A DNA stretch of 64,000 bases from the NCBI GenBank assembly GCA_024704765.1, contig JAKMXF010000221.1, positions 496,001 through 560,000 of the forward strand, given 5' to 3'. The position numbers were made by a program, and so were the translations under genes. The notes beneath the pieces were generated by a model. That model ran no database searches and was not told the DNA's origin. It saw nothing but the letters and a program-made list of their open reading frames with translations. This document shows, one piece after another, positions 1-64,000 of the stretch (positions are counted from its first letter, which is position 1; each line of letters starts with the position of its first letter). This DNA comes from Oopsacas minuta. Lineage: Eukaryota; Animalia; Porifera.

Positions 1-1
1 A

Positions 2-700
2 CTCCATTGAATTAGCTATTTTATTCTGTGCACATAGTATGGTATAGTACCATTCTATGGTCAGTAGATTATTGTCAGAATACGCGTAGTAGTTACGAGA
101 GCTTGAGGATTCTTGGAAGTATGTTATTGCCATTGCAAACATATTCAAGTTTATTTCTTCTAGGTTAATACCGATGTCTTTTATAGGAACCTGCACTTTG
201 GGGTTCGTATCATCTATTTTTATGAAATATTCAAGATTTGAATTTTTTACAACGAAAAACCGGGGTTTCCAGGCCTCTTTGCTTTTCCCTTTCTTATGGA
301 GGAATCCGCTTTTCTCTCCAGTCCCTATCGAACTCTGTTTCAGTTTATTATCGTCCTCGAATAGTTTCCCATCATATTTACAGATTATGAAACTTTCCTT
401 GAGGGCAGTTTGTGAGGACGGAATTGGTTTTGAGTAGTACATAGGGAGGAATTTCTCTAATTGCTCGTTCAATCTATTCCCGATCGCTAGATCGACTTCA
501 TCTGCTGTCCAGCTGTCGAGCTTCAGAGATTTAACCCGGTTAGTAGCCAGACCTCTGTGTATTCCCGCACAGGTCTTACAAATCAAAACTCCAACGCGAA
601 TATTACACCAGTCTGGATCTACGAAACCGCAGTCAGCGCAGTACTTGTTCTCTTCTCTCTCCATTATTTCTTCTAGGTCTTTCTTCAAGTTGGCTGCCAT
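2..700 (-). CDS. ADAP1: ArfGAP with PH domain (ADAP/centaurin-alpha-like), 3' end runs off the window
   Basis: Not in the ORF track (no stop inside the window). Manual translation from ATG at 700: MAANLKKDLEEIMEREENKYCADCGFVDPDWCNIRVGVLICKTCAGIHRGL = CX2CX16CX2C ArfGAP zinc finger plus Arg finger, then PH-like KSGFLHKKGKSKEAWKPRFFVVKNSNLEYF. No intron in the visible 233 codons. Confidence 0.85.
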   Translation of the reverse strand, partial: MAANLKKDLEEIMEREENKYCADCGFVDPDWCNIRVGVLICKTCAGIHRGLATNRVKSLKLDSWTADEVDLAIGNRLNEQLEKFLPMYYSKPIPSSQTALKESFIICKYDGKLFEDDNKLKQSSIGTGEKSGFLHKKGKSKEAWKPRFFVVKNSNLEYFIKIDDTNPKVQVPIKDIGINLEEINLNMFAMAITYFQESSSSRNYYAYSDNNLLTIEWYYTILCAQNKIANSME

Positions 701-1491
701 ATTGTTAATAATATTTAACTGAGTAAGATTCTTGAAATGAGCTTATATCCAGATTTATATATCTCTAATTACACCTAGAGTTGTATATTTGCTAGCATGA
801 TCTCGGATTACATTCGTAATTCGTAATCAGTAGCTACAAATATTGCCATATTATTGCTAACACTATTTGAATTTATTGGAAATTCTATTTTGATACATAA
901 GCTGATCTGTAGAAACTAAGTTACTACTGTTGTATTCAGTGAGAACGATTCGAAATTTACCCTCAGCGCTGTGTCAGGCCTCTATGCTAGAATTCCCCAA
1001 GCGTGTAACTTACGTTAGAGCAAGCATTAAATGAATATTACTGATTAATCAAAATGTTAATATTAACATCCATACAGGTTAATAATACGCGTATTTGTAT
1101 ATTATATTCTCTCTGGTTTATGTTGGTGTGTTTATACGTAGTATTACTTGTTATAACGTTAATGTCAGTTTACCTACACTCCCATCATCCTTACACAATT
1201 ATATTACTAAGAGAGTAAGGTTGTATTTATGTGTTAGCAGTTCTGTAACAAACAATAGTCACAGTAGAGAACTCGAAAACAGGGCTTAGAATTATTTATA
1301 GAAAATATTGACACCTCTCTTGATTAATAGTGAAATGTCCTAACCCAATCAGATTTGAGGGTTTACCAATATAGACAGGTTTGTATTTGCCAATTTCCGC
1401 CAATTAATATTAATTTTCTCCCAAATTCCATCTACATAGCAACGGGCTTAACTCAATTACAATCCCATTTAATCTCATTTTTGTTGTGTAG

Positions 1492-4400
1492 ATCTCAATA
1501 TTCGTTTCTGTTTCAGAATCAATCACCTATCGCATTAGAGTTGATTTCTTCAAGAGTCTACTAAGACAAGACATAGCCTGGTTTGATCATCATATTCCTG
1601 GGAAGTTAACTACTCGTCTCACTGAGGATCTTGACAAAATTAAGGAAGGCATAGGAGAGAAGTTCGTTTCAGTATTCAGAAGCTTTGCTGGAGTTATTGT
1701 AGCACTACTTCTATCATTTTTCAAGTGCTGGGCTCTGGTGTTGATCGTGATATTGTCAGCAGCTGTCGTAATGGTACCATTTGTATTCTTAGGTTAGCAA
1801 TAATTACTGTCAAATTTATTTGTACAAATTATATATTTTATTCTTTAGGTAAGGCTGACGCTCTCTTCTCTTCCAAAGAGCGTTCCGCCTACGCAGCTGC
1901 TGGTGGGATAGCAGAAGAAGTGTTAGGTGGCCTCAGAACCGTGGTAGCATTCGGGGGACAAAATCACGAAGTGCAGCGATACAGTGATAAACTGGATAAA
2001 GCAAAAAAGTACGGTCTCTATCGAGGTATGGCTATCGGGGCAGCTTTGTTCTTTCTATTCACAATTATCTACTCAGTGGAAGCCGTGGCATTTGGAATAG
2101 CTAAAGTATTTTCTACCTCTTGCCTCTGTGATTTCGGAGATTCACTGACTGTTATTTTCCTTGTTGTTATATCAGTGTTTGTATTTGGACAAGGAGCTAA
2201 CAACCTAGCTGTCATCCAGGTATGTGGAATTATGACATATTTACTTATGTATTTCTCACTCAAATCAGTCAACAGGGGCTGTCCCAGGATCTGGCAGACC
2301 GGGGTCAGGATATTCAATTTTCCGGTGCAGCCAATAATTAAATGCCCGAATCGGATAATTCAGTGAGAATTACAGCTGTTAAAATTTATTTTCTAGGGAG
2401 CTTTTGGTGCCGCTGGGTTCACATTTCACGTTATAGAGAGGGTCCCAGAAATAGATTCTGAGCAGCAGGGGGGTGCGATACCAGATGACTTCGTTGCAGA
2501 CATAGAGTTCAAAGGTGTTAAATTCAACTATCCTACCCGCCCAACCGTCCCCGTCTTGAGGGGTATTGATCTAGAGATGAATCCTGGACAAACCTTTGCT
2601 CTGGTGGGACCGAGTGGATGCGGGAAGAGTACAATCCTCTCTCTCATCCAGAGGTTTTACACCCATGAAGAGGGGGAGATATTGATAGGAGGACGACCTA
2701 TACAGGAGTACAATTTGAAATGGCTGAGACAGAAGATTGCTATAGTCAGTCAGGAGCCTATCTTATTCGGGATATCTATTGCAGAAAATATCAGGATAGC
2801 TAAACCGGTTAGTTTTGTCTGTTCTATGTTTGCTGACAACGATCGATTCCGACAAGAGTATTATCGGTCTATTTATACCAGTGGTTCCTACCTGGTGTCC
2901 GTGACCCCAGGTTGGAGGACCACGGATGACAGTAAGGTGTCCACAGGATCTCAAAATTTGTATTGCAATCTATGGGAGGGGTCCACATAATGTGTAGAAT
3001 TTTTGTAGTGTGCTTACGGGTAAAAAAGGTTTTGAAACACTGATTTATATACGATTGAGTATTGTAGGATGCAACAATGGCAGAAATAGAGAACTCTGTT
3101 AAAACTGCTAATGCTCACGAGTTTGTATCGAACCTCCCTGAGGGGTACAACACATTAGTTGGGGACAGGGGAGCTCAGCTAAGCGGCGGACAGAAACAGA
3201 GAATCGCGATCGCTCGAGCTATGATTTCAGATCCTAAAATACTCCTCCTAGACGAAGCTACCTCTGCCCTGGACAACCAGAGTGAAGCTCAGGTGCAGGC
3301 TGCTATTGACAATATAGCACGTGGCAGAACCATAATAATCGTAGCTCACAGACTCAGTACTATTAAGAATGCAGATAAGATATTAGCATTTGATCAGGGA
3401 ACTATTGGAGAACAGGGTACTCATCAAGAACTCATGGCAAAACAGGGCATTTACTATCAACTAGTTGTAAGCCAAACTTATGGATTCACCCAAGACAATG
3501 AAGTGGTAAGTACAGTCAACTCCTGTTATATCGCAGCTCAAGGGACCGTGATAACTAATGCGATATAACCGATAAGATATATGTCAATTTGACGGTTTGG
3601 GACCGTATTTGTACAATTTTAAGACTTCAATATAAGCGGGAATTTACTGTGCATTTATACTATAGGGAGATCCTCTCGAGGACAAGAAGCCAGCCATGGA
3701 TGCATACGCCCGAACAATCTCTACAATTTCTAACAAACCGGCTGATACTCCAGCTAAGCCTAATATACTAATTGAACCATCGAAAGATGACGACGAGTTA
3801 GACGATGGAGGTTTTGATCCAAAGGTATCCGGAAGTGATTGGAAGCTTCTCTACCGAGCTATGAAACTTAACCTCCCAGAATGGTGGTTAATACTTGCGG
3901 GAGTTACATGTGCTGCAGTATCTGGGCTTGTGTTTCCTGCATTTGCTGTAATCTTCATACTTCTGGTTAACGAATTCTCTGCCCTGTATGTTGAAGGCAT
4001 TAAGAATAACTGTACTTATCCGTATAGTGTTTTCTCCTTATGTCAATCCCCCTTCATCTTAACCATTCCAGCTGATTGCCTCCCAGAAAGTGGGAATGAT
4101 GCTTTATTTATTGGAGTTATTGTTATGTTCTCTGGTCTTGGAATTGTTAGTGGTTCTCTTGTATTCATTCGTAGTGTCGTGTTTAATGTGTCAGCTGAGA
4201 GATTGACTAAAAGAGTTAGGGAATTAGCATTTAAATCTATTGTTAAACAAGATATTAAATTCTTTGACGATCCGAAAAAGAGTGTTGGGAGACTTCTGAC
4301 CAGACTATCTACTGATAGTGGACAAGTTAGTTGAATTTAAATATACACAAACAAACAAACAAAAATACTATTTCCTCTCTCCTATAGGTTAGCGGTATTA

Positions 4401-5179
4401 CAGGCATCAGGATCGGTGTGTATGTAGAGATGCTAGTATCACTGATAGGAGGGACTGTTATATCATTTGTCTACGGATGGCCTGTAGCATGTCTTATTAT
4501 ACTATTTATTCCATTAATAGTAGGTGTGTTTATCATACGGAATAAAATAGCTACTGGCAAAGGTGGTGTACAGATAGAAGCTTATGAAAGAGCTACCAAG
4601 ATAGCTGTGGAGTCTTTGGAGAATATACGAACTGTACAAGTAAGTTAATAATTGGAAGATGTGGCCTCATAGAACAAGGAGGGACATGTTCCCCAACGAA
4701 ATGTGTTAAAATGGTATAAGGAAGTACATGGGTGAAATTAGTTTGGAATATGTTCTTTCTTTGAAGTGCTATTATTCTCTTTTATTATTTATTAGATATT
4801 CACGGCTGAGAGGAATTTCACAACTCAATATTCTACTGTACTCAGACGTCCTCTAGCTAGAGCTTACATAGGAGCACAGTTCTTCGGTATAGGTAGTAGC
4901 ATAGCTGATGGACTACAGTACTGGGCTTATGCAATAGTATTTGCGTTCGGGACATTTCTTGTTACCTTGTGTCCGTGTAACCCTGCTTCCCTGGGGATCA
5001 GTAACCTCCTCGGCTCGTTCTTTGGAATATTCCTAGGTGCTGCTGGAGCTGCGAATGCTAACGGATTTGCTCCAGATATAGATAAAGCTAAACGGTCTGC
5101 TAGAAGGATATTCGCACTTGTAGACTCTCATCCAATAATAGAGCCAGATTCTACCAAACCAGGAGTATGTTACTGTTAC

Positions 5180-5225
<46 letters not shown>

Positions 5226-6090
5226 TGTTTGCTTGTTTGTACAGTAAAATATCCACAAATGGGGAACTTCTGGAAATGAGTGAAAAATAAATATACACTG
5301 TTTGTTTATTTGTGTATTTCTCTCCTTATAGATTGATGATCCTAAAGGTGCCATTAAGTTTGACTGTGTGAAGTATCGCTATGCTAGTCGTCCTAAAGTA
5401 GAAGTATTGGAAGGAATTAATCTAGAATTAGAACCCGGACAGAGCTTAGCACTCGTGGGTCCTAGCGGATGTGGTAAGAGTACAATCGTATCTCTGATAC
5501 TCCGATTCTATGACCCCGACGAAGGACAGGTCGATATAGACGGTACTAACATAAGAGGTTTGGACTCAGCGGCTCTTAGGAGGGACATTGGTATCGTGTT
5601 CCAAGAACCGATCCTATTTGACACTTCAGTAGCTGATAATATCAGATACGGAGCCCTGCATAGAGAGGTTACCCAAGAGGAAGTAGAAGAAGCTGCTAAG
5701 AAAGCTAATATTCACGATTTCATTTCCTCTCTCCCAGAAGGGTACGGGACTAGAGTAGGAGAGAAAGGTGCCCAGATGTCCGGGGGAGAAAAACAGCGTA
5801 TAGCTATCGCCAGAGCCCTGCTAAGAGACCCTAAGATCCTCCTCCTAGATGAAGCTACCTCCGCCCTGGACGCGGAATCCGAGGGAGTAGTTCAAGCAGC
5901 TTTAGACAAGGCAAAACAAGGTCGTAGCACTGTGATGATAGCTCACAGACTGTCTACTATAGTAGACTCTGATAAAATAGCTGTAATTAACAACGGACAA
6001 GTTGTAGAGATTGGGTCTCATGACTGGCTGATTGGTATGAAAGGTGTCTACTACAAACTGTGGATGGCGACCCAGGGGATCGAGTGTTAA
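1492..6090 (+). CDS. ABCB1: ABC transporter subfamily B, P-glycoprotein/MDR1-like; 5' exons not found in the window
   Basis: Exons 1492-1792, 1849-2219, 2397-2807, 3068-3505, 3666-4325, 4388-4639, 4796-5164, 5332-6090 join in phase (1186 aa). Two NBDs: GPSGCGKS twice, [14 protein letters not shown] / [26 protein letters not shown] twice. First visible exon starts after an in-frame TAG acceptor and matches the region after TM2 ([22 protein letters not shown]). Exact B-subfamily paralog is not resolvable. Confidence 0.9.
2879..3042. mobile_element. hAT-type MITE in ABCB1 intron
   Basis: Ends CAGTGGTTCCTACC ... GGTTTTGAAACACTG; flanked by near-identical 8-mers ATTTATAC (2871-2878) and ATTTATAT (3043-3050), the TSD length typical of hAT elements. 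Confidence 0.7.
3511..3650. mobile_element. Tc1/mariner(pogo)-like MITE, family A, filling most of an ABCB1 intron
   Basis: TACAGTCAACTCCTGTTATATCG left end, AATATAAGCGGGAATTTACTGT right end; internal GACGGTTTGGGACCGTATTTGTACAAT shared with other copies. Confidence 0.75.
5180..5224. repeat. (TAT)15 microsatellite in the last ABCB1 intron
   Basis: Direct reading; intron 5165-5331. Confidence 0.95.
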
Positions 6091-6293
6091 GACTGAACAG
6101 CTGTTTGACATAGTTATAATTAGATTAGTTTTGTTCTTATATTTGTATACACAAATATTTATATTCTAGTTTTGTTTGTAAGTCTTATAACTTGCAGTAT
6201 TAGTTGATTTAGTATTTACTGTTTGGGTGTTAAGATTTTTTGTGACCCATTGGACCATTTTGTCCCTATTCAAACTGCTATTTCTAAGTAGAA

Positions 6294-7340
6294 ATGGCAG
6301 AATCTAAATTAGTTGCACAATCTTCTAAGTTTGGGATCCTCCCCACGGGAGAACAGGTGCTAAAATACACACTAAGGAACTCAAACGGTCTTGAGATCGA
6401 TCTCCTCGAGTACGGTGCATATCTGAGTGCTATCAGAGTGCCAGTGAAGAAGGGAGGGGTCATTGACGTGTTACTGGGCTACGATGACCTCCAGGGGTAT
6501 CTAGATGACAAGATCTACTGCGGGTGTGTCGTGGGACGAGTCGCTAATCGTATCGGAGGAGCAAAATTCACGCTAGATGGACACACGTATAATCTGGATA
6601 AGAACAGAGGTGAAGTGCATCTGCATGCTGGATATTCTGGTATGAATACATTGCTATGGAGCAGTAAAGTTAACGGAAACTCTGTCCAGTTTTCCTGTGT
6701 ATCTCCAGACGGTGCTTCTGGATACCCGGGGGAAGTAAGAGCAGACTTGAGTTATACTCTAACGAATGATAACGAAATAGTACTGGACTATTCTGCAAAT
6801 ACAAGCAAGAAATGTCCGCTGAATATGACTAATCATGCGTATTTCAATCTACAAGGTGGAACTGAAACTATATATACACATAAACTGACACTTAATAGTT
6901 CCAAATACACCGCTTTGGACAATAATCTTGTCCCTAATGGGGAGTTTATCGAGGTGTCAGGTACACCATATGATTTTACAGCTGGGAAACTGATTGGTCA
7001 AGATATAGCATCATCTAATGGAGGTTATGACGTCAATTATTGTATTAACGATAAAGTTAAGCACAGTAAGTGTGATCAACTGAAACTATGTGCTGAAGTA
7101 GAGACCTCTGAAATATCAATGTCTATATTCACTGATCAAGTAGGGGTCCAGTTCTACTCTGGGAACTTTCTAGACCCCTCTAAGCTCGGGAAGAAAGGAG
7201 TCCCCTTCTTCAAACACCAGGCCTTCTGTCTGGAGACACAAGGTTACCCAAATTCTGTTAATCAACCTGCTTTCCCTGACACTATTGTATCACCGGGACA
7301 GACCTACACACACGCTACTCTTATACAATTCAAGTTCTAA
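6294..7340 (+). CDS. GALM: Aldose 1-epimerase (galactose mutarotase), intronless
   Basis: 348-aa ORF with GRVANRI, HLHAG, NMTNHAYFNL, GYDVNY, VQFYSGNFL, FCLETQGYPNSVNQPAFP motifs. Confidence 0.93.
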   Translation: MAESKLVAQSSKFGILPTGEQVLKYTLRNSNGLEIDLLEYGAYLSAIRVPVKKGGVIDVLLGYDDLQGYLDDKIYCGCVVGRVANRIGGAKFTLDGHTYNLDKNRGEVHLHAGYSGMNTLLWSSKVNGNSVQFSCVSPDGASGYPGEVRADLSYTLTNDNEIVLDYSANTSKKCPLNMTNHAYFNLQGGTETIYTHKLTLNSSKYTALDNNLVPNGEFIEVSGTPYDFTAGKLIGQDIASSNGGYDVNYCINDKVKHSKCDQLKLCAEVETSEISMSIFTDQVGVQFYSGNFLDPSKLGKKGVPFFKHQAFCLETQGYPNSVNQPAFPDTIVSPGQTYTHATLIQFKF

Positions 7341-7484
7341 CTTAATTATATTTGACTTCTATAACACTTATTATTATTTTGTAGTTATATTAGAGTCGAT
7401 TTCCCTCTGATTTGCTGATTCAGTAGTCCCAAACACAGACGATAGCATGGAGTCCACCGAATGTGCTCAAATTGGTATAGAGGG

Positions 7485-7597
7485 TACACGGGGTGAATAA
7501 AGTAGGTACCACTGTGCTAATAGGATAAGTTAACAAGCTAGAAATCTCGTTATGTACTAAGATACTCCGTTGAGGCGTAATCGTTATTCACCGCGTA
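7485..7597. mobile_element. Small element with terminal inverted repeats (possible MITE)
   Basis: TACACGGGGTGAATAA ... TTATTCACCGCGTA inverted pair between convergent GALM and MFS genes; single copy seen. Confidence 0.35.
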
Positions 7598-7663
7598 TTA
7601 AAGAGTTAAAATTCTACTAAATTCTCATAAAAAGAGGCTAATAAAGTGATAAAGTTGTTACTG

Positions 7664-9169
7664 TTAGTCCTCTGGTTGCTCGATCTTAGAGGGATAGAGT
7701 AGAGAAGTGAATATTAACAGAATTATATTGATGCTGGCGATTGTCCAAATAAAACTCGCATCCATCGGCCATTTAAATCCAGATGAAATGCTCCAAGCGT
7801 ATACATTAGCTCCGAATATAGGCCCGAAGAACCTGACTAGCGAGGCGCCCGACTGAGCAATCCCATTCACTGTGGCCCTCTGTTTGCGTTTCGATGAGTT
7901 CGCTACTCCCATTGCATAACAAGCGAATAGTAAGACCCGGAGAATAGAAATAGGCAATTGTAGTGAGAAGAATATTACCCATATTCTCAATGGAATATCA
8001 GCAATATCTAAACTAACTCCATGACAACTCATTTGGCTATTGGTATGCATACTTCCATTCACTGCAGTAGAGACAGGAACATACGTAGAGAATGCTTGTT
8101 TCACTAAACTAACTCTAGACCATAGAGGCAATAAGAAAATAAGTATCGCTGTTGGAATGAGGAATATTCTAAGACATTTCCTTATGCCAAGATAACCGAT
8201 TATGAGCGGACCGATCAGTAGGGCAAATGGAATTTGTATTAGAGAAGTACAGAAGGTGATAAAACCCAGTGAATCCTCGTTCATACAAAATCCTCCGTTC
8301 CTTGGGGGTGTGACAAGCATGAGAGGGATCAGTTCATCGAATTGGATCATTACAAAAGCATAGTAATTGTAGTTGAATATAGCGGATAAGATTACTCTAT
8401 GTGAAAATAGTTTGAGTGTATTCTTGAGGTATTTATGTGAGTTATTGTTTGACGTTTTGAAATCTTTCCGGGTTAGAAATTCGTCCGTCTCATCGCTCCC
8501 CTCTTCTCTCATTTCCAGGGGGGAGTATTTTGTGTCTCTGTCTCCTTTCTTGATAGATTCTTTCAGAAATACCGAGCTAATAATAATAGCTACTACTCCT
8601 AAACACACACAGACAGCGCTAGGTAGGAAGTAAGGGAAGCGACGGAGAAATGATCGATCTAAGAATTTGAATTTAGTAGCTGGTCGGCTAAGCCATGCGC
8701 TCAGAGTAGGGCCTATCATCCTGCCCAATCCGTCAGAGAGTCCGAGAAGAGACATCCCCCTCGCTAAATCCTGTCTATTTTCACAGACTTCTGCGATAAA
8801 AGTCTTCACAATTGCGTCTGTACCATTAAACAACCCCCAAAGGAATCTCAAAATTAGCGCCATCGTATACGAAGTACTCAAACCAAATAGCCCGATAGTT
8901 ATGCTGTACATAAATGTGGTTAGCATAACAGCTCGCTTCCTTCCTATCCAGTCCGATAATCGCCCCCAGATCCAAGAGCCACTAAATGTCCCCAGGAAAT
9001 AGATCCCTGCTAGATAACCTTGTCTATATCCCAACTCTGATTCTGAGAGTTCTGGGAAGAAATCGTGAGTGATGTCCGGTAGGATCGGGAAAATGTAGAG
9101 CATGCCGAATTGACTTACAATGAATATTGAAGTAATAACTATAAGCTGTATGGCAGTTTTAGCTAGCAT
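7664..9169 (-). CDS. Major facilitator superfamily transporter (ZIFL/MFSD-like), single coding exon
   Basis: 501-aa ORF, about 12 hydrophobic segments, MFS motif A (WGRLSDWIGRKR). A probable 5'-UTR intron (donor GTGAGT near 9287, acceptor near 9196) lies upstream. Confidence 0.88.
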   Translation of the reverse strand: MLAKTAIQLIVITSIFIVSQFGMLYIFPILPDITHDFFPELSESELGYRQGYLAGIYFLGTFSGSWIWGRLSDWIGRKRAVMLTTFMYSITIGLFGLSTSYTMALILRFLWGLFNGTDAIVKTFIAEVCENRQDLARGMSLLGLSDGLGRMIGPTLSAWLSRPATKFKFLDRSFLRRFPYFLPSAVCVCLGVVAIIISSVFLKESIKKGDRDTKYSPLEMREEGSDETDEFLTRKDFKTSNNNSHKYLKNTLKLFSHRVILSAIFNYNYYAFVMIQFDELIPLMLVTPPRNGGFCMNEDSLGFITFCTSLIQIPFALLIGPLIIGYLGIRKCLRIFLIPTAILIFLLPLWSRVSLVKQAFSTYVPVSTAVNGSMHTNSQMSCHGVSLDIADIPLRIWVIFFSLQLPISILRVLLFACYAMGVANSSKRKQRATVNGIAQSGASLVRFFGPIFGANVYAWSISSGFKWPMDASFIWTIASINIILLIFTSLLYPSKIEQPED

Positions 9170-9806
9170 TCTTGTTGCCTAGTGTTGTTGCCTAGGAGAG
9201 AAAGACAATAATAACTGAAGAAATTTGTCAAAACAAATAAATATAATGATTCATAGCTTTTATATTTGAGGTTACAACACTACTCACCCTTTAGTTCCAT
9301 ATTGCATGTGTGAGTCAATCCGTAAACGTAAATATAGTGAATCATCTTTCGGAATGAATGGAATGTTTGAATTGTGTAGCAGTATATAACAATCTTGTTG
9401 CTATACTTCTGGCTTCAGGACCATCCAGCTTTTGGACGTTTCGACAGGACAGTACGCTCAAGAAATATCCGAATAGCGGATCGTACCTCCCTCCAATACC
9501 ATAGATGCCAAACTAGTGCCTCGCCAAGCCGTGCGATTTCCTCTCAAAAGACGTGCGAGTTAGCATCTCTACAAAAACTTGAATTGACGAGCATTAATTT
9601 GCAAGATCTGTAACCCTGAGGGAATTTTAAAGGTCACCCTTGAAGTTCTCCAACACCTCAGAGATTATTAATCAAGTTCATACCTAATATGGTCAACGAA
9701 TAGGATTTGCGGTTTTCCTTATCGAATTAGTCACATCCAATTATTATTATTTATACTAACAAAACAGGAAAAATGCATTTTCACTTTTTCAATATTTAAC
9801 ATTCAA

Positions 9807-11454
9807 ATGCTTCGTATACGTATCTTCCTCGGTGGCTGTAGAGGACGAGAGATCTCTAAACTATGCGCGCTTGCAAGGGCCTGCTCCTCACCTAGACTAG
9901 TTTCTAATATTTCAAATACAAATGTAAATATCAAAGGTTCTGCAATCGAAACTGAGTATAAAATCGAGGAAGCAACTTTGGAGTGGTCCGCCCAAGCCCC
10001 TCCTTCCAAACCTAACCCCTTCCACCTGGACTTGTCTCCTAAAGACTGTCCCGTCTCCAGCTACAACGAGTGGGACCCGCTCAAGGAGGTTATCGTGGGA
10101 AGAGTAGAGGGCGCATGTGTTCCAGAATTTACTATCGAAGTGAAAGCTAACAGCTATGAGAAGAACTGGCCTTTCTTCAAGGAGTACGGGGGTAAGCCCT
10201 TCCCAAAGGAGTTTATGAAGAAAGGTAAAGAAGAGATCGAAGAGTTCTGCAGGGTGAGTTGATCTGTTCTTACAAACTGTTGTCACAAACAAATATAATT
10301 TGTGAAATGAATCGGTATTTAGGTACTGACAGCTGAGGGAGTTACTGTCAGACGCCCAGAGATTCTTGACTTTAGTGAAGTATACAAAACTCCTGACTTC
10401 TCTTCTCGTGGTCTCTACGCAGCAATGCCTAGAGACTACTTGCTGGTAGTAGGCAATCAGCTGATTGAAGCTCCTATGGCATGGAGGTCTAGATACATGG
10501 AGCACAGAGCTTACCGTCCTCTTATAAAGGAATATTTCCTCAAAGGTATAACTATCATTTCTCTTACAGGTGACATCCGATACCTCAGACATATTTGAGG
10601 GCTCAAGTTAGCAGATGTCAACCAGCATAGAGTATGGTGTAACCTCCACGAACCGGCGTCCCTTGGATCTCTTTCGTGTAGGTTACATTGTATTTATCTT
10701 AGAGATACATATGGTCTTTAGAAATTCTCTTATTTGTATTGTTCTAGGTGCTAAATGGTGTGCTGGACCTAAACCCCTGTTAAGCAATGAACTCTACGAC
10801 TATGACTATCCAATACAAAACGTAGCACAGAGACATGAGCTAGCATTCGAGGGGAAATTTGTGACGACAGAGTTCGAACCTACCTTTGACGCTGCAGACT
10901 TTATTCGCTGTGGGAGAGATATATTTGCCCAGAGAAGTCAGGTGACCAACTACTTCGGTATAGAATGGATGAGAAGACAACTAGGCAGTGATTATAATTT
11001 GCATATTCTCACTTTTAAAGACCCTAACCCAATGCATATCGACGCTACCTTCAATACGATAGCTCCAGGTATAATTTAATTATGTCAGGGTGTTAATATG
11101 TTAAAATTTATATTATTATATGTAGGAATAGTCCTGGCTAATCCTGACAGACCCTGTGGACAGATAGAGCTGTTTAAGAAGGCCGGATGGAAGGTAGTTC
11201 ATCCTCCTAAACCTGTTATATCAGATTCACATCCTCTATGGTTATCTTCTAAATGGTTGAGTATGAATGTACTGATGTTATCTCCTACACGTGTTGTAGT
11301 GGAAAAAGACGAGATTCCTATTCAAAAGATGTTTGAGAGCCTAGGCATTGAATGTATTAAAGTTAACATACGTCATGCGAACTCATTCGGAGGAGGATTC
11401 CATTGCTGGACTACTGATGTACGTAGAGAAGGGACTCTACAGTCTTATCTCTGA
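9807..11454 (+). CDS. GATM: Glycine amidinotransferase (creatine synthesis), mitochondrial precursor
   Basis: Exons 9807-10253, 10323-10545, 10748-11068, 11126-11454 in phase; [44 protein letters not shown] (catalytic Asp/His/Cys); Arg-rich N-terminal presequence. Confidence 0.93.
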
Positions 11455-11914
11455 TATGGACATACTATCTATTCGTTTATCTTATTCAGTCCAGTCCTTA
11501 CTTAGTTCACTCTTCGTCTCAGTCCTTACCACTTACATCACTCTTCCTAATACTCTCTTTATTCTATTATTTCTTTTACATTATCTCTATCTACCTTAGT
11601 TACCTCCTCGATTAAATCTCAGCTTCTCGATACTTTTGTAATTCAGTACAGTAGACTAGACCTCTCAAAACTGACAACAACCTCGAAGTGTCCGTTATTC
11701 GGAGGTTCCTCTCTAAATTGGTGGTTAGTAAGACTGCCTAGATCTCCGGCAGAGCACATCCAGCTCTGCTCTTCATGACAACCATTATGTCTCTTAGTTA
11801 TTCATAAGGGTAAACGTAATAGTGATTTGATAAAAATCGCGTATATTAACAATTACAAAACAGTTTAATACACAACTAAAATCACACACACTGAGCTTAT
11901 CTAGAGAAGTTCTA

Positions 11915-14900
11915 TCATGAAATGTGTGAGAATTTCATATTTTTCGGTATAATATATTGATTATAACTGCCAATGAATAGTCGTCTCACTTCCAAGAGTT
12001 TGTCTCTCCGTATTTTAACCAATTCTGGACATTTATCTGACTTCTGGAGACCGCAATGTATAGAGAATTCACTATCAGTCATATGTTCTAGATAATCCAT
12101 ACCAAAATAGAAAATCTCCTCAGATTTCGAATTCCTATCGCTCAGTTTGTGTCCGAATAGCCTCCAATCGTATGCTACTGTGAAGAATAACATCTCTAGT
12201 GGGTTTAGGCTAGCATGCGCAAGACCGTCTGCCCATAGACTTAATCTTAACAAGGATATGAACATAGGTGTTCTGTCCCATCCAGAAATACAGTGTACGA
12301 ATACTCCCCCGTTAGAATTCTCCAGTTGGTATAAGAGCAGTCTTGTATAACAGCTAGTCATGTCTTTTATACTCCATTCTTTGTATTCTGCCCAATTGAC
12401 CCCCAGGGGTTTGTGTACCACCCCATCTGGGATCTTTAGGATAGCGTCCACCTTTTCTACTTTCCAATTGAATCTCAGTTTATCTGAGTTAAGATATTTG
12501 CTTTGATAACCGCGGAAGGATTCACAACCTGGATACGGCAAACTGGCTAATAGGAATTCTCGATACCTATAGTAAATATTTGAAATATTTTACAATAATT
12601 AAGTTTAACTCTTAAACAAACCTTCCAGCTTTATCGACCTTCTCTGAAGAAGCTACTGGTAACATAAACTTGAGTTTTTTCTGTTGATACATCAGGTCAC
12701 ATATCAATCGTACTCTAAGCTCTTTCAGAAGTTTTATGTCTTGTCCTCTGACCTTATCACATAGCTCTTCCTGTCTTCCTAGTCGGCTCTTGTCGGGGAG
12801 ATTAGTCGCACCGTCTTCTTCAACCCCAACACCTCCTGTCGAGAAAAAGTCCCAGCCTCTCCGTCCGAACTGTTCCACTCCCACGGATAGTGTAGCTCCC
12901 CTGCAAAGGTTCTTGTCTTTATAGATTAGGACAGGTACCGCGAATCTGCTACGTGCCCTGGCGAACCTTGCGGTCAGGAATAGCTGAGTCAATTTTATAG
13001 CATTATTAACCTTCTGCTACAAAGTATACAATATATTAGATTAGATTCGGTAACCTACACAAATGAGGTGCCAGAGACGCCGCCAAATATGATACTCCGT
13101 ATGTGGAGGCTCATTTGTATGGGACTAGGATCGCTCTGTTTATTTTTCACTCCGTTCCCACAGCCCTGTATTAATCTGTAAGTATAGATTGTGTAGCATG
13201 TCACAGCAAAGTACTAGGGTATCTCGAGCTAGTCAGGCCTCTGTACGCAGCGTGGGGTCTAGACACAGCTACAAGACTGTATCACATCATAGCGCAGTTG
13301 ATGAATCCTTATTCGGTGAGTCGTTCAGAGAAAAGAAGATGAGAGAGAACAGAGAGAGCAAATCTCTTAGTCCTGTTCAGCCTTATCACCCCGTACTACA
13401 CTCACCGGACCCTCTGGCATTCTCTGAGGCTCGACAGAAGCCAGAAGTTGTGCAGGTATTTGCCGGACATATTCCCGTGGTTTCCTGTATATTTACTTAA
13501 TTGTTTAGGTGATAACTAAAGACCTGATTCGTAAAATCCGCATACCAAGACCTGAGGATCCATCCGGACAGACTATAATCCTTGGACAAGATCACCTGAA
13601 TAGGATCGTTAGTGAATCAGCTGTTGTAACCAAAGACGATCTCCAACTGGAGAAAGAGAGACAGGAGGACAATAGGAACCAACTCCAAGATCAGGTGCAG
13701 AAGAGAAAGAAGGAATTTCAGGTATGCAGATTTATTTAAACACTCAACTCCCCGCTTATATTGAAGTGTGAATTGTACAAATATGGTCACAAACAGTTAA
13801 ACGGATTATAAAAATTGTATGATATTTGTAGGCTATTGAGCTAGCTCGTCGAACAAACGAGAAATCAGATCTCGACAAGGAATCTGAAGATACTCGTGAT
13901 ATTCTAATACAGAGATCAAAGAATATGATGGAAGAGCAGGACGATGAGATTAAAAAACTGAATGAGGTTATCCTGAATGCGAAATGTCATGCGATAAGAG
14001 ATGCTCAGTTAACTGAGAAAGACATTCTTAAACTGGATATAGACCATGAGGAGAAGCGACTAGACAATATGATGGAAATGGACAGACTCAATGCTATGCA
14101 GGAATATGAGCGTAGAGAACAAGAGAGACATAGACAGAGACTGCTGGGAGCCCAGGTAATAACCCTATACAGGGCTATGCTTTATACAAATACTCTGAGA
14201 ATATAGCTTAATATTAATACACTGGATTCCGGTTATAAGAACGTGTATTGCTACTCCCGAGGGTGTTTTTATAACTGACATCCACTGCATATAGATATTT
14301 AACCATGGGAATAGGTTATCCAGCAACAGATAAAGGACAGAGAACAAGACCGTCTGCTCGAGTCAGAGAAAAAAGACCAAGAAACAAGGACTATGCTTGA
14401 GTATCTAGAGCGTCTACAGATTGAGGACATAAAAGAGATGGAAGAGAAAGTTACCCGACAGAATATCCTAATGGAAGATATCAACCTAGCTAATGACGAG
14501 ATTCAAAGACAGAAATTACTGCAAAAAGAACAGGAAAAATTAGCCGAATTGAAGGTAGAGTATAATTACAGCTTAATGTTATTCAAGGCATTGTATATTA
14601 CAATTCAAATTGAATCACGATAATAATATATGTTAATTAGTAATCTCTTTGTACCCAACAGCCGTGTGTCATACCGATACCATATAAATCTTTGACATAT
14701 TGCCAACGACGACTATTCTCCTTCCATAAACCAAATCCGATTTTCTGGAGACGAAAATTAAACCAGGCTAATATGAAATCGGCGGGTAGTCCCTCTCCCT
14801 TTCTGGTCGGTTTCCAGTTGCTAGGGAATACCTTTATTAGGTCCCATTCCTGTCGAGTGAGCCGAGGACGTCTCATTTTCTGGACCTTTGAACTTTGAGA

Positions 14901-17900
14901 TGTCGGGGAGTAGATAACCTCTTCGTCTGATTCAGAGTCTGTTGTACACTCGAATGCATTTCTCAGAATATATTTATACATTTCTTGTTCCTGAAGTCCC
15001 ATCGATCTCCCTCGGGCATACAACCTTTTGAGGGCAGTTTTTATCTCAAAAGCGGACTCTTCTAAAAGGTGTTTCTTGCCCCCTTCCCCATTGTCTGTTA
15101 GGGTACTGTCAAATTCTTCATCCTTAGGTACATACATGAAATTATTTGATACCATATACTCAGCAGCTCTTTGCTGTATGTCCTCTGCTGGGTAACAGGA
15201 CCGTCTCGAGGTGGAGTGCACACGAGACCCTCTGCTCATATGGGACTCTGTAACCTGACCCAATTTTGGTACCTTTTGGTAAGAAGGGTCTTTCCTTCCT
15301 TTGGGGGGAGAATTCAAAACTCTGCTGAACGAGAACATATTGCACGTAGCCGTCATCATTTTGAAATGAATATACTTATGTGCGTGTTGCTATATTCTGT
15401 TTGTCATTGTATGCTACTTTATATACTAAATGTTGTTGTGATTGAGAAGCCAAGAGTACTTATAGAAGTTCTTATTAAAGTAAACGGAGAATTCAGAACT
15501 AGTGAATAGATTCCTCTGGTACTTTACTATCAAGGGTTCTTATTTACAATCTGACAAACTTGGCTAAGTATTACAGATATAACAGCAGGGCTTATGGGGT
15601 TCTTACCTAACCGATATTTATTTGACCATTTCTGACAGTAGAATTTTGTTGCTAAAAAGCTAAGTGAATTTATTATTTCATTAATACTTCCCGAGAAGAC
15701 TTCCAAAATCCTAAAGACACGAGTACAGTGGGTCTAATGGCCTTGAGCTGGGGTAACATCAATGAACGTGGGCTTTCCCTTTAGGCTTATGAATAGGAAG
15801 AATTGTATTGTTAGAATTTATGATCTCTCCCTCGTCTTACCTTTAACTCAGAGGTGTTAATATTATGTTTTTCAGTTTGCAAAATGAAGAGAAATGAACT
15901 TTGCGAGTTCCATACAGACGAACATTCTCAATACAAGTCTCTAACATAACAACAACAAATGTAGTATGGTATTCACCCCATATAATATCAATAACCGCAA
16001 TGAATAGTATTGTTCGAGTTCTTATGTCAACATTGCATTTTACAGCACTCATCCCACAACACATCTGTGTATAGAATTATAGTGTATTATGACAGCATCC
16101 CTAAGCAGCTGTGATGCTTGTCAATATCAGTGAACTTGTCAGTTAATTATTTGAGGAAATTAGTTTGAATAAGGTTGCGTAGTGCGATAGAAGCTCGTAT
16201 TTTGTGATGCCATAGAGGAAGGGTAGCTGTAATTATCATGGATACTCTGTTAAGCTAGTTATTCCTGAAGGATGAGATTATTCTTGACCCGCATTTCATA
16301 TTTGGGTTTATTCGATGTTTAACATATTCCAGGGCCAGTGCCATTTGAGCATTCTGTGTGTCCAAACACTCTGTCCCTCGTCCTAGACCTCCAAATTACC
16401 AACCAACTAATTTAGTGACATTTCATGCTTCTACAATGTCCATGTAAGGCATTAGACAGATACCAAATGAATCGGGACATAACGCTCACAATGTGTCCCC
16501 GAAGAAACTATGAGATATTTAAATATTCGAACTCGTGTATACTCTCAATATTATCTCACAAAAGAATTGTACCCATTCTACCGTCGCACTGTTTGAGGTA
16601 GTAATTGTAAGGTTTAGGATAATCTTGTTAAGAAAGAAGCTATGAATTGAATTTGACAATTCTAGCTTAAATAATCTTTCGTAATTATTGTTCCGCTTAT
16701 CGAGATATTCATTCAGTATTGATTATACGCGGGACATATGGCTTAATTAATAAGATGGGATTCATCTGTAATGTCATACTGATTCACTCGTGTTTGTTAT
16801 TCTAGTTATCACTATGACGTCATACTATTGTCCGTTTGTTTGTTAGAAAGCTAGCAGTTACTAATTAGGGAAGTTTGTTATACTGAAGTACAATAGAAAC
16901 GAATTTCTTGATATCTCCGGTGTAATTCAACTGTCCAATGTGTGTCTATTCATTGATTACTCTTTTAGGTGTTGGAATATATCAAAGAGAAGGAGGCCAG
17001 AGAAGAGGCCTATCAGAAGGAACAGGAGAAGCTAGCCTCTGAGAAAGAGAAGGAGATTGCTAGACTCAGACAGCAACAAGAGAGAGCTAAAGACGTACAG
17101 GCGGAGAAAGACGCTCTGCGGGCAAAGAGAAACCAGGAACAGTTCGAGAGGGACTGGAGGAAAAAACAGAAAGAAACAATGGAAAAGAAGTCTGCTAACG
17201 ACAAACAGCTTAAAGAAGCCAGACAGCAGCAAATTAATGATAAGGAGCATTTTTTGTCTCTACAGGCTCAGAGAGACAGAGCTGAATTCTCTCGGGTATT
17301 AGAAGTTCAGCAGCAGTTACAGCAGAAAGATCTGGAGCTAGCTAACACACATGCTTCAAAGAATAAGGCTTACGCAGAGCAGGTTTGTATGTGCAGTGGC
17401 ACCTCCACTAACAGGGCCTGTCGAAACGGAACTTCTGGAAACTGAGTGAAAAATAAATACAGTATAGCGAATTCCTAGTCACATAGAAATGAACCTCAAC
17501 ACACGGGGAAACGGGTCTGGCGGAGGTTACACTGTAATATTATTCTATTGTCACTGTTATAGGTACGTAAACAAGTTAAGAGCAAGGAGGAGGAACGTCT
17601 CCAAGGCAGGAGGGCATTCTTTGAAGAGGGTATCAAACTAGACCTAGAGGCCAAGGAGCGTAGAAGGAAGTTAGACGAGATAAAGTTGCGGAAACTACAG
17701 GAATTGAAGGACGCTGGTATTCCTACTAAATACACTGCAGAAGTTAGTCGCCGTATCCACGCACCACATCCTGTCTCATTTACTATGTCCTGAGCTCTAT
17801 ATAGCAACCCGATCACTACTTAGCTATTTACTAACAACTGATCCTGTGTACTGATTTTAATCTGTACTTATTTATCCCATATTTCTTCTAAAATTGAGCT

Positions 17901-18659
17901 TTAGAACTTTAAGGGAATACCGAAAAATTGAAGATGGATTGGTGACCGACACAATGAGTTTTCTATTCTGTCACTGTGCCACAATATGCCACATTTTATC
18001 ACTTAGATTTATGGGTCATAGAATAGAATATTCTGGGAATAATGCAGATTGAAATGTCACTCAAAATATATATAAAAAAAGATTCAACAAACCTCACACT
18101 CATTTTTTGGTTTTCCATTTTGTTGATTCTCATATTTGCTATTCTCAATGAAAGCATAACTCTTGTAATCTTCTAAGTCACCATGTCCACTTACATCCAG
18201 ACTTCTTGTACAATCCGTATCCCCCATGGCCTCTACATGTACCCATCCTAAAAGTTGTCGTGATACAGTGGTCTCCTCACACATGCAGTCAGCTGATCTG
18301 TCGAGAACACTCTCACTCTTCCTTCTATGATCCAGTGAAGGGTCGAACTCGCAAAATTTCCCCTCTGGTTTAGCAACCTTTAATTTCTCTCGTTCAGGAA
18401 TCAAGAGGGTAGGAGGGTAGTGAGCACATAGAGACCCATCTTGGTTTTGTACCTGTCCAATTTCATAGTCCTGTTTGAACAGGAACCAACACTTCTCCAA
18501 GTACTGAAGAGAACTACGATCCTCTGGCTTGTAAGGAGTTGTTAGAAAATTATTGATAAGTTCATCTAGTATATCTTTATTTATTTCCCCTTTATTTGAA
18601 TCTGAAAGTAGTACGCACTTCCTTTCCACACCCAATTTAGATTTGATTATACTCGCCAT
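11915..18659 (-). CDS. MTMR14: Myotubularin-related protein 14 (PI3P phosphatase); intron 1 (13017-18092, 5076 nt) hosts CFAP45
   Basis: Exons 18659-18093, 13016-12622, 12566-11915 join in phase (537 aa). Exon 1 has FKQDYEIGQVQNQDGSLCAHYP; exon 2 FARARSRFAVPVLIYKDKNLCRGATL; exon 3 LPYPGCE and catalytic CX5R VHCISGWDRT. Confidence 0.88.
13198..17793 (+). CDS. CFAP45: Cilia- and flagella-associated protein 45 (CCDC19), nested antisense in MTMR14 intron 1
   Basis: Exons 13198-13455, 13509-13721, 13832-14155, 14315-14554, 16969-17382, 17563-17793, all phase 0 (559 aa). Trichoplein-type coiled coil; SAVDESLFG, EQDDEIKKLNEVILNAKCHAIRDAQ, KLQELKDAGIPTKY motifs. Confidence 0.88.
14217..14290. mobile_element. 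Mini Tc1/mariner-like MITE, family C (second copy about 48383-48470, inverted)
   Basis: TACACTGGATTCCGGTTATAAGAAC ... TTTTTATAACTGACATCCACTGCA; internal GTATTGCTACTCCC also found as reverse complement at about 48415. Confidence 0.65.
14637..15359 (-). CDS. Orphan 240-aa ORF inside CFAP45 intron 4 (14555-16968)
   Basis: Uninterrupted 723-nt ORF in AT-rich intron, in-frame stop 33 nt upstream of the ATG; S/R-rich N-terminus, acidic TTDSESDEE, basic KMRRPR, Trp-rich C-terminus. No family recognised. Confidence 0.55.
   Translation of the reverse strand: MMTATCNMFSFSRVLNSPPKGRKDPSYQKVPKLGQVTESHMSRGSRVHSTSRRSCYPAEDIQQRAAEYMVSNNFMYVPKDEEFDSTLTDNGEGGKKHLLEESAFEIKTALKRLYARGRSMGLQEQEMYKYILRNAFECTTDSESDEEVIYSPTSQSSKVQKMRRPRLTRQEWDLIKVFPSNWKPTRKGEGLPADFILAWFNFRLQKIGFGLWKENSRRWQYVKDLYGIGMTHGCWVQRDY
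17394..17544. mobile_element. MITE family B in the last CFAP45 intron
   Basis: CAGTGGCACCTCC ... GGCGGAGGTTACACTG ends; internal GGAACTTCTGGAAACTGAGTGAAAA shared with copies or fragments at about 5240-5300, 10646-10690, 13140-13160, 29040, 33435, 49650, 50538-50657, 60935-61052. Confidence 0.7.
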
Positions 18660-19516
18660 CCTGTTTGTTTGTTTGTTTGTTTATTTTCTCAGAGAATAGT
18701 ATATTAATAGATACAAACAAGATAGTCACTAATGAGAACCTAATCTGTCCTGGAAGAAACCTAAGTGTGGTTAGTTAATTGAAACTGCAAAAGTTAGATT
18801 TCTAGGATTCACTTGATTCGATTATAATACAAAATTTGGTATATTTATGTAATCTGGAGTTTAGTTACCAGGGCCTCTGGTTGGAGCTGTTTTGCTCTCA
18901 AGGGTGTTGTGTACACCCAGAAATTTTCAGTCTATTGTAATCTCGCATTTATCGATATTCTTAACTTTCAAATACCATCGTGGACGTTCAATGCATTTAC
19001 CCTTTAGAGATAATATTGAGAGTATCAAATATCTCTTAATTATCCCCTACGTATTGAAAAGCTAACTCCTGGAATTTTCAATTAATTACTACTACTTGAG
19101 TATATCTTACGAATCAATATATTATTTAATTTGAGGATCCTTGGTTACCCTAGGGGGCAGAAAATGGGTCTACACGTATGTATAATGATAGTCATATGTG
19201 TTCGGACAAATGCTAAAACTGCAAAACACATGCTACAACTGTTAAAATGATACCACAATCCTCAAATCTGTCACATAGCAACCGTACTCACCAATAGCTA
19301 TTTACCCTTAGCCAAAGTTGTTCTACTTGTCAGGTCATTAATCCTTAAGTTCCAAATACTCGTATGTGAGAGCCAGTAATGTTACAGTTCTATTAATAGG
19401 AATTACAGATTACATAACGTTTAATTAATTCCGTAAGTTGTTGAGACAATTTCCACTTATTTATATTGAAAGGGAACATTTTAGATTATCTTTCCTAAGC
19501 TGTAATGTAATCTCTA

Positions 19517-22500
19517 ATGGCTACTAACACTTCGAACACTCCTGCTATTTGCGTCATAACAGCTCGCATTAAGCAGACACGAAATAGAGCTATCAAAAGT
19601 TTCCATTCTTTCGATAAAACAGATTATTCCAGTCTGGAGAGAGAACTGATTTCTTGTTTGAGAACGAATTATGACGTCACTCATTTTTCTGATACGGACA
19701 CTACAGACTGGCCGCTATCCAATTCCCCCTCATTCCCCGCACGGATGTTCGCGAGGGGACATGTTCCGATCACAAACTCAAAATCGGTTGACTTTCTATC
19801 AAACACTTTCTCGTTTGGAAAAGATCTTGATATACTTCAGCAGTTTATGAGAGACAACTCACATATAGAGAGATATATCATCAACATATTTGCAAAAGTA
19901 TGGATATTATTAAACTCCGCGTTATAACGAAGTGATTCTTTCCCCCTATTTCTTGAAAGTAATTGAATATACTCCGCGTTATATCGAAGTGAAACCCGAT
20001 GTCCCGATCACTTCGTTATAACAAGAGTTTATTTACATTCCCGTATTTTATATGTGTCATCCTTTTAGGACGCTACACAGATCAAATCGGACTATATGAC
20101 AAAGTTTTTCAACATGGTATCCTCCAGTAAGAGTGTCGTGTTCTATTTCTGTCGGAAAGCAACCCGTAAAATGTTCCAGAAGGAGTACTGGACTTCTCTA
20201 TGCGGTCTCCTTCAATTTTCAATTCGTAAATATATCTTAGATTTTAAAGAGAAACACCCAATCTTAGATACGAACAAATTGACCAATCATATTAATTCTT
20301 ATCTCAAAGGTTAGTTACATATTAATATTTGAGTTCCCTTATTAATAGGTGTTAGTTCCAATTCATGTGTATATTTATCTCCCAGCACTCGGCCTTTGAT
20401 ACCTAGTTACCTTTGGACAACAGTGTGGGGTACATACATATGTAATCTAATTATAATTGCCTCTGTAATTACTAAATCTATCTTTAGAAATAATTATCTT
20501 ATAATATATAACGATAAGATGTTTAACTAATATTAGCTGTTTTGTCAAACTATCAGTGATCGATGATGGATCAGAATGGCGATCAATTCAGTCATCAGGA
20601 CTCTATTCGTGAGAACGGGGTGGAGGATATGATGGTAGAGACGCGGCGTCGTGTGAAGCTGTTTGTTCTTAATGAAGCTCACGATTGGGAAGATAAAGGA
20701 ACTGGACATGTGACTGTGGTTTTCCAAGAATACCTACATGGTCTAGCGTTAGTTGTCCGTAGCGAGGACAACGGAGCTGTCCTCCTAGAGTCTCGGATTG
20801 AATCGGACAGGGTCTACCAAAAACAGGACGCGACATTGATAGTATGGGACGAGAATGAGATTGAGAAGGCTCTCTCCTTCCAGGAGCGACAGGGCTGTGA
20901 TGACGTTTGGTCCAAAATAAGAGAGGTTCAGGGCCGTAACGAACTCGGAGAGATCTCAGATAACCTGACTCACATGGAAGGATTTGAAGATGACCAAATA
21001 TTCCAAAATTCGCAGGAAATATACGCGATTGAAATGCCAGTTGTAAACACAGAGAATTTACCGAATATCTATGAGTTACTAACCAAATATACTAACCCAG
21101 TCGTTGATAAGGATAATGTAGTAGCTGCTATAGAGAATGAAGATTACGTCAGAAAGCTTCTGGAGTTTTTCCAGATCTGTGAGAGGGATAAAGACACGGA
21201 AAACCTCCAAACTCTATATCGGATCTTTAAGAATCTCTTCTTAATGAATCGTACTGCTATTCTACAGATCATGCTCAGTGAGACGAATATCATTGACGTC
21301 ATAGGGTGTCTAGAATACGACCCTAGGGTCACTACCCCCTCCACACATCGGGAATTCATTCGTAAGCAAGCTAGCTTTAAGGACGTTATCCCTATCACAA
21401 ACACTGAGCTATTAACAAAGATCCATTTGATGTATAAAATGCAATATATACAAGACGCGATACTGCCTGCTCCCTCTATGTTTGAGGAGAATTTGATGAA
21501 TGCATTAGCTCAGTATATTCTATTCCAGAAGATTGAGATAATAGAAATGATTGAGAAGGAGGAAACGTTCCTGATGGATCTTTTTGGAGGGATTGAAGAG
21601 GAAAATAGAGAGGGGATCACACCCGATAAATTTAAGAACCTAGTCTTCCTCTTGAAGGAGATTTGCCTGTTTTCACAGGCCGCGCAGAATCCTGCCTCTA
21701 AGCACAATTTCTCTCTGATACTCTGGAATAATGGAATGATGAAGTCTCTCGGAATTATCCTAAGCTCAGATGATGACGTCATTCTACAGAGTGGTGTAGA
21801 TATCCTATTGACCATGACTGAATTTGCTGGTACCAGTATTCAGCTTAAAATTACGACAGAAGCGGAGACTCAGGAGGAAGACGAGCAAATTATAAATCTA
21901 CTAATTAACACACTTGTCGATCCTCATAAGTCATCATTAGACGCCTCCACTTTCCATTTATTGAGGACTCTAATCGACCCGGAGACTTTTATACCTGACA
22001 TGAAGCCAGTTGACCGAACAACATTCTTATCGTACTTCTATAAGAACTGTATGCACCATCTGATCGCTCCACTCCTCGCGGTAACTACTGACACACGAAT
22101 ACACCATTTATTAGACACAGTAGATAACACGGAGATACTAGCTAACATTATTCAACTGCTGGCGTTCTGTGTAGAACAACACACATACCATAGTCGTGTA
22201 TATATAATAAATAAGAACCTCCTGTCTCGTGTAGTCGTCCTATTGACTTCTAAACACTCCCATCTAGTCCTCATGACAATACGACTTGTCAGAAAGATAC
22301 TAGGCATGAAGGAGGAAGGTTTGAACTCTTATATCATTAAGAATAACCTGCTACAACCACTGACGTCACTATTAATAGCAACACCTAAGTATAATATGAT
22401 TAATTCAGCCTGTCTTGAGTTGTTCAGTTTTATTTTGAAAGAGAAAACCAGAGGCCTTCTAAAGTACCTGATTGAAACGCTCCCAGAGGTGAAGGAGATC

Positions 22501-25500
22501 AGATATGTGGAGTTGTTTACTAAAATGCAAATAGAATATGATCATATGAAAGAAACAGAGATCAATCCTAGTAGAGAGTTAGAAGGATTGATGAGCATGC
22601 AATGGTCCGCCAAGGAGCGGGACGAGCAGAGGAGAGAGGAGAGAGACGAAGAAGCCTGGTTTGATAGAGATGATGACGTATACGCGATTAATTCAAGTTC
22701 CCCGGGGGAAGACGCTACCCCAATGAGTACAGAACCCCATCCTGCTATAACCGCTAGTCCAATCAAGGACTCCTCTCCCGACTCTCCTACCCCTCCGTCC
22801 AGCAGCGTGTCAGTCCGTACTCCTACTCGTCTCGTCGAGTACGAACCGGACAGCGATGAAGACACCGATCCAGAGGAAGTATTAGACCCGTTCCCAGTCC
22901 CTACTACCTCTCAACCAAACATTCCAACACCTGATCCCCTTCACCCCTCCTCTACCCCAGAAGATAAAATCAAACCTCTCTCAAACCCTCCAGACATCGA
23001 ATTAATCTCTCCAGCCAAGCGCCCTCGTATCACGTAGCAATCTGCAATCACTGTTTAACCAATAGGCGAACGCTACTTGTGCATATTTGGATTGCCGTTA
23101 TGTAGAATTATACACTATTCAAGCAAATGTATTGTTATTCAATAGAGGGAGGATAGGTGTTGAATATTTGTTGTTAATATGATTAGTTAAATTTGTATTT
23201 CCTCCAGCTCGATATCTACAAAGTGATGATAACTATGTGCAGTGGACATCACAGCTTCGAGTCCTGACCTTCATTAAGCCAAAGGGTGAGAAAGTACTAG
23301 GGATAAGGTTCAGACAGGTGAACATTAAAGTGAGTTATCCATGGTCCTTTATTATTATAATGGAACCTCATTAATATGAACACCAACAGGCTATCGATGC
23401 GGCTCTCTCGAAAGATTCACCTAGCACTGTCCCCATAATAACAGAGATTATTCCAGACACTCCAGCAGCTCATTGTCCCTGCTTATGGATTAATGATCAT
23501 CTCCTTTGTATTAAAGGCTATATCTATACTGATACACAGTATGAAGCTAGACAGCTAGAGGGAGTAATAGCTAAGTGTACGTATGTACAGATTGTTGTGC
23601 AGAGAGCTGTACGTATATACGGACCGGAGAAGATAGCGTTTATTGCTGGGAAGAGGCAGAAGTTTGGGATTACATTCATGGAGAAGAAAAATGTAAATTA
23701 ATTATCCAACACCGTTATACTTTATGGATGGTGAAGTTATCTGCTCAGTGTTGTTCTAGGTCATTTTGAGGTACTCCTCGCTTGTTTGGAGGGATTTCTA
23801 TATGACAAAATAAATGACATCCCCATCCATGGTTAAATATCTAATAAGCGTATAGGGAACCATTTTCGTCAACACGCGTATATTAATAAACATTTTGTAT
23901 AGTTATATCAAGGCAAACTATCCACAATGATATCTGGATTCTCCTCGAGAGCTGAGACAGAATATTTAGAGAAAGGATTAGAGCTTAAGAGTATCATCCT
24001 CTCTATAAATGATAGGACATTGTCAGATCTCCCTCTATCTGAGGCAATACCTATTCTAATGCAAGAATCATTCCTGCAGGACAATATAAAGATAAGATTC
24101 ACTACTTTACAGAAATTTTGTGACAGTATTAAGAAAGATCCAGATATTAATCTAGCCCTCGTGAACCAACCGGGACCCATACCTAAACTTGTTCTAAAGG
24201 AGTCGCCCTCTCTCCCAATCATAGGAGCAGGGAGGATAGATGATCCCCTGAGGTCTGTGTTCTCACACGATGCTCAACACTACAATTATCTAAAGGTTGT
24301 ATAACAATGAATACATCTTACCCAATTTTATTTAAATCATCCAATAGGTATACATTCTTGGTGTTAAACTCTTCGAAGATGTTTACGAGTTGGTTGGGCG
24401 TTTGTTACACGAGAGTACACGTCCCCGTGTCTCGCCCCTAGAGGACACATGCTTCGAGAGACCCAATTTCTCTCCAGACCTCTATCCAAACTGTTCCCTA
24501 GTTGATCAGCTGTTCCGGGCCGCCTCGGCAGACGAGCGAGTCATCACGGAATTGGATCTGGACTCAGAATGGCGGCCAGTATGTTACACCCCCGTACTCT
24601 CCAACCTGTCCTACCCAGCTGATCTCTCCGTCAGGTCTCCTGTACACAAAATGAGTCCATTACACCATAAGCTAGATGTTATAGGCCCTAGCACTCCTCT
24701 AGGAGATACAGGATATGGACTGAAGAGACCCTCCTCTATCTCTCTGATTACCCCTTCCTCTTCCTCCTCAAGTATCAGTTCTGAGCAGTCTCCGGACCTT
24801 ATGGTCCGGTGTGACATGTCCTCTCCTATACCAACAGCTGCTATCACCCTTGTACTCCTGAGGAACACCCGTGAGTTGTCCTCCCTATCCCCACCGGACA
24901 TATTTCCCCTATTCAAGCGGTCAGGTCTTTACGTAATGGTTATTAATCTTGAGAGAATATTCTCATTCTTTGAAAGTGAGATTCATTTCTATCTCAAAGT
25001 CTTAACTGAACTTCACTCGCTTCCTTTTCAGGAACCAGTGAAAGTATTTATAGTAGGTCTATATGACAGTCTGTTGGAAACGACTGTACGAGCGCTCTGC
25101 TGGTCGCTACACGGATTGTTTGAGTCGCTATTTAATTCACATGTGATACTGGACAGTAAGAAGTTTGAGACATGTGTGTTCCCCATCCGTCGTAGCGACA
25201 GGAATATGGACACCGTACACGTGCTTAGACAGACCCTTCTGGCCTTCTCTAGAGGGACATATCCGGACCATGGTGTCTGTGAAGAGGACTCTACCGGATT
25301 ACTAAGGATACCGGATAACTTCAATAGGTTCAGAGTATGTAGTCTCCTACAATCCACTGTACCAGTTCTGTTGTCAGAGTACATCGGCCAGATTCTTGTT
25401 GAGACAGAGTTACCAGAGCATCATCTGGAGATAGCACTGAGTGCTCTCGTAGAGTGTACACCATTCCTAGCGCCAGGTGAGTTGTCAAGCAATGATTTTG

Positions 25501-27273
25501 TCTAGTACAGTCAACTCCTGTTATAACGAAACTCAAGGGGGGCCTTGATAATTACTTAAATATAAGCGAGTTTTTCTATTTCTATAAACGTGAGTCGAGT
25601 GTACGTATCTCTTTAAATATTTTCTAGATAATTTATCCGACTTAAATGAGGAAGGGATATTACTCCGTCCGGGGATATTCCTGCGTATTCTTAAACAGCT
25701 GGAGAAATGGTCAGGAGGAGATGGACTAGACAGATACCCAGAACAGAGGGAGATATGCAAACAGCTTCGATCATCATGCTACTTCAATCCTACCGTGTTA
25801 ATACATGCTATTATGCAGAGCTGTTACAAGTAAGAAATAGACACCCAAAATTTGGTTCAAGTTCTTCCAATTATCCAATCTTTAGATTAAGTCAGATAGC
25901 AAGAGCTCTGCTACGCTGGATGGAGAAACTTGACTATATTCATATAATAGGTGGTCCGATCTCTACCGCAGAATTCGAGAAATATTCAATGAACAAGTCT
26001 ATGACGCCTAAACCTGGTCCTAAGAACATCAAAGTGTTTATGCCTAGCATTGCCTTATGGAACGGTTAGTTTTAATAGCTAATTTGTGTTCTATTTGTGA
26101 CGTCATGAAATGTTTAGATTATAAGAAGCTTGACACTTCGACGGTATTCTGTGACGCACATGTGTTCTATCTGGACGTGTCAGACCCTATTTCATCGCGG
26201 TTCTATTTCCTGTTCCTCTCCGAGCTGCTGCGAGCTGTCCATCAGTCTAACATGACATCATTATCCCCGACACGAAGAGAGATAGGCATACTCCCCCTCT
26301 ATGATTTCCAGCTGTTTAAAGGTGCTAGCATAGCTAGGCTGTTTGATCAGGAGCTGTTAGGATGTAATCTGGAGATTATTAATCATCACGATCAATTCCA
26401 GATTGAGTTCAGAGCAAAGTAGGTTATTTCTTATAAATTTCTGACCCTTGATTATTAACCATTTGAACCCTGTTTCCTTGTTTCTGGAGGTTTATTTATT
26501 TGGGAATAAGAATTCGCTCTAAGTTCTTCGTTTCCACAGGCCCCGTTTGTGGATGTCACACTGTATAGACTTTAAAAATACCTGACTTATTAAATATATC
26601 CCCAGGTTTGGGTCGACTCCCTCCCAAGCTCTCCCCAATCTACTAAGGCAGATCTACTCTTGTGGAGGTAAAGCTCTCAACAAAATGAATCTCACTGACA
26701 AAGGGTTTAACATAGCTATAGGACCAGCTTGTCCTGTGGAAGGGTGTCCTGGAAAGAAAAAGACATCTGGTCTGTCTAAAGCTACTGTTAGTTTTGTACA
26801 AGTTATACAGAGTAATCATCCTACTCGATACCAAGGTAATTCCAAGCTAATTTAGCCCAGTTTGATTGAGGAACTGGTAAGAGCTATAAACTTAAAACTT
26901 GGCACGTGTGTGGAATGTAATTAATCAAGTAACATGTCCTAATATCTAAGCGATATCTCAAAAACTCTCTGAGATAGGTGTCAAAATGTCTTAACCTATC
27001 AGATTTGAGGATTATCCAGCATGTGATTCTATTGGTTAATTATATTAATTATCTCTAGGTATAAGCCCCTGTGAAATGAGAGGGCCTCTCCCTTGTTGGG
27101 GACGTCCAGGGGTACACGTTATTGACCTTTCAGTCAACTTCCGACACCCAACCAAAATAGTGTCACATTACTCACAGTGCCAGGACCAAATTATAACACC
27201 TGACAGTCCTATTGTTTGTTGTCAGCAACATTCCTCCCTCCGTGACTGGGCTCCCCATGATCCTCCTATTTAA
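19517..27273 (+). CDS. Uncharacterised 1226-aa protein: N-terminal region, two PDZ-like domains, degenerate Roc/COR-like region; intron 2 (20310-23207) hosts PP4R3
   Basis: Exons 19517-19897, 20069-20309, 23208-23329, 23390-23692, 23903-24295, 24348-25476, 25699-26064, 26118-26418, 26606-26835, 27059-27273 give one open frame with all phases matching. PDZ-like: KPKGEKVLGIRF...IITEIIPDTPAAHCPCLWINDHLLCIKG and KRQKFGITF...MISGFSSRAETEYLEKGLELKSIILSINDR. Roc-like strands KVYILG, GLYVMVINL, VKVFIVGLYD. Domain calls are by eye. Confidence 0.68.
19911..20030. mobile_element. Tc1/mariner-like MITE remnant (family D) in intron 1 of the PDZ gene
   Basis: TAAACTCCGCGTTATAACGAAGTGA repeated twice and inverted CACTTCGTTATAACAAGAGTTTA. 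Confidence 0.6.
20563..23037 (+). CDS. PPP4R3: Protein phosphatase 4 regulatory subunit 3 (SMEK), intronless CDS, nested on the same strand
   Basis: 824-aa ORF; EVH1-like [78 protein letters not shown]; acidic Pro-rich tail ending in NLS-like PAKRPR. Confidence 0.93.
   Translation: [824 protein letters not shown]
25506..25603. mobile_element. MITE family A, internally deleted copy
   Basis: TACAGTCAACTCCTGTTATAACGAA left end; degenerate right end GAGTCGAGTGTA; in intron 25477-25698. Confidence 0.6.
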
Positions 27274-27643
27274 CCGCCTTTTCCCCCTCTTTGTGTCACT
27301 TTTCTATCAAGCCACACCTCACTTTATTCAATTATCTTATTAATTAAATCATTGAATAATTTGTAAATGAGATATGTATGAAAGTTTGTATTTATTGTTT
27401 GTTTTGTATAATTTGTATTTATTTGCTAATATAGTATATTTATTGTTTCTTCTTAAAATATGTATATACGTCACTTCCACGGTTGTCACCTTATAGAAGC
27501 CGGGGGAGCAATTTGTAGAACACTGACGGACGCGTATAACGACAACAATAGGCAGTTGGAATGTGAAAAATTCTGCCCTCTCTCTCACCCATTTTGATAC
27601 CTTAGATCTCTTATAAACTGAATTATAACATAATTATAGGACA

Positions 27644-28843
27644 ATGGATGAATTCTCTGATAAAGTTATACGTCAGAAAGAACATTTACTGGTTGCTAAG
27701 GAGGAGATAAGGAATGTGTTCAGAGAGATGCACTCTCAAATACAAATTAGAGAAGATGAGCTTTTGGAAGAAATAGACAGACGTATACAAGAATTAGAGT
27801 TCGAGTTTGAGAACAATAAGGACACTCTTGTTAAACTTTTTAAGGCCAAAGAAGACACCCACGTGTTCCTTAAGGACAATGAGTTTAGTGACGTATTACC
27901 TAACACCTTACAGAAATTACAGTGCAAGTTAGACACCCTCGAACAGCTGATTACTCATAATGCTCATATTGAAATTATTTGGAATATTTCCAACTTCCAA
28001 GCTTCTCTAAATTCTATTTGTAAGATTTTGAAGTTTGGGACGTATAATCATAAGTTAGTCCCCAAATGGGGAACTGTTAACAAGGGTAGAGAGGAGAGGG
28101 ATTTGTCTATGCCACATGGTATCGCTGTAGATGAGAGAGACAACTCAATCCTTGTCGCCGACACTTTACTAAAATGTGTGAAAGTATTTAACACAGAAGG
28201 AATGTTTGTTAAGAAGCTTAGTCAACCTGCTAGGGAGTACTGGGATATTGTGGTGTGGCAGGAGGCCACTTTTGTGTCACACAATACTGGAATAATAAAA
28301 TTTGATACCTCAACCGGTCTCGAATGTGGTGAGCTAGATACCAATCGTGAGATTAGAGGACTAGCCATTTGTGATGAGGGCCTGTTTGCTTGTGTTCGAA
28401 GAGAATTTAAGATTTTAGTGTGTGATCAACATTTGAATATACTTAATGAGATACAATTAAAAACACCATTCATGACAGAACTTACCCTAACGATGGCAGT
28501 GAAGCTTAGGAATTACAGTCTATATGTATTATTCCTGTATAGCCAGTATTCAATACAGTTATTCGATATGTGCGGTACTTTCCTAAGAGTTCTAGTTTCT
28601 GAAAAAGAAGCTCCGTTTTCACGGTTTTTCTCGCTCGATTCGATTGGGAATGTTATCCTAACCGATAACAATTTGTATAAGATCAAGGTGTTTAATAACT
28701 CCGGAGAACTGGTCCATGTAATCGGTAAGATGGGCTGGTCCCCTGGGGAGTTTCTTAAAATAAGCGGGATAGCTGTCAACAGCAAGAATGAAATATATGT
28801 TTGTGATGAAGGCTCACCTGATAGAATGTTACAGTGCTTTTGA
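27644..28843 (+). CDS. Coiled-coil + NHL-repeat beta-propeller protein (TRIM71/brat-like C-terminus, no RING/B-box), intronless
   Basis: 399 aa; N-terminal heptads (EIRNVFREMHSQIQIREDELLEEID), NHL repeats (LSMPHGIAVDERDNSILVADTLLKCVKVFN; GEFLKISGIAVNSKNEIYVCD). Confidence 0.8.
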   Translation: MDEFSDKVIRQKEHLLVAKEEIRNVFREMHSQIQIREDELLEEIDRRIQELEFEFENNKDTLVKLFKAKEDTHVFLKDNEFSDVLPNTLQKLQCKLDTLEQLITHNAHIEIIWNISNFQASLNSICKILKFGTYNHKLVPKWGTVNKGREERDLSMPHGIAVDERDNSILVADTLLKCVKVFNTEGMFVKKLSQPAREYWDIVVWQEATFVSHNTGIIKFDTSTGLECGELDTNREIRGLAICDEGLFACVRREFKILVCDQHLNILNEIQLKTPFMTELTLTMAVKLRNYSLYVLFLYSQYSIQLFDMCGTFLRVLVSEKEAPFSRFFSLDSIGNVILTDNNLYKIKVFNNSGELVHVIGKMGWSPGEFLKISGIAVNSKNEIYVCDEGSPDRMLQCF

Positions 28844-29119
28844 ATAGAATATTTGTGTTTGTTTATTTATTGAAAATTATATTGATTTGAGTGAGAATTG
28901 TAAATTATTTATTCTATGAATTCAATTATTGCAAGAAAATGAAGCGACTGTGATTATTCAAATTTTCACACCTTTGGATCGCGGAAGGAAAGGGAGAGTA
29001 TGAACACGCCATGACCACTGGGGGGCAGAAATAATCAGTTTGTGGAGGTTACCGTATACGTCAAAAATCATAAAATATAATCACATGTAATTTAATTAGT
29101 AACCCAATAAGTACAAATA

Positions 29120-29371
29120 TCAATATTTATTCATTTCTACTGACGCATAGCTTGGAGGAGGAAGATCATTAGTGTATGTATAACTCTGTTGTAAAACAAG
29201 ACCGTCACACTCTGTCACAGGAATATAGATCGTATTTCTGTTACAGAAGACTCGACAGCAGACATGTATAGCTATTAAGCAGATTAAGAACACAAGGACT
29301 GGGAAGCATAGTGTGAAAATAGAGAGTAGGAGTACTAGAATAGTTTCTGACACGGGACTACTATTAGTCAT
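29120..29371 (-). CDS. Small single-pass membrane protein with Cys cluster and PPxY motif
   Basis: 83 aa: hydrophobic run ILVLLLSIFTLCFPVLVFLICLIAIHV, then CCRVFC, then LPPPSY. Confidence 0.6.
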   Translation of the reverse strand: MTNSSPVSETILVLLLSIFTLCFPVLVFLICLIAIHVCCRVFCNRNTIYIPVTECDGLVLQQSYTYTNDLPPPSYASVEMNKY

Positions 29372-29629
29372 TTGTGTATTAGCCTAATAGCATTGATTAT
29401 ATATATGAACTTAATGGTTACCTCATTTTGCTAGAATTCAAGAGAGATCGTATCTTTCCTGTGACTGCCATTTTAATTTTGTGTCTCCAATGGCTCTAAA
29501 TATGGACACATTATGGCTGTAATCTATGCGGGAAACCGTAAAAATATGCGGGAAATACATTCCAAATGTTCGTAATGTGTTACAAACTTTTACACATTAA
29601 TATTTCAGAGATAAGGAATTATTTGAATT

Positions 29630-32600
29630 ATGGCTTCATTCAATGGATTGGACAACCAAGAGGAGATTTCTAGAGACGCAGATTCGGACAATTCTGATCC
29701 TCTAGAAGAACCTGAGGGTACTACAGGTATACCAGATCCTCCCCCAGATATGCCTGAGGATTGGGGAGATTACTATTTTGAAGTCGAACGGTCCGAATCT
29801 GCCTCTGCCCCCGAGTCAAAATCTGAAGAATTAGAAACAAAGAGGCAAGCGTTACTAGATAATATTGTGCAAGGGACACAGTTACGTCATGTGGAAGTAG
29901 AGGTATGATAGTATTTGTCACAGATTCTATGGTACTCACAATTTCCGGACCGTTATAGGAGCAATAGCGCCCTCTCCCCTTCCCTCGCTTTAAATAAACA
30001 TGCCTTATATCAGAGCGCCAATATACTGCTAATATAATTGTGTTACTTACTGTCTCTGTGCCAAATACCGATGGGATATATGTTACTTTGGCGGTTTGGG
30101 ACCATATTTGTACAATTAAGACTTCGATATGAGCGGGTATATATCCGTCTTTAATCTAACCGGAGTTGACTGTATGCTATTTTAGGAGAGGCAGGAATTA
30201 AGAACAAAGGAGGGAGAGTTCGTTGATCTAAGAGGGGAGCTCAGTAGTAAAATGCTAAGTAAGAGGATATCAGATATGAACAAGTCGCGTAATAGATTAG
30301 TAGAACTTTCTCAAGAAATAATATCATTAAAAGAGGCTGTCTTAACAGCTCAAAGAGCTGGACATAGGCATGCACAGCTAAAAGCACTCGTTCAGGAGAT
30401 CAAACAGTTCCTGAACAACCTCCAGCAAGAAAACATTCCAGAGGACGCATTGGTATCCCAGTTCGATTGGCCTTGTTCTATGATTTGTACTCTCACTAAT
30501 ATAGACCAGGAAATAACAACTTTCAAAGATAATATAGACACTTGTGTAAAGCAAGAGCATTGCATTAAGGTTATTGAAAATACAATAGTAGGCTCCGATT
30601 AATCGGAAAATGTATACTTTGATACTATTAATAGTAACATTTACAGGTCAACAATCAACGTGTCTCCAATACACATCTGATAAGCTCTCTCTCTAAGCTA
30701 TGCACTAGTGCTAATAGTATAAACAGTGAGGAAACATTCGCTTCTATGATTGCTTACTTCTCAATCGATAGCGACGAGATAGCCGAGCTGGTGGTTAAAG
30801 CGAGACTAGTAGCTGTCGTGCTGTTAAATGAACTTGTAAATAATTCATTCGTACTGTATGCAACAGCCCTGGAATCTGGACTGAGTAGGATCGAACAGAA
30901 TATTAGAGTTAAGAGTGCTTATTTCACTATTGAGCAGATTGTTAAGATTTGTATTAATCTAGAATCTTTTCTGAGTGTCCCTAGACACCCTAGGTTAGTT
31001 AACAATTCCCCTGAGGTTACCCCAGAATAAATACAGTAGAATCTCGTTAATACGTATTTTGACCGTTCGTTGGTGTCTATTTTTAGATTATTGTTTTGTA
31101 ATAGATTCTCAGATGTCAATTTAAATGCTGGAGATCTAAGGACACTGTATTTGAGTTCAAAAACTAAAATGCCCTCAGGTAAGCAGGGCCCCACCGAATT
31201 CAGGGAGGTAGAGCTCCTGGACACACGAAAGAACCCACCTTCTGTCTCATTGAAACCTCAGCGGGTCAGTTTCCTTCAGGAACGGAACAAGGGTATCACC
31301 GAGGAGATCAGTAAAGCCCTCTCCGATAGGAACACCATGTCTCTCCCTGAGCTACTGGATAAATGCATATTACCGAATATTTACACTCTATGCGAGGGAA
31401 CTCTAGCTTCTGAAACTATAAAGTGTGAAAATATACAGGTACATGGTTACCTAGGTTGACAATAGGAATGTTTGTTATGTGTTTATTGTGTGTAGATGTT
31501 AGATATAGTGTTAGCACATCGTGAGAAGATACTAGCTACTGACAATAATGTTCTCCGCAAGGATTATACTTGGCTGTTTGAGGCTTTCAATCAGAAAGCA
31601 ATTGTTTTGTTATCACATCTTGTCAATAGACACAAAATGAGGATTGATATTGGACCAGTCAACAAGGAAGGTATAAATTTGGGGACGGTTATAATACTTT
31701 CGAGGGGGAACATGTTAGTGCAGTTTCATTTCCGGTATGAGCGGGGTGTTTCGATATATCCGTGTTAGATATAACGAGAATTGACTGTATTTGCGAGTTT
31801 AAGTCGGATAGTTTGTAAATGTCATTTTAACCAAATTTGAATATACTGTCACCTCCCGTTAGATCTCACACGGATATACCGAAATACCCGCTTGTTAAAA
31901 TTGAGCAAATATGGTCCCAAACCGTCGGAGTAACACATATATCCCATGGGTTATAGCGGAGTAATTATCGCGGTCCCTTCAGCTTTGATATAACAGGAGT
32001 GTACTATATAATTATTTAGGAAATACTCTATTCTATAATGCAGCACGTAAATTTGATTACGAGATGATGACGCATCTCCTTGAGTTGGGGGCAAGTCCTT
32101 CAATCCTTACAGAGGCTAATACAACCCCCCTGCACTATCTGGCAATGAAACAGTTCGGACCAGGGACAGGGAAAGAAATAGCGTCAAGTAACAACAACTT
32201 TGGGAATATGGACTTTTCAAATTATTTTAATAATGAGAGTTTGAGTGACGTCATTTTGGTTTCAAGTGAAGGCAAAAAGTGAGTTGGTACTCCCTCACGG
32301 TCACTTTATTGTCCCTTATCTTGCTTCCCTGCTCAATTATCCTCCCGATCTCTACGGGCCCCTCCTGTGTGAAATATTCTCCTAATAAATATTGACAAAA
32401 TTCTAATCAATAAAATAGCAAATAAATAAGAGAATAGTTGCAATAAAGATATTAATATTGGTCCAATACGGGGGCAGTGTACTCGGAGTGTTTTCTACCA
32501 AAGCTTACCTCCGGGGGGCTTCTATAGGGAGTGACACATCTCTCAGGACTGTAACTACCAGGAGGAGGACAGGGGCTCTTGGAATCTACACCGAAGTTGC

Positions 32601-33804
32601 GGGCTAGCATGGAGTAGGAGAGTGTCCGTCTTAAAAACCTGTCAGATCTGTCGCAGTGGTAGGCGGCTGGCCCTGGGGTCCTAGCTTTGTCCTCGGCGAA
32701 TGATCCGGACAGAGCTCGACCAGTCATTGAGTAGGCAGGTCCTTTCTGTCGCGTAGAATTGTCCCTCCCTATTGTAGTCTTAATACTGTAGGTGTTAGGA
32801 GCTGGAGTGCTACTACTTGGCCTCTCCTTACCTTTCGTACCGAATGAATAGTGAGGGGACCGTCTCTTGTCCAGGACAGGGGTCCGTTCCGGTCGATAAG
32901 TGCCTGGACCAGGGACGGGATAGGTTTGTAAGGGCTTTGTTCTCTTCCTGAGGGAGTAGCTTGGTGATCCCTCCTTGCCTGTCCGGGTTTGTGAGGAGTG
33001 TATGAAGTGGACAGGACCGGGAGAGGACCATGGACTGACCAGACTTGAACCCAATCGTTTCCCGAACGAGAACGCGGGAGAAGCCGGGCGTGTGGGATCA
33101 TGAAATATCCTCCCGGTCTGGTTAGGGAGGACATATTTAGCTGGACCGGGCCCCTTCGCTTTGGCGGCTATATCCGGCCTAATCACATCATCTAGTGTCC
33201 CCATTGGTTGCTAATAATCACCAACTTAATTAGATTAGTTATCATATTTATTATAGATTCCATTCACACAAACTGTTGCTATGCATACAGAGTCCTGTCT
33301 TCAAGACAATGTTTGAATCAGGAATGTGGGAAGAGAAGGAAAACAACGAGCATACCTTCCCGACGATAAGATCACAGGTAAATACACAAGTACCCATATT
33401 TTATCACCTTGATAAGAAATTGACGGACAGGACCTGTTTGTGGAGGTTTACTATAATATATATTGTAGGTATTGTCTCACGTACTGAGCTACCTCTATAC
33501 CGGAGATCTTGTATACCCTCACGACGATCTGACCATGGGGGTAGAACTATTATGCTGTGCTCAACAGTTCCTAATAGAGAGGTTACAAGAAAAGATGGAG
33601 GACATACTAGCTAGGAAGATTGATAACGAAGTAGTACTCGAGTTATACCAGGCTGCTCTAAGCTATGGAGCAAATTATCTGTTTAATAAGTGTTGCTATC
33701 ATTTGTTAATGAACTACTCGGCTATAACAGACCCGAATCATGCTTGTTTGTTACATTTATTTTCTCTTAAAAAAACAGGAAGTTATGATTCCTGTGTAAA
33801 TTGA
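29630..33804 (+). CDS. WH2 - coiled coil - ankyrin - BTB/BACK protein (748 aa); intron 6 (32279-33256) hosts CIMAP1
   Basis: Exons 29630-29902, 30186-30587, 30647-30993, 31105-31438, 31496-31670, 32020-32278, 33257-33377, 33469-33804 in phase (exon 2 has an alternative phase-0 donor at 30570). WH2 RQALLDNIVQGTQLRHV; ankyrin EGNTLFYNAA...LLELGASPS...NTTPLHYLA; BTB YFNNESLSDVILVSSEGK|KFHSHKLLLCIQSPVFKTMFESGM...VLSYLYTG. Confidence 0.8.
31760..32008. mobile_element. MITE family A copy or copies in intron 31671-32019
   Basis: GATATAACGAGAATTGACTGTA, ATATGGTCCCAAACCGTC, TAATTATCGCGGTCCC, TTTGATATAACAGGAGTGTACTA match other family A copies (also 13740-13800, 30045-30175, 49094-49139). Confidence 0.7.
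32452..33204 (-). CDS. CIMAP1: ODF3/SHIPPO-repeat ciliary microtubule-associated protein, intronless, nested antisense
   Basis: 250 aa; multiple PGPGxY / PAPNTY SHIPPO repeats, GPGPAKYVLP, PAFSFGKR, PAYSMTGR. AATAAA on the minus strand at about 32305-32310. Confidence 0.88.
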   Translation of the reverse strand: MGTLDDVIRPDIAAKAKGPGPAKYVLPNQTGRIFHDPTRPASPAFSFGKRLGSSLVSPWSSPGPVHFIHSSQTRTGKEGSPSYSLRKRTKPLQTYPVPGPGTYRPERTPVLDKRRSPHYSFGTKGKERPSSSTPAPNTYSIKTTIGRDNSTRQKGPAYSMTGRALSGSFAEDKARTPGPAAYHCDRSDRFLRRTLSYSMLARNFGVDSKSPCPPPGSYSPERCVTPYRSPPEVSFGRKHSEYTAPVLDQY

Positions 33805-33968
33805 CTGTACTTGGGTGTGATTATTTGTTTTGTTAGTTACAATATGAACTTTTCTAATTTTGATCCAAGTCACCAATTCCCATTCCTCTCTCCTCGATAT
33901 TTGTCAAGGCAGAGACATATATTCAATGTCAAATATGTGAGTGTTATTATCTTATAAATAAAATAGCG

Positions 33969-34565
33969 ATGGCAGAAGGGGGTGACAGCGGGGTAAAGGA
34001 GAAACCACATAAAAAGGAATTGAGTATTTCAGAGAAAATTGAGAAAGCTGTCGCCCTGAAGGAAGATGGCAACCAACACTTCAAATCAGGAGATTATAAA
34101 GACGCGGTTAAGAAGTATAATTATGCTCTCCTGTACCTAAAGGGTCTGGGAGAGGACCCTACTTCTCAAATAGTCCCTGGAGTAAAATCACAATCTCTAA
34201 CAAAGTCACAAAAGGAGACTAGAAACAAAACACTATTCGCCTGTTATAACAACTTATCAGGATGTATGCTAAAGGAAGAGAGATGGGACCGTGTGATTAG
34301 ACACGCCACCTCAGCTTTGGAACTACAGCCAGAAGGAAATAGCAGAACCTTTTACAGACGAGGTACTGCGTATCTAGCTACAGGGAACCTCGATTCCGCT
34401 GATTCCGATTTGAAGCGAGCAGCTGTTCTGTCACCAAATGACCCAGCTGTTAACAAACAGCTGATCGAGTTAGGTGAGAAAATGAAAGAATTTCGTAAAA
34501 AAGAAAAAGAAATATATTCAGGTATGTTTGTCCGAAAAAATAAAATAACAGTCGAGAAGAACTGA
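33969..34565 (+). CDS. TTC9C: Tetratricopeptide repeat protein 9-like, intronless
   Basis: 198 aa, three TPRs (ALKEDGNQHFKSGDYKDAVKKYNYAL; CYNNLSGCMLK; TFYRRGTAYLATGNLDSA), ends EKEIYSGMF. Confidence 0.75.
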   Translation: MAEGGDSGVKEKPHKKELSISEKIEKAVALKEDGNQHFKSGDYKDAVKKYNYALLYLKGLGEDPTSQIVPGVKSQSLTKSQKETRNKTLFACYNNLSGCMLKEERWDRVIRHATSALELQPEGNSRTFYRRGTAYLATGNLDSADSDLKRAAVLSPNDPAVNKQLIELGEKMKEFRKKEKEIYSGMFVRKNKITVEKN

Positions 34566-34704
34566 TTGTATTTATTTTAAAGATTGCTGTCAGATACCAT
34601 GACTATCAGTATGTAATTATTAAGATCAATACAGCTACAAGATAAGAGTGCTATGTAGTTCGTAAATGTGAGTATATTCAATATGAGTACCGGTTTATCG
34701 GTGA

Positions 34705-37700
34705 TCAGGCTTGGTTTGTTTCAGGAGGGAGGCTTGTGTTTGGGGAACTGTGATCAGGATTAGTTAGTTTATCTTCTGTTTCGTTTTGAGAGAGATAGTT
34801 TGATTCTTTCTCAGTAATTTCCCCTTCTGTCATATTATCTGCTGTATGCTCATTGAATATATTTGTATTTGTGGATATTGACTCATCTTCTCCAGAATTT
34901 GATGGCTTTATCTTTTCGTTTATTTCTGTATTTCCTGGAGGATTATCATGTGAGTTATCTATAACTTCTATTGCTTCATTAGCCTCTACAGGGTCTGTAA
35001 CAACCTCTATGTTGTCAGTTAATGAACTGATTCCATCCTTAGATTCTACTATATCATCTGGTGTGTTAATCTTCTGTAGAATATCCTCCTTATCAGCTGT
35101 TTCATTTGATACTATATCTGTAGAGATATATGGTACATTTTGTTCATCATAAGTATTAACTAATAGCTCTTTCTCCTCTACTGTGGCCTCACTTGGAATC
35201 TCCTCTCCTTTAAGACTACTAACTCCTGCAGGACTATCCTCAATAACAATAGGACTAGTTGTATGATTGTCTTGAGTTACAATAGTCTCTCCTTTGTTAG
35301 AGCTGGTATCCAGTTGTTGTTGTGTAGCACTTGATTCCTCAGTCGGTGGTGTAGTCTCTTCGGATTTGATATTATCCTTGGAAGATAACTCAGTAGTATC
35401 TAACTCAATGCTGTCTAGAGATTTCCTTCCTGTTTGTAAATCTTGTGACTTTATTTCAGAGGAAGCACACAGGGTAGGAGCAGACTCACTAACTGCTAAG
35501 GGATCAGTCTCTACGTCATGATCTCTCCAGTCAGTGATAGTCGTCTCTTCAACTCCAGAGGGACAATCTTTCGTACAAATAATCTTCCATTCTTCAGAGA
35601 AAGTCATCACTACTCCCATGTCTGCTTCATTTTCCTCTACTCTAGCCACAACTTCTGGAGACAACACAATCTTAACGGGAGCCTCTGATGAGAGGATAGG
35701 GTCTACTCGTGATCCTGTGTTAGTCTGCTCGGGAGTTGGTGCTGTATGAGTACAGTCAGTGCATTCAGTAGGATCTGGACAGTCTGTACATTCACATTGA
35801 GGAGACGAGTTATCTGTGTTTGCTGAAGTAAGTTCATCTTGCATAGCCGAAATATCTTCCTGTTTTGAGGCTGTGCGACCCACTGAACTAGCTGCCTTCT
35901 GAATGTCTTCTCGTTTGGAAGCTGTGCGACTGACTGAACTAGATGCCTTTTGAATCTCATCTTGTTTAGAGGCAATGTTACTTACAGAACTAGATGCCTT
36001 ATGAATGTATTCTTGTTTAGAAGTTGTGCGACTCACAGAACTAGCTGCTTTTTGAATATCTTCCTGTTTGGGCCCAGTGCGACTGACGGAATCAGCTGTT
36101 TTCGAGGAGAGAGACATGTTAGATACATCTGAGTGTATACTTTTGTTGGATCCTTGCTCTATAACCGAACTCTTGGATGCAGAAGGCTTCAGTGAAACGA
36201 GAGAGGTGAAACTTGAGAATATTCTGCTGGCAAGAGATGATTTCGAAGTTTGTTTTTCTGTTTTTTCTACCGGTTGGTTCACGGACACTACCTCTTCACT
36301 AAGAGCTTGTTCTTGTTGTTCATTAACTTGAAACGAAGGTTTCGATACCAGTGAGATTCTACTAAATTGTGTCATGGATTTTCTCCTGGAATCATACTCT
36401 CTTAGCGTGAGAGAGTTCCTACGACGAGGAGGCTGTACAGGCTCTATATTTACTGAATCAGTCATTTCATCATCACAGATTGTCTCCACATTACGTGTAG
36501 TTATACCCTGACTATTGGCCCTCTTCTCTATCTCTAATTCGTCCTCTCCCTCTCTTTGAGGTACCACCTCTTTCAGTGAGGCTCTGGAGTTAGATAGGAG
36601 TCTAGACGGGTGGGTGTCATCAGCCACACCAGTGTTACTCTCCAGTGCTGGTCTGTTTGGACGAATACCTATACTATTCCTACTCTCCGCTTCTGATACG
36701 TATGACGGAATAGAATGGAGGGAAGCTTTCAGCTCCAGACTATGAGAATAAGATAGTTTAATATTTGTATCAGATTCCATACCAAGTTCACTGAGTATTC
36801 GGCTAGCTGCATCAGCACGTCCTCTCTGACTAGCACGACTGCATGAAGCACTGACTGACTGATCCTCGTTTTGTACAATCGTATACGGATCCGCTAGCTC
36901 TCCAGCCATATACTGGTCATATGGATAAGCTAAATGAGCACTACTCTTTACAGCTAGCTCAATCTTTGAATTAGCTGATTGAGATTCTTGAATATTATTA
37001 GCAGTAGTTTGTTCAGCTTCTCGTATCTCCTGTCCCGCTAATGATATCTCATCCTCCCCAACAACAACATAGTCATCTGGAATGTTATTCAGCTGTGTAG
37101 GCTGTCCATCATCTATATTGATAGTCTCGGATGAGAAATTAACTCTCTTCAGCCCTGTGAGAGATATACAGGGGTCTATACCCTGATCTATCAGACGGCT
37201 AGACGTCTTTAAAATGGATGGTTTAGGAGTGATAGTAACTTCACTCTTCATTTCCTTAGCTTTTCTAGCCTTGTATATAGTTCTGCTACTGACGTACTCC
37301 AGCCTAGACAGATTCCCTTCTGACTCCTCTGTCAATGGTCCCTCTTCATTCGTATCACTGCTCTCCAGCTCACTGGTGGAGTAGCTACAGATCGCATCAC
37401 GGACTAGGTGCTTGATTGTCCTTAGTGTCTGTCTTGAGGATGTGGAGCTTGCTCTTGAGGCAGGAGGGGAAGTGAGAAGTTTCGCGATTTCCTGTAGCTC
37501 ATAGCTGTACTTGGCTGGATTGGATACAAGCTTCATGAATAGTTCATCTTCTAAAATGCTACTAACCTCTGATCGTTTGGACTGTAGACTGTGAGTAGCA
37601 GCGAGAGAGTGAGTCGATTCTGTGTCTTGGTTCTTCCAGAGTTTGTACGATTTGCTAGGATATGTCCCCTTTGATTGTCCGGATAGGAGGTAGGGGTCTT

Positions 37701-40506
37701 CTGAATCAGTCTCAGATACTGTGTACTCACGACTAGAACTGTATGGCTTAGCACGTCTTGACCTGGGAGACTTGGTCCATCCTGAGCGTATCTCTTCTCT
37801 TATAAAATCCTTAAGACTCTCGAATTCTTGATTGAATCTAGACTCCTCCTTGTGCATATGACAGGGAGAGCATTGGTGCTGCTGATGACAGTGATGAAGC
37901 TGTGGAGCAGGTACACACTCGTGACAGGACTGAATGTAGGAGCAGGGAATAGGGGTGTGTTGTATTATAACGGGGGGAGAGGACATGTGTAGGTTATGAG
38001 AAGGGAGTGTAGCTGTCCTGTGGTAGGAGGGTGTATGAGTGTAGTATGAATTAGGAGAATGTTTGTACTCCTGTGTATGGTGAGGACACTTCCTGGTCTT
38101 GTTAGTACCACAATGAGAACATTCGGATTTCATTGAAACAGCCGAATCTTCAGAAGCTATACCAAACTGTATGGAAGCTTCCTGACGGGCGGGAAGAGAT
38201 TTTATGATCGGTTCTGGGGCGGAGGTGAGAGCAGAGTTTGTGATTTTAGGAAACTTGATAGAGTCTGTACTCTCTGCTGACAGTACTGAGGGGGTGATTA
38301 TGGACTCAGCGAGGGGGATATTAATCTGGTTATCAGTTGGGCCAGTTCTGTTTACAATCTCACTTAACTTAGGTTTGGGCTTTGCTGCCTTTTTGTAATC
38401 TTCTGTGAGTTTCTTGTTTATGCGCTAAAAACAAACAAATCTTTAAATAAATTACTATTTGATAAAATTATAGTGTTTATAGTTTGTATTAGTCTGTTGT
38501 TAATGCTAAGTGTTATCTGCCGCAGGAGATTACTAAGACTTAGCTCTAACACGCAAATATTTAGCAATTCTTCATATTTAATGGCAACAAACTCCACAAT
38601 ACAGAGTGAGGACACAAATATAAGAAAATATTCTGTCAAATCGTATAAAGGCTTAGTAAAGCCTAGACTACTGAAGTTTGTGTTGGATAATAGAATAACT
38701 GACCTGATGGATTGCTTCACAAGAAATGGATACACAGTTAAGATAGCGGGGGGAGCTGTTAGAGATATGGTTCTGGGTCTTACTCCGCGTGACGTAGACC
38801 TAGCTACAAATGCTACACCAGAAATTATGCAGGAATTCCTGGAGCGTGAAGGTTACCGCACTGAACCTACTGGTATCAAACACGGTACCATTATGGTTGT
38901 CCTAGAGGATAAGCTTACAGTAGAAGTAACTACTCTCAGAATTGATAAAGTCACTGACGGAAGACATGCAGAGGTAGAATTCACTAACGACTGGCAGTTA
39001 GACGCGGCCAGGAGAGATTTTACTGTTAATGCTATGTTCATGGATAAAAGCGGAGAAGTTACGGATTATTTTAACGGAGTTGTAGACCTGAGTGAGCTCA
39101 GAATCCGTTTTGTTAACAACCCAGTAGACAGAATACAAGAAGATTATCTCCGTATTCTACGTTACTTCAGGTTCTACGGCCGTATTAGTGCTGTAGGTAA
39201 CAAGCATGAAGAACATACTATTACTGCTATTAGAGAGAATGCTGGAGGACTGAAGACGATTTCTAAAGAACGAATTTGGAAAGAATTCCAACAGATTATA
39301 GGAGGAGATCATTGCATAGCTCTTATAAAACTGATGTATGAGTTAGGAATAGCAGAAGCATTAGACCTGCCACTACCTGGAAACTTCAAAGAATTGGACA
39401 GAGTATGGAAAGTACACAAACAAGCCGTGTTTTACGGAGGGTGTGGGCTTAATCCAGAGGTAATATTCATATCTCTACTGGAGGGCGGGACAGAACATTC
39501 AGTAGGGGAGCTGTGTAGTAGATGGAAGATGTCGAATAAAGAGAAAAAGCTAGCTATACTAATAGTTATTCAAAGAGCTATATTCACAAAATTAGTAATA
39601 AAATCTAGCATTACTCAAGAAGCTTATACGAAGCATTGTAAAGACTTAATTGTAGAAGGACAGCCTCAATCTCACATAATCCAGCTAATGATGTATCTTG
39701 CTAGAGCTGATGAAGAGATTGAAAAAGTACACAAGTGGGAAGTACCCGTTCTCCCTGTGACAGGACACGATCTCCTAGCGCTTGGATTACAGGGCCCTGA
39801 ACTGGCAAAGGTAAAGGACAAGTTGAAGCAAAAGTGGAAAGACAGTTACTACATTTTAAGCAAGGAAGAGCTGTTGAAACTAGTTTGAGATTAATTCTCA
39901 TGAATTTTCAGTATTTGTACATTTACTTGTTTTATCATACCTTATCTTCCGTTAGATTAGACTCTAACTTAATTCTGTTAGTCATGTGTTCTCTAAGGCT
40001 TTGTTTCAACTGAGTTAATTGCAGGAGTTGTCCTGAATGAGTGTTCTCCCCCTCTTCCTTCAGGCTACTGAGCGACCTGAAAGATACAAATATTAAATAT
40101 TATAAATAAGGAAATTTGAACATTAATAACTTAATTACCAAACTAACCTCTTTTGTTCTTTGAGCTTATCTTGCTCCCAAGATAGTCTACCCTTCAGAGT
40201 GTGTGCTTCAAAACTGAGCATCTTTTCAACTCGCTTCTTCCACTCTGGATCTTGCTTTATCTTCCTCAGTAACTTCCTGCCATCCTCTGACATCTCACCT
40301 TGCTCAAGAAGGGGCTGGATGAAGGAGGGATGGGAAGGGATAGCGTCCAGACTCTAGAGAGAAAAATTAAATATTTAATTCAATAAACAAACAAATAAAT
40401 AATAACAAACCTGCACAAAGTCCTCTGAACACTCTGTGATTGCATCTTTAGCACTTACACGATTGTCTCCGGGCACTGTGCTCGACTTAAATTGCTTGTC
40501 CGCCAT
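34705..40506 (-). CDS. Uncharacterised 1385-aa protein (N-terminal coiled coil, His/Cys-rich patch, long S/T/E-rich tail); intron 3 (38425-39940) hosts TRNT1
   Basis: The frame of ORF 34705-38133 stays open upstream to a TTTTTAG acceptor at 38425. Upstream exons 40506-40411, 40353-40148, 40076-39941 join in phase (0,2,0): MADKQFKSS...DFVQ|SLDAIP...EQKR|SLSS...TEDK|RINKK. Confidence 0.78.
35855..36100 (-). repeat. Coding 51-bp tandem repeat, about 5 units (17-aa SSVSRTASKQEDIQKAA)
   Basis: Visible in the translation DSVSRTGPKQEDIQKAASSVSRTTSKQEYIHKASSSVSNIASKQDEIQKASSSVSRTASKREDIQKAASSVGRTASKQEDI. Confidence 0.85.
38503..39888 (+). CDS. TRNT1: CCA tRNA nucleotidyltransferase, intronless, nested antisense
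   Basis: IAGGAVRD, DVDLAT, GIKHGT, EVTTLRID, RRDFTVNA, EDYLRILRYFRF class II CCA-adding motifs. First in-frame ATG 38503 (mitochondrial-type presequence), second ATG 38581. Confidence 0.95.
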   Translation: MLSVICRRRLLRLSSNTQIFSNSSYLMATNSTIQSEDTNIRKYSVKSYKGLVKPRLLKFVLDNRITDLMDCFTRNGYTVKIAGGAVRDMVLGLTPRDVDLATNATPEIMQEFLEREGYRTEPTGIKHGTIMVVLEDKLTVEVTTLRIDKVTDGRHAEVEFTNDWQLDAARRDFTVNAMFMDKSGEVTDYFNGVVDLSELRIRFVNNPVDRIQEDYLRILRYFRFYGRISAVGNKHEEHTITAIRENAGGLKTISKERIWKEFQQIIGGDHCIALIKLMYELGIAEALDLPLPGNFKELDRVWKVHKQAVFYGGCGLNPEVIFISLLEGGTEHSVGELCSRWKMSNKEKKLAILIVIQRAIFTKLVIKSSITQEAYTKHCKDLIVEGQPQSHIIQLMMYLARADEEIEKVHKWEVPVLPVTGHDLLALGLQGPELAKVKDKLKQKWKDSYYILSKEELLKLV

Positions 40507-41156
40507 GAGGCAAAAATAAAAAATGAAAACTAAATTCTGCAACAAATCCGCAATTCTCTATTTATACTTTTGGCACACATAGGTGTAACAGACTGCAATC
40601 TGATTGGACAAAGAGATCTGAGTTTCATTCATCATAAACTAACATTGAAATTATTAAACCAAGATTCTAATTCGATTGGTCTGAAGTCTGAAGTCAGGAG
40701 TCTTGGAGGGGGAAGAGAGGGGGAAACCCCTGGGGGCATAGCTGCATAGGTACCGATATTTCTCGGATAAGGCCTGGCCTGGGGGACGGGATGTCGTGAT
40801 CATTTTTGGATTACAAAATGGAACACTCATAGCTTAACCTGTTATAAGACTGAAATCTTAAAATAGACATTGCCCCCCTCAAAGTCCCACACGCTCCGCG
40901 GGGGTACGGGCTAATTACCCCCTAATCATACCCTAGTTACCATAATTAAACATAGGAATCTGATATATGTATATATGTATAATATAATAGAGAGCAAACT
41001 AGAAAACTAAAGATTTATAGTACTGGGGGGATAACTCTCTAGAATTGAGAAGTGTGATATTCAATATTGTACAAGTTAGTTATTAGAAATGACACACTAT
41101 AATCCTAGATCTACTACATATACACTCATTTCTAATTATAGCAATAAGAACCAAGG

Positions 41157-42488
41157 TTAGGAACTGTGTGTGTGCAGACATTTCCAATCGATCCCCGTGT
41201 GGTCCCAGACACGCGTCTCAGTGAGTTGGATCACTTCATCTAGACCCACAGAGGTTTTCTGTTTGATTAGAGCCCTGTAGGAAATACAAGCTGAGGACAC
41301 TCCCAGTAAATGTACTTTAGGCTCGAGGACTGTTACCATCGCTTCCTTTTGGAATACCTTTTTCTCCTTGAGAGGAACACAGGTCGCGTTAGGATGTGTC
41401 AGAGAGGCGACTACATCTGCGCTGCCTCTCACCATGGCTTCCAAAAGCTTCTGCGTCGCCTGCTGCACATCAGCCTTGATACTGTCAACCTCTAGCTCGG
41501 AGTGTTCGCGCGGTTTCTCTGATTCTTCTGCTTGCTCTTTTGCAGAGGACGGGAGCATCATTCGATTTAGGAAAATATTCGCGTTCACTGCAGAGCGTAG
41601 CTTTCTGCGTGCGTTGAACTTTACCATTTGTTTGATCGTCTCTTGGCGATGCATTTTTGAGGCCTCCTTCCCACGGACCCAGGGGTGGTGAAGTGCATCG
41701 TCAATTGTTATCCTCTTAATGGGATCGACAATTAACATCTTCATGATTAGATCCTTGGCTGATTTTGACACTGTATCCCATTCGGGCCTTGGAAAGTCAT
41801 ATCGTCCTTCTTTTATTTGTTTGTACAACCTTTCCTGTATTTCATCCCAGAACGGGGGGTATCCTACTAGTAGAATATAGAGAATTACGCCGATAGCCCA
41901 CATATCGACAGGCTTTCCGTAGGGCTCCCTCTTGATGACTTCAGGGGACAGGTACCCAGGGGTACCCGCAAACCCGTACCAGTTAAATTCGGTCGGATGC
42001 TCAAGTTCGATGGCAAGCCCAAAGTCTGCAACTTTGATGTCAGCAGGGGGCACTTTTGAGGACAGCAAGAGGTTCTCTGGTTTGAGGTCACGGTGCACGA
42101 TACCTTTCTCATGACAATAAAGTAACGCGTCGAGTATCTGTCGAATTGCCTTGCTTGCATCCTCCTCAGAATAGAACTCTCGTTTCACGATATCGTCGAA
42201 TAGTTCCCCTCCAGTTATCAACTCGAATAGCATATAGTAATGCTCTTTATCCTTGAATGTATCGATCATGCTTACAATGTTAGCGTGACTTGAAATCAAT
42301 CTGCATATCCTTGTCTCCCTCTCCAGTTTGCTTTGTTCACGGGCACTCAGACTCTTCGCTTTTATTATCTTGACCGCACAAACTTTCTTGGTTTTGCAAT
42401 GTATTCCCTCTTTTACAATACTAAAGGCTCCTTTTCCAAGTTCTTTGCCTAGCGTATATTCCTTGCTGAAGTCTCCTTCACTCGCCAT
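41157..42488 (-). CDS. CAMK2: Calcium/calmodulin-dependent protein kinase II, intronless
   Basis: [38 protein letters not shown] (T286 site), FNARRKL, C-terminal association domain (VHLLG, ETRVW). Start taken at MASEG (42488); the ORF track starts at 42500. Confidence 0.93.
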
Positions 42489-42633
42489 AACTATTATCAC
42501 AATTATTTGTTAGATAAAATTGTATTCATATATTCGCTTCTGAGCATAAATCTCATTTGGGCAAGCAATCAGCCGTAAAATTGAGTATAACTAGTATTCA
42601 CACACCATAGCAACGACACCTATCAGATGGAAT

Positions 42634-42794
42634 TACAGTCAACTCTTGTTATATCGAATCTCAAGAGACTGCGATAATTACTTCGACATAACAGATGGAA
42701 TATGTTACTTTGACGGTCTGTGACCGTATTAGGACAATTTATGCAAGCGGGTATTTCAATCAATCCGTGTTCGATGTAACAGAAGTTGACTGTA
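42634..42794. mobile_element. MITE family A, full length
   Basis: TACAGTCAACTCTTGTTATATCGAA ... TTCGATGTAACAGAAGTTGACTGTA terminal inverted repeats with TA ends. Confidence 0.8.
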
Positions 42795-43333
42795 GACAAG
42801 GGTTCAATAAACCAATGCCCACTGGCCTCTATATATGTATATTTCGTATATGCTACTGTCATTAAATTGGTAAAATAGAAAAGATAGAATTCATTCAAAC
42901 TGTAACTGTAATTACAAGCTGAAAGCATTGTAATCTATACCTATAGTGGTATAAGTATTCGGTGTCTCTTCAGAAGCGACACATTATATTGACGAATACT
43001 GCTTATAATATTGATTACAATTACAAAACTAATCCTTAGAAGTAATTAAATCATACTCGAGCAACTGAGGCCTAAGTTCTGAGGTTTTCATTCTGAGGCT
43101 AAATCGATTTCTCTTAGAGTTCTTCTCAAAATCAAAACTCTAATATTTGAGTGTACTTTTGGTTTCAATGTTCCAAATACGGACATAAATACGGATCACT
43201 TGACTGCAACAAATTCGACTTAGCTGTAACTTTTCCAGTTACAAAAGCAATCAGAATAAAGTTACCTAATAGGCCGAAGGATTAGCATAAAAGTATAAAA
43301 GGGAAATGGCAATAAACCCACACAATCGTTTCG

Positions 43334-44152
43334 ATGGCACAACTGCATCTGGGACAATCAGTAGCTCCAAATAAACCTCAAGATTTTGAATATTTTCGGT
43401 CGTTATGCGAGGAAGAAGAAGGATGGTATCTCTCCTATGATAATGATGTCACTGTACACGGTCGTGACTTCCCTGGGTCCAACTCTAAGTGCATCAGGGT
43501 GCGGGGCCGCATAAGGGGTGTAAATACAGACACTATGTTTGATTTTATGTGTGACGAGGAGTACAGAGCAAGTTGGGATACTCTGAACATGAATTCATTT
43601 AATATATGTCAGTTAGATAAGCACACGAATATAGGGTATTACTGTATTAAATCTCCGTTCCCATTACAGAACAGAGATGTAGTGTTTCAGCGTAGTTGGG
43701 GTAAAATCCCTAACGGCTACGTAATTATGAATCACTCAGTAGAGCTCCCAACTCACCCCCCAATCCACGGGATAGTTAGAGCAACATCTCTAATCACAGG
43801 GTATTATGTAGTGGATACAGACGACGGATGTTTGTTTACATATTTGTCACATGCAGACGCGAAGGTAGCCCTTCCTTTCTGGTTTTGTAATAAAATCGGT
43901 GTGTACGTCGCTCCGGGGTTTTTCCGTAAGGTTAGTACTGCTGCTATGGGATATGCGGATTGGAAATTGGTACACAGACCGGATCACAAACCTTGGAGAT
44001 TTGAAGAACAACGGATGTTACATGAGTACGCGGATCCAGATATGCTGGAGGAATGGGGGTTCCCACCAGCCCCCTCCTGTCTTATAGAGACGGATGGTTC
44101 CGATTCGGACTCTTTCCACAGTTTAGAAGATGAAATAGTTACAGCGAATTAA
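43334..44152 (+). CDS. START-domain lipid-binding protein (STARD10/PCTP-like), paralog 1, intronless
   Basis: 272 aa; DEEYRASWD, IGYYCIKSPFPLQNRDVV, YVIMNHSV, VRATSLITGY, HKPWR. Confidence 0.85.
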   Translation: MAQLHLGQSVAPNKPQDFEYFRSLCEEEEGWYLSYDNDVTVHGRDFPGSNSKCIRVRGRIRGVNTDTMFDFMCDEEYRASWDTLNMNSFNICQLDKHTNIGYYCIKSPFPLQNRDVVFQRSWGKIPNGYVIMNHSVELPTHPPIHGIVRATSLITGYYVVDTDDGCLFTYLSHADAKVALPFWFCNKIGVYVAPGFFRKVSTAAMGYADWKLVHRPDHKPWRFEEQRMLHEYADPDMLEEWGFPPAPSCLIETDGSDSDSFHSLEDEIVTAN

Positions 44153-44404
44153 AATATTTTTTGAGTGAATATTGTGAGGAGTTATATTTATTGCTTATTT
44201 AAAATTGAGATAACAAAAGAAATTATATACATGTATATTTTAACACCTAATTGGAACTATAAACTTAATCCAACTTCGTCCAATGGGGGACCGTTAGGGG
44301 CTCAAAAAATGTGTCTAATTTGACCCAAATTGGACTTATATAAGCCCAATTATTCTATAAAATTTGTATTCAAAATGTAATGCAAAACTGCTAAATTAAT
44401 ACAA

Positions 44405-44517
44405 ATACCACCTAACACCTCGCTATGCAACGCGTTCAAGCCCTCTCTCCCTTCCCTACTTACAGTGCCTCTATACCACCTAACACCTTTCTTCGCAACG
44501 CGTTCAAGCCCTCTCTC
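44405..44517. repeat. Two-copy direct repeat, period 68 nt
   Basis: ATACCACCTAACACCT...GCAACGCGTTCAAGCCCTCTCTC at 44405 and 44473. Confidence 0.85.
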
Positions 44518-45254
44518 TCTCTTTCACTTTGATGCATGAACAGAAATAGTTATGTATAATTCAAATAAGAATTCAATCAATAATGAAACAAATTAGTAAA
44601 GTATGGAAAATAGAAAGCGTACCAGTGTTTGTCAGAAAAGACCACCCCAGACCACTTATGACTATAATCACCATATGTAACTTTACTCCTGGCCCATTTG
44701 TAACATGTAAGAGACTGATTTTCTAAAGAGACTTTACTCTTTTATTGCCTCTTGTTATTGAAGTTTAGGACTATAACCCTTTCATGCTGGATTCCTATTG
44801 TTTAGATAAGATATTATGAAAGAGAATATCACTAATAACTAATCCATATTCAGTTAGATACTATAGTCAATGATCATACCTAATCAGCTGAAAAAGGCAG
44901 AAAAAACCGGGGTTTTTCCGAACACTGAGGAGTACCAATGTGCTCATAGGGAACAGTTAAAGGTACCGGGAGGACAGAACTGAATTGGAACACTAATAGT
45001 ATACAAATATTAATGAATTACAGAGATTATTGGGAGTATCAAAATATGTTCTTATGACTCATGTGTATTAATCTAATTATAGTAACACCGCTTAGGGTCA
45101 CTTCAAGACACAGGCCATTTAGACCTGATTAACCGGAATTAAGGTGTTGGCCTGATTAACACAGGTTCATTGGGGACAGTTGTCTGCACCAATAGACCCA
45201 TTTAACACCCCTGTAGACTAAATAGGCAAACAACAACAATATACACGAAGTTAT

Positions 45255-46172
45255 TCAAATATTTGTCTCAGCAATGCTTAATATATTTTTACACTCAATA
45301 ACCCAATCTTCTATATACTTCCAATCTTCTACAGCAATATTGTCACGTAACTGAATGCAGTGTATCGTCGTACCATGTTTTCTATCTGCTAGACACACAC
45401 AATAGCTCTGTAACGTAAGAAGTAAATTTAGAACGTAATCACCTGTAATTGTGAATATATAGAGGGGGAGAGATATGAAAATTACAATTACAAGTAGAGA
45501 GAGGAGGGTAGGGGATAGAAAGATGAGTGATATGAAGATGAAGGTGCTGATTGTCAGTTGATCAACACGGAGGGGTACTGTTGACACCTTTCTTATGATA
45601 GGGTCCCAATTTTTACCGATGAATAACATTCCTAAATGTTTTAAAACTTGGAGAAGTATGATCGTGGTTTTATGAGCATAAACTAGAATTACTGGTATAG
45701 GAAGTGATAGAAACCGAATGAGGTCTAGAAATATAGCAAACGTTAATGCAACGTTAATATAAAAGATAGGGTATGCGACTGATATGAGAGCTGTAAGGAA
45801 GGGGACTACATTGGACAGGATGTCCCTCCAGAGGTTAATATGGTGTATGCAGAATGAGGACAGGAACGAAGAGAGGAGTGGATGTAGTTTTATGCCAAGA
45901 GGGTTCTCAGTTAGTGAATGGATCTTGTCCTCTGTTAGTGATAAATAGGACAGTGAGTGCTGATTGAGTTTATGTACAACACAAGAATAATCTGTACAGG
46001 ACAGTGGTAACTTAATTAAGTAACAGGATAAATAAGCCATCAAGGCACTGAGTATTAGCAGAAATAATGAACAGATCTTCCCTCTTAGTTGTGTACAATT
46101 TGATCTGTACTGTGATACAATATGATACCAATTACTGTAGAGAGAAGAGCGATATAAGGAGTGAAGGAGCAT
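45255..46172 (-). CDS. PIGQ: GPI-GlcNAc transferase subunit Q (Gpi1)-like, divergent
   Basis: 305 aa hydrophobic; LGMLFIGKNWDPIIRKVSTVPLRVDQLTISTFIFISLIFLSPT resembles the Gpi1 motif LFRGKKWNVLRxRVDS...DQLFIGTLLFTILLFLLPT. The N-terminus may be incomplete. Confidence 0.7.
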   Translation of the reverse strand: MLLHSLYRSSLYSNWYHIVSQYRSNCTQLRGKICSLFLLILSALMAYLSCYLIKLPLSCTDYSCVVHKLNQHSLSYLSLTEDKIHSLTENPLGIKLHPLLSSFLSSFCIHHINLWRDILSNVVPFLTALISVAYPIFYINVALTFAIFLDLIRFLSLPIPVILVYAHKTTIILLQVLKHLGMLFIGKNWDPIIRKVSTVPLRVDQLTISTFIFISLIFLSPTLLSLLVIVIFISLPLYIFTITGDYVLNLLLTLQSYCVCLADRKHGTTIHCIQLRDNIAVEDWKYIEDWVIECKNILSIAETNI

Positions 46173-46637
46173 TGGATAATTGTCTAATTAATTACCGTCG
46201 TATCTGATTAATTCATATCCTGCCGGGTAACGTGATAGCCGTGTTGGTATTTTAATTATAACTAATATATTGAATCAAATGTTACCTAATGCTACAAAGG
46301 GGGTGAGGGGTGTCAAAATAAGTTGCATATTGCTAGGCTAGTTGGTTACTAGGAGGACTGGTAGGAGAGCTATACCATACTATGTCTAGCATACAAACTC
46401 TTGTCTCTTTAGTCAAAATTATAAGAGGTCCGAGTTCATGACATCTCAGGTACACGTAAGGGCGACATAAGAAAAAGATTTTTGAGATTATTTCATCTGC
46501 TTTCCTATTCCTTAAAAGAATTTTGATAGTACAGAAATTTTAAACAAGATGATATAATCTCAAATAAATAATAAGAACTTGGACAAATATTTCTATATAA
46601 GCTACCATGTGCTGGGTTGATGTGGAATAATAAAATA

Positions 46638-47406
46638 ATGGCAACGGCTTCTGGTGATGAATGGAATTTAGATTTTTACGATAAGTGGGAGAAAGGCCAC
46701 CCTACCTTTATATATGAGACCAAAAGTTTTAGCAGGGGAGGCCTTCGCAATGCTTACAGAGCTATGTATACAATGTACCACGACGATTACTACCATGGTA
46801 AAAAAGCTGTCGTCAAAAAGATGAGGGACGAAGTATATATGAGTAACAAGTGGGATACAGAAATTAATGCAGCTCTAAAAGCCGAAGAATTTATAGTCAT
46901 GGAACAATGAAGAAAGGATAAATAAAGAGTATATATTTTATATACCAGAGGTTGTACAAATAACGAAAACAGAGGGGGACTTTAAAAGGGGGGAATGGGT
47001 TACCCTGGAGCCCTACTTCGAAGGGGATTACGATAAAATGGAATGACAATTTAGGGAGGTGTGAAACAAAAGATGAAAAGTTATCTGTACAGGCGTTTTG
47101 TCACTGGACGTATCATATCTCAAAAAGTATGATTGTCTGTGATGTTCAGGGAGTAAGATCTAGCGACGCCTACTGTATAACAGATCCTGCTATATGTAGC
47201 AAAGGGGAACATTATGGTAGAACAGATCTTGGAGAAGAGGGCATTGCTAAATGGTTCAAGGAACACAAATGTAATGAGTTTTGTAGGAAGGAGTGGGATC
47301 GTCATTAGCTGCGGGCCCTTATAAGTCGTTGTCGGCGGCTAAACCTGATCCTGGTGTCACTCAGCCCGGAGGAGGATCAAAGGGACCTGGTGGACCTAAG
47401 CGTTAA
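46638..47406 (+). pseudogene. Stand-alone alpha-kinase (eEF2K/MHCK family) with frameshifts
   Basis: FSRGGLRNAYRA and KAVVKK; after a shift near 46899 WNNE...PEVVQ...LEPYFEGDYDK; after a shift near 47038 WNDNLG...QAFCHWTY...IVCDVQG...ITDPAI...GRTDLGEEGIAKWFKEHKCNEFC. Stop at 47306-47308; a probable third shift gives a Gly/Pro tail ending 47406. Confidence 0.85.
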
Positions 47407-47613
47407 ATTCCCTAGCATCTAAACTTGTATTAGTTAGTTTGTGTGATTAGTTCTGGAAGTTGAATATTAGTTAGAAATGCTTTCCGTAGTTTTTGTGTAT
47501 ATTGAAAATGTACGTGTTAAAAAATATATTATTATAAGTAAAAAGTGATAAACAAACTCAAAAAAAACATTGAAAAGTAACATATTTGCTTGACTAACTG
47601 GTAACTAGGCTAC

Positions 47614-48372
47614 TTAGTAACTTGAACAGATGGCAGAAGACGTAAACCCCCATTTTACAATGGAACTATAGCTAGCATACAAACTCTTGTCTCTGTATTC
47701 AACTTTCCTCCAAGGCATTTTAAGAGGATTGTTACTCTCTTTCCATTCAAGATATGACAAACTCTCTTTACACATTGATGCTATCGTATTGGGGGCAGAT
47801 TTCTTAGCTACCAAATTACAGATGAAAGAAGGGATGTACCCCTTAGGGTCTGAATGGGAGAGGAAAGTTAACAAAGTACCCTCTGGGACCGGAATCAATC
47901 GATACCCTGTTATGTAAGTATGTGCACGTACTTTGGTCGGGTCCAGCTCGGCCAATTCGTCTTCTACTGAGTGGTAAATAATAACATAATCGTCTGGAGA
48001 GGGTATACAAGTTTTCTGCATAACTATGTCCCTGTCGTATAGCGGATAAACACATTTAATGCAAAGATACTCAATTGAGTTAAAATCATCGATATAGCAT
48101 ACAGTGTACGAATTATAAGTGATAGAATTATGAAGTGATCTGTATTCTGTGTCTTGTATATAGTCATATACAATAGCAGGAGAAATGCCAGCAAATACAG
48201 AAGATGCACGTAGCATACGAATATTTGTACCGACGAAGTTTCTGGTATTAATTGAGACTCCGTTTGAATCGAAAGATTCCTCCCAACCACTTGTGTTGTC
48301 TGTTAAATATTTAAAGTAGTCAATATCTTTATCAGTAAGGGGGTGAATGGTAGAGGAGAGTGAGTGCTCCAT
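47614..48372 (-). CDS. START-domain lipid-binding protein (STARD10/PCTP-like), paralog 2, intronless
   Basis: 252 aa; QDTEYRS, YPLYDRDIV, YVIIYHSV, VRAHTYITGY, SHSDPKGYIPSFICN, KMPWR. Confidence 0.85.
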   Translation of the reverse strand: MEHSLSSTIHPLTDKDIDYFKYLTDNTSGWEESFDSNGVSINTRNFVGTNIRMLRASSVFAGISPAIVYDYIQDTEYRSLHNSITYNSYTVCYIDDFNSIEYLCIKCVYPLYDRDIVMQKTCIPSPDDYVIIYHSVEDELAELDPTKVRAHTYITGYRLIPVPEGTLLTFLSHSDPKGYIPSFICNLVAKKSAPNTIASMCKESLSYLEWKESNNPLKMPWRKVEYRDKSLYASYSSIVKWGFTSSAICSSY

Positions 48373-48653
48373 CTAATTAATGTACAGCGTATACCGGTTA
48401 TGAGAACACCCTTGGGAGTAGCAATACATGTCTTATAACCGGCATAAATATACAGGAACATGTGAGGACCGTTATCCAGAAGATGGTGCTTATATCCGGC
48501 AATTGGACAACTACTCAATTGGAGCACTTTTCAGGAAGGAGTTAGAATAGCCCCCATAGATAAATGAGAATATGGTGAGTGCATATATGTGATGAATTTA
48601 ACACCTATTAATTAATACACACAGTAAACACACTACAACACACTACATATGAA

Positions 48654-50201
48654 TTACAGTTCATCTTTCTTGTGCTTGAGTATCTCCCCGTAATCCGTAG
48701 CACTGCTCCCTACAAACACGTCATGATTATCTACTATCTCTTTACGAGATAGTCTGTCGTCCAAATTGAAATCTGCCTTTTGGAATAGGAAGTTAACTTC
48801 AGAAGTTGGTCTATGGAACCCTTCAGGGAACACCCAGTAACCGAACTCGTCCAGATCCAAGATCCCGTCCTTATTAAGGTCTCTGTTGTTAGTGAAGTCG
48901 TCATTATACCTCTCTTTTAATGAGATGTATTCAGGTGATCGCTGGTCCTTCCCACGGAGTACCTATACGAATATGTGATATAGTGAGTGTTCTATATTGT
49001 CTTTTATATCCATATATGGGCATGTAGACACCTTGCCAACGAGAAGACGCTAAGACCAGGGTTCAGTTAGCTCCCAAGGTGTCAAACTTAAGAACAGTCA
49101 ACTTTCGGTAATTATCGCGGTCCCTGGAGTTGACAGTAAATATATCAATAGCTAGTACTTACATATGCAAAATATTCCTCTCTTGTTAACACGTTATCAT
49201 TATTAGAATCTATTTCTATCATAGAATCAGATATCACTACGTCCTTCATGTGAGGGTAAGCGTGAGGCTCTGAGAATGATTTAAACTCCTCGAAAATAAG
49301 ATGACCGTCTTTGTCAATGTCAGCTGCATCCCATCTCATCCTCTCACGCTCTATAGGTGTAAATATAAATAAACACCATTTCTGGATGCTACACTTCATA
49401 TGAGATAAAAAATAGAAGAATTAGGAACTATAACTCACCGAGAACAAATTCTAGGGTCCAACCTCTTTCAGGGTCAGAAATTTCATCCAATCCAATCCCT
49501 TCCCTGGCGTCACTCCCCCACGAATTGTCTATATAATCACCCCAGCTGATCTTCTCTTCGTTATTGAGGTTATAGTGATGCCAACGGAAGTCTGCGTCCT
49601 CATGGACCTTCCTATTAGGTGATAATAAATTAATATGTATCTTGACCAAGTGTAACCTCCACCAATGGGTGACAGGGACGTGGTTTGTTGAGTTTACATT
49701 GGTAATTATTAGCATTTTCAAAGTTACGCGTATTATGTTATACCGAGCTATCAAGGTCATAGCGAACGGCTGCAGACAAACAAACAAACAAACATAACAA
49801 ACACTCCTATTTAATTATTTACTTGTTAGATAGAAGTTCTATCCATCGTGTGAGTTCATTACGACTCACGAATCCATCTTTATCACTGTCTATCTTATCA
49901 ACAACTCTACTGAGTAGACTCTTGGCTATATTAGGGGGGAGCTGATCATACATATCAGCCTCTTCTTCACCTATAACAGCCAATAAATATATTTCTAGAC
50001 AACTTGAAATACAGTAGACTCTGCTTAATTAAATTTATTCAACTGACCAATGAACTGTTCGTGATGAGAGTGTGGGTCCGCTTCATGGCCGTTGAGACGG
50101 TCCTCTAGGAATTGGGTCTCATCTCTAGGATGCGACGGGTTGGTCCAGACCCCTTGGAGCAGACAGAGTGTCAAGATAGCAGCGAATATGAATAGTCTCA
50201 T
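48654..50201 (-). CDS. CALU: Calumenin/reticulocalbin (CREC family EF-hand ER protein)
   Basis: Exons 50201-50048, 49970-49823, 49611-49439, 49350-49163, 48962-48654 in phase (323 aa); signal peptide MRLFIFAAILTLCLLQGVW, EF-hands DSDKDGFVSRNE, DIDKDGHLIFEE, DSNNDNVLTREE, DLNKDGILDLDE; C-terminal KDEL. Calumenin versus reticulocalbin is not resolvable. Confidence 0.88.
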
Positions 50202-50891
50202 AGATAGAAGAGAAGTGAAATAGAAACGAATACATCAAGCAAAACTACAGTAGAATTTATGGATTAGAATGATGGCAAACTCTATTGTTTGAGTGTAATG
50301 CAATACTCTGTTAGTGTCTAAGCTATAACCACATACAAGTTGATGTTATTAATATTACGCAATACTAGTAACGTGGTTGTGATAGCGTTGTGAGAGTGAT
50401 GGAAGATTTGTAACGTCTGTTTGTGTCATTCTTAACAAATATTAATACAGTACAAAGTTCAAAATATTGAATAGTTAAGTGTTGGAGTTGGAAATGACAT
50501 ATTTGAGAAATTAACACACTCAAAAAGGATGTTTGGACAGTGCAGCCTCCACGAACGCACAACCGGGGAATTTGCGGAAACGGAGTGAAAAGTAATCGAG
50601 TGTATTTCTAGTGCCAAGCAAATGAACTTCCATAAACGAAGAAACAAGGTAGCACTGTAATATGAATTTTGACGCTCTGTTGGTGTCGGATTATAGGGAG
50701 TCTACTCCAATTACAAATACGGACACAAGACCATTTGAGGCCCTGCCAACCTTCTAAGACCATGGGGAATGTCCCTTCTTATCATAAAAGGAGGGTTGTA
50801 GCTTCCCCCCAAATTCCCATAAATTGCTAATTAATAAAAATGATAATAACACAAGGAAAGATCTAAAATCAAAAGTGATAATTTTCAACTT

Positions 50892-52544
50892 TTATTCACT
50901 GAAATAATCTCTTGAAAGAGAGAGTAATTTTAATTGCTGCTCGCTAGTGAGACCGATTGAATACAGGTGAGATCGATAGCTCAAACTAATTCGGTGTAGA
51001 CAAGAGGCCAGGGAGGCGATAACACCAGCTCTGAGGGTGTTTAGCTCTTGGACACGATAGTCTGTAGCCCCCTGTGATGAGTAGAGAGCGGACGGGGGCT
51101 TATATCCGTCTAGCTTGTTAGATAACGTCAATAGCTGATTAATTATAGCGGGGAGGTTCTTCTGAATTAGACCGTATTTGTCTTCCTGATAAGCTGCGGT
51201 TGATAGCTCGGACAGAGATACGAGGGCCCAGCGATATAAACCTGCGTCTGCATACGCACTAAAGAATATATTCAGTTTAAGCGGTTCGTTGAAGTAGCGG
51301 GCAATAAACGATTGTTCTAATGTCTGTCTGACCGAGACTAGGATAGCGACCGCTTGGTCCCAAGCTCTGTCCTGTAGCCCTCTAAGGGGTGTAGGTGGGT
51401 ACGCCCCAGTGCTGGCGGATTTATAAGTTACAGGCTGCTGGGGAGATGATCTGACAGGGGAGTAGAAAGACCCGGTTACAGAATCGTCAGGACTGATCTC
51501 TGTAATCTCCCCTTCTAGCTTAGCAATGAATTCGTTGAGTAGACGGGTACATGCATGGTACACATGGGACCAATTGTCCCCTTGTCCGGTATGAGCGTCC
51601 AAAGAGAAGAGGGCAGCCCGTCTCTGCTCAGAATGAAGAGACAGAGAGGACAGATCCTGGAAAGCCAGATGTGTGAGGAGAGGGGAGGAGGTACGGACAG
51701 CCTCTGAGAGGGACAGGAGAGAGGGGAAGGGACTAGGAGCACACGGGAACCTGAATGCGTGTGTTTGTGAAATATTAAATAATCTCCAACACAATGTATT
51801 TTGGATAAGCGAGAGAGCGAATATGAAATTCAGCTTTATCAAGAATAACGGGTTCAACACGTTTAGAAGGATCGACAGAGATGAATAAGACGTCACCCAT
51901 TCAGGAGAGAGGGCAGTGAGGGACAGGAGAACAAAGGTGCTAGAAAACCAGAGCCTCAAGAGGGAGTGGACAATCTTCCGCTTTGAAAATGAAAATAGTT
52001 CTAATTGTATGCGGAATAGTTTAGGTTGTTGTATGATAGGAAACGAAAGTGTATTAGTTTGTAAAGAGATCGTAGAGAATGCAGTTGATAAACCGAATGA
52101 AAACCCGTAGAACAAATAAACTAGCTCTTCTAACCGGTCGCTAGGAGTGGAAATTAGTGAGTAATCGTGTCGCCGCCATGTGACAACAGTAGCCCAGGAT
52201 AACGTCGCGTATATAAGAATGAAAGTAATAGATTGTCTATTGAATAGATAGACTATCTTGGTATAACGGGAGGGGAATAGAGTATATTTCAGAGAGTAGC
52301 AACAGGAGAACAGGACGATAAAGAGACAAGAAAATAGGTTAAGTTGAAGAAGAAGCGATATGAAATGGGGGGAGACAATGATCCAGTCGGAGAACAAGTG
52401 CGTAGGGTTCAAGATACAAGATATTGTGGAGTATGATACGGACAAAAAGAAGTTGAGGACACAGAGCCACAGGGCCGTGCTGATCGAGCGAGCAACAAAC
52501 TCGTTAAGGTAGGGTTTGGGTGGGAATGGATACTCCTCAAACAT
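50892..52544 (-). CDS. NDC1: Nucleoporin NDC1 (TMEM48), intronless
   Basis: 550 aa; N-terminal TM helices, AFQDLSSLSLHSEQRRAALFSL, QEDKYGLIQKNLPAIINQLL, LHRISLSYRSHL. Confidence 0.85.
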   Translation of the reverse strand: MFEEYPFPPKPYLNEFVARSISTALWLCVLNFFLSVSYSTISCILNPTHLFSDWIIVSPHFISLLLQLNLFSCLFIVLFSCCYSLKYTLFPSRYTKIVYLFNRQSITFILIYATLSWATVVTWRRHDYSLISTPSDRLEELVYLFYGFSFGLSTAFSTISLQTNTLSFPIIQQPKLFRIQLELFSFSKRKIVHSLLRLWFSSTFVLLSLTALSPEWVTSYSSLSILLNVLNPLFLIKLNFIFALSLIQNTLCWRLFNISQTHAFRFPCAPSPFPSLLSLSEAVRTSSPLLTHLAFQDLSSLSLHSEQRRAALFSLDAHTGQGDNWSHVYHACTRLLNEFIAKLEGEITEISPDDSVTGSFYSPVRSSPQQPVTYKSASTGAYPPTPLRGLQDRAWDQAVAILVSVRQTLEQSFIARYFNEPLKLNIFFSAYADAGLYRWALVSLSELSTAAYQEDKYGLIQKNLPAIINQLLTLSNKLDGYKPPSALYSSQGATDYRVQELNTLRAGVIASLASCLHRISLSYRSHLYSIGLTSEQQLKLLSLSRDYFSE

Positions 52545-52707
52545 CCACTAATTAATAAGGAATCACTACTATCCACCCGTTAGTTAGTAAATATATTTGG
52601 GTGTAGTTGAATTTCCAATAATAACAATATGAACTTGAAGTTATCAAGCAGGTGTTTAATATATAAAAAAGCAAACAAATATACATAAACTCATAAATAA
52701 ACAATAA

Positions 52708-53334
52708 TCAACTGCTACAACAACTGACTTTCCCCTGGCTACCAGATGTACTACTCAGATCTACGCTCTGCTCACTATGCCGTTTATGAATTTGATTCTT
52801 AGAGTTTGTGATCATAAGATGGATTGCTGTTTGAAATGCTTCGTTCACGTTTGTATTGTCCTTCGCGCTTGTTTCAAAGTAACACATAGAATCGTTTCCC
52901 TGTCTCCATTCCTCGATTTCATCGTTACTGACCTGTCTCGTATGTTCTGGGCGGTCTGCTTTGGTGCCGAGTACTATAAAAGGGTAGTTTGCTAACCCAG
53001 CAACGTCAGAGTAGTGCAGGAATTCTTTTTGCCACATGTGAAGATTCGCGAAACTCGCTCTGTCATCGAGGGCAAACGTGAGAATACAGCAGTCGGAGCC
53101 CCGGTAGAACGGCGTTCGGAGGCTACGGAAACGCTCCTGGCCGCCGGTATCCCAAATCTGCACTGTGAATCTCCGTCCTTCAGTAATAATCTCTTTATTC
53201 AAGAACTCCACCCCTATGGTCGTGAATGAAGACGAATCGAACCGACTATTCATATACCTGTTCATGAGACTTGACTTTCCAACTCCTGAGTCCCCAATTA
53301 GAATCATCTTTAATTGACAAGTTTTTGCTGCCAT
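52708..53334 (-). CDS. RAB9: Rab9-like small GTPase, intronless
   Basis: GDSGVGKSSLM, TIGVEFLNK, WDTGGQERFRSLRTPFYRGSDCC, YPFIVLGTKAD, ETSAK, C-terminal CCSS. Confidence 0.92.
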   Translation of the reverse strand: MAAKTCQLKMILIGDSGVGKSSLMNRYMNSRFDSSSFTTIGVEFLNKEIITEGRRFTVQIWDTGGQERFRSLRTPFYRGSDCCILTFALDDRASFANLHMWQKEFLHYSDVAGLANYPFIVLGTKADRPEHTRQVSNDEIEEWRQGNDSMCYFETSAKDNTNVNEAFQTAIHLMITNSKNQIHKRHSEQSVDLSSTSGSQGKVSCCSS

Positions 53335-53782
53335 TTTCTTATGGACTTTACCTTAAGGTTCTATTTTTATATTGTTCCTATTGCATGAGGAGTCATAAGA
53401 CCAGTATTGTATCATACATAATACCTTATTATGTTATTTTCATTGTTACAGAGTGAATGGTTTTTGGAAAACTCGGGGTGTTTATTAATTGACCCATAGT
53501 CCAACTTTATCGGGCAAGTGTGAAGTCTCCTGTCCCGTTAAAGGTGTCAAAAAGGGAATTATCGAACTTTCGGCAAGGCCAAGGGTCACCAGCAACCTCG
53601 TAGCTACCTCAATGGGTCAGATGGACAACTATTATGTTCCTCTTATATGCCATATTCCATCGCTCCATATTCTAATCACAGTTTTGACTATCTTACAATA
53701 CTCACGGAAATATTACTAACATATAATAATTCAAATATAACGGGGGAAAGTTAATAGTTTGGGAATTTTCGAAACACAATGT

Positions 53783-56700
53783 TTATTTCTTTGAATCTTT
53801 CTCAGAGGGCCAGTCTGGGAATATCGCATAGTGTGCGGGTTGTCGAGCTCCGGAGACAGAGAAGATGGTGCCTGTAGCGGACTGTGCCTTGTTGACCCTC
53901 TGGCGTTTATATTTTTCAGAGTATTTATGTCTCCTAGGAGAAGAGACCGAATCTCCTGCTTCCTGTTTCTTCTTGTCAGCGTCAGAGTGTTCAGATCCCT
54001 TTACCGCTTCCTTAGAACCTTCCTTCTTAGCTAAATATATTACACAACATTGTCAGGACAAGAAAAATTGAGCAAAGACCAAAAAATCGGGTACAATTGG
54101 AGATTAACAGCCCAATGAATGTTACCAGAATATGTTCGGATCAATAGGCACCAATTTTGGTTACAAGGAGGCCGGGGGGGTCTGGGCCCCTAAGATTTAG
54201 AGGCGGAGGCAATATCGCATGGTGATCCATCAGGTTTGTTTCCTAAAACCGATTTATAAATGAACTTACCCTTTGAAGGGTTTTTGGGTAACTTAGTCTT
54301 TGCCTCATCATCAGTTACCTTCTCTACTTCATCATCCCTGCTTCCCCTGGCCGTATCCTGCAAATACTTGTATATCTGTCCTCGTTCCTCAGCTGTCCGT
54401 GAGTCAAGAAACCGCTTGACGTCACCAGAAATCTCTCTAGAAGGCTCCCCTACACACAAGACCAATTTCTTATATTGATTTGCTGGGAAGTTTTACATGC
54501 ATATGTGTATTAATCCAAGACCACAACAAATCGGTAAAGTATGCAAACAATGCATAAACACGCCACTCCACTAGTCCATACATTCCAATGCAACAAGTAT
54601 GTAGTCGGGTTACTAGGGTATTCGTGGGTACTCTTATACACGCCCCATGTCTAGGAGAGGTGATAATTTCACAGTCTATTCTAGGAATAGACCCACAAGG
54701 AAAGATATTGTTCATAAGACCATACAATCAACTTGAAGCAGTGAAGGGAGAATTTGAATTTAAAGATACGTCAATTGTCCAACTGTCCCCCTCCCAATTT
54801 TTAATACCAGGATTCATAGACACTCACATACACGCCCCTCAATACCCAAACACCGGTCTGGGACTAGACAAGCCCCTATTGGAATGGTTATCCGCATACA
54901 CCTTCCCCCTAGAGGCCCGTTTTAGCGATCCTAATTATGCCAGAGGGGTCTATAATGACGTAATACGTGACACCCTTCGACACGGTACCACTACAGCCTG
55001 TTATTTTACTTCAGTACATGTGGAGGCCGCTAAGGTCATGTGTGACCTGATCCACAAATGGGGACAGAGGGGTCTGGTTGGTAAGACATGCATGGACTGT
55101 AATTCGCCGCCCTCCCTCTCACAAACCCTCGAAACTAACATACAAGGGAGTAAACAGCTGATAGCGCATATTTCCCAGCTGGGAAGCTCTCTCCTCTCTC
55201 CGGTCCTCACCCCTCGATTCGCTCTGACATGCTCTGAAGAGTGCATGAGGGCATTAGGGGTGCTGGCAAGAGAGGGACACTATCATATACAGACACACAT
55301 ATCTGAGAACAAGCGGGAGGTGGAGAGGGCCCATGAGTTGTACCCTACAGCAGATAGTTACACACATGTGTATCAGGAATGCGGGCTTTTAACGGATAAA
55401 ACTATTCTTGCTCATGCTATATACCTCACAGACCAGGAGTTGGGAATTTGTAAAGAGGAGAGAGTAGGGATAGCCCACTGCCCAGTGTCAAACTTTGCTC
55501 TTAAGAGTGGAGTATTCGATAGTAGACGGATCCTTGAGAGAGACATAAAGTTAGGCCTCGGGACTGATGTCTCTGGGGGGTACACAGTGAGTATGCTTGA
55601 AGTTATGCGACAGACCCTTATAGCCAGTACGTGTATCAGCTTCCAGACACAAGATCCTGCATACCGACCTCTTGACTACAGGGAGGCATTCCACCTGGCC
55701 ACACTAGGGGGTGCGAGGGTGCTTGGATTAGAGGACAAGGTTGGTAGCTTTGAAGAGGGAAAAGAGTTCGATGCTCTCCTCGTGGATGTAAATAGCCTTC
55801 GGTCACAGATCCGAGCGGATCCGGGTCTATCCGTTTCGGAAAAGTTCCAGAAATTCTTCTTCAATGGAGATGACAGGAACATTTTAGAGGTGTTTGTAAG
55901 TGGCAGAAGGGTAGAGACACAATAACACTCAACAAACTGACATATTTCTAATTAATTTTATATTTATTTACCTCTTTTGCTAAGAGACTTAGCGGATTGA
56001 GATCTGGGTCTACTGACTGCCTTCTTACTATCCTCCAGTATGTTAGTACTCCAGATCCTCTCCCGTGTACCTGACTAAGAATATTTATTAAATTAGTAAT
56101 ATTTGTAGTGTTAAGAGCCAAAATAATCTCAATCACCAAAATGGCGTGAAATATTCACTTGACAAGAATTTCATACTTGAGGTGCAACTCTGCACCCCCA
56201 AAATGTACCTATGTGCCAATTTTCATATCAATCGGTCTATTAGATTTCTCAGGACACCGCGGACGGACGTCGTCCAAGATTCGTATCACCCAATTAGATT
56301 TGAGGGTTTATAGGCTTATAACATGTAATAGAACTTACAGCTGATCTTGAGCGGGGTAGAGAGCGGGAGTATGTTCTAGAAATACTCCTCAGTAGCTCAC
56401 TCTTCTCCACACCATGAGGGGCAGCTGGATCATGAGCCAAGTTACACAGGGCGTTACCCATATACCAGTCCCTTCCATGGTACGTCCCCCACCCCTTGGT
56501 TGATATCCCTGCGCCAATACCGCCCATGCGGCCTCCTGTATAGTCTTGGTAGAATGACTCACTGATATCTCTCTGAAACCTATCTCTGTTAGATTGATTG
56601 TACCTGCAAAAAAGATAGTACATAACATACATTAAGTAGGTAAAACGCGTCGTCTAAATATTTTGCTTTATTAAAGTTTACGAGGCTGTACTGTAGAGCT

Positions 56701-59700
56701 ATTTTATAGGAGGAAAATGTCACAGGCTCAGGGAAAGATCTCCAAACTATTCGCGAAGAAACATAAAAGTGTAGGGGCTCTTGACAGTCCCATAATGTCA
56801 AGAGGGCCTCTAGGAAGACAGGAGAACAGACCAAAGGTCAAAGAGGTCCTGGTGACGTACAGCACCGAGGAGAACTTGTTCCGCATTCTAAAACCGAGAC
56901 TAGAAGCTGAGCTATGTAAACAGAGTTTCGTTGACGACCAATACAAAGACGGGAATGTATCACTTCTGCAGTGTAAAATAAAGTTTGAAAAATTCGCGCC
57001 GGAGACTTATGAGAAGTTCGACACGAGTTTTTTCAATCACAACAAGTTCCTATTCGGGACCCCACTCATTCATCTTTTCTTCACATCTTCTAACGAGATC
57101 TCCTGGTATAACCGAAGTACTAAGAATGACATCAAGACATGGCTCATGGCTCTTGAACAATTCGGTTACGACAACTGGATTCTTGTTCACGTGACACAAC
57201 ACGCTTCGACACTACGTAAGAATGCATTAAGCAATATAAACAATGTAATAAACACGATAAAGGAGGACATCGCTTCAACTAGTCCGAGTTCTGCTAAGAA
57301 GTTCTATCAATTAACTCTTCCTGAAAAAGGTGATCAAGCCACGGAGAAGCACTACGACGGGTTTATCACATTCCTTTTCACCACTATGAAGAAATATTTC
57401 ATCTCACAGACAGATAGATACGAGACACTTCTCTCCATGACCCGTGAGGACCAGGACAAACCTCTTTGGAACTTTTTCCATTACTTCCTAATGCAGGAAC
57501 AACTGTGCTTCGCCTATGAGCATATGGGTATGTACCAAGCTGCCCTCCTAGCGTATGATGAGATAGACGCGATGCTGCATTACTTAATAATCAAAATGTC
57601 GATGAACAAAATGAAGAAATCAAGATGGTTTGAAACGCTGCAACATTGTTGTCAAGAAGTGCTTCTGGATTATCCACATATTACTCTGTCACTCGACCAG
57701 AGTCACGATCCTTCTTTAGAGAATAAGACATGTAGTTTGTTCAAGCTCCGTTCTGTAATATTCGAGAGACAAGCGACACTCCTGTTTATCTTGGGGCAGG
57801 CATGGGATGTTGGACAGCGGGCCCTTAAGCTACTTAAAGATCTGAGTGAAGAGAGCTCCTCCATGCAACTTCCAATTCCGACCGGTGCCCTTGACGCCTG
57901 GAGTTACTTAATGTGTAAAAACGTGTTGGATGTTATACTAGATCAGCTCAGCAACAATCCGCTGAATCCTCTCAAACAATTCGCGATAGAATTGACCCCT
58001 GATAGACCCGGACCGGACACTCTAGGCCCCTCCCAATGGGTCGTACGGGCACAACTCTGGCACCTACAACTTAACAAACTACACTCTCTAGGACAGATAT
58101 CCGGATTCATTTCTAGCAAGGTAGGGACCGCGGCGGTTATGGATGATTACTCGACAGAGACTGAGACTTTGAAAGAACTTTGGGGCTCCATGTCCTCAAA
58201 CGATCCATCTAGCAGTGCTTTAGACCTCCTTAACGTTCTGTCATCACGTCAGACATTCAATAGAGCATATGTAGAGCTAGCGGAACAGCTGATCGGCGCG
58301 TTAAAACACGCGGGCAGGAAAAGAATGGCAATGCATGCGAGTATGAATTTCGCAAAGTTTCTTCTAGCCAAGAAAGATCTCGCTAAGGCACAGGACGTTC
58401 TAACGGAAGCATGTAAGTTGTACTACTCCGACAAATGGCCTGTACTTCGTCTGAACTCCCTCTCACTCCTGGCTGCTTCACAAGACAGCAAAGACAATCC
58501 ACCCCACGAATACCTAACAACATGTCTGTTGCTAGCTTGCACACTGCCCATTCTTAACTCACATTCTCAAGAAAGGTTCTTCCATTGCTTCAAGGATCGT
58601 ATCGATTCGATAGCAAAGGAGAGCCAGCAAGAAATAATTCCGATACAATTCTCCCTCCTTTTCACAGTTAACTGTATATCATATGCTAAATCAGAATGGG
58701 AGGCGGGTGACGTCATCACGTTAACACTCTCATTAACAAATAAAGCTCCAGCTGATATACTCATCGATAGTATAAAGCTAGCTTATCAAGGGAAAGAGAC
58801 TCTTTTGTCTCCCATAGCTAACATCCCCGGGTATTGGACACGTTTGTATAGCTATACCTCCCTCGATGAGATCCCAAAAGACACGAGACTAGGGGAGAGG
58901 TCTAGGTCAAGGAGGAAGATAAGTAAGACATACTCTCAAGATAGTTCGAATTTTGATTTTTATTTCACAGCGAAAAAGGTGACCCTTGTTCCTGGGGAAA
59001 ATAATCTGGTACTCTCAACTAAATGTAGGATAGCAGGGACTTATCATCCAGACGATCTGATCATAGAATTCTCTTCTGTCCAATTCAGACACTCCACAGA
59101 CCCCAGACCAAGCGGCAGCTTTCCTACCGAAGAGATTGAAGTGGTCCCTTCGGAGGCGAAGTTAGCACTATCAGTGGATTGTCCTGGAGGATTCCTGCTA
59201 GCGGGAAAGCCGTCAGAAGTAACGCTAAACATATTCAACGAGGGTAAGACGATAATATTATGTGGATCTACCATCACACTATCCAGCAGTCAATTGCTTA
59301 TACTAGATGTTCTAAGTGGTGAGTACAATCGTGAAGGAGAATGCTATCAAATAACTCTACCAGATATAAAAGTTAAAGCTGTATACCAAGTAAGACTGCA
59401 GGTATGTAGAGATTTGACACCTAATTATGTCCCCACTCTAGCTAGACATTGAAAAGTTCACCTGTATAAATAGATGGACATTTAACCGAAGCCAGACACA
59501 ACAAATAAGTAAACAATAATATAAACAATTAGGTGAGATGTGATCCAGAAGCTCTGAAACCTGAAAACATATTAGCAGAGTCTAAAATGCATTCTTCTAT
59601 CTCAGAGGGGGATAACACGATGATAAGACGTGTTCCAATAGACGTAGAACTCCCTAAAGACAGCCTATACACTCTAAACTCATCTCCAGGAGACGACACA

Positions 59701-62333
59701 TCTTGTGGTTGTGTCCTACAATTAACTGCCACTTGTAATTGGGTGAATAAGAAAGCTCATCACAACTACGGAGCTGTAATCCCTCTTGCTTTCTATTTAC
59801 CATTCAAATGTAAATACGATCTATTCAGTTCAGGCGATGTTTCATTTGTTAAACTAACCTTACAGTCAACTACACCCCTTCCTATTCTTCTACGTGATAT
59901 GAAAGTTAAACAGACCTCTGTACTGAAGTCACTGATGACATGCGACCAATTAGAGTCCCTACTGCACCCAGGGGACGTGATGACACTCCTGTATCAGGTA
60001 TAATTTTGACCAACGATTTCTAACGAATTTGTTGCTAAGATACGTCAATGGAATGTGTTATATAGGTAGATAAGGAATTCAACCCGGTGTTGAGTCAGAT
60101 ATGTCAGCTGTTGATTCAATACTCACTCGTTGGACAGGAGGAGACCATATTAGAGCATTCATTCCGTTTCAAGCTACATGATATACAGAGCATGTTCATA
60201 TTGACTTCACAAATTGAAGTAAGTGAGTCTCCTCTAATTGTCCACTTGGACACCTTTCACCCCGTTAGGTGGACAAATAGAAAGCCAAATGGGGTCGTAG
60301 GGGACATAAACAAGCCCATGGTATTCTCCATGGGCTCCGATAAAGTCAGTGATAAAATCGACACAATTATCCACGGTATATAGGCACACAAATAGTGTAA
60401 TCTGATTGGCTTACAGCAGCTGTAATTCTGTAGCTATCTGATGCTGTATTGAAGAAGGACCAGGAATGCAAACTCTCAATTAACATTAAAAATATACGAG
60501 ACCTCCCCAGACAGTGGCAAGCCCCCATGGACGATATCGTGGTGGTGGAGTACGAATTGAGGTGTGAAAATGGTAACTGGGAGCTGGGGGAGGAGATACA
60601 TGGGTCTCTTAGACTACAACCGATGAAGAACGCATCAGAGGATCTAAAATTTCGGATCCGTCCCCTCACCCATGGGCAACTCCCCCTCCCTAATTTGTTC
60701 CTAACCCTCAAATCATACACCTGGAATAATACTAGCAGTTACATAACAGCTCAGTTCTCTGACACATCCTCTCCGGCTGATGTACCATACACGATGATAC
60801 CACTAACAAGTGTACAGGTGTATAATTCTACTGCATCCATGGTTGTACCTATACATTCTGACAACTAGCAACTTGGATTTTATGGATAATATTATTTTGA
60901 TTTTAACGGTATTTTTACTATTAGAGAAAATTGAATATACGGGGAACTTCTGGAAACGGAGTGAAAATGAATAGAGAAAATTGCTACAAATGAACTTCGG
61001 ACAAGGTAGCGTTTTCCGGTGTCCCAGACCCTGTTTGTGGAGATTACACTGCACTAACCCCATACTACAAGCCGTATAACATGAATACAGTCAACTCCCG
61101 TGATATCGAACACATGGATGTATCGAGTATCCGCTTATATTGAGGTGTGAAATTGTACAAATATGGTCCCAAACCGTCAAAGTAACAAATATTCCATTGG
61201 TCATATCTGTGTAATTATCACGGTCCCTTGAGCTTTGATGTAACAGGAGTAAACTGTAATTATTATAAATTACACAGATGGGCATTTGTATTAGAATTCG
61301 AATCATATTCCAAAAGTGGTGAGGTTCGTGGTTTGTGGTTATAGATATGATAATGGTTGATGATTTAACATTTTCAGAGATCTCCGTTCTCGATAACACT
61401 AATGTATAATGTATTACAACATTCCATTCAACCATAACTATATCTTTGAATGAATTGCACTTCTACAAGTGCCCAGTATATTAATTTGGAATTTATGGCA
61501 CAAAAGCTTTACTGAAAAAATTGGCTGAAAAATCAAATTTTGTAATCTTTTCTAACCAAAATTTGATATTGTCCGTCTCCATTTCTCAGTAACAACTTGA
61601 TTTGGAAGCAGAACTGTCTAATTACAGCAATTTTACACTGAAAATTAATATACAAAAGGTGTTAAAAGTAATTAAATACGTAGCTCTAGCTTGTTAATAA
61701 AATGACGAGACAGAAATTGTTCAGATTAGAAATCGGAACCTGTTTGATATTATTAACCCAAAAAAGTGGAAAATATATCATAATTAAGTGTCAAATTGGT
61801 TTTGAAAGCATTTCTTCATAGCAACGGTATAGTATTCTTCATAGCAACGGTATAGTATTCTTGGTATGTGTAATAGTTTATTAATAAAATAATTTTCAGT
61901 AGAAATAACAAACAGGAAATATTAAAATATTTCCTTTAAGATTTCCTCGTTTGAAGAGATTATTTCTAAGATCAGTGTTGGAGGGGACTACTGTTTCTAA
62001 CTAGGGGGTACACGGGTAGTATTGTGGCCCATCGCGTTCACAGGCACGGACCATTGGTCCAAAAATATTAGGAACATTTTAACAACTTCACCCCGTAGCT
62101 TAATGGTCGGAAAATGATAGAAATTGATTGGCTAAAATTGACCAATAGAATATCACCCGACACATAATTAGTAAACCCTCAAATCTGATTGGTCTAGAAC
62201 ATTTAATTGTAACTAACTGATCGGGGGCTTTGTAGTGAAGGAAATCTTTTGAAGGATGTGGACTGTTCCTCTTCTCCTGCACAGATCGTGACGCCACGGC
62301 AGGACTAGCTGATCCCTCTACTGATATCGGCAT
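53783..62333 (-). CDS. Uncharacterised 314-aa basic low-complexity protein; hosts GDA (intron 54483-55971) and probably TRAPPC10 (intron 56604-62217)
   Basis: Exons 62333-62218, 56603-56339, 56074-55972, 54482-54270, 54030-53783 give one frame (phases 2,0,1,1): MPISVEG...HYKAPDQ|YNQSNRDRFQ...RSA|SGTRE...SKR|ANQYKKLV...SK|AKKE...HYAIFPDWPSEKDSKK. The last four exons are well supported; the first join is less certain. Confidence 0.65.
54588..55925 (+). CDS. GDA: Guanine deaminase, intronless, nested antisense
   Basis: PGFIDTHIHAPQY, TPRFA, QTHISEN, LAHAIYL, HCPVSN, GLGTDVSGG, FEEGKEFDALLV, GDDRNILEVFV. Confidence 0.95.
   Translation: MQQVCSRVTRVFVGTLIHAPCLGEVIISQSILGIDPQGKILFIRPYNQLEAVKGEFEFKDTSIVQLSPSQFLIPGFIDTHIHAPQYPNTGLGLDKPLLEWLSAYTFPLEARFSDPNYARGVYNDVIRDTLRHGTTTACYFTSVHVEAAKVMCDLIHKWGQRGLVGKTCMDCNSPPSLSQTLETNIQGSKQLIAHISQLGSSLLSPVLTPRFALTCSEECMRALGVLAREGHYHIQTHISENKREVERAHELYPTADSYTHVYQECGLLTDKTILAHAIYLTDQELGICKEERVGIAHCPVSNFALKSGVFDSRRILERDIKLGLGTDVSGGYTVSMLEVMRQTLIASTCISFQTQDPAYRPLDYREAFHLATLGGARVLGLEDKVGSFEEGKEFDALLVDVNSLRSQIRADPGLSVSEKFQKFFFNGDDRNILEVFVSGRRVETQ
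56717..60868 (+). CDS. TRAPPC10: Trafficking protein particle complex subunit 10 (TRS130/TMEM1)
   Basis: Exons 56717-59401, 59533-59997, 60066-60218, 60434-60868 in phase (1245 aa). PLIHLFFT, WNFFHYFLMQEQLCFAYEHMG..AALLAYDEIDA, AGRKRMA, YYSDKW, IRPLTHGQLPLP. The exon-3 donor has alternatives (60345). Confidence 0.88.
61086..61258. mobile_element. MITE family A, full length
   Basis: TACAGTCAACTCCCGTGATATCGAA ... TTTGATGTAACAGGAGTAAACTGTA. Confidence 0.8.
61812..61862. repeat. 23-bp tandem duplication
   Basis: TTCTTCATAGCAACGGTATAGTA twice plus a partial third. Confidence 0.9.
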
Positions 62334-62994
62334 TTGGCTAATAAATAATAAACAAACATAAGTTGTTACAAACAAGATAATAAATATTCGAGCAATATTT
62401 CAATCAAATGATCAAGAAAACACGACACAATGTATGCACGGTTTATATCGCGTTCATGTTACAGGACGCTCTCCACTGTGGAAACTATGTAACGTTTTCA
62501 TTTCCAATTTGAACACGCATTGAAGGGGAAATTGGTGTAAACGAAAAGCAAGACACATATGTAGGTGTCACAAATATTCAGGAAATAGCGCCACATTACT
62601 AACACCCGGAAAAGTGTCAGGTGACTAGATTAAAAATGGATACCTTAAACATATAACAGAATTTGTTATTGAGATACAGTTTAATGACAATCACGCAAGC
62701 ATCGTAATTATAACACCAAAATGTGTAATTGGAAAACACTTCTTAATTATAATTCATAACTATTAATAAACTGAAAATAGTCATTAACACCTAGAGAATT
62801 ATGGAAAATTATATCAGACAATAGTTACAATTAGTTTTCTATCTGTCTCTAGCTTATAAGTGTTAATGTGTACAAATACAGTCAGAGTGCTAATTAAAGA
62901 CAGTAATGGTATCGTAATGTTCTGAAACTCATGGGTGACAGGGTCCAGAACTTCCTGAGATGTCACCAAATTTAATGACGTCATAGAATACGCC

Positions 62995-63575
62995 TCTCTA
63001 TAGATATAACAAAGCGTATGTGTGTGTCCACGCGTTTTCTCAGAGATGCCTGTGCCGATTCAAACCAAATTTTGTGTGTCAACTAAGTAGTACCCAACAG
63101 GCTTGGACCGGGTCATGATATCCTGACCCGGTGACCCGGTTATCAAAACATTAATTTTCTATATTACATTATCTATGTACGTACATAAGAGTATATATGT
63201 ATATAAGTATACGGTAGTAATGATACCAAACAAGTTTAGTAAAAATACTAATGATTCATGAAAATGAAACGTGTAACTAATATTGACCGAATCTTTATGA
63301 TTTACAAACCGTTATAATTTAATTATCCATAAAGATATAAACCGGGTCAAGTCAAAATCAGTGACCCGGTTCAGACCCGGAAATTTATTGAAAATAGTGA
63401 CCCGGTTTATTCGTGACCCGGCCCAAGCCTGGTACCCAACCACTCCAATTCAGAAGTATTTTTCGAATCGAACCATGTTTGGACAAGATATGTGAATTTT
63501 TCACACCTCGCCCATATAAATCAATGCATTTTGGTGGAATCTGATTGGTCCACGTTGGCCAATCAGATTCCAACC
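62995..63575 (+). mobile_element. Helitron/Helentron-like non-autonomous element interrupted by a hAT MITE
   Basis: 5' CTCTATAGATATAACAAAGCGTATGTGTGTGTCC...CCGATTCAAACCAAATTTTG; 3' hairpin GGAATCTGATTGG-N-CCAATCAGATTCC at about 63537-63571. A related CCAATCAGATTTGAGGGTTTA motif recurs at about 1346, 26996, 56290 and 62172 (inverted). Confidence 0.45.
63098..63431. mobile_element. hAT-type MITE with perfect 8-bp TSD
   Basis: TIR CAGGCTTGGACCGGGTCA ... TGACCCGGCCCAAGCCTG; multiple subterminal GACCCGG repeats; GTACCCAA at 63090-63097 and 63432-63439. Confidence 0.9.
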
Positions 63576-64000
63576 TTCGTATAATATAAAAGGAATTCCT
63601 GAGATGGCGCTTGCTTGTACGATTGCCGGTGGTTAGTTACCAACATGACACTTAGATATTTCGTAATTCCCAAAACTAATATTCGAATTTTTAAAGTATT
63701 CCCTGCAAGTTTTGGCGGACTACAGAGTCACTGAATTTAATTACGTCATTGAATACTCAATTAATTAGAAGTAACACCTCTTAATTAGAATTATAAGACA
63801 CTTAGACTACTCAAACAAGAACTGAACTATACTTAGATCAATTAGAGACAATATGGTTACTATTTTACCAGTAATAGCTCTATTATAATAATAAATGAGT
63901 AAATTCAAACAATGGAAGAGCGACACTTGTCTGACACTCCTTGTGCGCCACATCATGCCACTTAAGAGCCACATTTGCCAGTCAAGAATACATAGAAAAT

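Follow-up and report, generated by a model that had tools for sequence, protein, structure and literature searches.

Seven guest genes and their hosts

The window analysed here, i.e. the whole stretch of 64,000 nucleotides, comes from the glass sponge Oopsacas minuta (Hexactinellida; assembly GCA_024704765.1, contig JAKMXF010000221.1, bases 496001-560000). Within 50 kb of it, nesting involves 12 of ~23 genes. Seven guest genes are accommodated by five spliced host genes, namely MTMR14, a 1232-aa gene, an ankyrin-BTB gene, a ~1380-aa gene and a ~300-aa gene, and by CFAP45, which is both guest and host and gives rise to a three-level nest (MTMR14, CFAP45 and an unnamed 240-aa gene). All seven guest coding regions lie wholly within a single host intron, of which they make up 30-90%, with start or stop codons 46-1609 nt from the intron edges. 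Six of the seven are antisense to their immediate host; PP4R3 alone is on the same strand. The features, in order of position, are as follows.

11915-18659, minus strand: host 1, the MTMR14 orthologue, 538 aa; exons 18659-18093, 13016-12622 and 12566-11915
13017-18092, minus strand: MTMR14 intron 1, 5076 nt, holding CFAP45
13198-17793, plus strand: CFAP45, six exons; antisense guest of MTMR14 and host of the unnamed gene
14555-16968, plus strand: CFAP45 intron 4, 2414 nt, holding the unnamed 240-aa gene
14637-15359, minus strand: unnamed single-exon gene, 240 aa; third nesting level, in the CFAP45 intron
15360-16968, no strand: remainder of the CFAP45 intron, 1.6 kb, unconserved and ORF-poor, upstream of the 240-aa guest
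19517-27273, plus strand: host 2, unnamed 1232-aa gene, 11 exons; exon groups conserved in L005 and L006
20310-23207, plus strand: host 2 intron 2, 2898 nt, holding PP4R3
20563-23037, plus strand: PP4R3, 824 aa, single exon; same-strand guest of host 2; Pfam EVH1_PP4R3 and PP4R3
29630-33804, plus strand: host 3, ankyrin-BTB gene, 771 aa, 8 exons; an intron splits the BTB domain
32279-33256, plus strand: host 3 intron 6, 978 nt, holding the CIMAP1/ODF3-like gene
32452-33204, minus strand: CIMAP1/ODF3-like gene, 250 aa, SHIPPO repeats; antisense guest of host 3
34705-40506, minus strand: host 4, unnamed ~1380-aa gene; exons 40506-40411, ~40353-40148, ~40067-39941 and 38424-34705
38425-39940, minus strand: host 4 intron 3, 1516 nt, holding TRNT1
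38503-39888, plus strand: TRNT1 (CCA-adding enzyme), 461 aa from the first ATG; antisense guest; Pfam PolyA_pol and PolyA_pol_RNAbd
53783-62333, minus strand: host 5/6, unnamed small gene, ~300 aa; exons 62333-62218, 56603-56339, 56074-55972, 54449 (or 54482)-54270 and ~54030-53783
54450 (or 54483)-55971, minus strand: host 5/6 intron 3, 1522 or 1489 nt, holding GDA
54588-55925, plus strand: guanine deaminase (GDA), 445 aa, single exon; antisense guest; Pfam Amidohydro_1
56604-62217, minus strand: host 5/6 intron 1, 5614 nt, holding TRAPPC10
56717-60868, plus strand: TRAPPC10, ~1232-1245 aa, 4 exons; antisense guest; Pfam TRAPPC10_1st
60869-62217, no strand: remainder of host 5/6 intron 1, 1.35 kb, unconserved and ORF-poor, downstream of TRAPPC10

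Intron counts rest on our own gene models, which contain 38 introns in the window as against ~49 in the models of a preliminary description. That description had all introns short except seven and a complete ORF or gene in each of these, and both statements hold for our models: the seven long introns (978, 1489 or 1522, 1516, 2414, 2898, 5076 and 5614 nt) are real and each contains one complete gene, while the remaining 31 measure 52-283 nt (median 110), leaving a gap between 283 and 978 nt into which none of the 38 falls.

For comparison we used three other sponge assemblies (ERZ25072740, ERZ20067936 and ERZ25072730), presumed from similarity and gene order to be hexactinellids as well, whose orthologous loci are labelled L003-L008. 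The guests are complete, independent genes: PP4R3, GDA, TRNT1, CFAP45, TRAPPC10 and the SHIPPO-repeat protein all yield full-length matches, and the unnamed ORF shows conservation over its whole length, Met and stop included, in three species. PP4R3 is full length against animal orthologues of 800-830 aa, and its C-terminus SPAKRPRIT is conserved in three species together with the stop codon that follows. The CIMAP1/ODF3-like protein matches Pfam SHIPPO-rpt with five repeats (E = 5e-21) and is 75% identical to its same-place counterpart in L003 and 68% in L004; the corresponding values for TRNT1, which has two conserved start codons, are 57% and 49%. GDA is 44-48% identical to named orthologues and 64-74% to sponge orthologues, TRAPPC10 is 70% identical in L007 and 78% in L008, and CFAP45 gives a Pfam TPH match. 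The 240-aa ORF is 73% and 62% identical to same-place ORFs in L005 and L006, its C-terminal half being highly conserved, and has no match in Pfam or PDB (the latter searched with the single sequence and with a three-species profile); its AlphaFold2 model, with a pLDDT of 43.5, is too poor for searching. Since it lies on the same strand as MTMR14 it was also considered as an exon of that gene, and rejected, as a Met and a stop of its own are conserved and there is no place for it in the MTMR14 homologues. Pfam also returned nothing for hosts 2, 4 and 5/6.

Continuity of the hosts across their guests

An important question is whether the exon groups flanking each guest belong together. Judged by sequence, they would form one host transcript in each case, with homologues from outside the group aligning straight across three junctions (MTMR14, CFAP45 and the BTB domain) and the other four showing the same exons, GT/AG sites and open reading frame in the other sponge assemblies. 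For MTMR14, alignments of 17 full-length homologues (17 clusters; e.g. Ptychodera flava XP_070557546.1) run in order through each of the three exons, the third of which carries the CX5R motif VHCISGWDRT and a Pfam Myotub-related match; GT/AG sites and junction peptide are conserved in L005, and a PDB search with exon 1 found nothing. In CFAP45, residues 255-335 of the PDB chain 8snb_3W correspond to exon 14315-14584 and residues 336-455 to exon 16969-17409, i.e. to the two sides of the intron with the 240-aa gene. In host 3, the exon upstream of intron 6 ends ...SLSDVILVSSEGKK and the exons downstream match positions 22-62 and 64-108 of the Pfam BTB domain, which continues across the intron; both L003 and L004 retain GTGAGT..YAG as well as the junction peptide.

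For hosts 2, 4 and 5/6, which are without homologues outside these sponges, continuity is suggested only by conserved splice sites and reading frames. Host 2 has the junction peptide ...NSYLK|ARYLQSDD in all three species (window, L005 and L006), with donor AAAG|GTTAGT and acceptor YAG|CTCG; its 3' exon group has no ATG ahead of the point where conservation starts, and a PDB search with its largest exon found nothing. As PP4R3 is the same-strand guest, transcription of host 2, if spliced in this way, must pass through the 3' end of PP4R3. The 5' exons of host 4 are 62-88% identical in L003 and L004, where they sit between CaMKII and TRNT1, and in each of the three species its large exon is conserved from the acceptor onwards, before any ATG occurs; the exons join in the conserved peptide ...RIKLESNL-EDK|RINKK. 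All exons and GT/AG sites of host 5/6 are conserved in L007 and L008, and its junction peptides EKRNSPHPS..FLH.KAP|... and SRPRSQSAK..SK.|...KRFLDSRT.EERG are open in the same frame in three species; a PDB search with an exon profile found no match.

Taken over the orthologous donor and acceptor positions in the three other assemblies, 22 of 22 carry GT or AG, and the exon side of these splice sites is more alike (nucleotide identity 0.65) than the intron side (0.39). When each donor is joined to its acceptor, the frame stays open and the junction peptide is conserved in every species compared, and the exon groups 3' of guests are without a start codon ahead of conserved sequence. Host exon groups and guests keep the same order and orientation across L003-L008, and all seven nests are present in each compared assembly that covers the locus; the comparison with related species proposed in the preliminary description thus finds the nests to be common to these sponges.

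Junctions were picked by a frame-aware search with a simple splice-site score, independently of the earlier choice. The score sometimes favoured adjoining in-frame sites (62143, 54449 and 40314), and the choice was then settled by cross-species conservation. All six junctions quoted previously have canonical GT..AG, the search picked the same sites again for five of the six, and it also recovered the 2414-nt CFAP45 intron (14555-16968). Two junctions call for comment. The junction 62218>56603 was picked in one of two runs, the other favouring donor 62143; conservation between species backs 62218. For 55972>54482 the GT..AG proposed is present, but the conserved acceptor is 54449, 33 nt further inside and in frame, and the GDA intron is for this reason 1522 rather than 1489 nt long.

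Treatment of the locus in the public annotation

In the public annotation of the window stretch there are zero nested genes. The expectation that automated annotation would break up such hosts proved correct: in these 50 kb the record has five genes in pieces or shortened, attaches PP4R3 to an unrelated gene and omits the unnamed guest. It divides MTMR14 into a 191-aa fragment and a 360-aa gene, the ankyrin-BTB gene into pieces of 591 and 134 aa, and the host of GDA and TRAPPC10 into pieces of 144 and 134 aa, without its first exon; it cuts the TRNT1 host short at 1142 aa and joins PP4R3 to the 3' half of host 2 in a 1852-aa protein. At least two genes are absent altogether (the 240-aa guest and an alpha-kinase). 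Exact look-ups of the PP4R3, CaMKII and 240-aa guest ORFs in the public record found no annotated gene, so the record must model these three differently or not at all.

Could the annotation be right, with the flanking exon groups being separate small genes and PP4R3 the 5' part of a 1852-aa fusion? Apart from the GCA_024704765.1 models themselves, this would be in line with a GT that shortly precedes the PP4R3 stop, at 23026, and is in phase for acceptor 23208. However, it would cut MTMR14, CFAP45 and the BTB domain each in two, and it would have 3' groups that start at conserved acceptors without an ATG and 5' groups that end at conserved donors. The fusion itself was rejected, as the stop after SPAKRPRIT is conserved whereas the candidate donor GT, present in the window and in L005, is missing in L006; elsewhere in animals, moreover, PP4R3 has 800-830 aa. 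An alternative first exon of host 2 between PP4R3 and 23208 was likewise discarded, the sole conserved block there being without a conserved ATG or donor. We therefore regard the annotated structure as extremely improbable.

The practical value of these data lies in re-annotation of the O. minuta reference. The genome paper draws conclusions on gene number and loss, "lacking key metazoan core genes" (PMC10280926), and annotation errors of the kind seen here, if common genome-wide, would bias gene counts and could hide genes. Only 83 nested genes were counted in the O. minuta annotation by Francis et al. (2023, PMC10282587), who ascribe low counts in some genomes to annotation method and show one nested gene to be mis-annotated as a first exon.

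Nesting, intron length and margins

Overall, we consider it very probable that these loci represent gene nesting of the ordinary kind, with protein-coding genes inside introns, at an unusual density and in a small genome prone to deletion, five hosts being spliced across seven guests. The nests would then have existed before O. minuta and at least three further sponges, presumably hexactinellids, diverged, and would have persisted because moving or deleting one partner would damage the other. Introns would otherwise have 50-300 nt, and the long ones would, as we infer, be those that hold a functional gene which cannot be deleted.

As an architecture this is not new, since abundant conserved nested genes in glass sponges have already been reported: Aphrocallistes vastus has 2432 of them (12.4%), 'many of which are conserved' (Francis et al. 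2023, PMC10282587). A. vastus belongs to the same animal class and has the same compact genome with mostly single-exon genes; that paper provides counts and one locus, and is without these seven pairs, a three-level nest or a comparison of intron length with guest content (PMC10282587). The nested genes of Drosophila and mammals are alike in that a complete gene with its own start and stop lies in an intron, most often on the opposite strand. Mammalian examples are OMG, EVI2A and EVI2B in NF1, and F8A in F8. In the genomes of Drosophila and mammals, however, host introns usually comprise many kb and are mostly empty, whereas the O. minuta guests fill 30-90% of theirs, with margins of tens to hundreds of bases. 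A Drosophila example is 2mit in an intron of timeless2, and a share of ~6% is given for intronic genes in D. melanogaster (PMC3786989). The reasoning favoured here has a parallel in Giardia, where an intron under loss pressure would survive owing to an overlapping functional antisense gene (Xue et al. 2018, PMC6545626). There, the few introns are short and merely overlap antisense genes, and their presence is at issue; in O. minuta whole genes lie inside, and it is intron length that is at issue.

The distances between host splice site and guest start/stop codon are 105/46 nt for GDA, 78/52 for TRNT1, 52/173 for the CIMAP1-like gene, 82 for the unnamed guest and 113 for TRAPPC10, equal or close to the 46-110 nt stated before for several cases. 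With margins of 46-52 nt, some overlap of guest transcripts with host exons is likely, and it is plausible from sequence that host exons serve as guest promoter or UTR. Nesting might even be an adaptive packing, selected to save space, with host exons as guest promoters and UTRs and with antisense overlap coupling the regulation of host and guest. The tight margins (GDA stop 46 nt, TRNT1 stop 52 nt and CIMAP1-like ATG 52 nt from a host exon), similar ones in the other species (47-122 nt), the first AATAAA/ATTAAA hexamer of GDA and TRNT1 lying beyond the intron edge and the presence in nests of 12 of ~23 genes in 50 kb would all fit. Yet non-nested neighbours are about as tight (140-165 nt at TPR/host 4, BTB/TPR and Ndc1/Rab), each guest saves no more than the length of one intergenic spacer, 1.3-1.6 kb go unused in each of two guest-bearing introns, and orthologous lengths and margins vary: the CIMAP1 intron has 953-1826 nt, and the PP4R3 ATG lies 253-1216 nt from the donor of host 2. 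Such adaptive packing thus appears quite unlikely, and a purposeful packing system is not needed, as deletion bias and selection against losing an essential guest give the same pattern.

The extra DNA also weakens the earlier claim that long introns persist only because of their guests, which we could at most infer: two of the seven carry 1.3-1.6 kb of additional unconserved sequence, and the CIMAP1 intron, depending on the species, has 953-1826 nt. Of these remainders, 15360-16968 is matched by neither L005 nor L006 in blastn and tblastn, and 60869-62217 by neither L007 nor L008, where there is a gap of similar length at this place; as the window, scanned in full, gave no Rfam or tRNA hit, neither is a known RNA gene.

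It is a serious possibility, to which we give somewhat less than even weight, that the nesting is real and the window nevertheless an unrepresentative hot spot, with gene-free long introns common elsewhere. Seven nested of ~23 genes is well above the 12.4% in A. vastus (PMC10282587), and the window was picked for its striking look. The mean O. minuta intron of 341 bp (PMC10280926) exceeds the 110-nt median of the short introns here, so either there are longer introns elsewhere or this mean is inflated by mis-modelled genes. Within the window, however, nothing contradicts the rule that a long intron holds a gene, and a chance cluster would leave the nested state itself undoubted. At the other extreme, hexactinellid intron length might be strictly two-peaked, with essentially all introns above ~300-400 nt being long only through a sheltered gene, guests alone shielding intronic DNA from a strong deletion bias and interlocks of up to three levels being a main cause of the unusually stable gene order in glass sponges; we find this generalization rather doubtful. 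The evolutionary interest of ordinary but dense nesting is modest: these are clean conserved loci for testing whether guests protect introns from deletion in shrinking genomes, and they are also suited to testing whether nesting locks gene order.

Long introns and the genes inside them

The architecture of this stretch is ordinary gene nesting at high density: about 23 genes lie in 50 kb, and 12 of these are hosts, guests or both. Six of the seven guests, i.e. complete genes inside an intron of a host gene, are antisense to their immediate host, and one nest has three levels, with an unnamed gene inside CFAP45, itself inside MTMR14. In our own models of eight multi-exon genes with 38 introns, 31 introns measure 52–283 nt (median 110), none lies between 283 and 978 nt, and the remaining seven are the guest-bearing ones. 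The preliminary description had taken these long introns to be real and gene-bearing, and splice sites, a junction search, conservation and the completeness of the guests all bear this out. All six junctions it quoted have GT..AG with good consensus. When conserved coding segments were joined via any in-frame GT..AG pair and scored, the same sites came out top for 18093>13016, 20309>23208, 32278>33257 and 39941>38424, and the 2414-nt CFAP45 intron (14555–16968) was likewise found. For 62218>56603, donor 62143 scored higher in one of two search runs, but cross-species conservation backs 62218. One site is probably better replaced: the GDA intron has two possible in-frame acceptors, 54449 and 54482, and since conservation favours the former over the originally proposed 54482, this intron measures 1522 rather than 1489 nt. 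Acceptor AGs are paired in frame at two host exons, where, to judge from sequence, either AG could be used, giving small alternative protein insertions:

40067/40076 (-): acceptor pair, 9 nt apart
54449/54482 (-): acceptor pair, 33 nt apart

PP4R3 (824 aa) matches animal orthologues of 800–830 aa end to end, GDA (guanine deaminase) is a 445-aa ORF, TRNT1 has both domains of CCA-adding enzymes, the CIMAP1/ODF3-like guest has five SHIPPO repeats, CFAP45 matches CFAP45 chains in solved axoneme structures and TRAPPC10 carries the N-terminal family domain. The seventh guest, previously termed an orphan ORF, is indeed a complete ORF in a long intron, yet it is no orphan: with 73% and 62% identity to same-position ORFs in two other species, it is conserved in place and thus a real gene. 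Neither Pfam nor PDB returned a match for it, and AlphaFold2 modelled it with low confidence. Two guests show further features:

14637–15359 (-): unnamed guest, C-terminal half very strongly conserved (QEWDLIKVFPSNWKPTRKGEGLPADFILAWFNFRLQKIG...RRWQYVKDLYGIG)
38503 and 38581 (+): in-frame TRNT1 start codons; the annotation uses 38581, whereas translation from 38503 would begin with an arginine-rich stretch (MLSVICRRRLLRL...) resembling a mitochondrial presequence

The two-start layout, also present in L003 and L004 (orthologous loci from other sponge assemblies), would be consistent with dual targeting of the CCA-adding enzyme.

Continuity of the host genes

Homologues outside the group cover three junctions, i.e. 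those in MTMR14, CFAP45 and the BTB domain. The host surrounding CFAP45 is MTMR14: its second exon as query retrieved more than 300 relatives, the named proteins looked up among them were MTMR14 of Ptychodera and Lingula, and all 17 full-length MTMR14-type proteins tested align to the host exons in order.

Host segments aligned with residues of the 17 MTMR14 homologues
18608–18384 (-): residues 1–80
13016–12585 (-): residues 87–230
12568–12059 (-): residues 220–400

Residues 255–335 and 336–455 of PDB chain 8snb_3W (CFAP45) exactly flank the 2414-nt intron. In the ankyrin-BTB host of the CIMAP1/ODF3-like guest, the 978-nt intron interrupts the BTB domain; the upstream exon ends in ...SLSDVILVSSEGKK, and the two exons after the intron correspond to Pfam BTB positions 22–62 and 64–108.

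The remaining four junctions, in the unnamed hosts of PP4R3 (1232 aa), of TRNT1 (~1380 aa) and of GDA plus TRAPPC10 (~300 aa), were judged by comparative evidence from six loci in the unannotated ENA assemblies ERZ25072740, ERZ20067936 and ERZ25072730, reached through homologues of the 1142-aa ORF, PP4R3 and GDA. At protein identities of 37–88% to the window, the host exon groups and the guests are all present in unchanged order and orientation. GT or AG is found at 22 of 22 orthologous splice positions flanking six long host introns, where the fraction of identical nucleotides is 0.65 in the exonic versus 0.39 in the intronic flank, and joining donor to acceptor keeps the frame open and the junction peptide conserved in each species.

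Conserved peptides across host junctions
Host of PP4R3: NSYLK|ARYLQSDD
Host of TRNT1: RIKLESNL-EDK|RINKK
Host of GDA and TRAPPC10: EKRNSPHPS..FLH.KAP|... and SRPRSQSAK..SK.|...KRFLDSRT.EERG

Exon groups 3' of guests start at an acceptor, with no ATG before the conserved sequence (in three of three species for the TRNT1 host, whose true first exon, MADKQFKSS...ECSEDF, is conserved and located past TRNT1). ERZ20067936 carries a tandem pair of ORFs (493 and 489 aa), flanked by repeated 87-aa ORFs, next to the NHL gene (L004 21529–25253 (-); L006 18568–21590 (+)). At this place the window shows just one small conserved ORF (29126–29371), which suggests that the species in question underwent a local duplication or insertion.

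The same-strand guest and the public annotation

PP4R3 and its host share a strand, and in the public record they are fused into an 1852-aa protein. Such a fusion is unlikely: conservation extends to the end of PP4R3, with its C-terminus SPAKRPRIT and the stop codon, a single GT ahead of this stop is phase-compatible but absent in one species, and between stop and host acceptor there is no conserved ATG or donor in the species compared. At 20309, the three species have the same host donor, AAAG|GTTAGT. Past the PP4R3 stop, in a region otherwise unalignable among three species, lies a conserved block, possibly an element of the 3' UTR or of 3' end processing that must function inside the host intron:

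~23085–23130 (+): block of ~45 nt (TGTGCATATTTGGATTGCCGTTATGTAGAATTAT), 50–90 nt past the stop; counterparts at L005 ~12560–12600 and L006 ~11680–11720

That automated annotation would break up the hosts had been predicted correctly. In the 61-Mb O. minuta assembly (GCA_024704765.1), where the majority of transcripts are single-exon, hosts are split, truncated or fused, and no gene in this stretch is annotated as nested. By an exact match of the 445-aa GDA ORF, the window corresponds to bases 496001–560000 of contig JAKMXF010000221.1 in this assembly.

Public annotation of nested loci
MTMR14: 191-aa fragment plus 360-aa protein
Ankyrin-BTB gene: 591 aa plus 134 aa
Host of GDA and TRAPPC10: 144 aa plus 134 aa, first exon absent
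Host of TRNT1: cut to 1142 aa
Unnamed guest: absent

A further gene has no counterpart there:

46575–47305 (+): alpha-kinase gene; ORF 46964–47305 matches Pfam Alpha_kinase positions 99–185 (E = 5e-28), upstream ORFs in other frames hold the remainder

Its orthologue (L008 335–1093) lies in a different place and on the opposite strand relative to GDA.

Age and probable origin of the arrangement

Nesting as such is already published: the glass sponge A. vastus has 2432 nested genes (12.4% of genes), many of them conserved; nested genes defeat automatic annotation; the O. minuta annotation holds only 83; and, in one O. minuta example, a nested gene is given as the first exon of another gene (Francis et al. 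2023, PMC10282587). Nesting goes unmentioned in the O. minuta genome paper. Our finding is therefore a correct rediscovery, at the level of a locus, of a published feature; new are the seven individual host–guest pairs, the nest of three levels, the local gap in intron length and the list of annotation errors.

Common to four assemblies, the whole arrangement is old. The intron-length pattern is, we infer, most economically explained by a passive origin. Deletion would have cut introns in this genome to 50–300 nt, whereas an intron with a needed gene could not shrink below that gene's size, nor would it be removable by cDNA-mediated intron loss. The same retention logic has been proposed for the few introns retained in Giardia (PMC6545626).

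The stronger proposal that long introns persist only through their guests is, in that form, not supported. Two guest-bearing introns contain unconserved segments of 1.6 kb (15360–16968) and 1.35 kb (60869–62217), in which neither an ORF nor an Rfam family nor a tRNA was detected, the CIMAP1 intron, 978 nt in the window, measures 1826 and 953 nt at the two orthologous loci, and the distance from host donor to PP4R3 start varies from 253 to 1216 nt across species; length is thus not at a minimum. At the places matching the two unconserved segments, other species have gaps of similar length. The tight margins noted before are real (46–113 nt in several cases), so that guest UTRs or promoters likely overlap host exons. 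Unnested neighbours in the window are about equally tightly packed. At its left end, beyond which the gene extends, lies a transporter with at least six ORF-sized exons and short introns:

1–6090 (+): full-length ABC transporter, two transmembrane and two ATP-binding domains

Follow-up and report, generated by a model that had tools for sequence, protein, structure and literature searches.

A PP4R3 gene in the glass sponge Oopsacas minuta lies between a short upstream coding region and a set of PDZ-encoding exons, all on the same strand. The locus thus raises the question of whether the flanking exons form one gene that is spliced across PP4R3, or belong to separate genes standing in tandem. 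The window analysed was a stretch of 64,000 nucleotides (GCA_024704765.1, JAKMXF010000221.1:496001-560000), and positions are counted from its first letter. Reading frames, splice sites and their conservation make it very likely that PP4R3 is a same-strand guest within a 2.9-kb intron of a glass-sponge-specific PDZ-domain gene. The host would be a single gene of 11 exons covering ~7.8 kb (19517-27273, plus strand). Its product of about 1230 aa would open with an N-terminal region of ~208 aa, followed by two PDZ-like units and a long, uncharacterised C-terminal stretch. Cis-splicing from 20309 to 23208 would yield the host mRNA, PP4R3 leaving with intron 2, and PP4R3 would have an mRNA of its own, separate from the host. 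The predicted parts of the locus are as follows (a slash in a motif marks the splice boundary).

19517-19897, plus strand: host exon 1 (U1), 127 codons starting with ATG, donor AAAA/GTATGG, phase 0
20069-20309, plus strand: host exon 2 (U2), 80 codons + 1 nt, acceptor ttttag/GAC, donor AAAG/GTTAGT, ending in phase 1
20310-23207, plus strand: host intron 2 as predicted, 2898 nt, phase 1, containing the entire PP4R3 gene
20563-23037, plus strand: guest gene PP4R3/SMEK, intronless, complete ORF of 824 aa
23208-23329, plus strand: host exon 3 (D1), starting in phase 1, without ATG, start of PDZ1 (VLGIRF)
23390-23692, plus strand: host exon 4 (D2), remainder of PDZ1, then the start of the second PDZ-like unit
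23903-24295, plus strand: host exon 5 (D3), part of the frame chain
24348-25476, plus strand: host exon 6 (D4), 376 aa, glass-sponge-specific, with a beta-alpha-beta pattern
25628-25829, plus strand: host exon 7, part of the open-frame chain
25886 or 25892-26064, plus strand: host exon 8, part of the open-frame chain
26118-26418, plus strand: host exon 9, part of the open-frame chain
26606-26835, plus strand: host exon 10, part of the open-frame chain
27059-27273, plus strand: host exon 11, ending the open-frame chain with TAA

Judged by its Pfam match, its orthologous ORFs and its single copy, the guest is an intact gene. The initial annotation had placed a complete, intronless PP4R3 within the host intron, and domain searches bore this out: PF04802 was matched at 3.4e-129 over profile positions 1-496 of 497, together with EVH1_PP4R3. 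In the protein, PF22972 (1.9e-13) falls at residues 28-123 and PF04802 at residues 168-660. The layout is that of the family, with an N-terminal EVH1-like (RanBD-like) domain followed by an armadillo-type domain. Orthologues are 73-74% identical with uninterrupted ORFs of 820-827 aa, whilst identity to annotated animal PP4R3 proteins is 38-43%. A search of the genome gave a single PP4R3 match, the only copy.

Both splice sites flanking the guest can be read directly in the sequence as they had been reported, with donor AAAG/GTTAGT at 20309/20310, acceptor CCTCCAG/CT at 23207/23208 and matched phase 1. On the upstream side, ORF 20096-20314 ends ...TAT CTC AAA G/GTTAGT, its last exon base at 20309 in phase 1, and reading on past the donor gives GGT TAG (TAG 20312-20314). 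That this ORF runs into the donor was thus correctly noted, but the exon does not start at ATG 20096. Its acceptor is ttttag/GAC at 20068/20069, its join to exon 19517-19897 is in phase 0, and relatives have V or L at the position of the internal ATG. On the downstream side the acceptor reads tcctccag/CTCGATAT, the first exon base being 23208 in phase 1. The U2-D1 junction itself is predicted from sequence. When the exon chain was joined in scripts, the open frame ran unbroken from ATG 19517 to TAA 27273. The continuity of the 1226-aa frame first proposed therefore holds; its length depends on three ambiguous internal boundaries and comes to 1224-1232 aa, most likely 1229-1231. The D3 boundary is supported by a distant relative (P0122), in which the ...HYNYLK/V... 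junction is contiguous. By itself, a phase match has one-in-three odds, and this counts against the nest.

D1 encodes the first part of a PDZ domain but lacks a start codon; it therefore requires a coding exon upstream. The frame ahead of 23208 contains the stop that had been noted there (TGA 23180-23182, 28 nt upstream). This frame holds no ATG from that TGA to the exon, and the six loci tested all have a stop in frame 16-28 nt ahead of D1. The claim that no ATG-bearing in-phase exon exists between PP4R3 and D1 is nearly right; there is one formal exception, a 7-nt candidate at ATG 23127 with its weak donor at 23134. A second ATG-led candidate in the 23038-23207 spacer would require too short an intron (22 nt), and neither mini-exon is conserved. 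The possibility that D1 is a first exon joined to a leader and carrying its own AUG was rejected: D1 has no in-frame ATG, and its out-of-frame ATGs reach stops. Likewise rejected was a fusion of U2 to the PP4R3 acceptor by splicing, which is out of frame and runs into a TGA.

The PDZ assignment of the host, made in the initial annotation, was confirmed with a D2 profile of 7 orthologues. This gave 50 PDB matches, all PDZ domains (best E 1.4e-4), among them GRIP, InaD, GOPC and DLG4. The alignment begins at chain residue ~30, indicating that strands beta1-2 of the PDZ domain come from D1, which must therefore be translated; the GLGF-type loop of PDZ1, VLGIRF, is encoded by D1. Pfam searches of the host exons one by one returned no family; the PDZ domain escaped them because it is interrupted by an intron.

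Five other glass-sponge assemblies yielded seven related loci, all with the order U1-U2-PP4R3-D1...D9-NHL gene, and in O. minuta and all seven loci the PP4R3 coding region lies between consecutive host splice sites on the same strand. Contigs L006 and L009, genomic sequence of a distant relative, were too short for linkage. With the order, both splice sites and both phases were retained at 7/7 loci despite saturated silent sites. Such retention of splice sites and phase alongside saturated synonymous sites is more than chance. The donor is AAAG/GTT(A/T)GT at all loci and the acceptor is YAG/C(T/G) CGN TAY; the conserved YAG/C(T/G) makes the codon divided by the intron G+CT or G+CG at every locus, encoding Ala. 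Intron 2 measures 3155-3942 nt in relatives.

The host exons on both sides of the guest are also constrained. Across the seven related loci U1 shows 65-72% amino-acid identity with its start ATG kept, and U2 shows 61-76% with acceptor and donor kept in all loci. For U2, pN is 0.14-0.17 vs a pS of 0.74-0.84, a pattern indicating that the upstream exons are coding and under purifying selection. D1 is 77-95% identical in the related loci, D1 and D2 have pN of 0.04-0.15 with saturated pS, and exons 7-11 are each 67-78% identical in L010. No paralogues of U1, D4 or PP4R3 were found in the O. minuta genome. Searches of protein collections for spliced, transcript-derived proteins across the junction gave only genomic ORF calls. 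The interpretation given in the initial annotation is partly supported, with comparative evidence behind its core, that one host gene is spliced across a same-strand PP4R3.

For the ends of the PP4R3 transcript, and its use of an own promoter or the host transcript, we infer the likely arrangement from four features within the intron.

20381-20437, plus strand: conserved non-coding block upstream of PP4R3, found by alignment
20533-20539, plus strand: acceptor-like motif TTAG/CTG, 26 nt before the PP4R3 ATG
23079-23112, plus strand: ~34-nt conserved block TGCATATTTGGATTGCCGTTATGTAGAATTAT, 42-75 nt after the PP4R3 stop
23157-23207, plus strand: GU-rich tract (GGTGTTG...TTGTTGTT) and polypyrimidine/AG acceptor, together the 51-nt GT-AG segment

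It is possible, though we think it improbable, that the nest is real and PP4R3 has no promoter of its own. The guest would then be cut operon-style from the host transcript, by spliced-leader trans-splicing at TTAG/CTG, with cleavage and polyadenylation ahead of the host acceptor. Any one primary transcript would become either a host mRNA or a PP4R3 mRNA. This corresponds to the coupling proposed in the initial annotation and concerns mechanism only. Glass sponges are known to trans-splice (PMC10282587), and every locus has an acceptor-like motif 3-26 nt ahead of the PP4R3 start codon, in keeping with such processing. In all relatives this is ATTAG/CTG, 3-8 nt ahead of the ATG, and in O. minuta a second acceptor-like motif, ctatcag/, ends at 20556. 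By analogy with published glass-sponge trans-splicing (PMC10282587), TTAG/CTG is a candidate spliced-leader acceptor, and in the favoured reading as well, the 5' end of PP4R3 is probably formed there by spliced-leader addition.

The spacing upstream of the guest bears on the promoter in two ways. From host donor to PP4R3 ATG there are only 253 nt in O. minuta, which favours a shared transcript, but in relatives this part of the intron measures 480-1250 nt and includes a conserved stretch of ~57 nt, a possible promoter. We regard block 20381-20437 as a candidate PP4R3 promoter, 5' element or small RNA on the basis of its alignment. RNAalifold gave 16 pairs for the block, 4 of them compensatory. 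Its hairpin has an MFE of -28.5 (z -5.5) in L010 and -20.7 (z -3.2) in L003, and is weak in O. minuta (-10.3, z +1.2). The block is single copy in the genome, which rules it out as an SL RNA gene. A search of 19000-27600 against Rfam, including both conserved non-coding blocks, gave no match. A further point against a promoterless guest is that placing a housekeeping regulator under the promoter of a lineage-specific gene has no obvious design.

At the 3' side, the reported absence of AATAAA and ATTAAA from 23038-23207 was confirmed, AATAGA alone being present. The 51-nt segment is likewise as described, with GT at 23157 and AG at 23206-07 as its ends. Within the 34-nt block 24/34 columns are invariant among 7 loci despite saturated pS; it is AU-rich, includes UGUA and is genome-unique, and folding of it gave nothing significant. 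Its position and conservation make it a probable element of the PP4R3 3'UTR or poly(A) region. Tracts of the TGTTGTTGTT type precede the acceptor in all loci, AG/GTGTTG being retained in 4-5/7, and the GU-rich tract may serve as a poly(A) downstream element. An AU-rich block with UGUA and a GU-rich tract would offset the missing AATAAA, and the whole looks like an ordinary PP4R3 3'-end region. The PP4R3 3' end would probably fall 40-170 nt past the stop, at these two features and inside the host intron. A conserved 3' block and GU-rich tract within the intron would also suit a shared transcript. The suggested coupling of the two outputs, through splicing versus choice of 3' end, could be proposed for any same-strand nest.

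That the locus instead holds three tandem genes, as the public annotation has it, is unlikely. The first would be a 208-aa protein from U1-U2 (...SYLKG-stop, TAG 20312-20314), the second PP4R3 and the third a self-starting PDZ gene. To start itself, the last would need a short unconserved exon in 23038-23207, a non-AUG codon or a leader-supplied AUG at 23208. In its favour, the GenBank model LOD99_2792 ('hypothetical protein') is exactly the 208-aa product of U1+U2, ending at the TAG inside the donor, and every locus has a stop 1-4 codons past the donor. The position of that stop is not conserved (L001 and L002 read GGT TTG TTC TAA), whereas the donor GT and its GTTNGT consensus are. ATG-led phase-1 mini-exons can be drawn in the spacers of O. 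minuta, L001/L002 and L003, and L003 has an in-frame ATG 14 nt ahead of the acceptor, making an own PDZ start conceivable in some relatives. However, no alternative start is conserved in position or phase, and the sole O. minuta candidate would contribute just 7 coding nt ahead of a weak GTTATT donor. Further, the first in-frame Met of a separate PDZ gene falls after PDZ1, which is itself strongly constrained.

The GenBank split also has a ready explanation. Nested genes and a trans-spliced leader have been published for glass sponges (Francis et al. 2023, Aphrocallistes vastus genome, PMC10282587), with 83 nested genes in the O. minuta annotation vs 2432 in the curated A. vastus annotation. 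That study attributed low nest counts in some genomes to a setting of the annotation program, so a forced split of the host is to be expected here. Under the nested reading, LOD99_2792 very probably represents the 5' portion of the PDZ gene that follows, whose second intron contains PP4R3, and the nest implies a merge of the two GenBank gene models. It also supports the published view that the count of 83 is a method artefact (PMC10282587).

We find it hard to credit that the 34-nt block and GU-rich tract act as a conserved switch between termination at PP4R3 and read-on to host splicing, although a true switch would tie the output of a lineage-specific PDZ scaffold to that of the phosphatase-4 regulator through one primary transcript, the guest being freed by spliced-leader addition.

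As in the nests of the A. vastus paper, a complete single-exon gene sits in a host intron, the genome is a compact hexactinellid one, different glass sponges share the layout, and the host is of the kind that automatic annotation tends to break. The PP4R3-in-PDZ pair is absent from that paper, which gives no breakdown of same-strand vs antisense nests (PMC10282587). With glass-sponge nests already published (PMC10282587), the greater rarity of same-strand than of antisense nesting, put forward in the initial annotation, lends this one no special status. What is new is the correction to the gene model and, within the host intron, a pair of conserved non-coding elements; nesting itself is known in glass sponges. 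The locus adds one more conserved same-strand nest and leaves the general picture unchanged. The two intron elements offer handles on how a same-strand guest starts and terminates in a trans-splicing animal.

Other systems share parts of this arrangement. Spliced-leader operons of nematodes, tunicates and chaetognaths also have same-strand genes about 170-250 nt apart, with an acceptor just ahead of the downstream coding region that is preceded by the 3'-end signals of the upstream gene. By contrast, the downstream 'cistron' here, D1, has no start codon and carries on the upstream frame, which argues for an intron with a guest and not a simple tandem operon. In the competition of intronic polyadenylation with splicing (U1 telescripting, IPA isoforms), polymerase similarly passes a same-strand intronic poly(A) region and the transcript is still spliced; here, however, the putative poly(A) region belongs to a full independent gene.

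Two further observations concern the host. Exon D4 falls in only 2 clusters among 1.84 billion representatives. The 'Roc-like' part of the name first given to the host would call for a Roc G domain with a P-loop and a COR domain beside it, and is tentative. Pfam gave no match at E up to 5, the D4 profile had none in the PDB, the D4 translation has no GxxxxGK[ST] motif, and the AF2 model of D4 (pLDDT 36.5) was too poor for a fold search. Language-model leads for D4 were sub-threshold (Gtr1/RagA 0.79, CENP-M 0.77; Atlas leads all below 0.9). Upstream of the host, a divergent ORF on the minus strand (18659-18084) lies 857 nt from U1, which leaves space for a natural promoter region.

The ORF at 20563-23037 encodes a full PP4R3/SMEK protein, in agreement with the initial annotation, matching PF04802 across the whole profile (3.4e-129) and containing an EVH1-like domain. 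A genome search found PP4R3 to be single copy, the window's assembly comprising 61,460,524 bases in 365 contigs. The Oopsacas minuta genome has been published (PMC10280926; tabulated in PMC10282587). Orthologues with 73-74% identity were recovered from ENA assemblies by protein search, and the contigs of PP4R3 orthologues supplied the loci compared here: L001 and L002 (one assembly), L003, L004, L005 and the more distant L010. L001-L005 and L010 all kept the order of two upstream exons (U1, 19517-19897; U2, 20069-20309), PP4R3, the PDZ-gene exons D1 to D9 and an NHL-repeat gene. L010 is the full-length relative furthest from the window, and its PP4R3 frame (9148-11590) breaks near codon 281-304 into two ORFs that overlap; a frameshift, a small intron or an assembly error could account for this.

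Script checks of the window sequence confirmed the phase-1 donor AAAG/GTTAGT (last exon base 20309), the phase-1 acceptor tcctccag/CT (first exon base 23208), the in-frame TGA upstream of the latter exon (23180-23182) and a 51-nt GT-AG segment with its GT at 23157. The ORF read from an ATG at 20096 does end at the donor, but its exon does not start there: it opens at the acceptor ttttag/GAC (20068/20069), which is conserved and joins U1 in phase 0, and relatives have Val or Leu in place of the Met at 20096. The claim that the spacer holds no ATG-bearing in-phase exon stood apart from one formal 7-nt ATG mini-exon, which has a weak GTTATT donor and is unconserved. The resulting 11-exon frame stays open between 19517 and its TAA at 27273 and encodes 1224-1232 aa across three ambiguous boundaries. 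The D3/D4 boundary was fixed because the junction is contiguous in a distant relative. In that relative (run SRR2064712, L009 1085/1086, ...HYNYLK-VF...) the intron at window 24295/24348 is missing, so an intron has been gained or lost among glass sponges.

Synonymous sites are saturated between the relatives and the window (pS 0.67-1.0), whilst non-synonymous differences are only 0.14-0.17 for U2 and 0.04-0.15 for D1 and D2. This marks the upstream exons as coding sequence under constraint. The donor AAAG/GTT(A/T)GT and the acceptor YAG/C(T/G)-CGN-TAY fall at identical codon positions in every locus, and the split codon is always G+CT or G+CG (Ala). The read-through stop varies, being GGT TAG in five loci and GGT TTG TTC TAA in L001 and L002.

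D1 (23208-23329) has no ATG and is preceded by an in-frame stop 16-28 nt upstream in 6/6 loci tested. The D2 profile matched only PDZ domains among solved structures (50 matches, best E 1.4e-4), upholding the PDZ naming of the gene. These alignments start at about residue 30 of the matched domains, so D1 encodes the first PDZ strands together with the VLGIRF loop and must be translated. In the downstream exons, an in-frame Met first occurs after the PDZ domain. U2 is the only conserved coding same-strand upstream exon with a phase-1 end, and splicing it to the acceptor that precedes PP4R3 is ruled out as out of frame, meeting a TGA. For these reasons it is likely, judging from sequence, that U1, U2 and the PDZ exons form one gene with PP4R3 in its second intron.

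The public annotation instead separates U1-U2 from the PDZ gene. GenBank models U1+U2 as a 208-aa 'hypothetical protein LOD99_2792 [Oopsacas minuta]' ending at the TAG within the donor, and protein collections hold genomic ORF calls alone for the host gene, the spliced product not being found there. Separate genes would also fit an in-frame ATG 14 nt before the acceptor in L003 and ATG-led phase-1 mini-exons in the L001, L002 and L003 spacers. However, the position and frame of these ATGs and mini-exons vary from species to species, and they are thus read as chance. The split itself is what would be expected from an annotation run that disallowed nests: 83 nests are listed for O. minuta versus 2432 in the curated annotation of A. 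vastus, an annotation-program setting is given as the cause of such low counts in some genomes, and an A. vastus nested gene wrongly fused or split in O. minuta is shown (PMC10282587).

In published work, nested genes characterise glass-sponge genomes (PMC10282587), and the PP4R3 nest is one more member of this known kind. The locus contributes a corrected gene model along with two conserved elements in the intron. The findings require no new mechanism; the proposed coupling of host and PP4R3 outputs is possible.

Host protein searches were made on single exons. The Roc-like assignment found no match in Pfam with any host exon (E up to 5) or in a PDB profile search with the 376-aa exon D4 (24348-25476). 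Leads for D4 (Gtr1/RagA, CENP-M) were all sub-threshold, and its AF2 model was unusable (pLDDT 36.5). Among 1.84 billion representatives its relatives fell in two clusters only, both from glass-sponge-like assemblies, hence the host is lineage-specific or fast-evolving.

Spacers after PP4R3 were unalignable except for a ~34-nt non-coding block and GU-rich tracts of the TGTTGTTGTT type directly before the host acceptor. The block (23079-23112, TGCATATTTGGATTGCCGTTATGTAGAATTAT; L001 ~12531-12565 in alignment A1) lies 42-75 nt past the PP4R3 stop and is near-invariant against saturated silent sites, with 24 columns invariant across seven loci. It is AU-rich and includes UGUA as well as a start-stop ATGTAG; a genome search found it nowhere else, and it gave no Rfam family match and no significant or stable fold. 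Block and tract probably form the PP4R3 3'-end processing region inside the host intron. AATAAA and ATTAAA are indeed absent from 23038-23207, as noted initially; with the block and tract read as a 3'-end region, this is explained without anything unusual.

PP4R3 would be transcribed from its own promoter, or else released out of the host primary transcript. An acceptor-like ATTAG/CTG, 3-26 nt before the PP4R3 ATG, is conserved in all loci and fits a candidate spliced-leader acceptor, such acceptors having been reported for glass sponges (PMC10282587). Upstream of PP4R3, the host intron also contains a conserved ~57-nt element:

20381-20437, in the window
8321-8379, in L010
9768-9826, in L003
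9625-9683, in L005

In relatives its fold is a strong hairpin supported by 4 compensatory pairs, reaching -28.5 kcal/mol (z -5.5) in L010, but the O. minuta sequence is degenerate (z +1.2). The element is single copy. Possible roles are a palindrome within a promoter or the precursor of a small RNA.

In one related assembly, a second, partial copy (L001 2631-6038) comprises U1, U2 and the first ~137 PP4R3 codons, with the intact locus lying ~5.9 kb further downstream. The adjoining ORF, on the minus strand, encodes a Pif1 2B domain; Helitron-type capture or segmental duplication may be the origin.

A 191-aa ORF (18084-18659, minus strand) is divergent from host exon 1 (19517, plus strand), and the 857 nt between them would leave room for the host promoter. 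This arrangement points to a bidirectional promoter region common to both. A neighbouring initial note assigns this place to MTMR14, and the minus-strand ORF may be the first exon of that gene.
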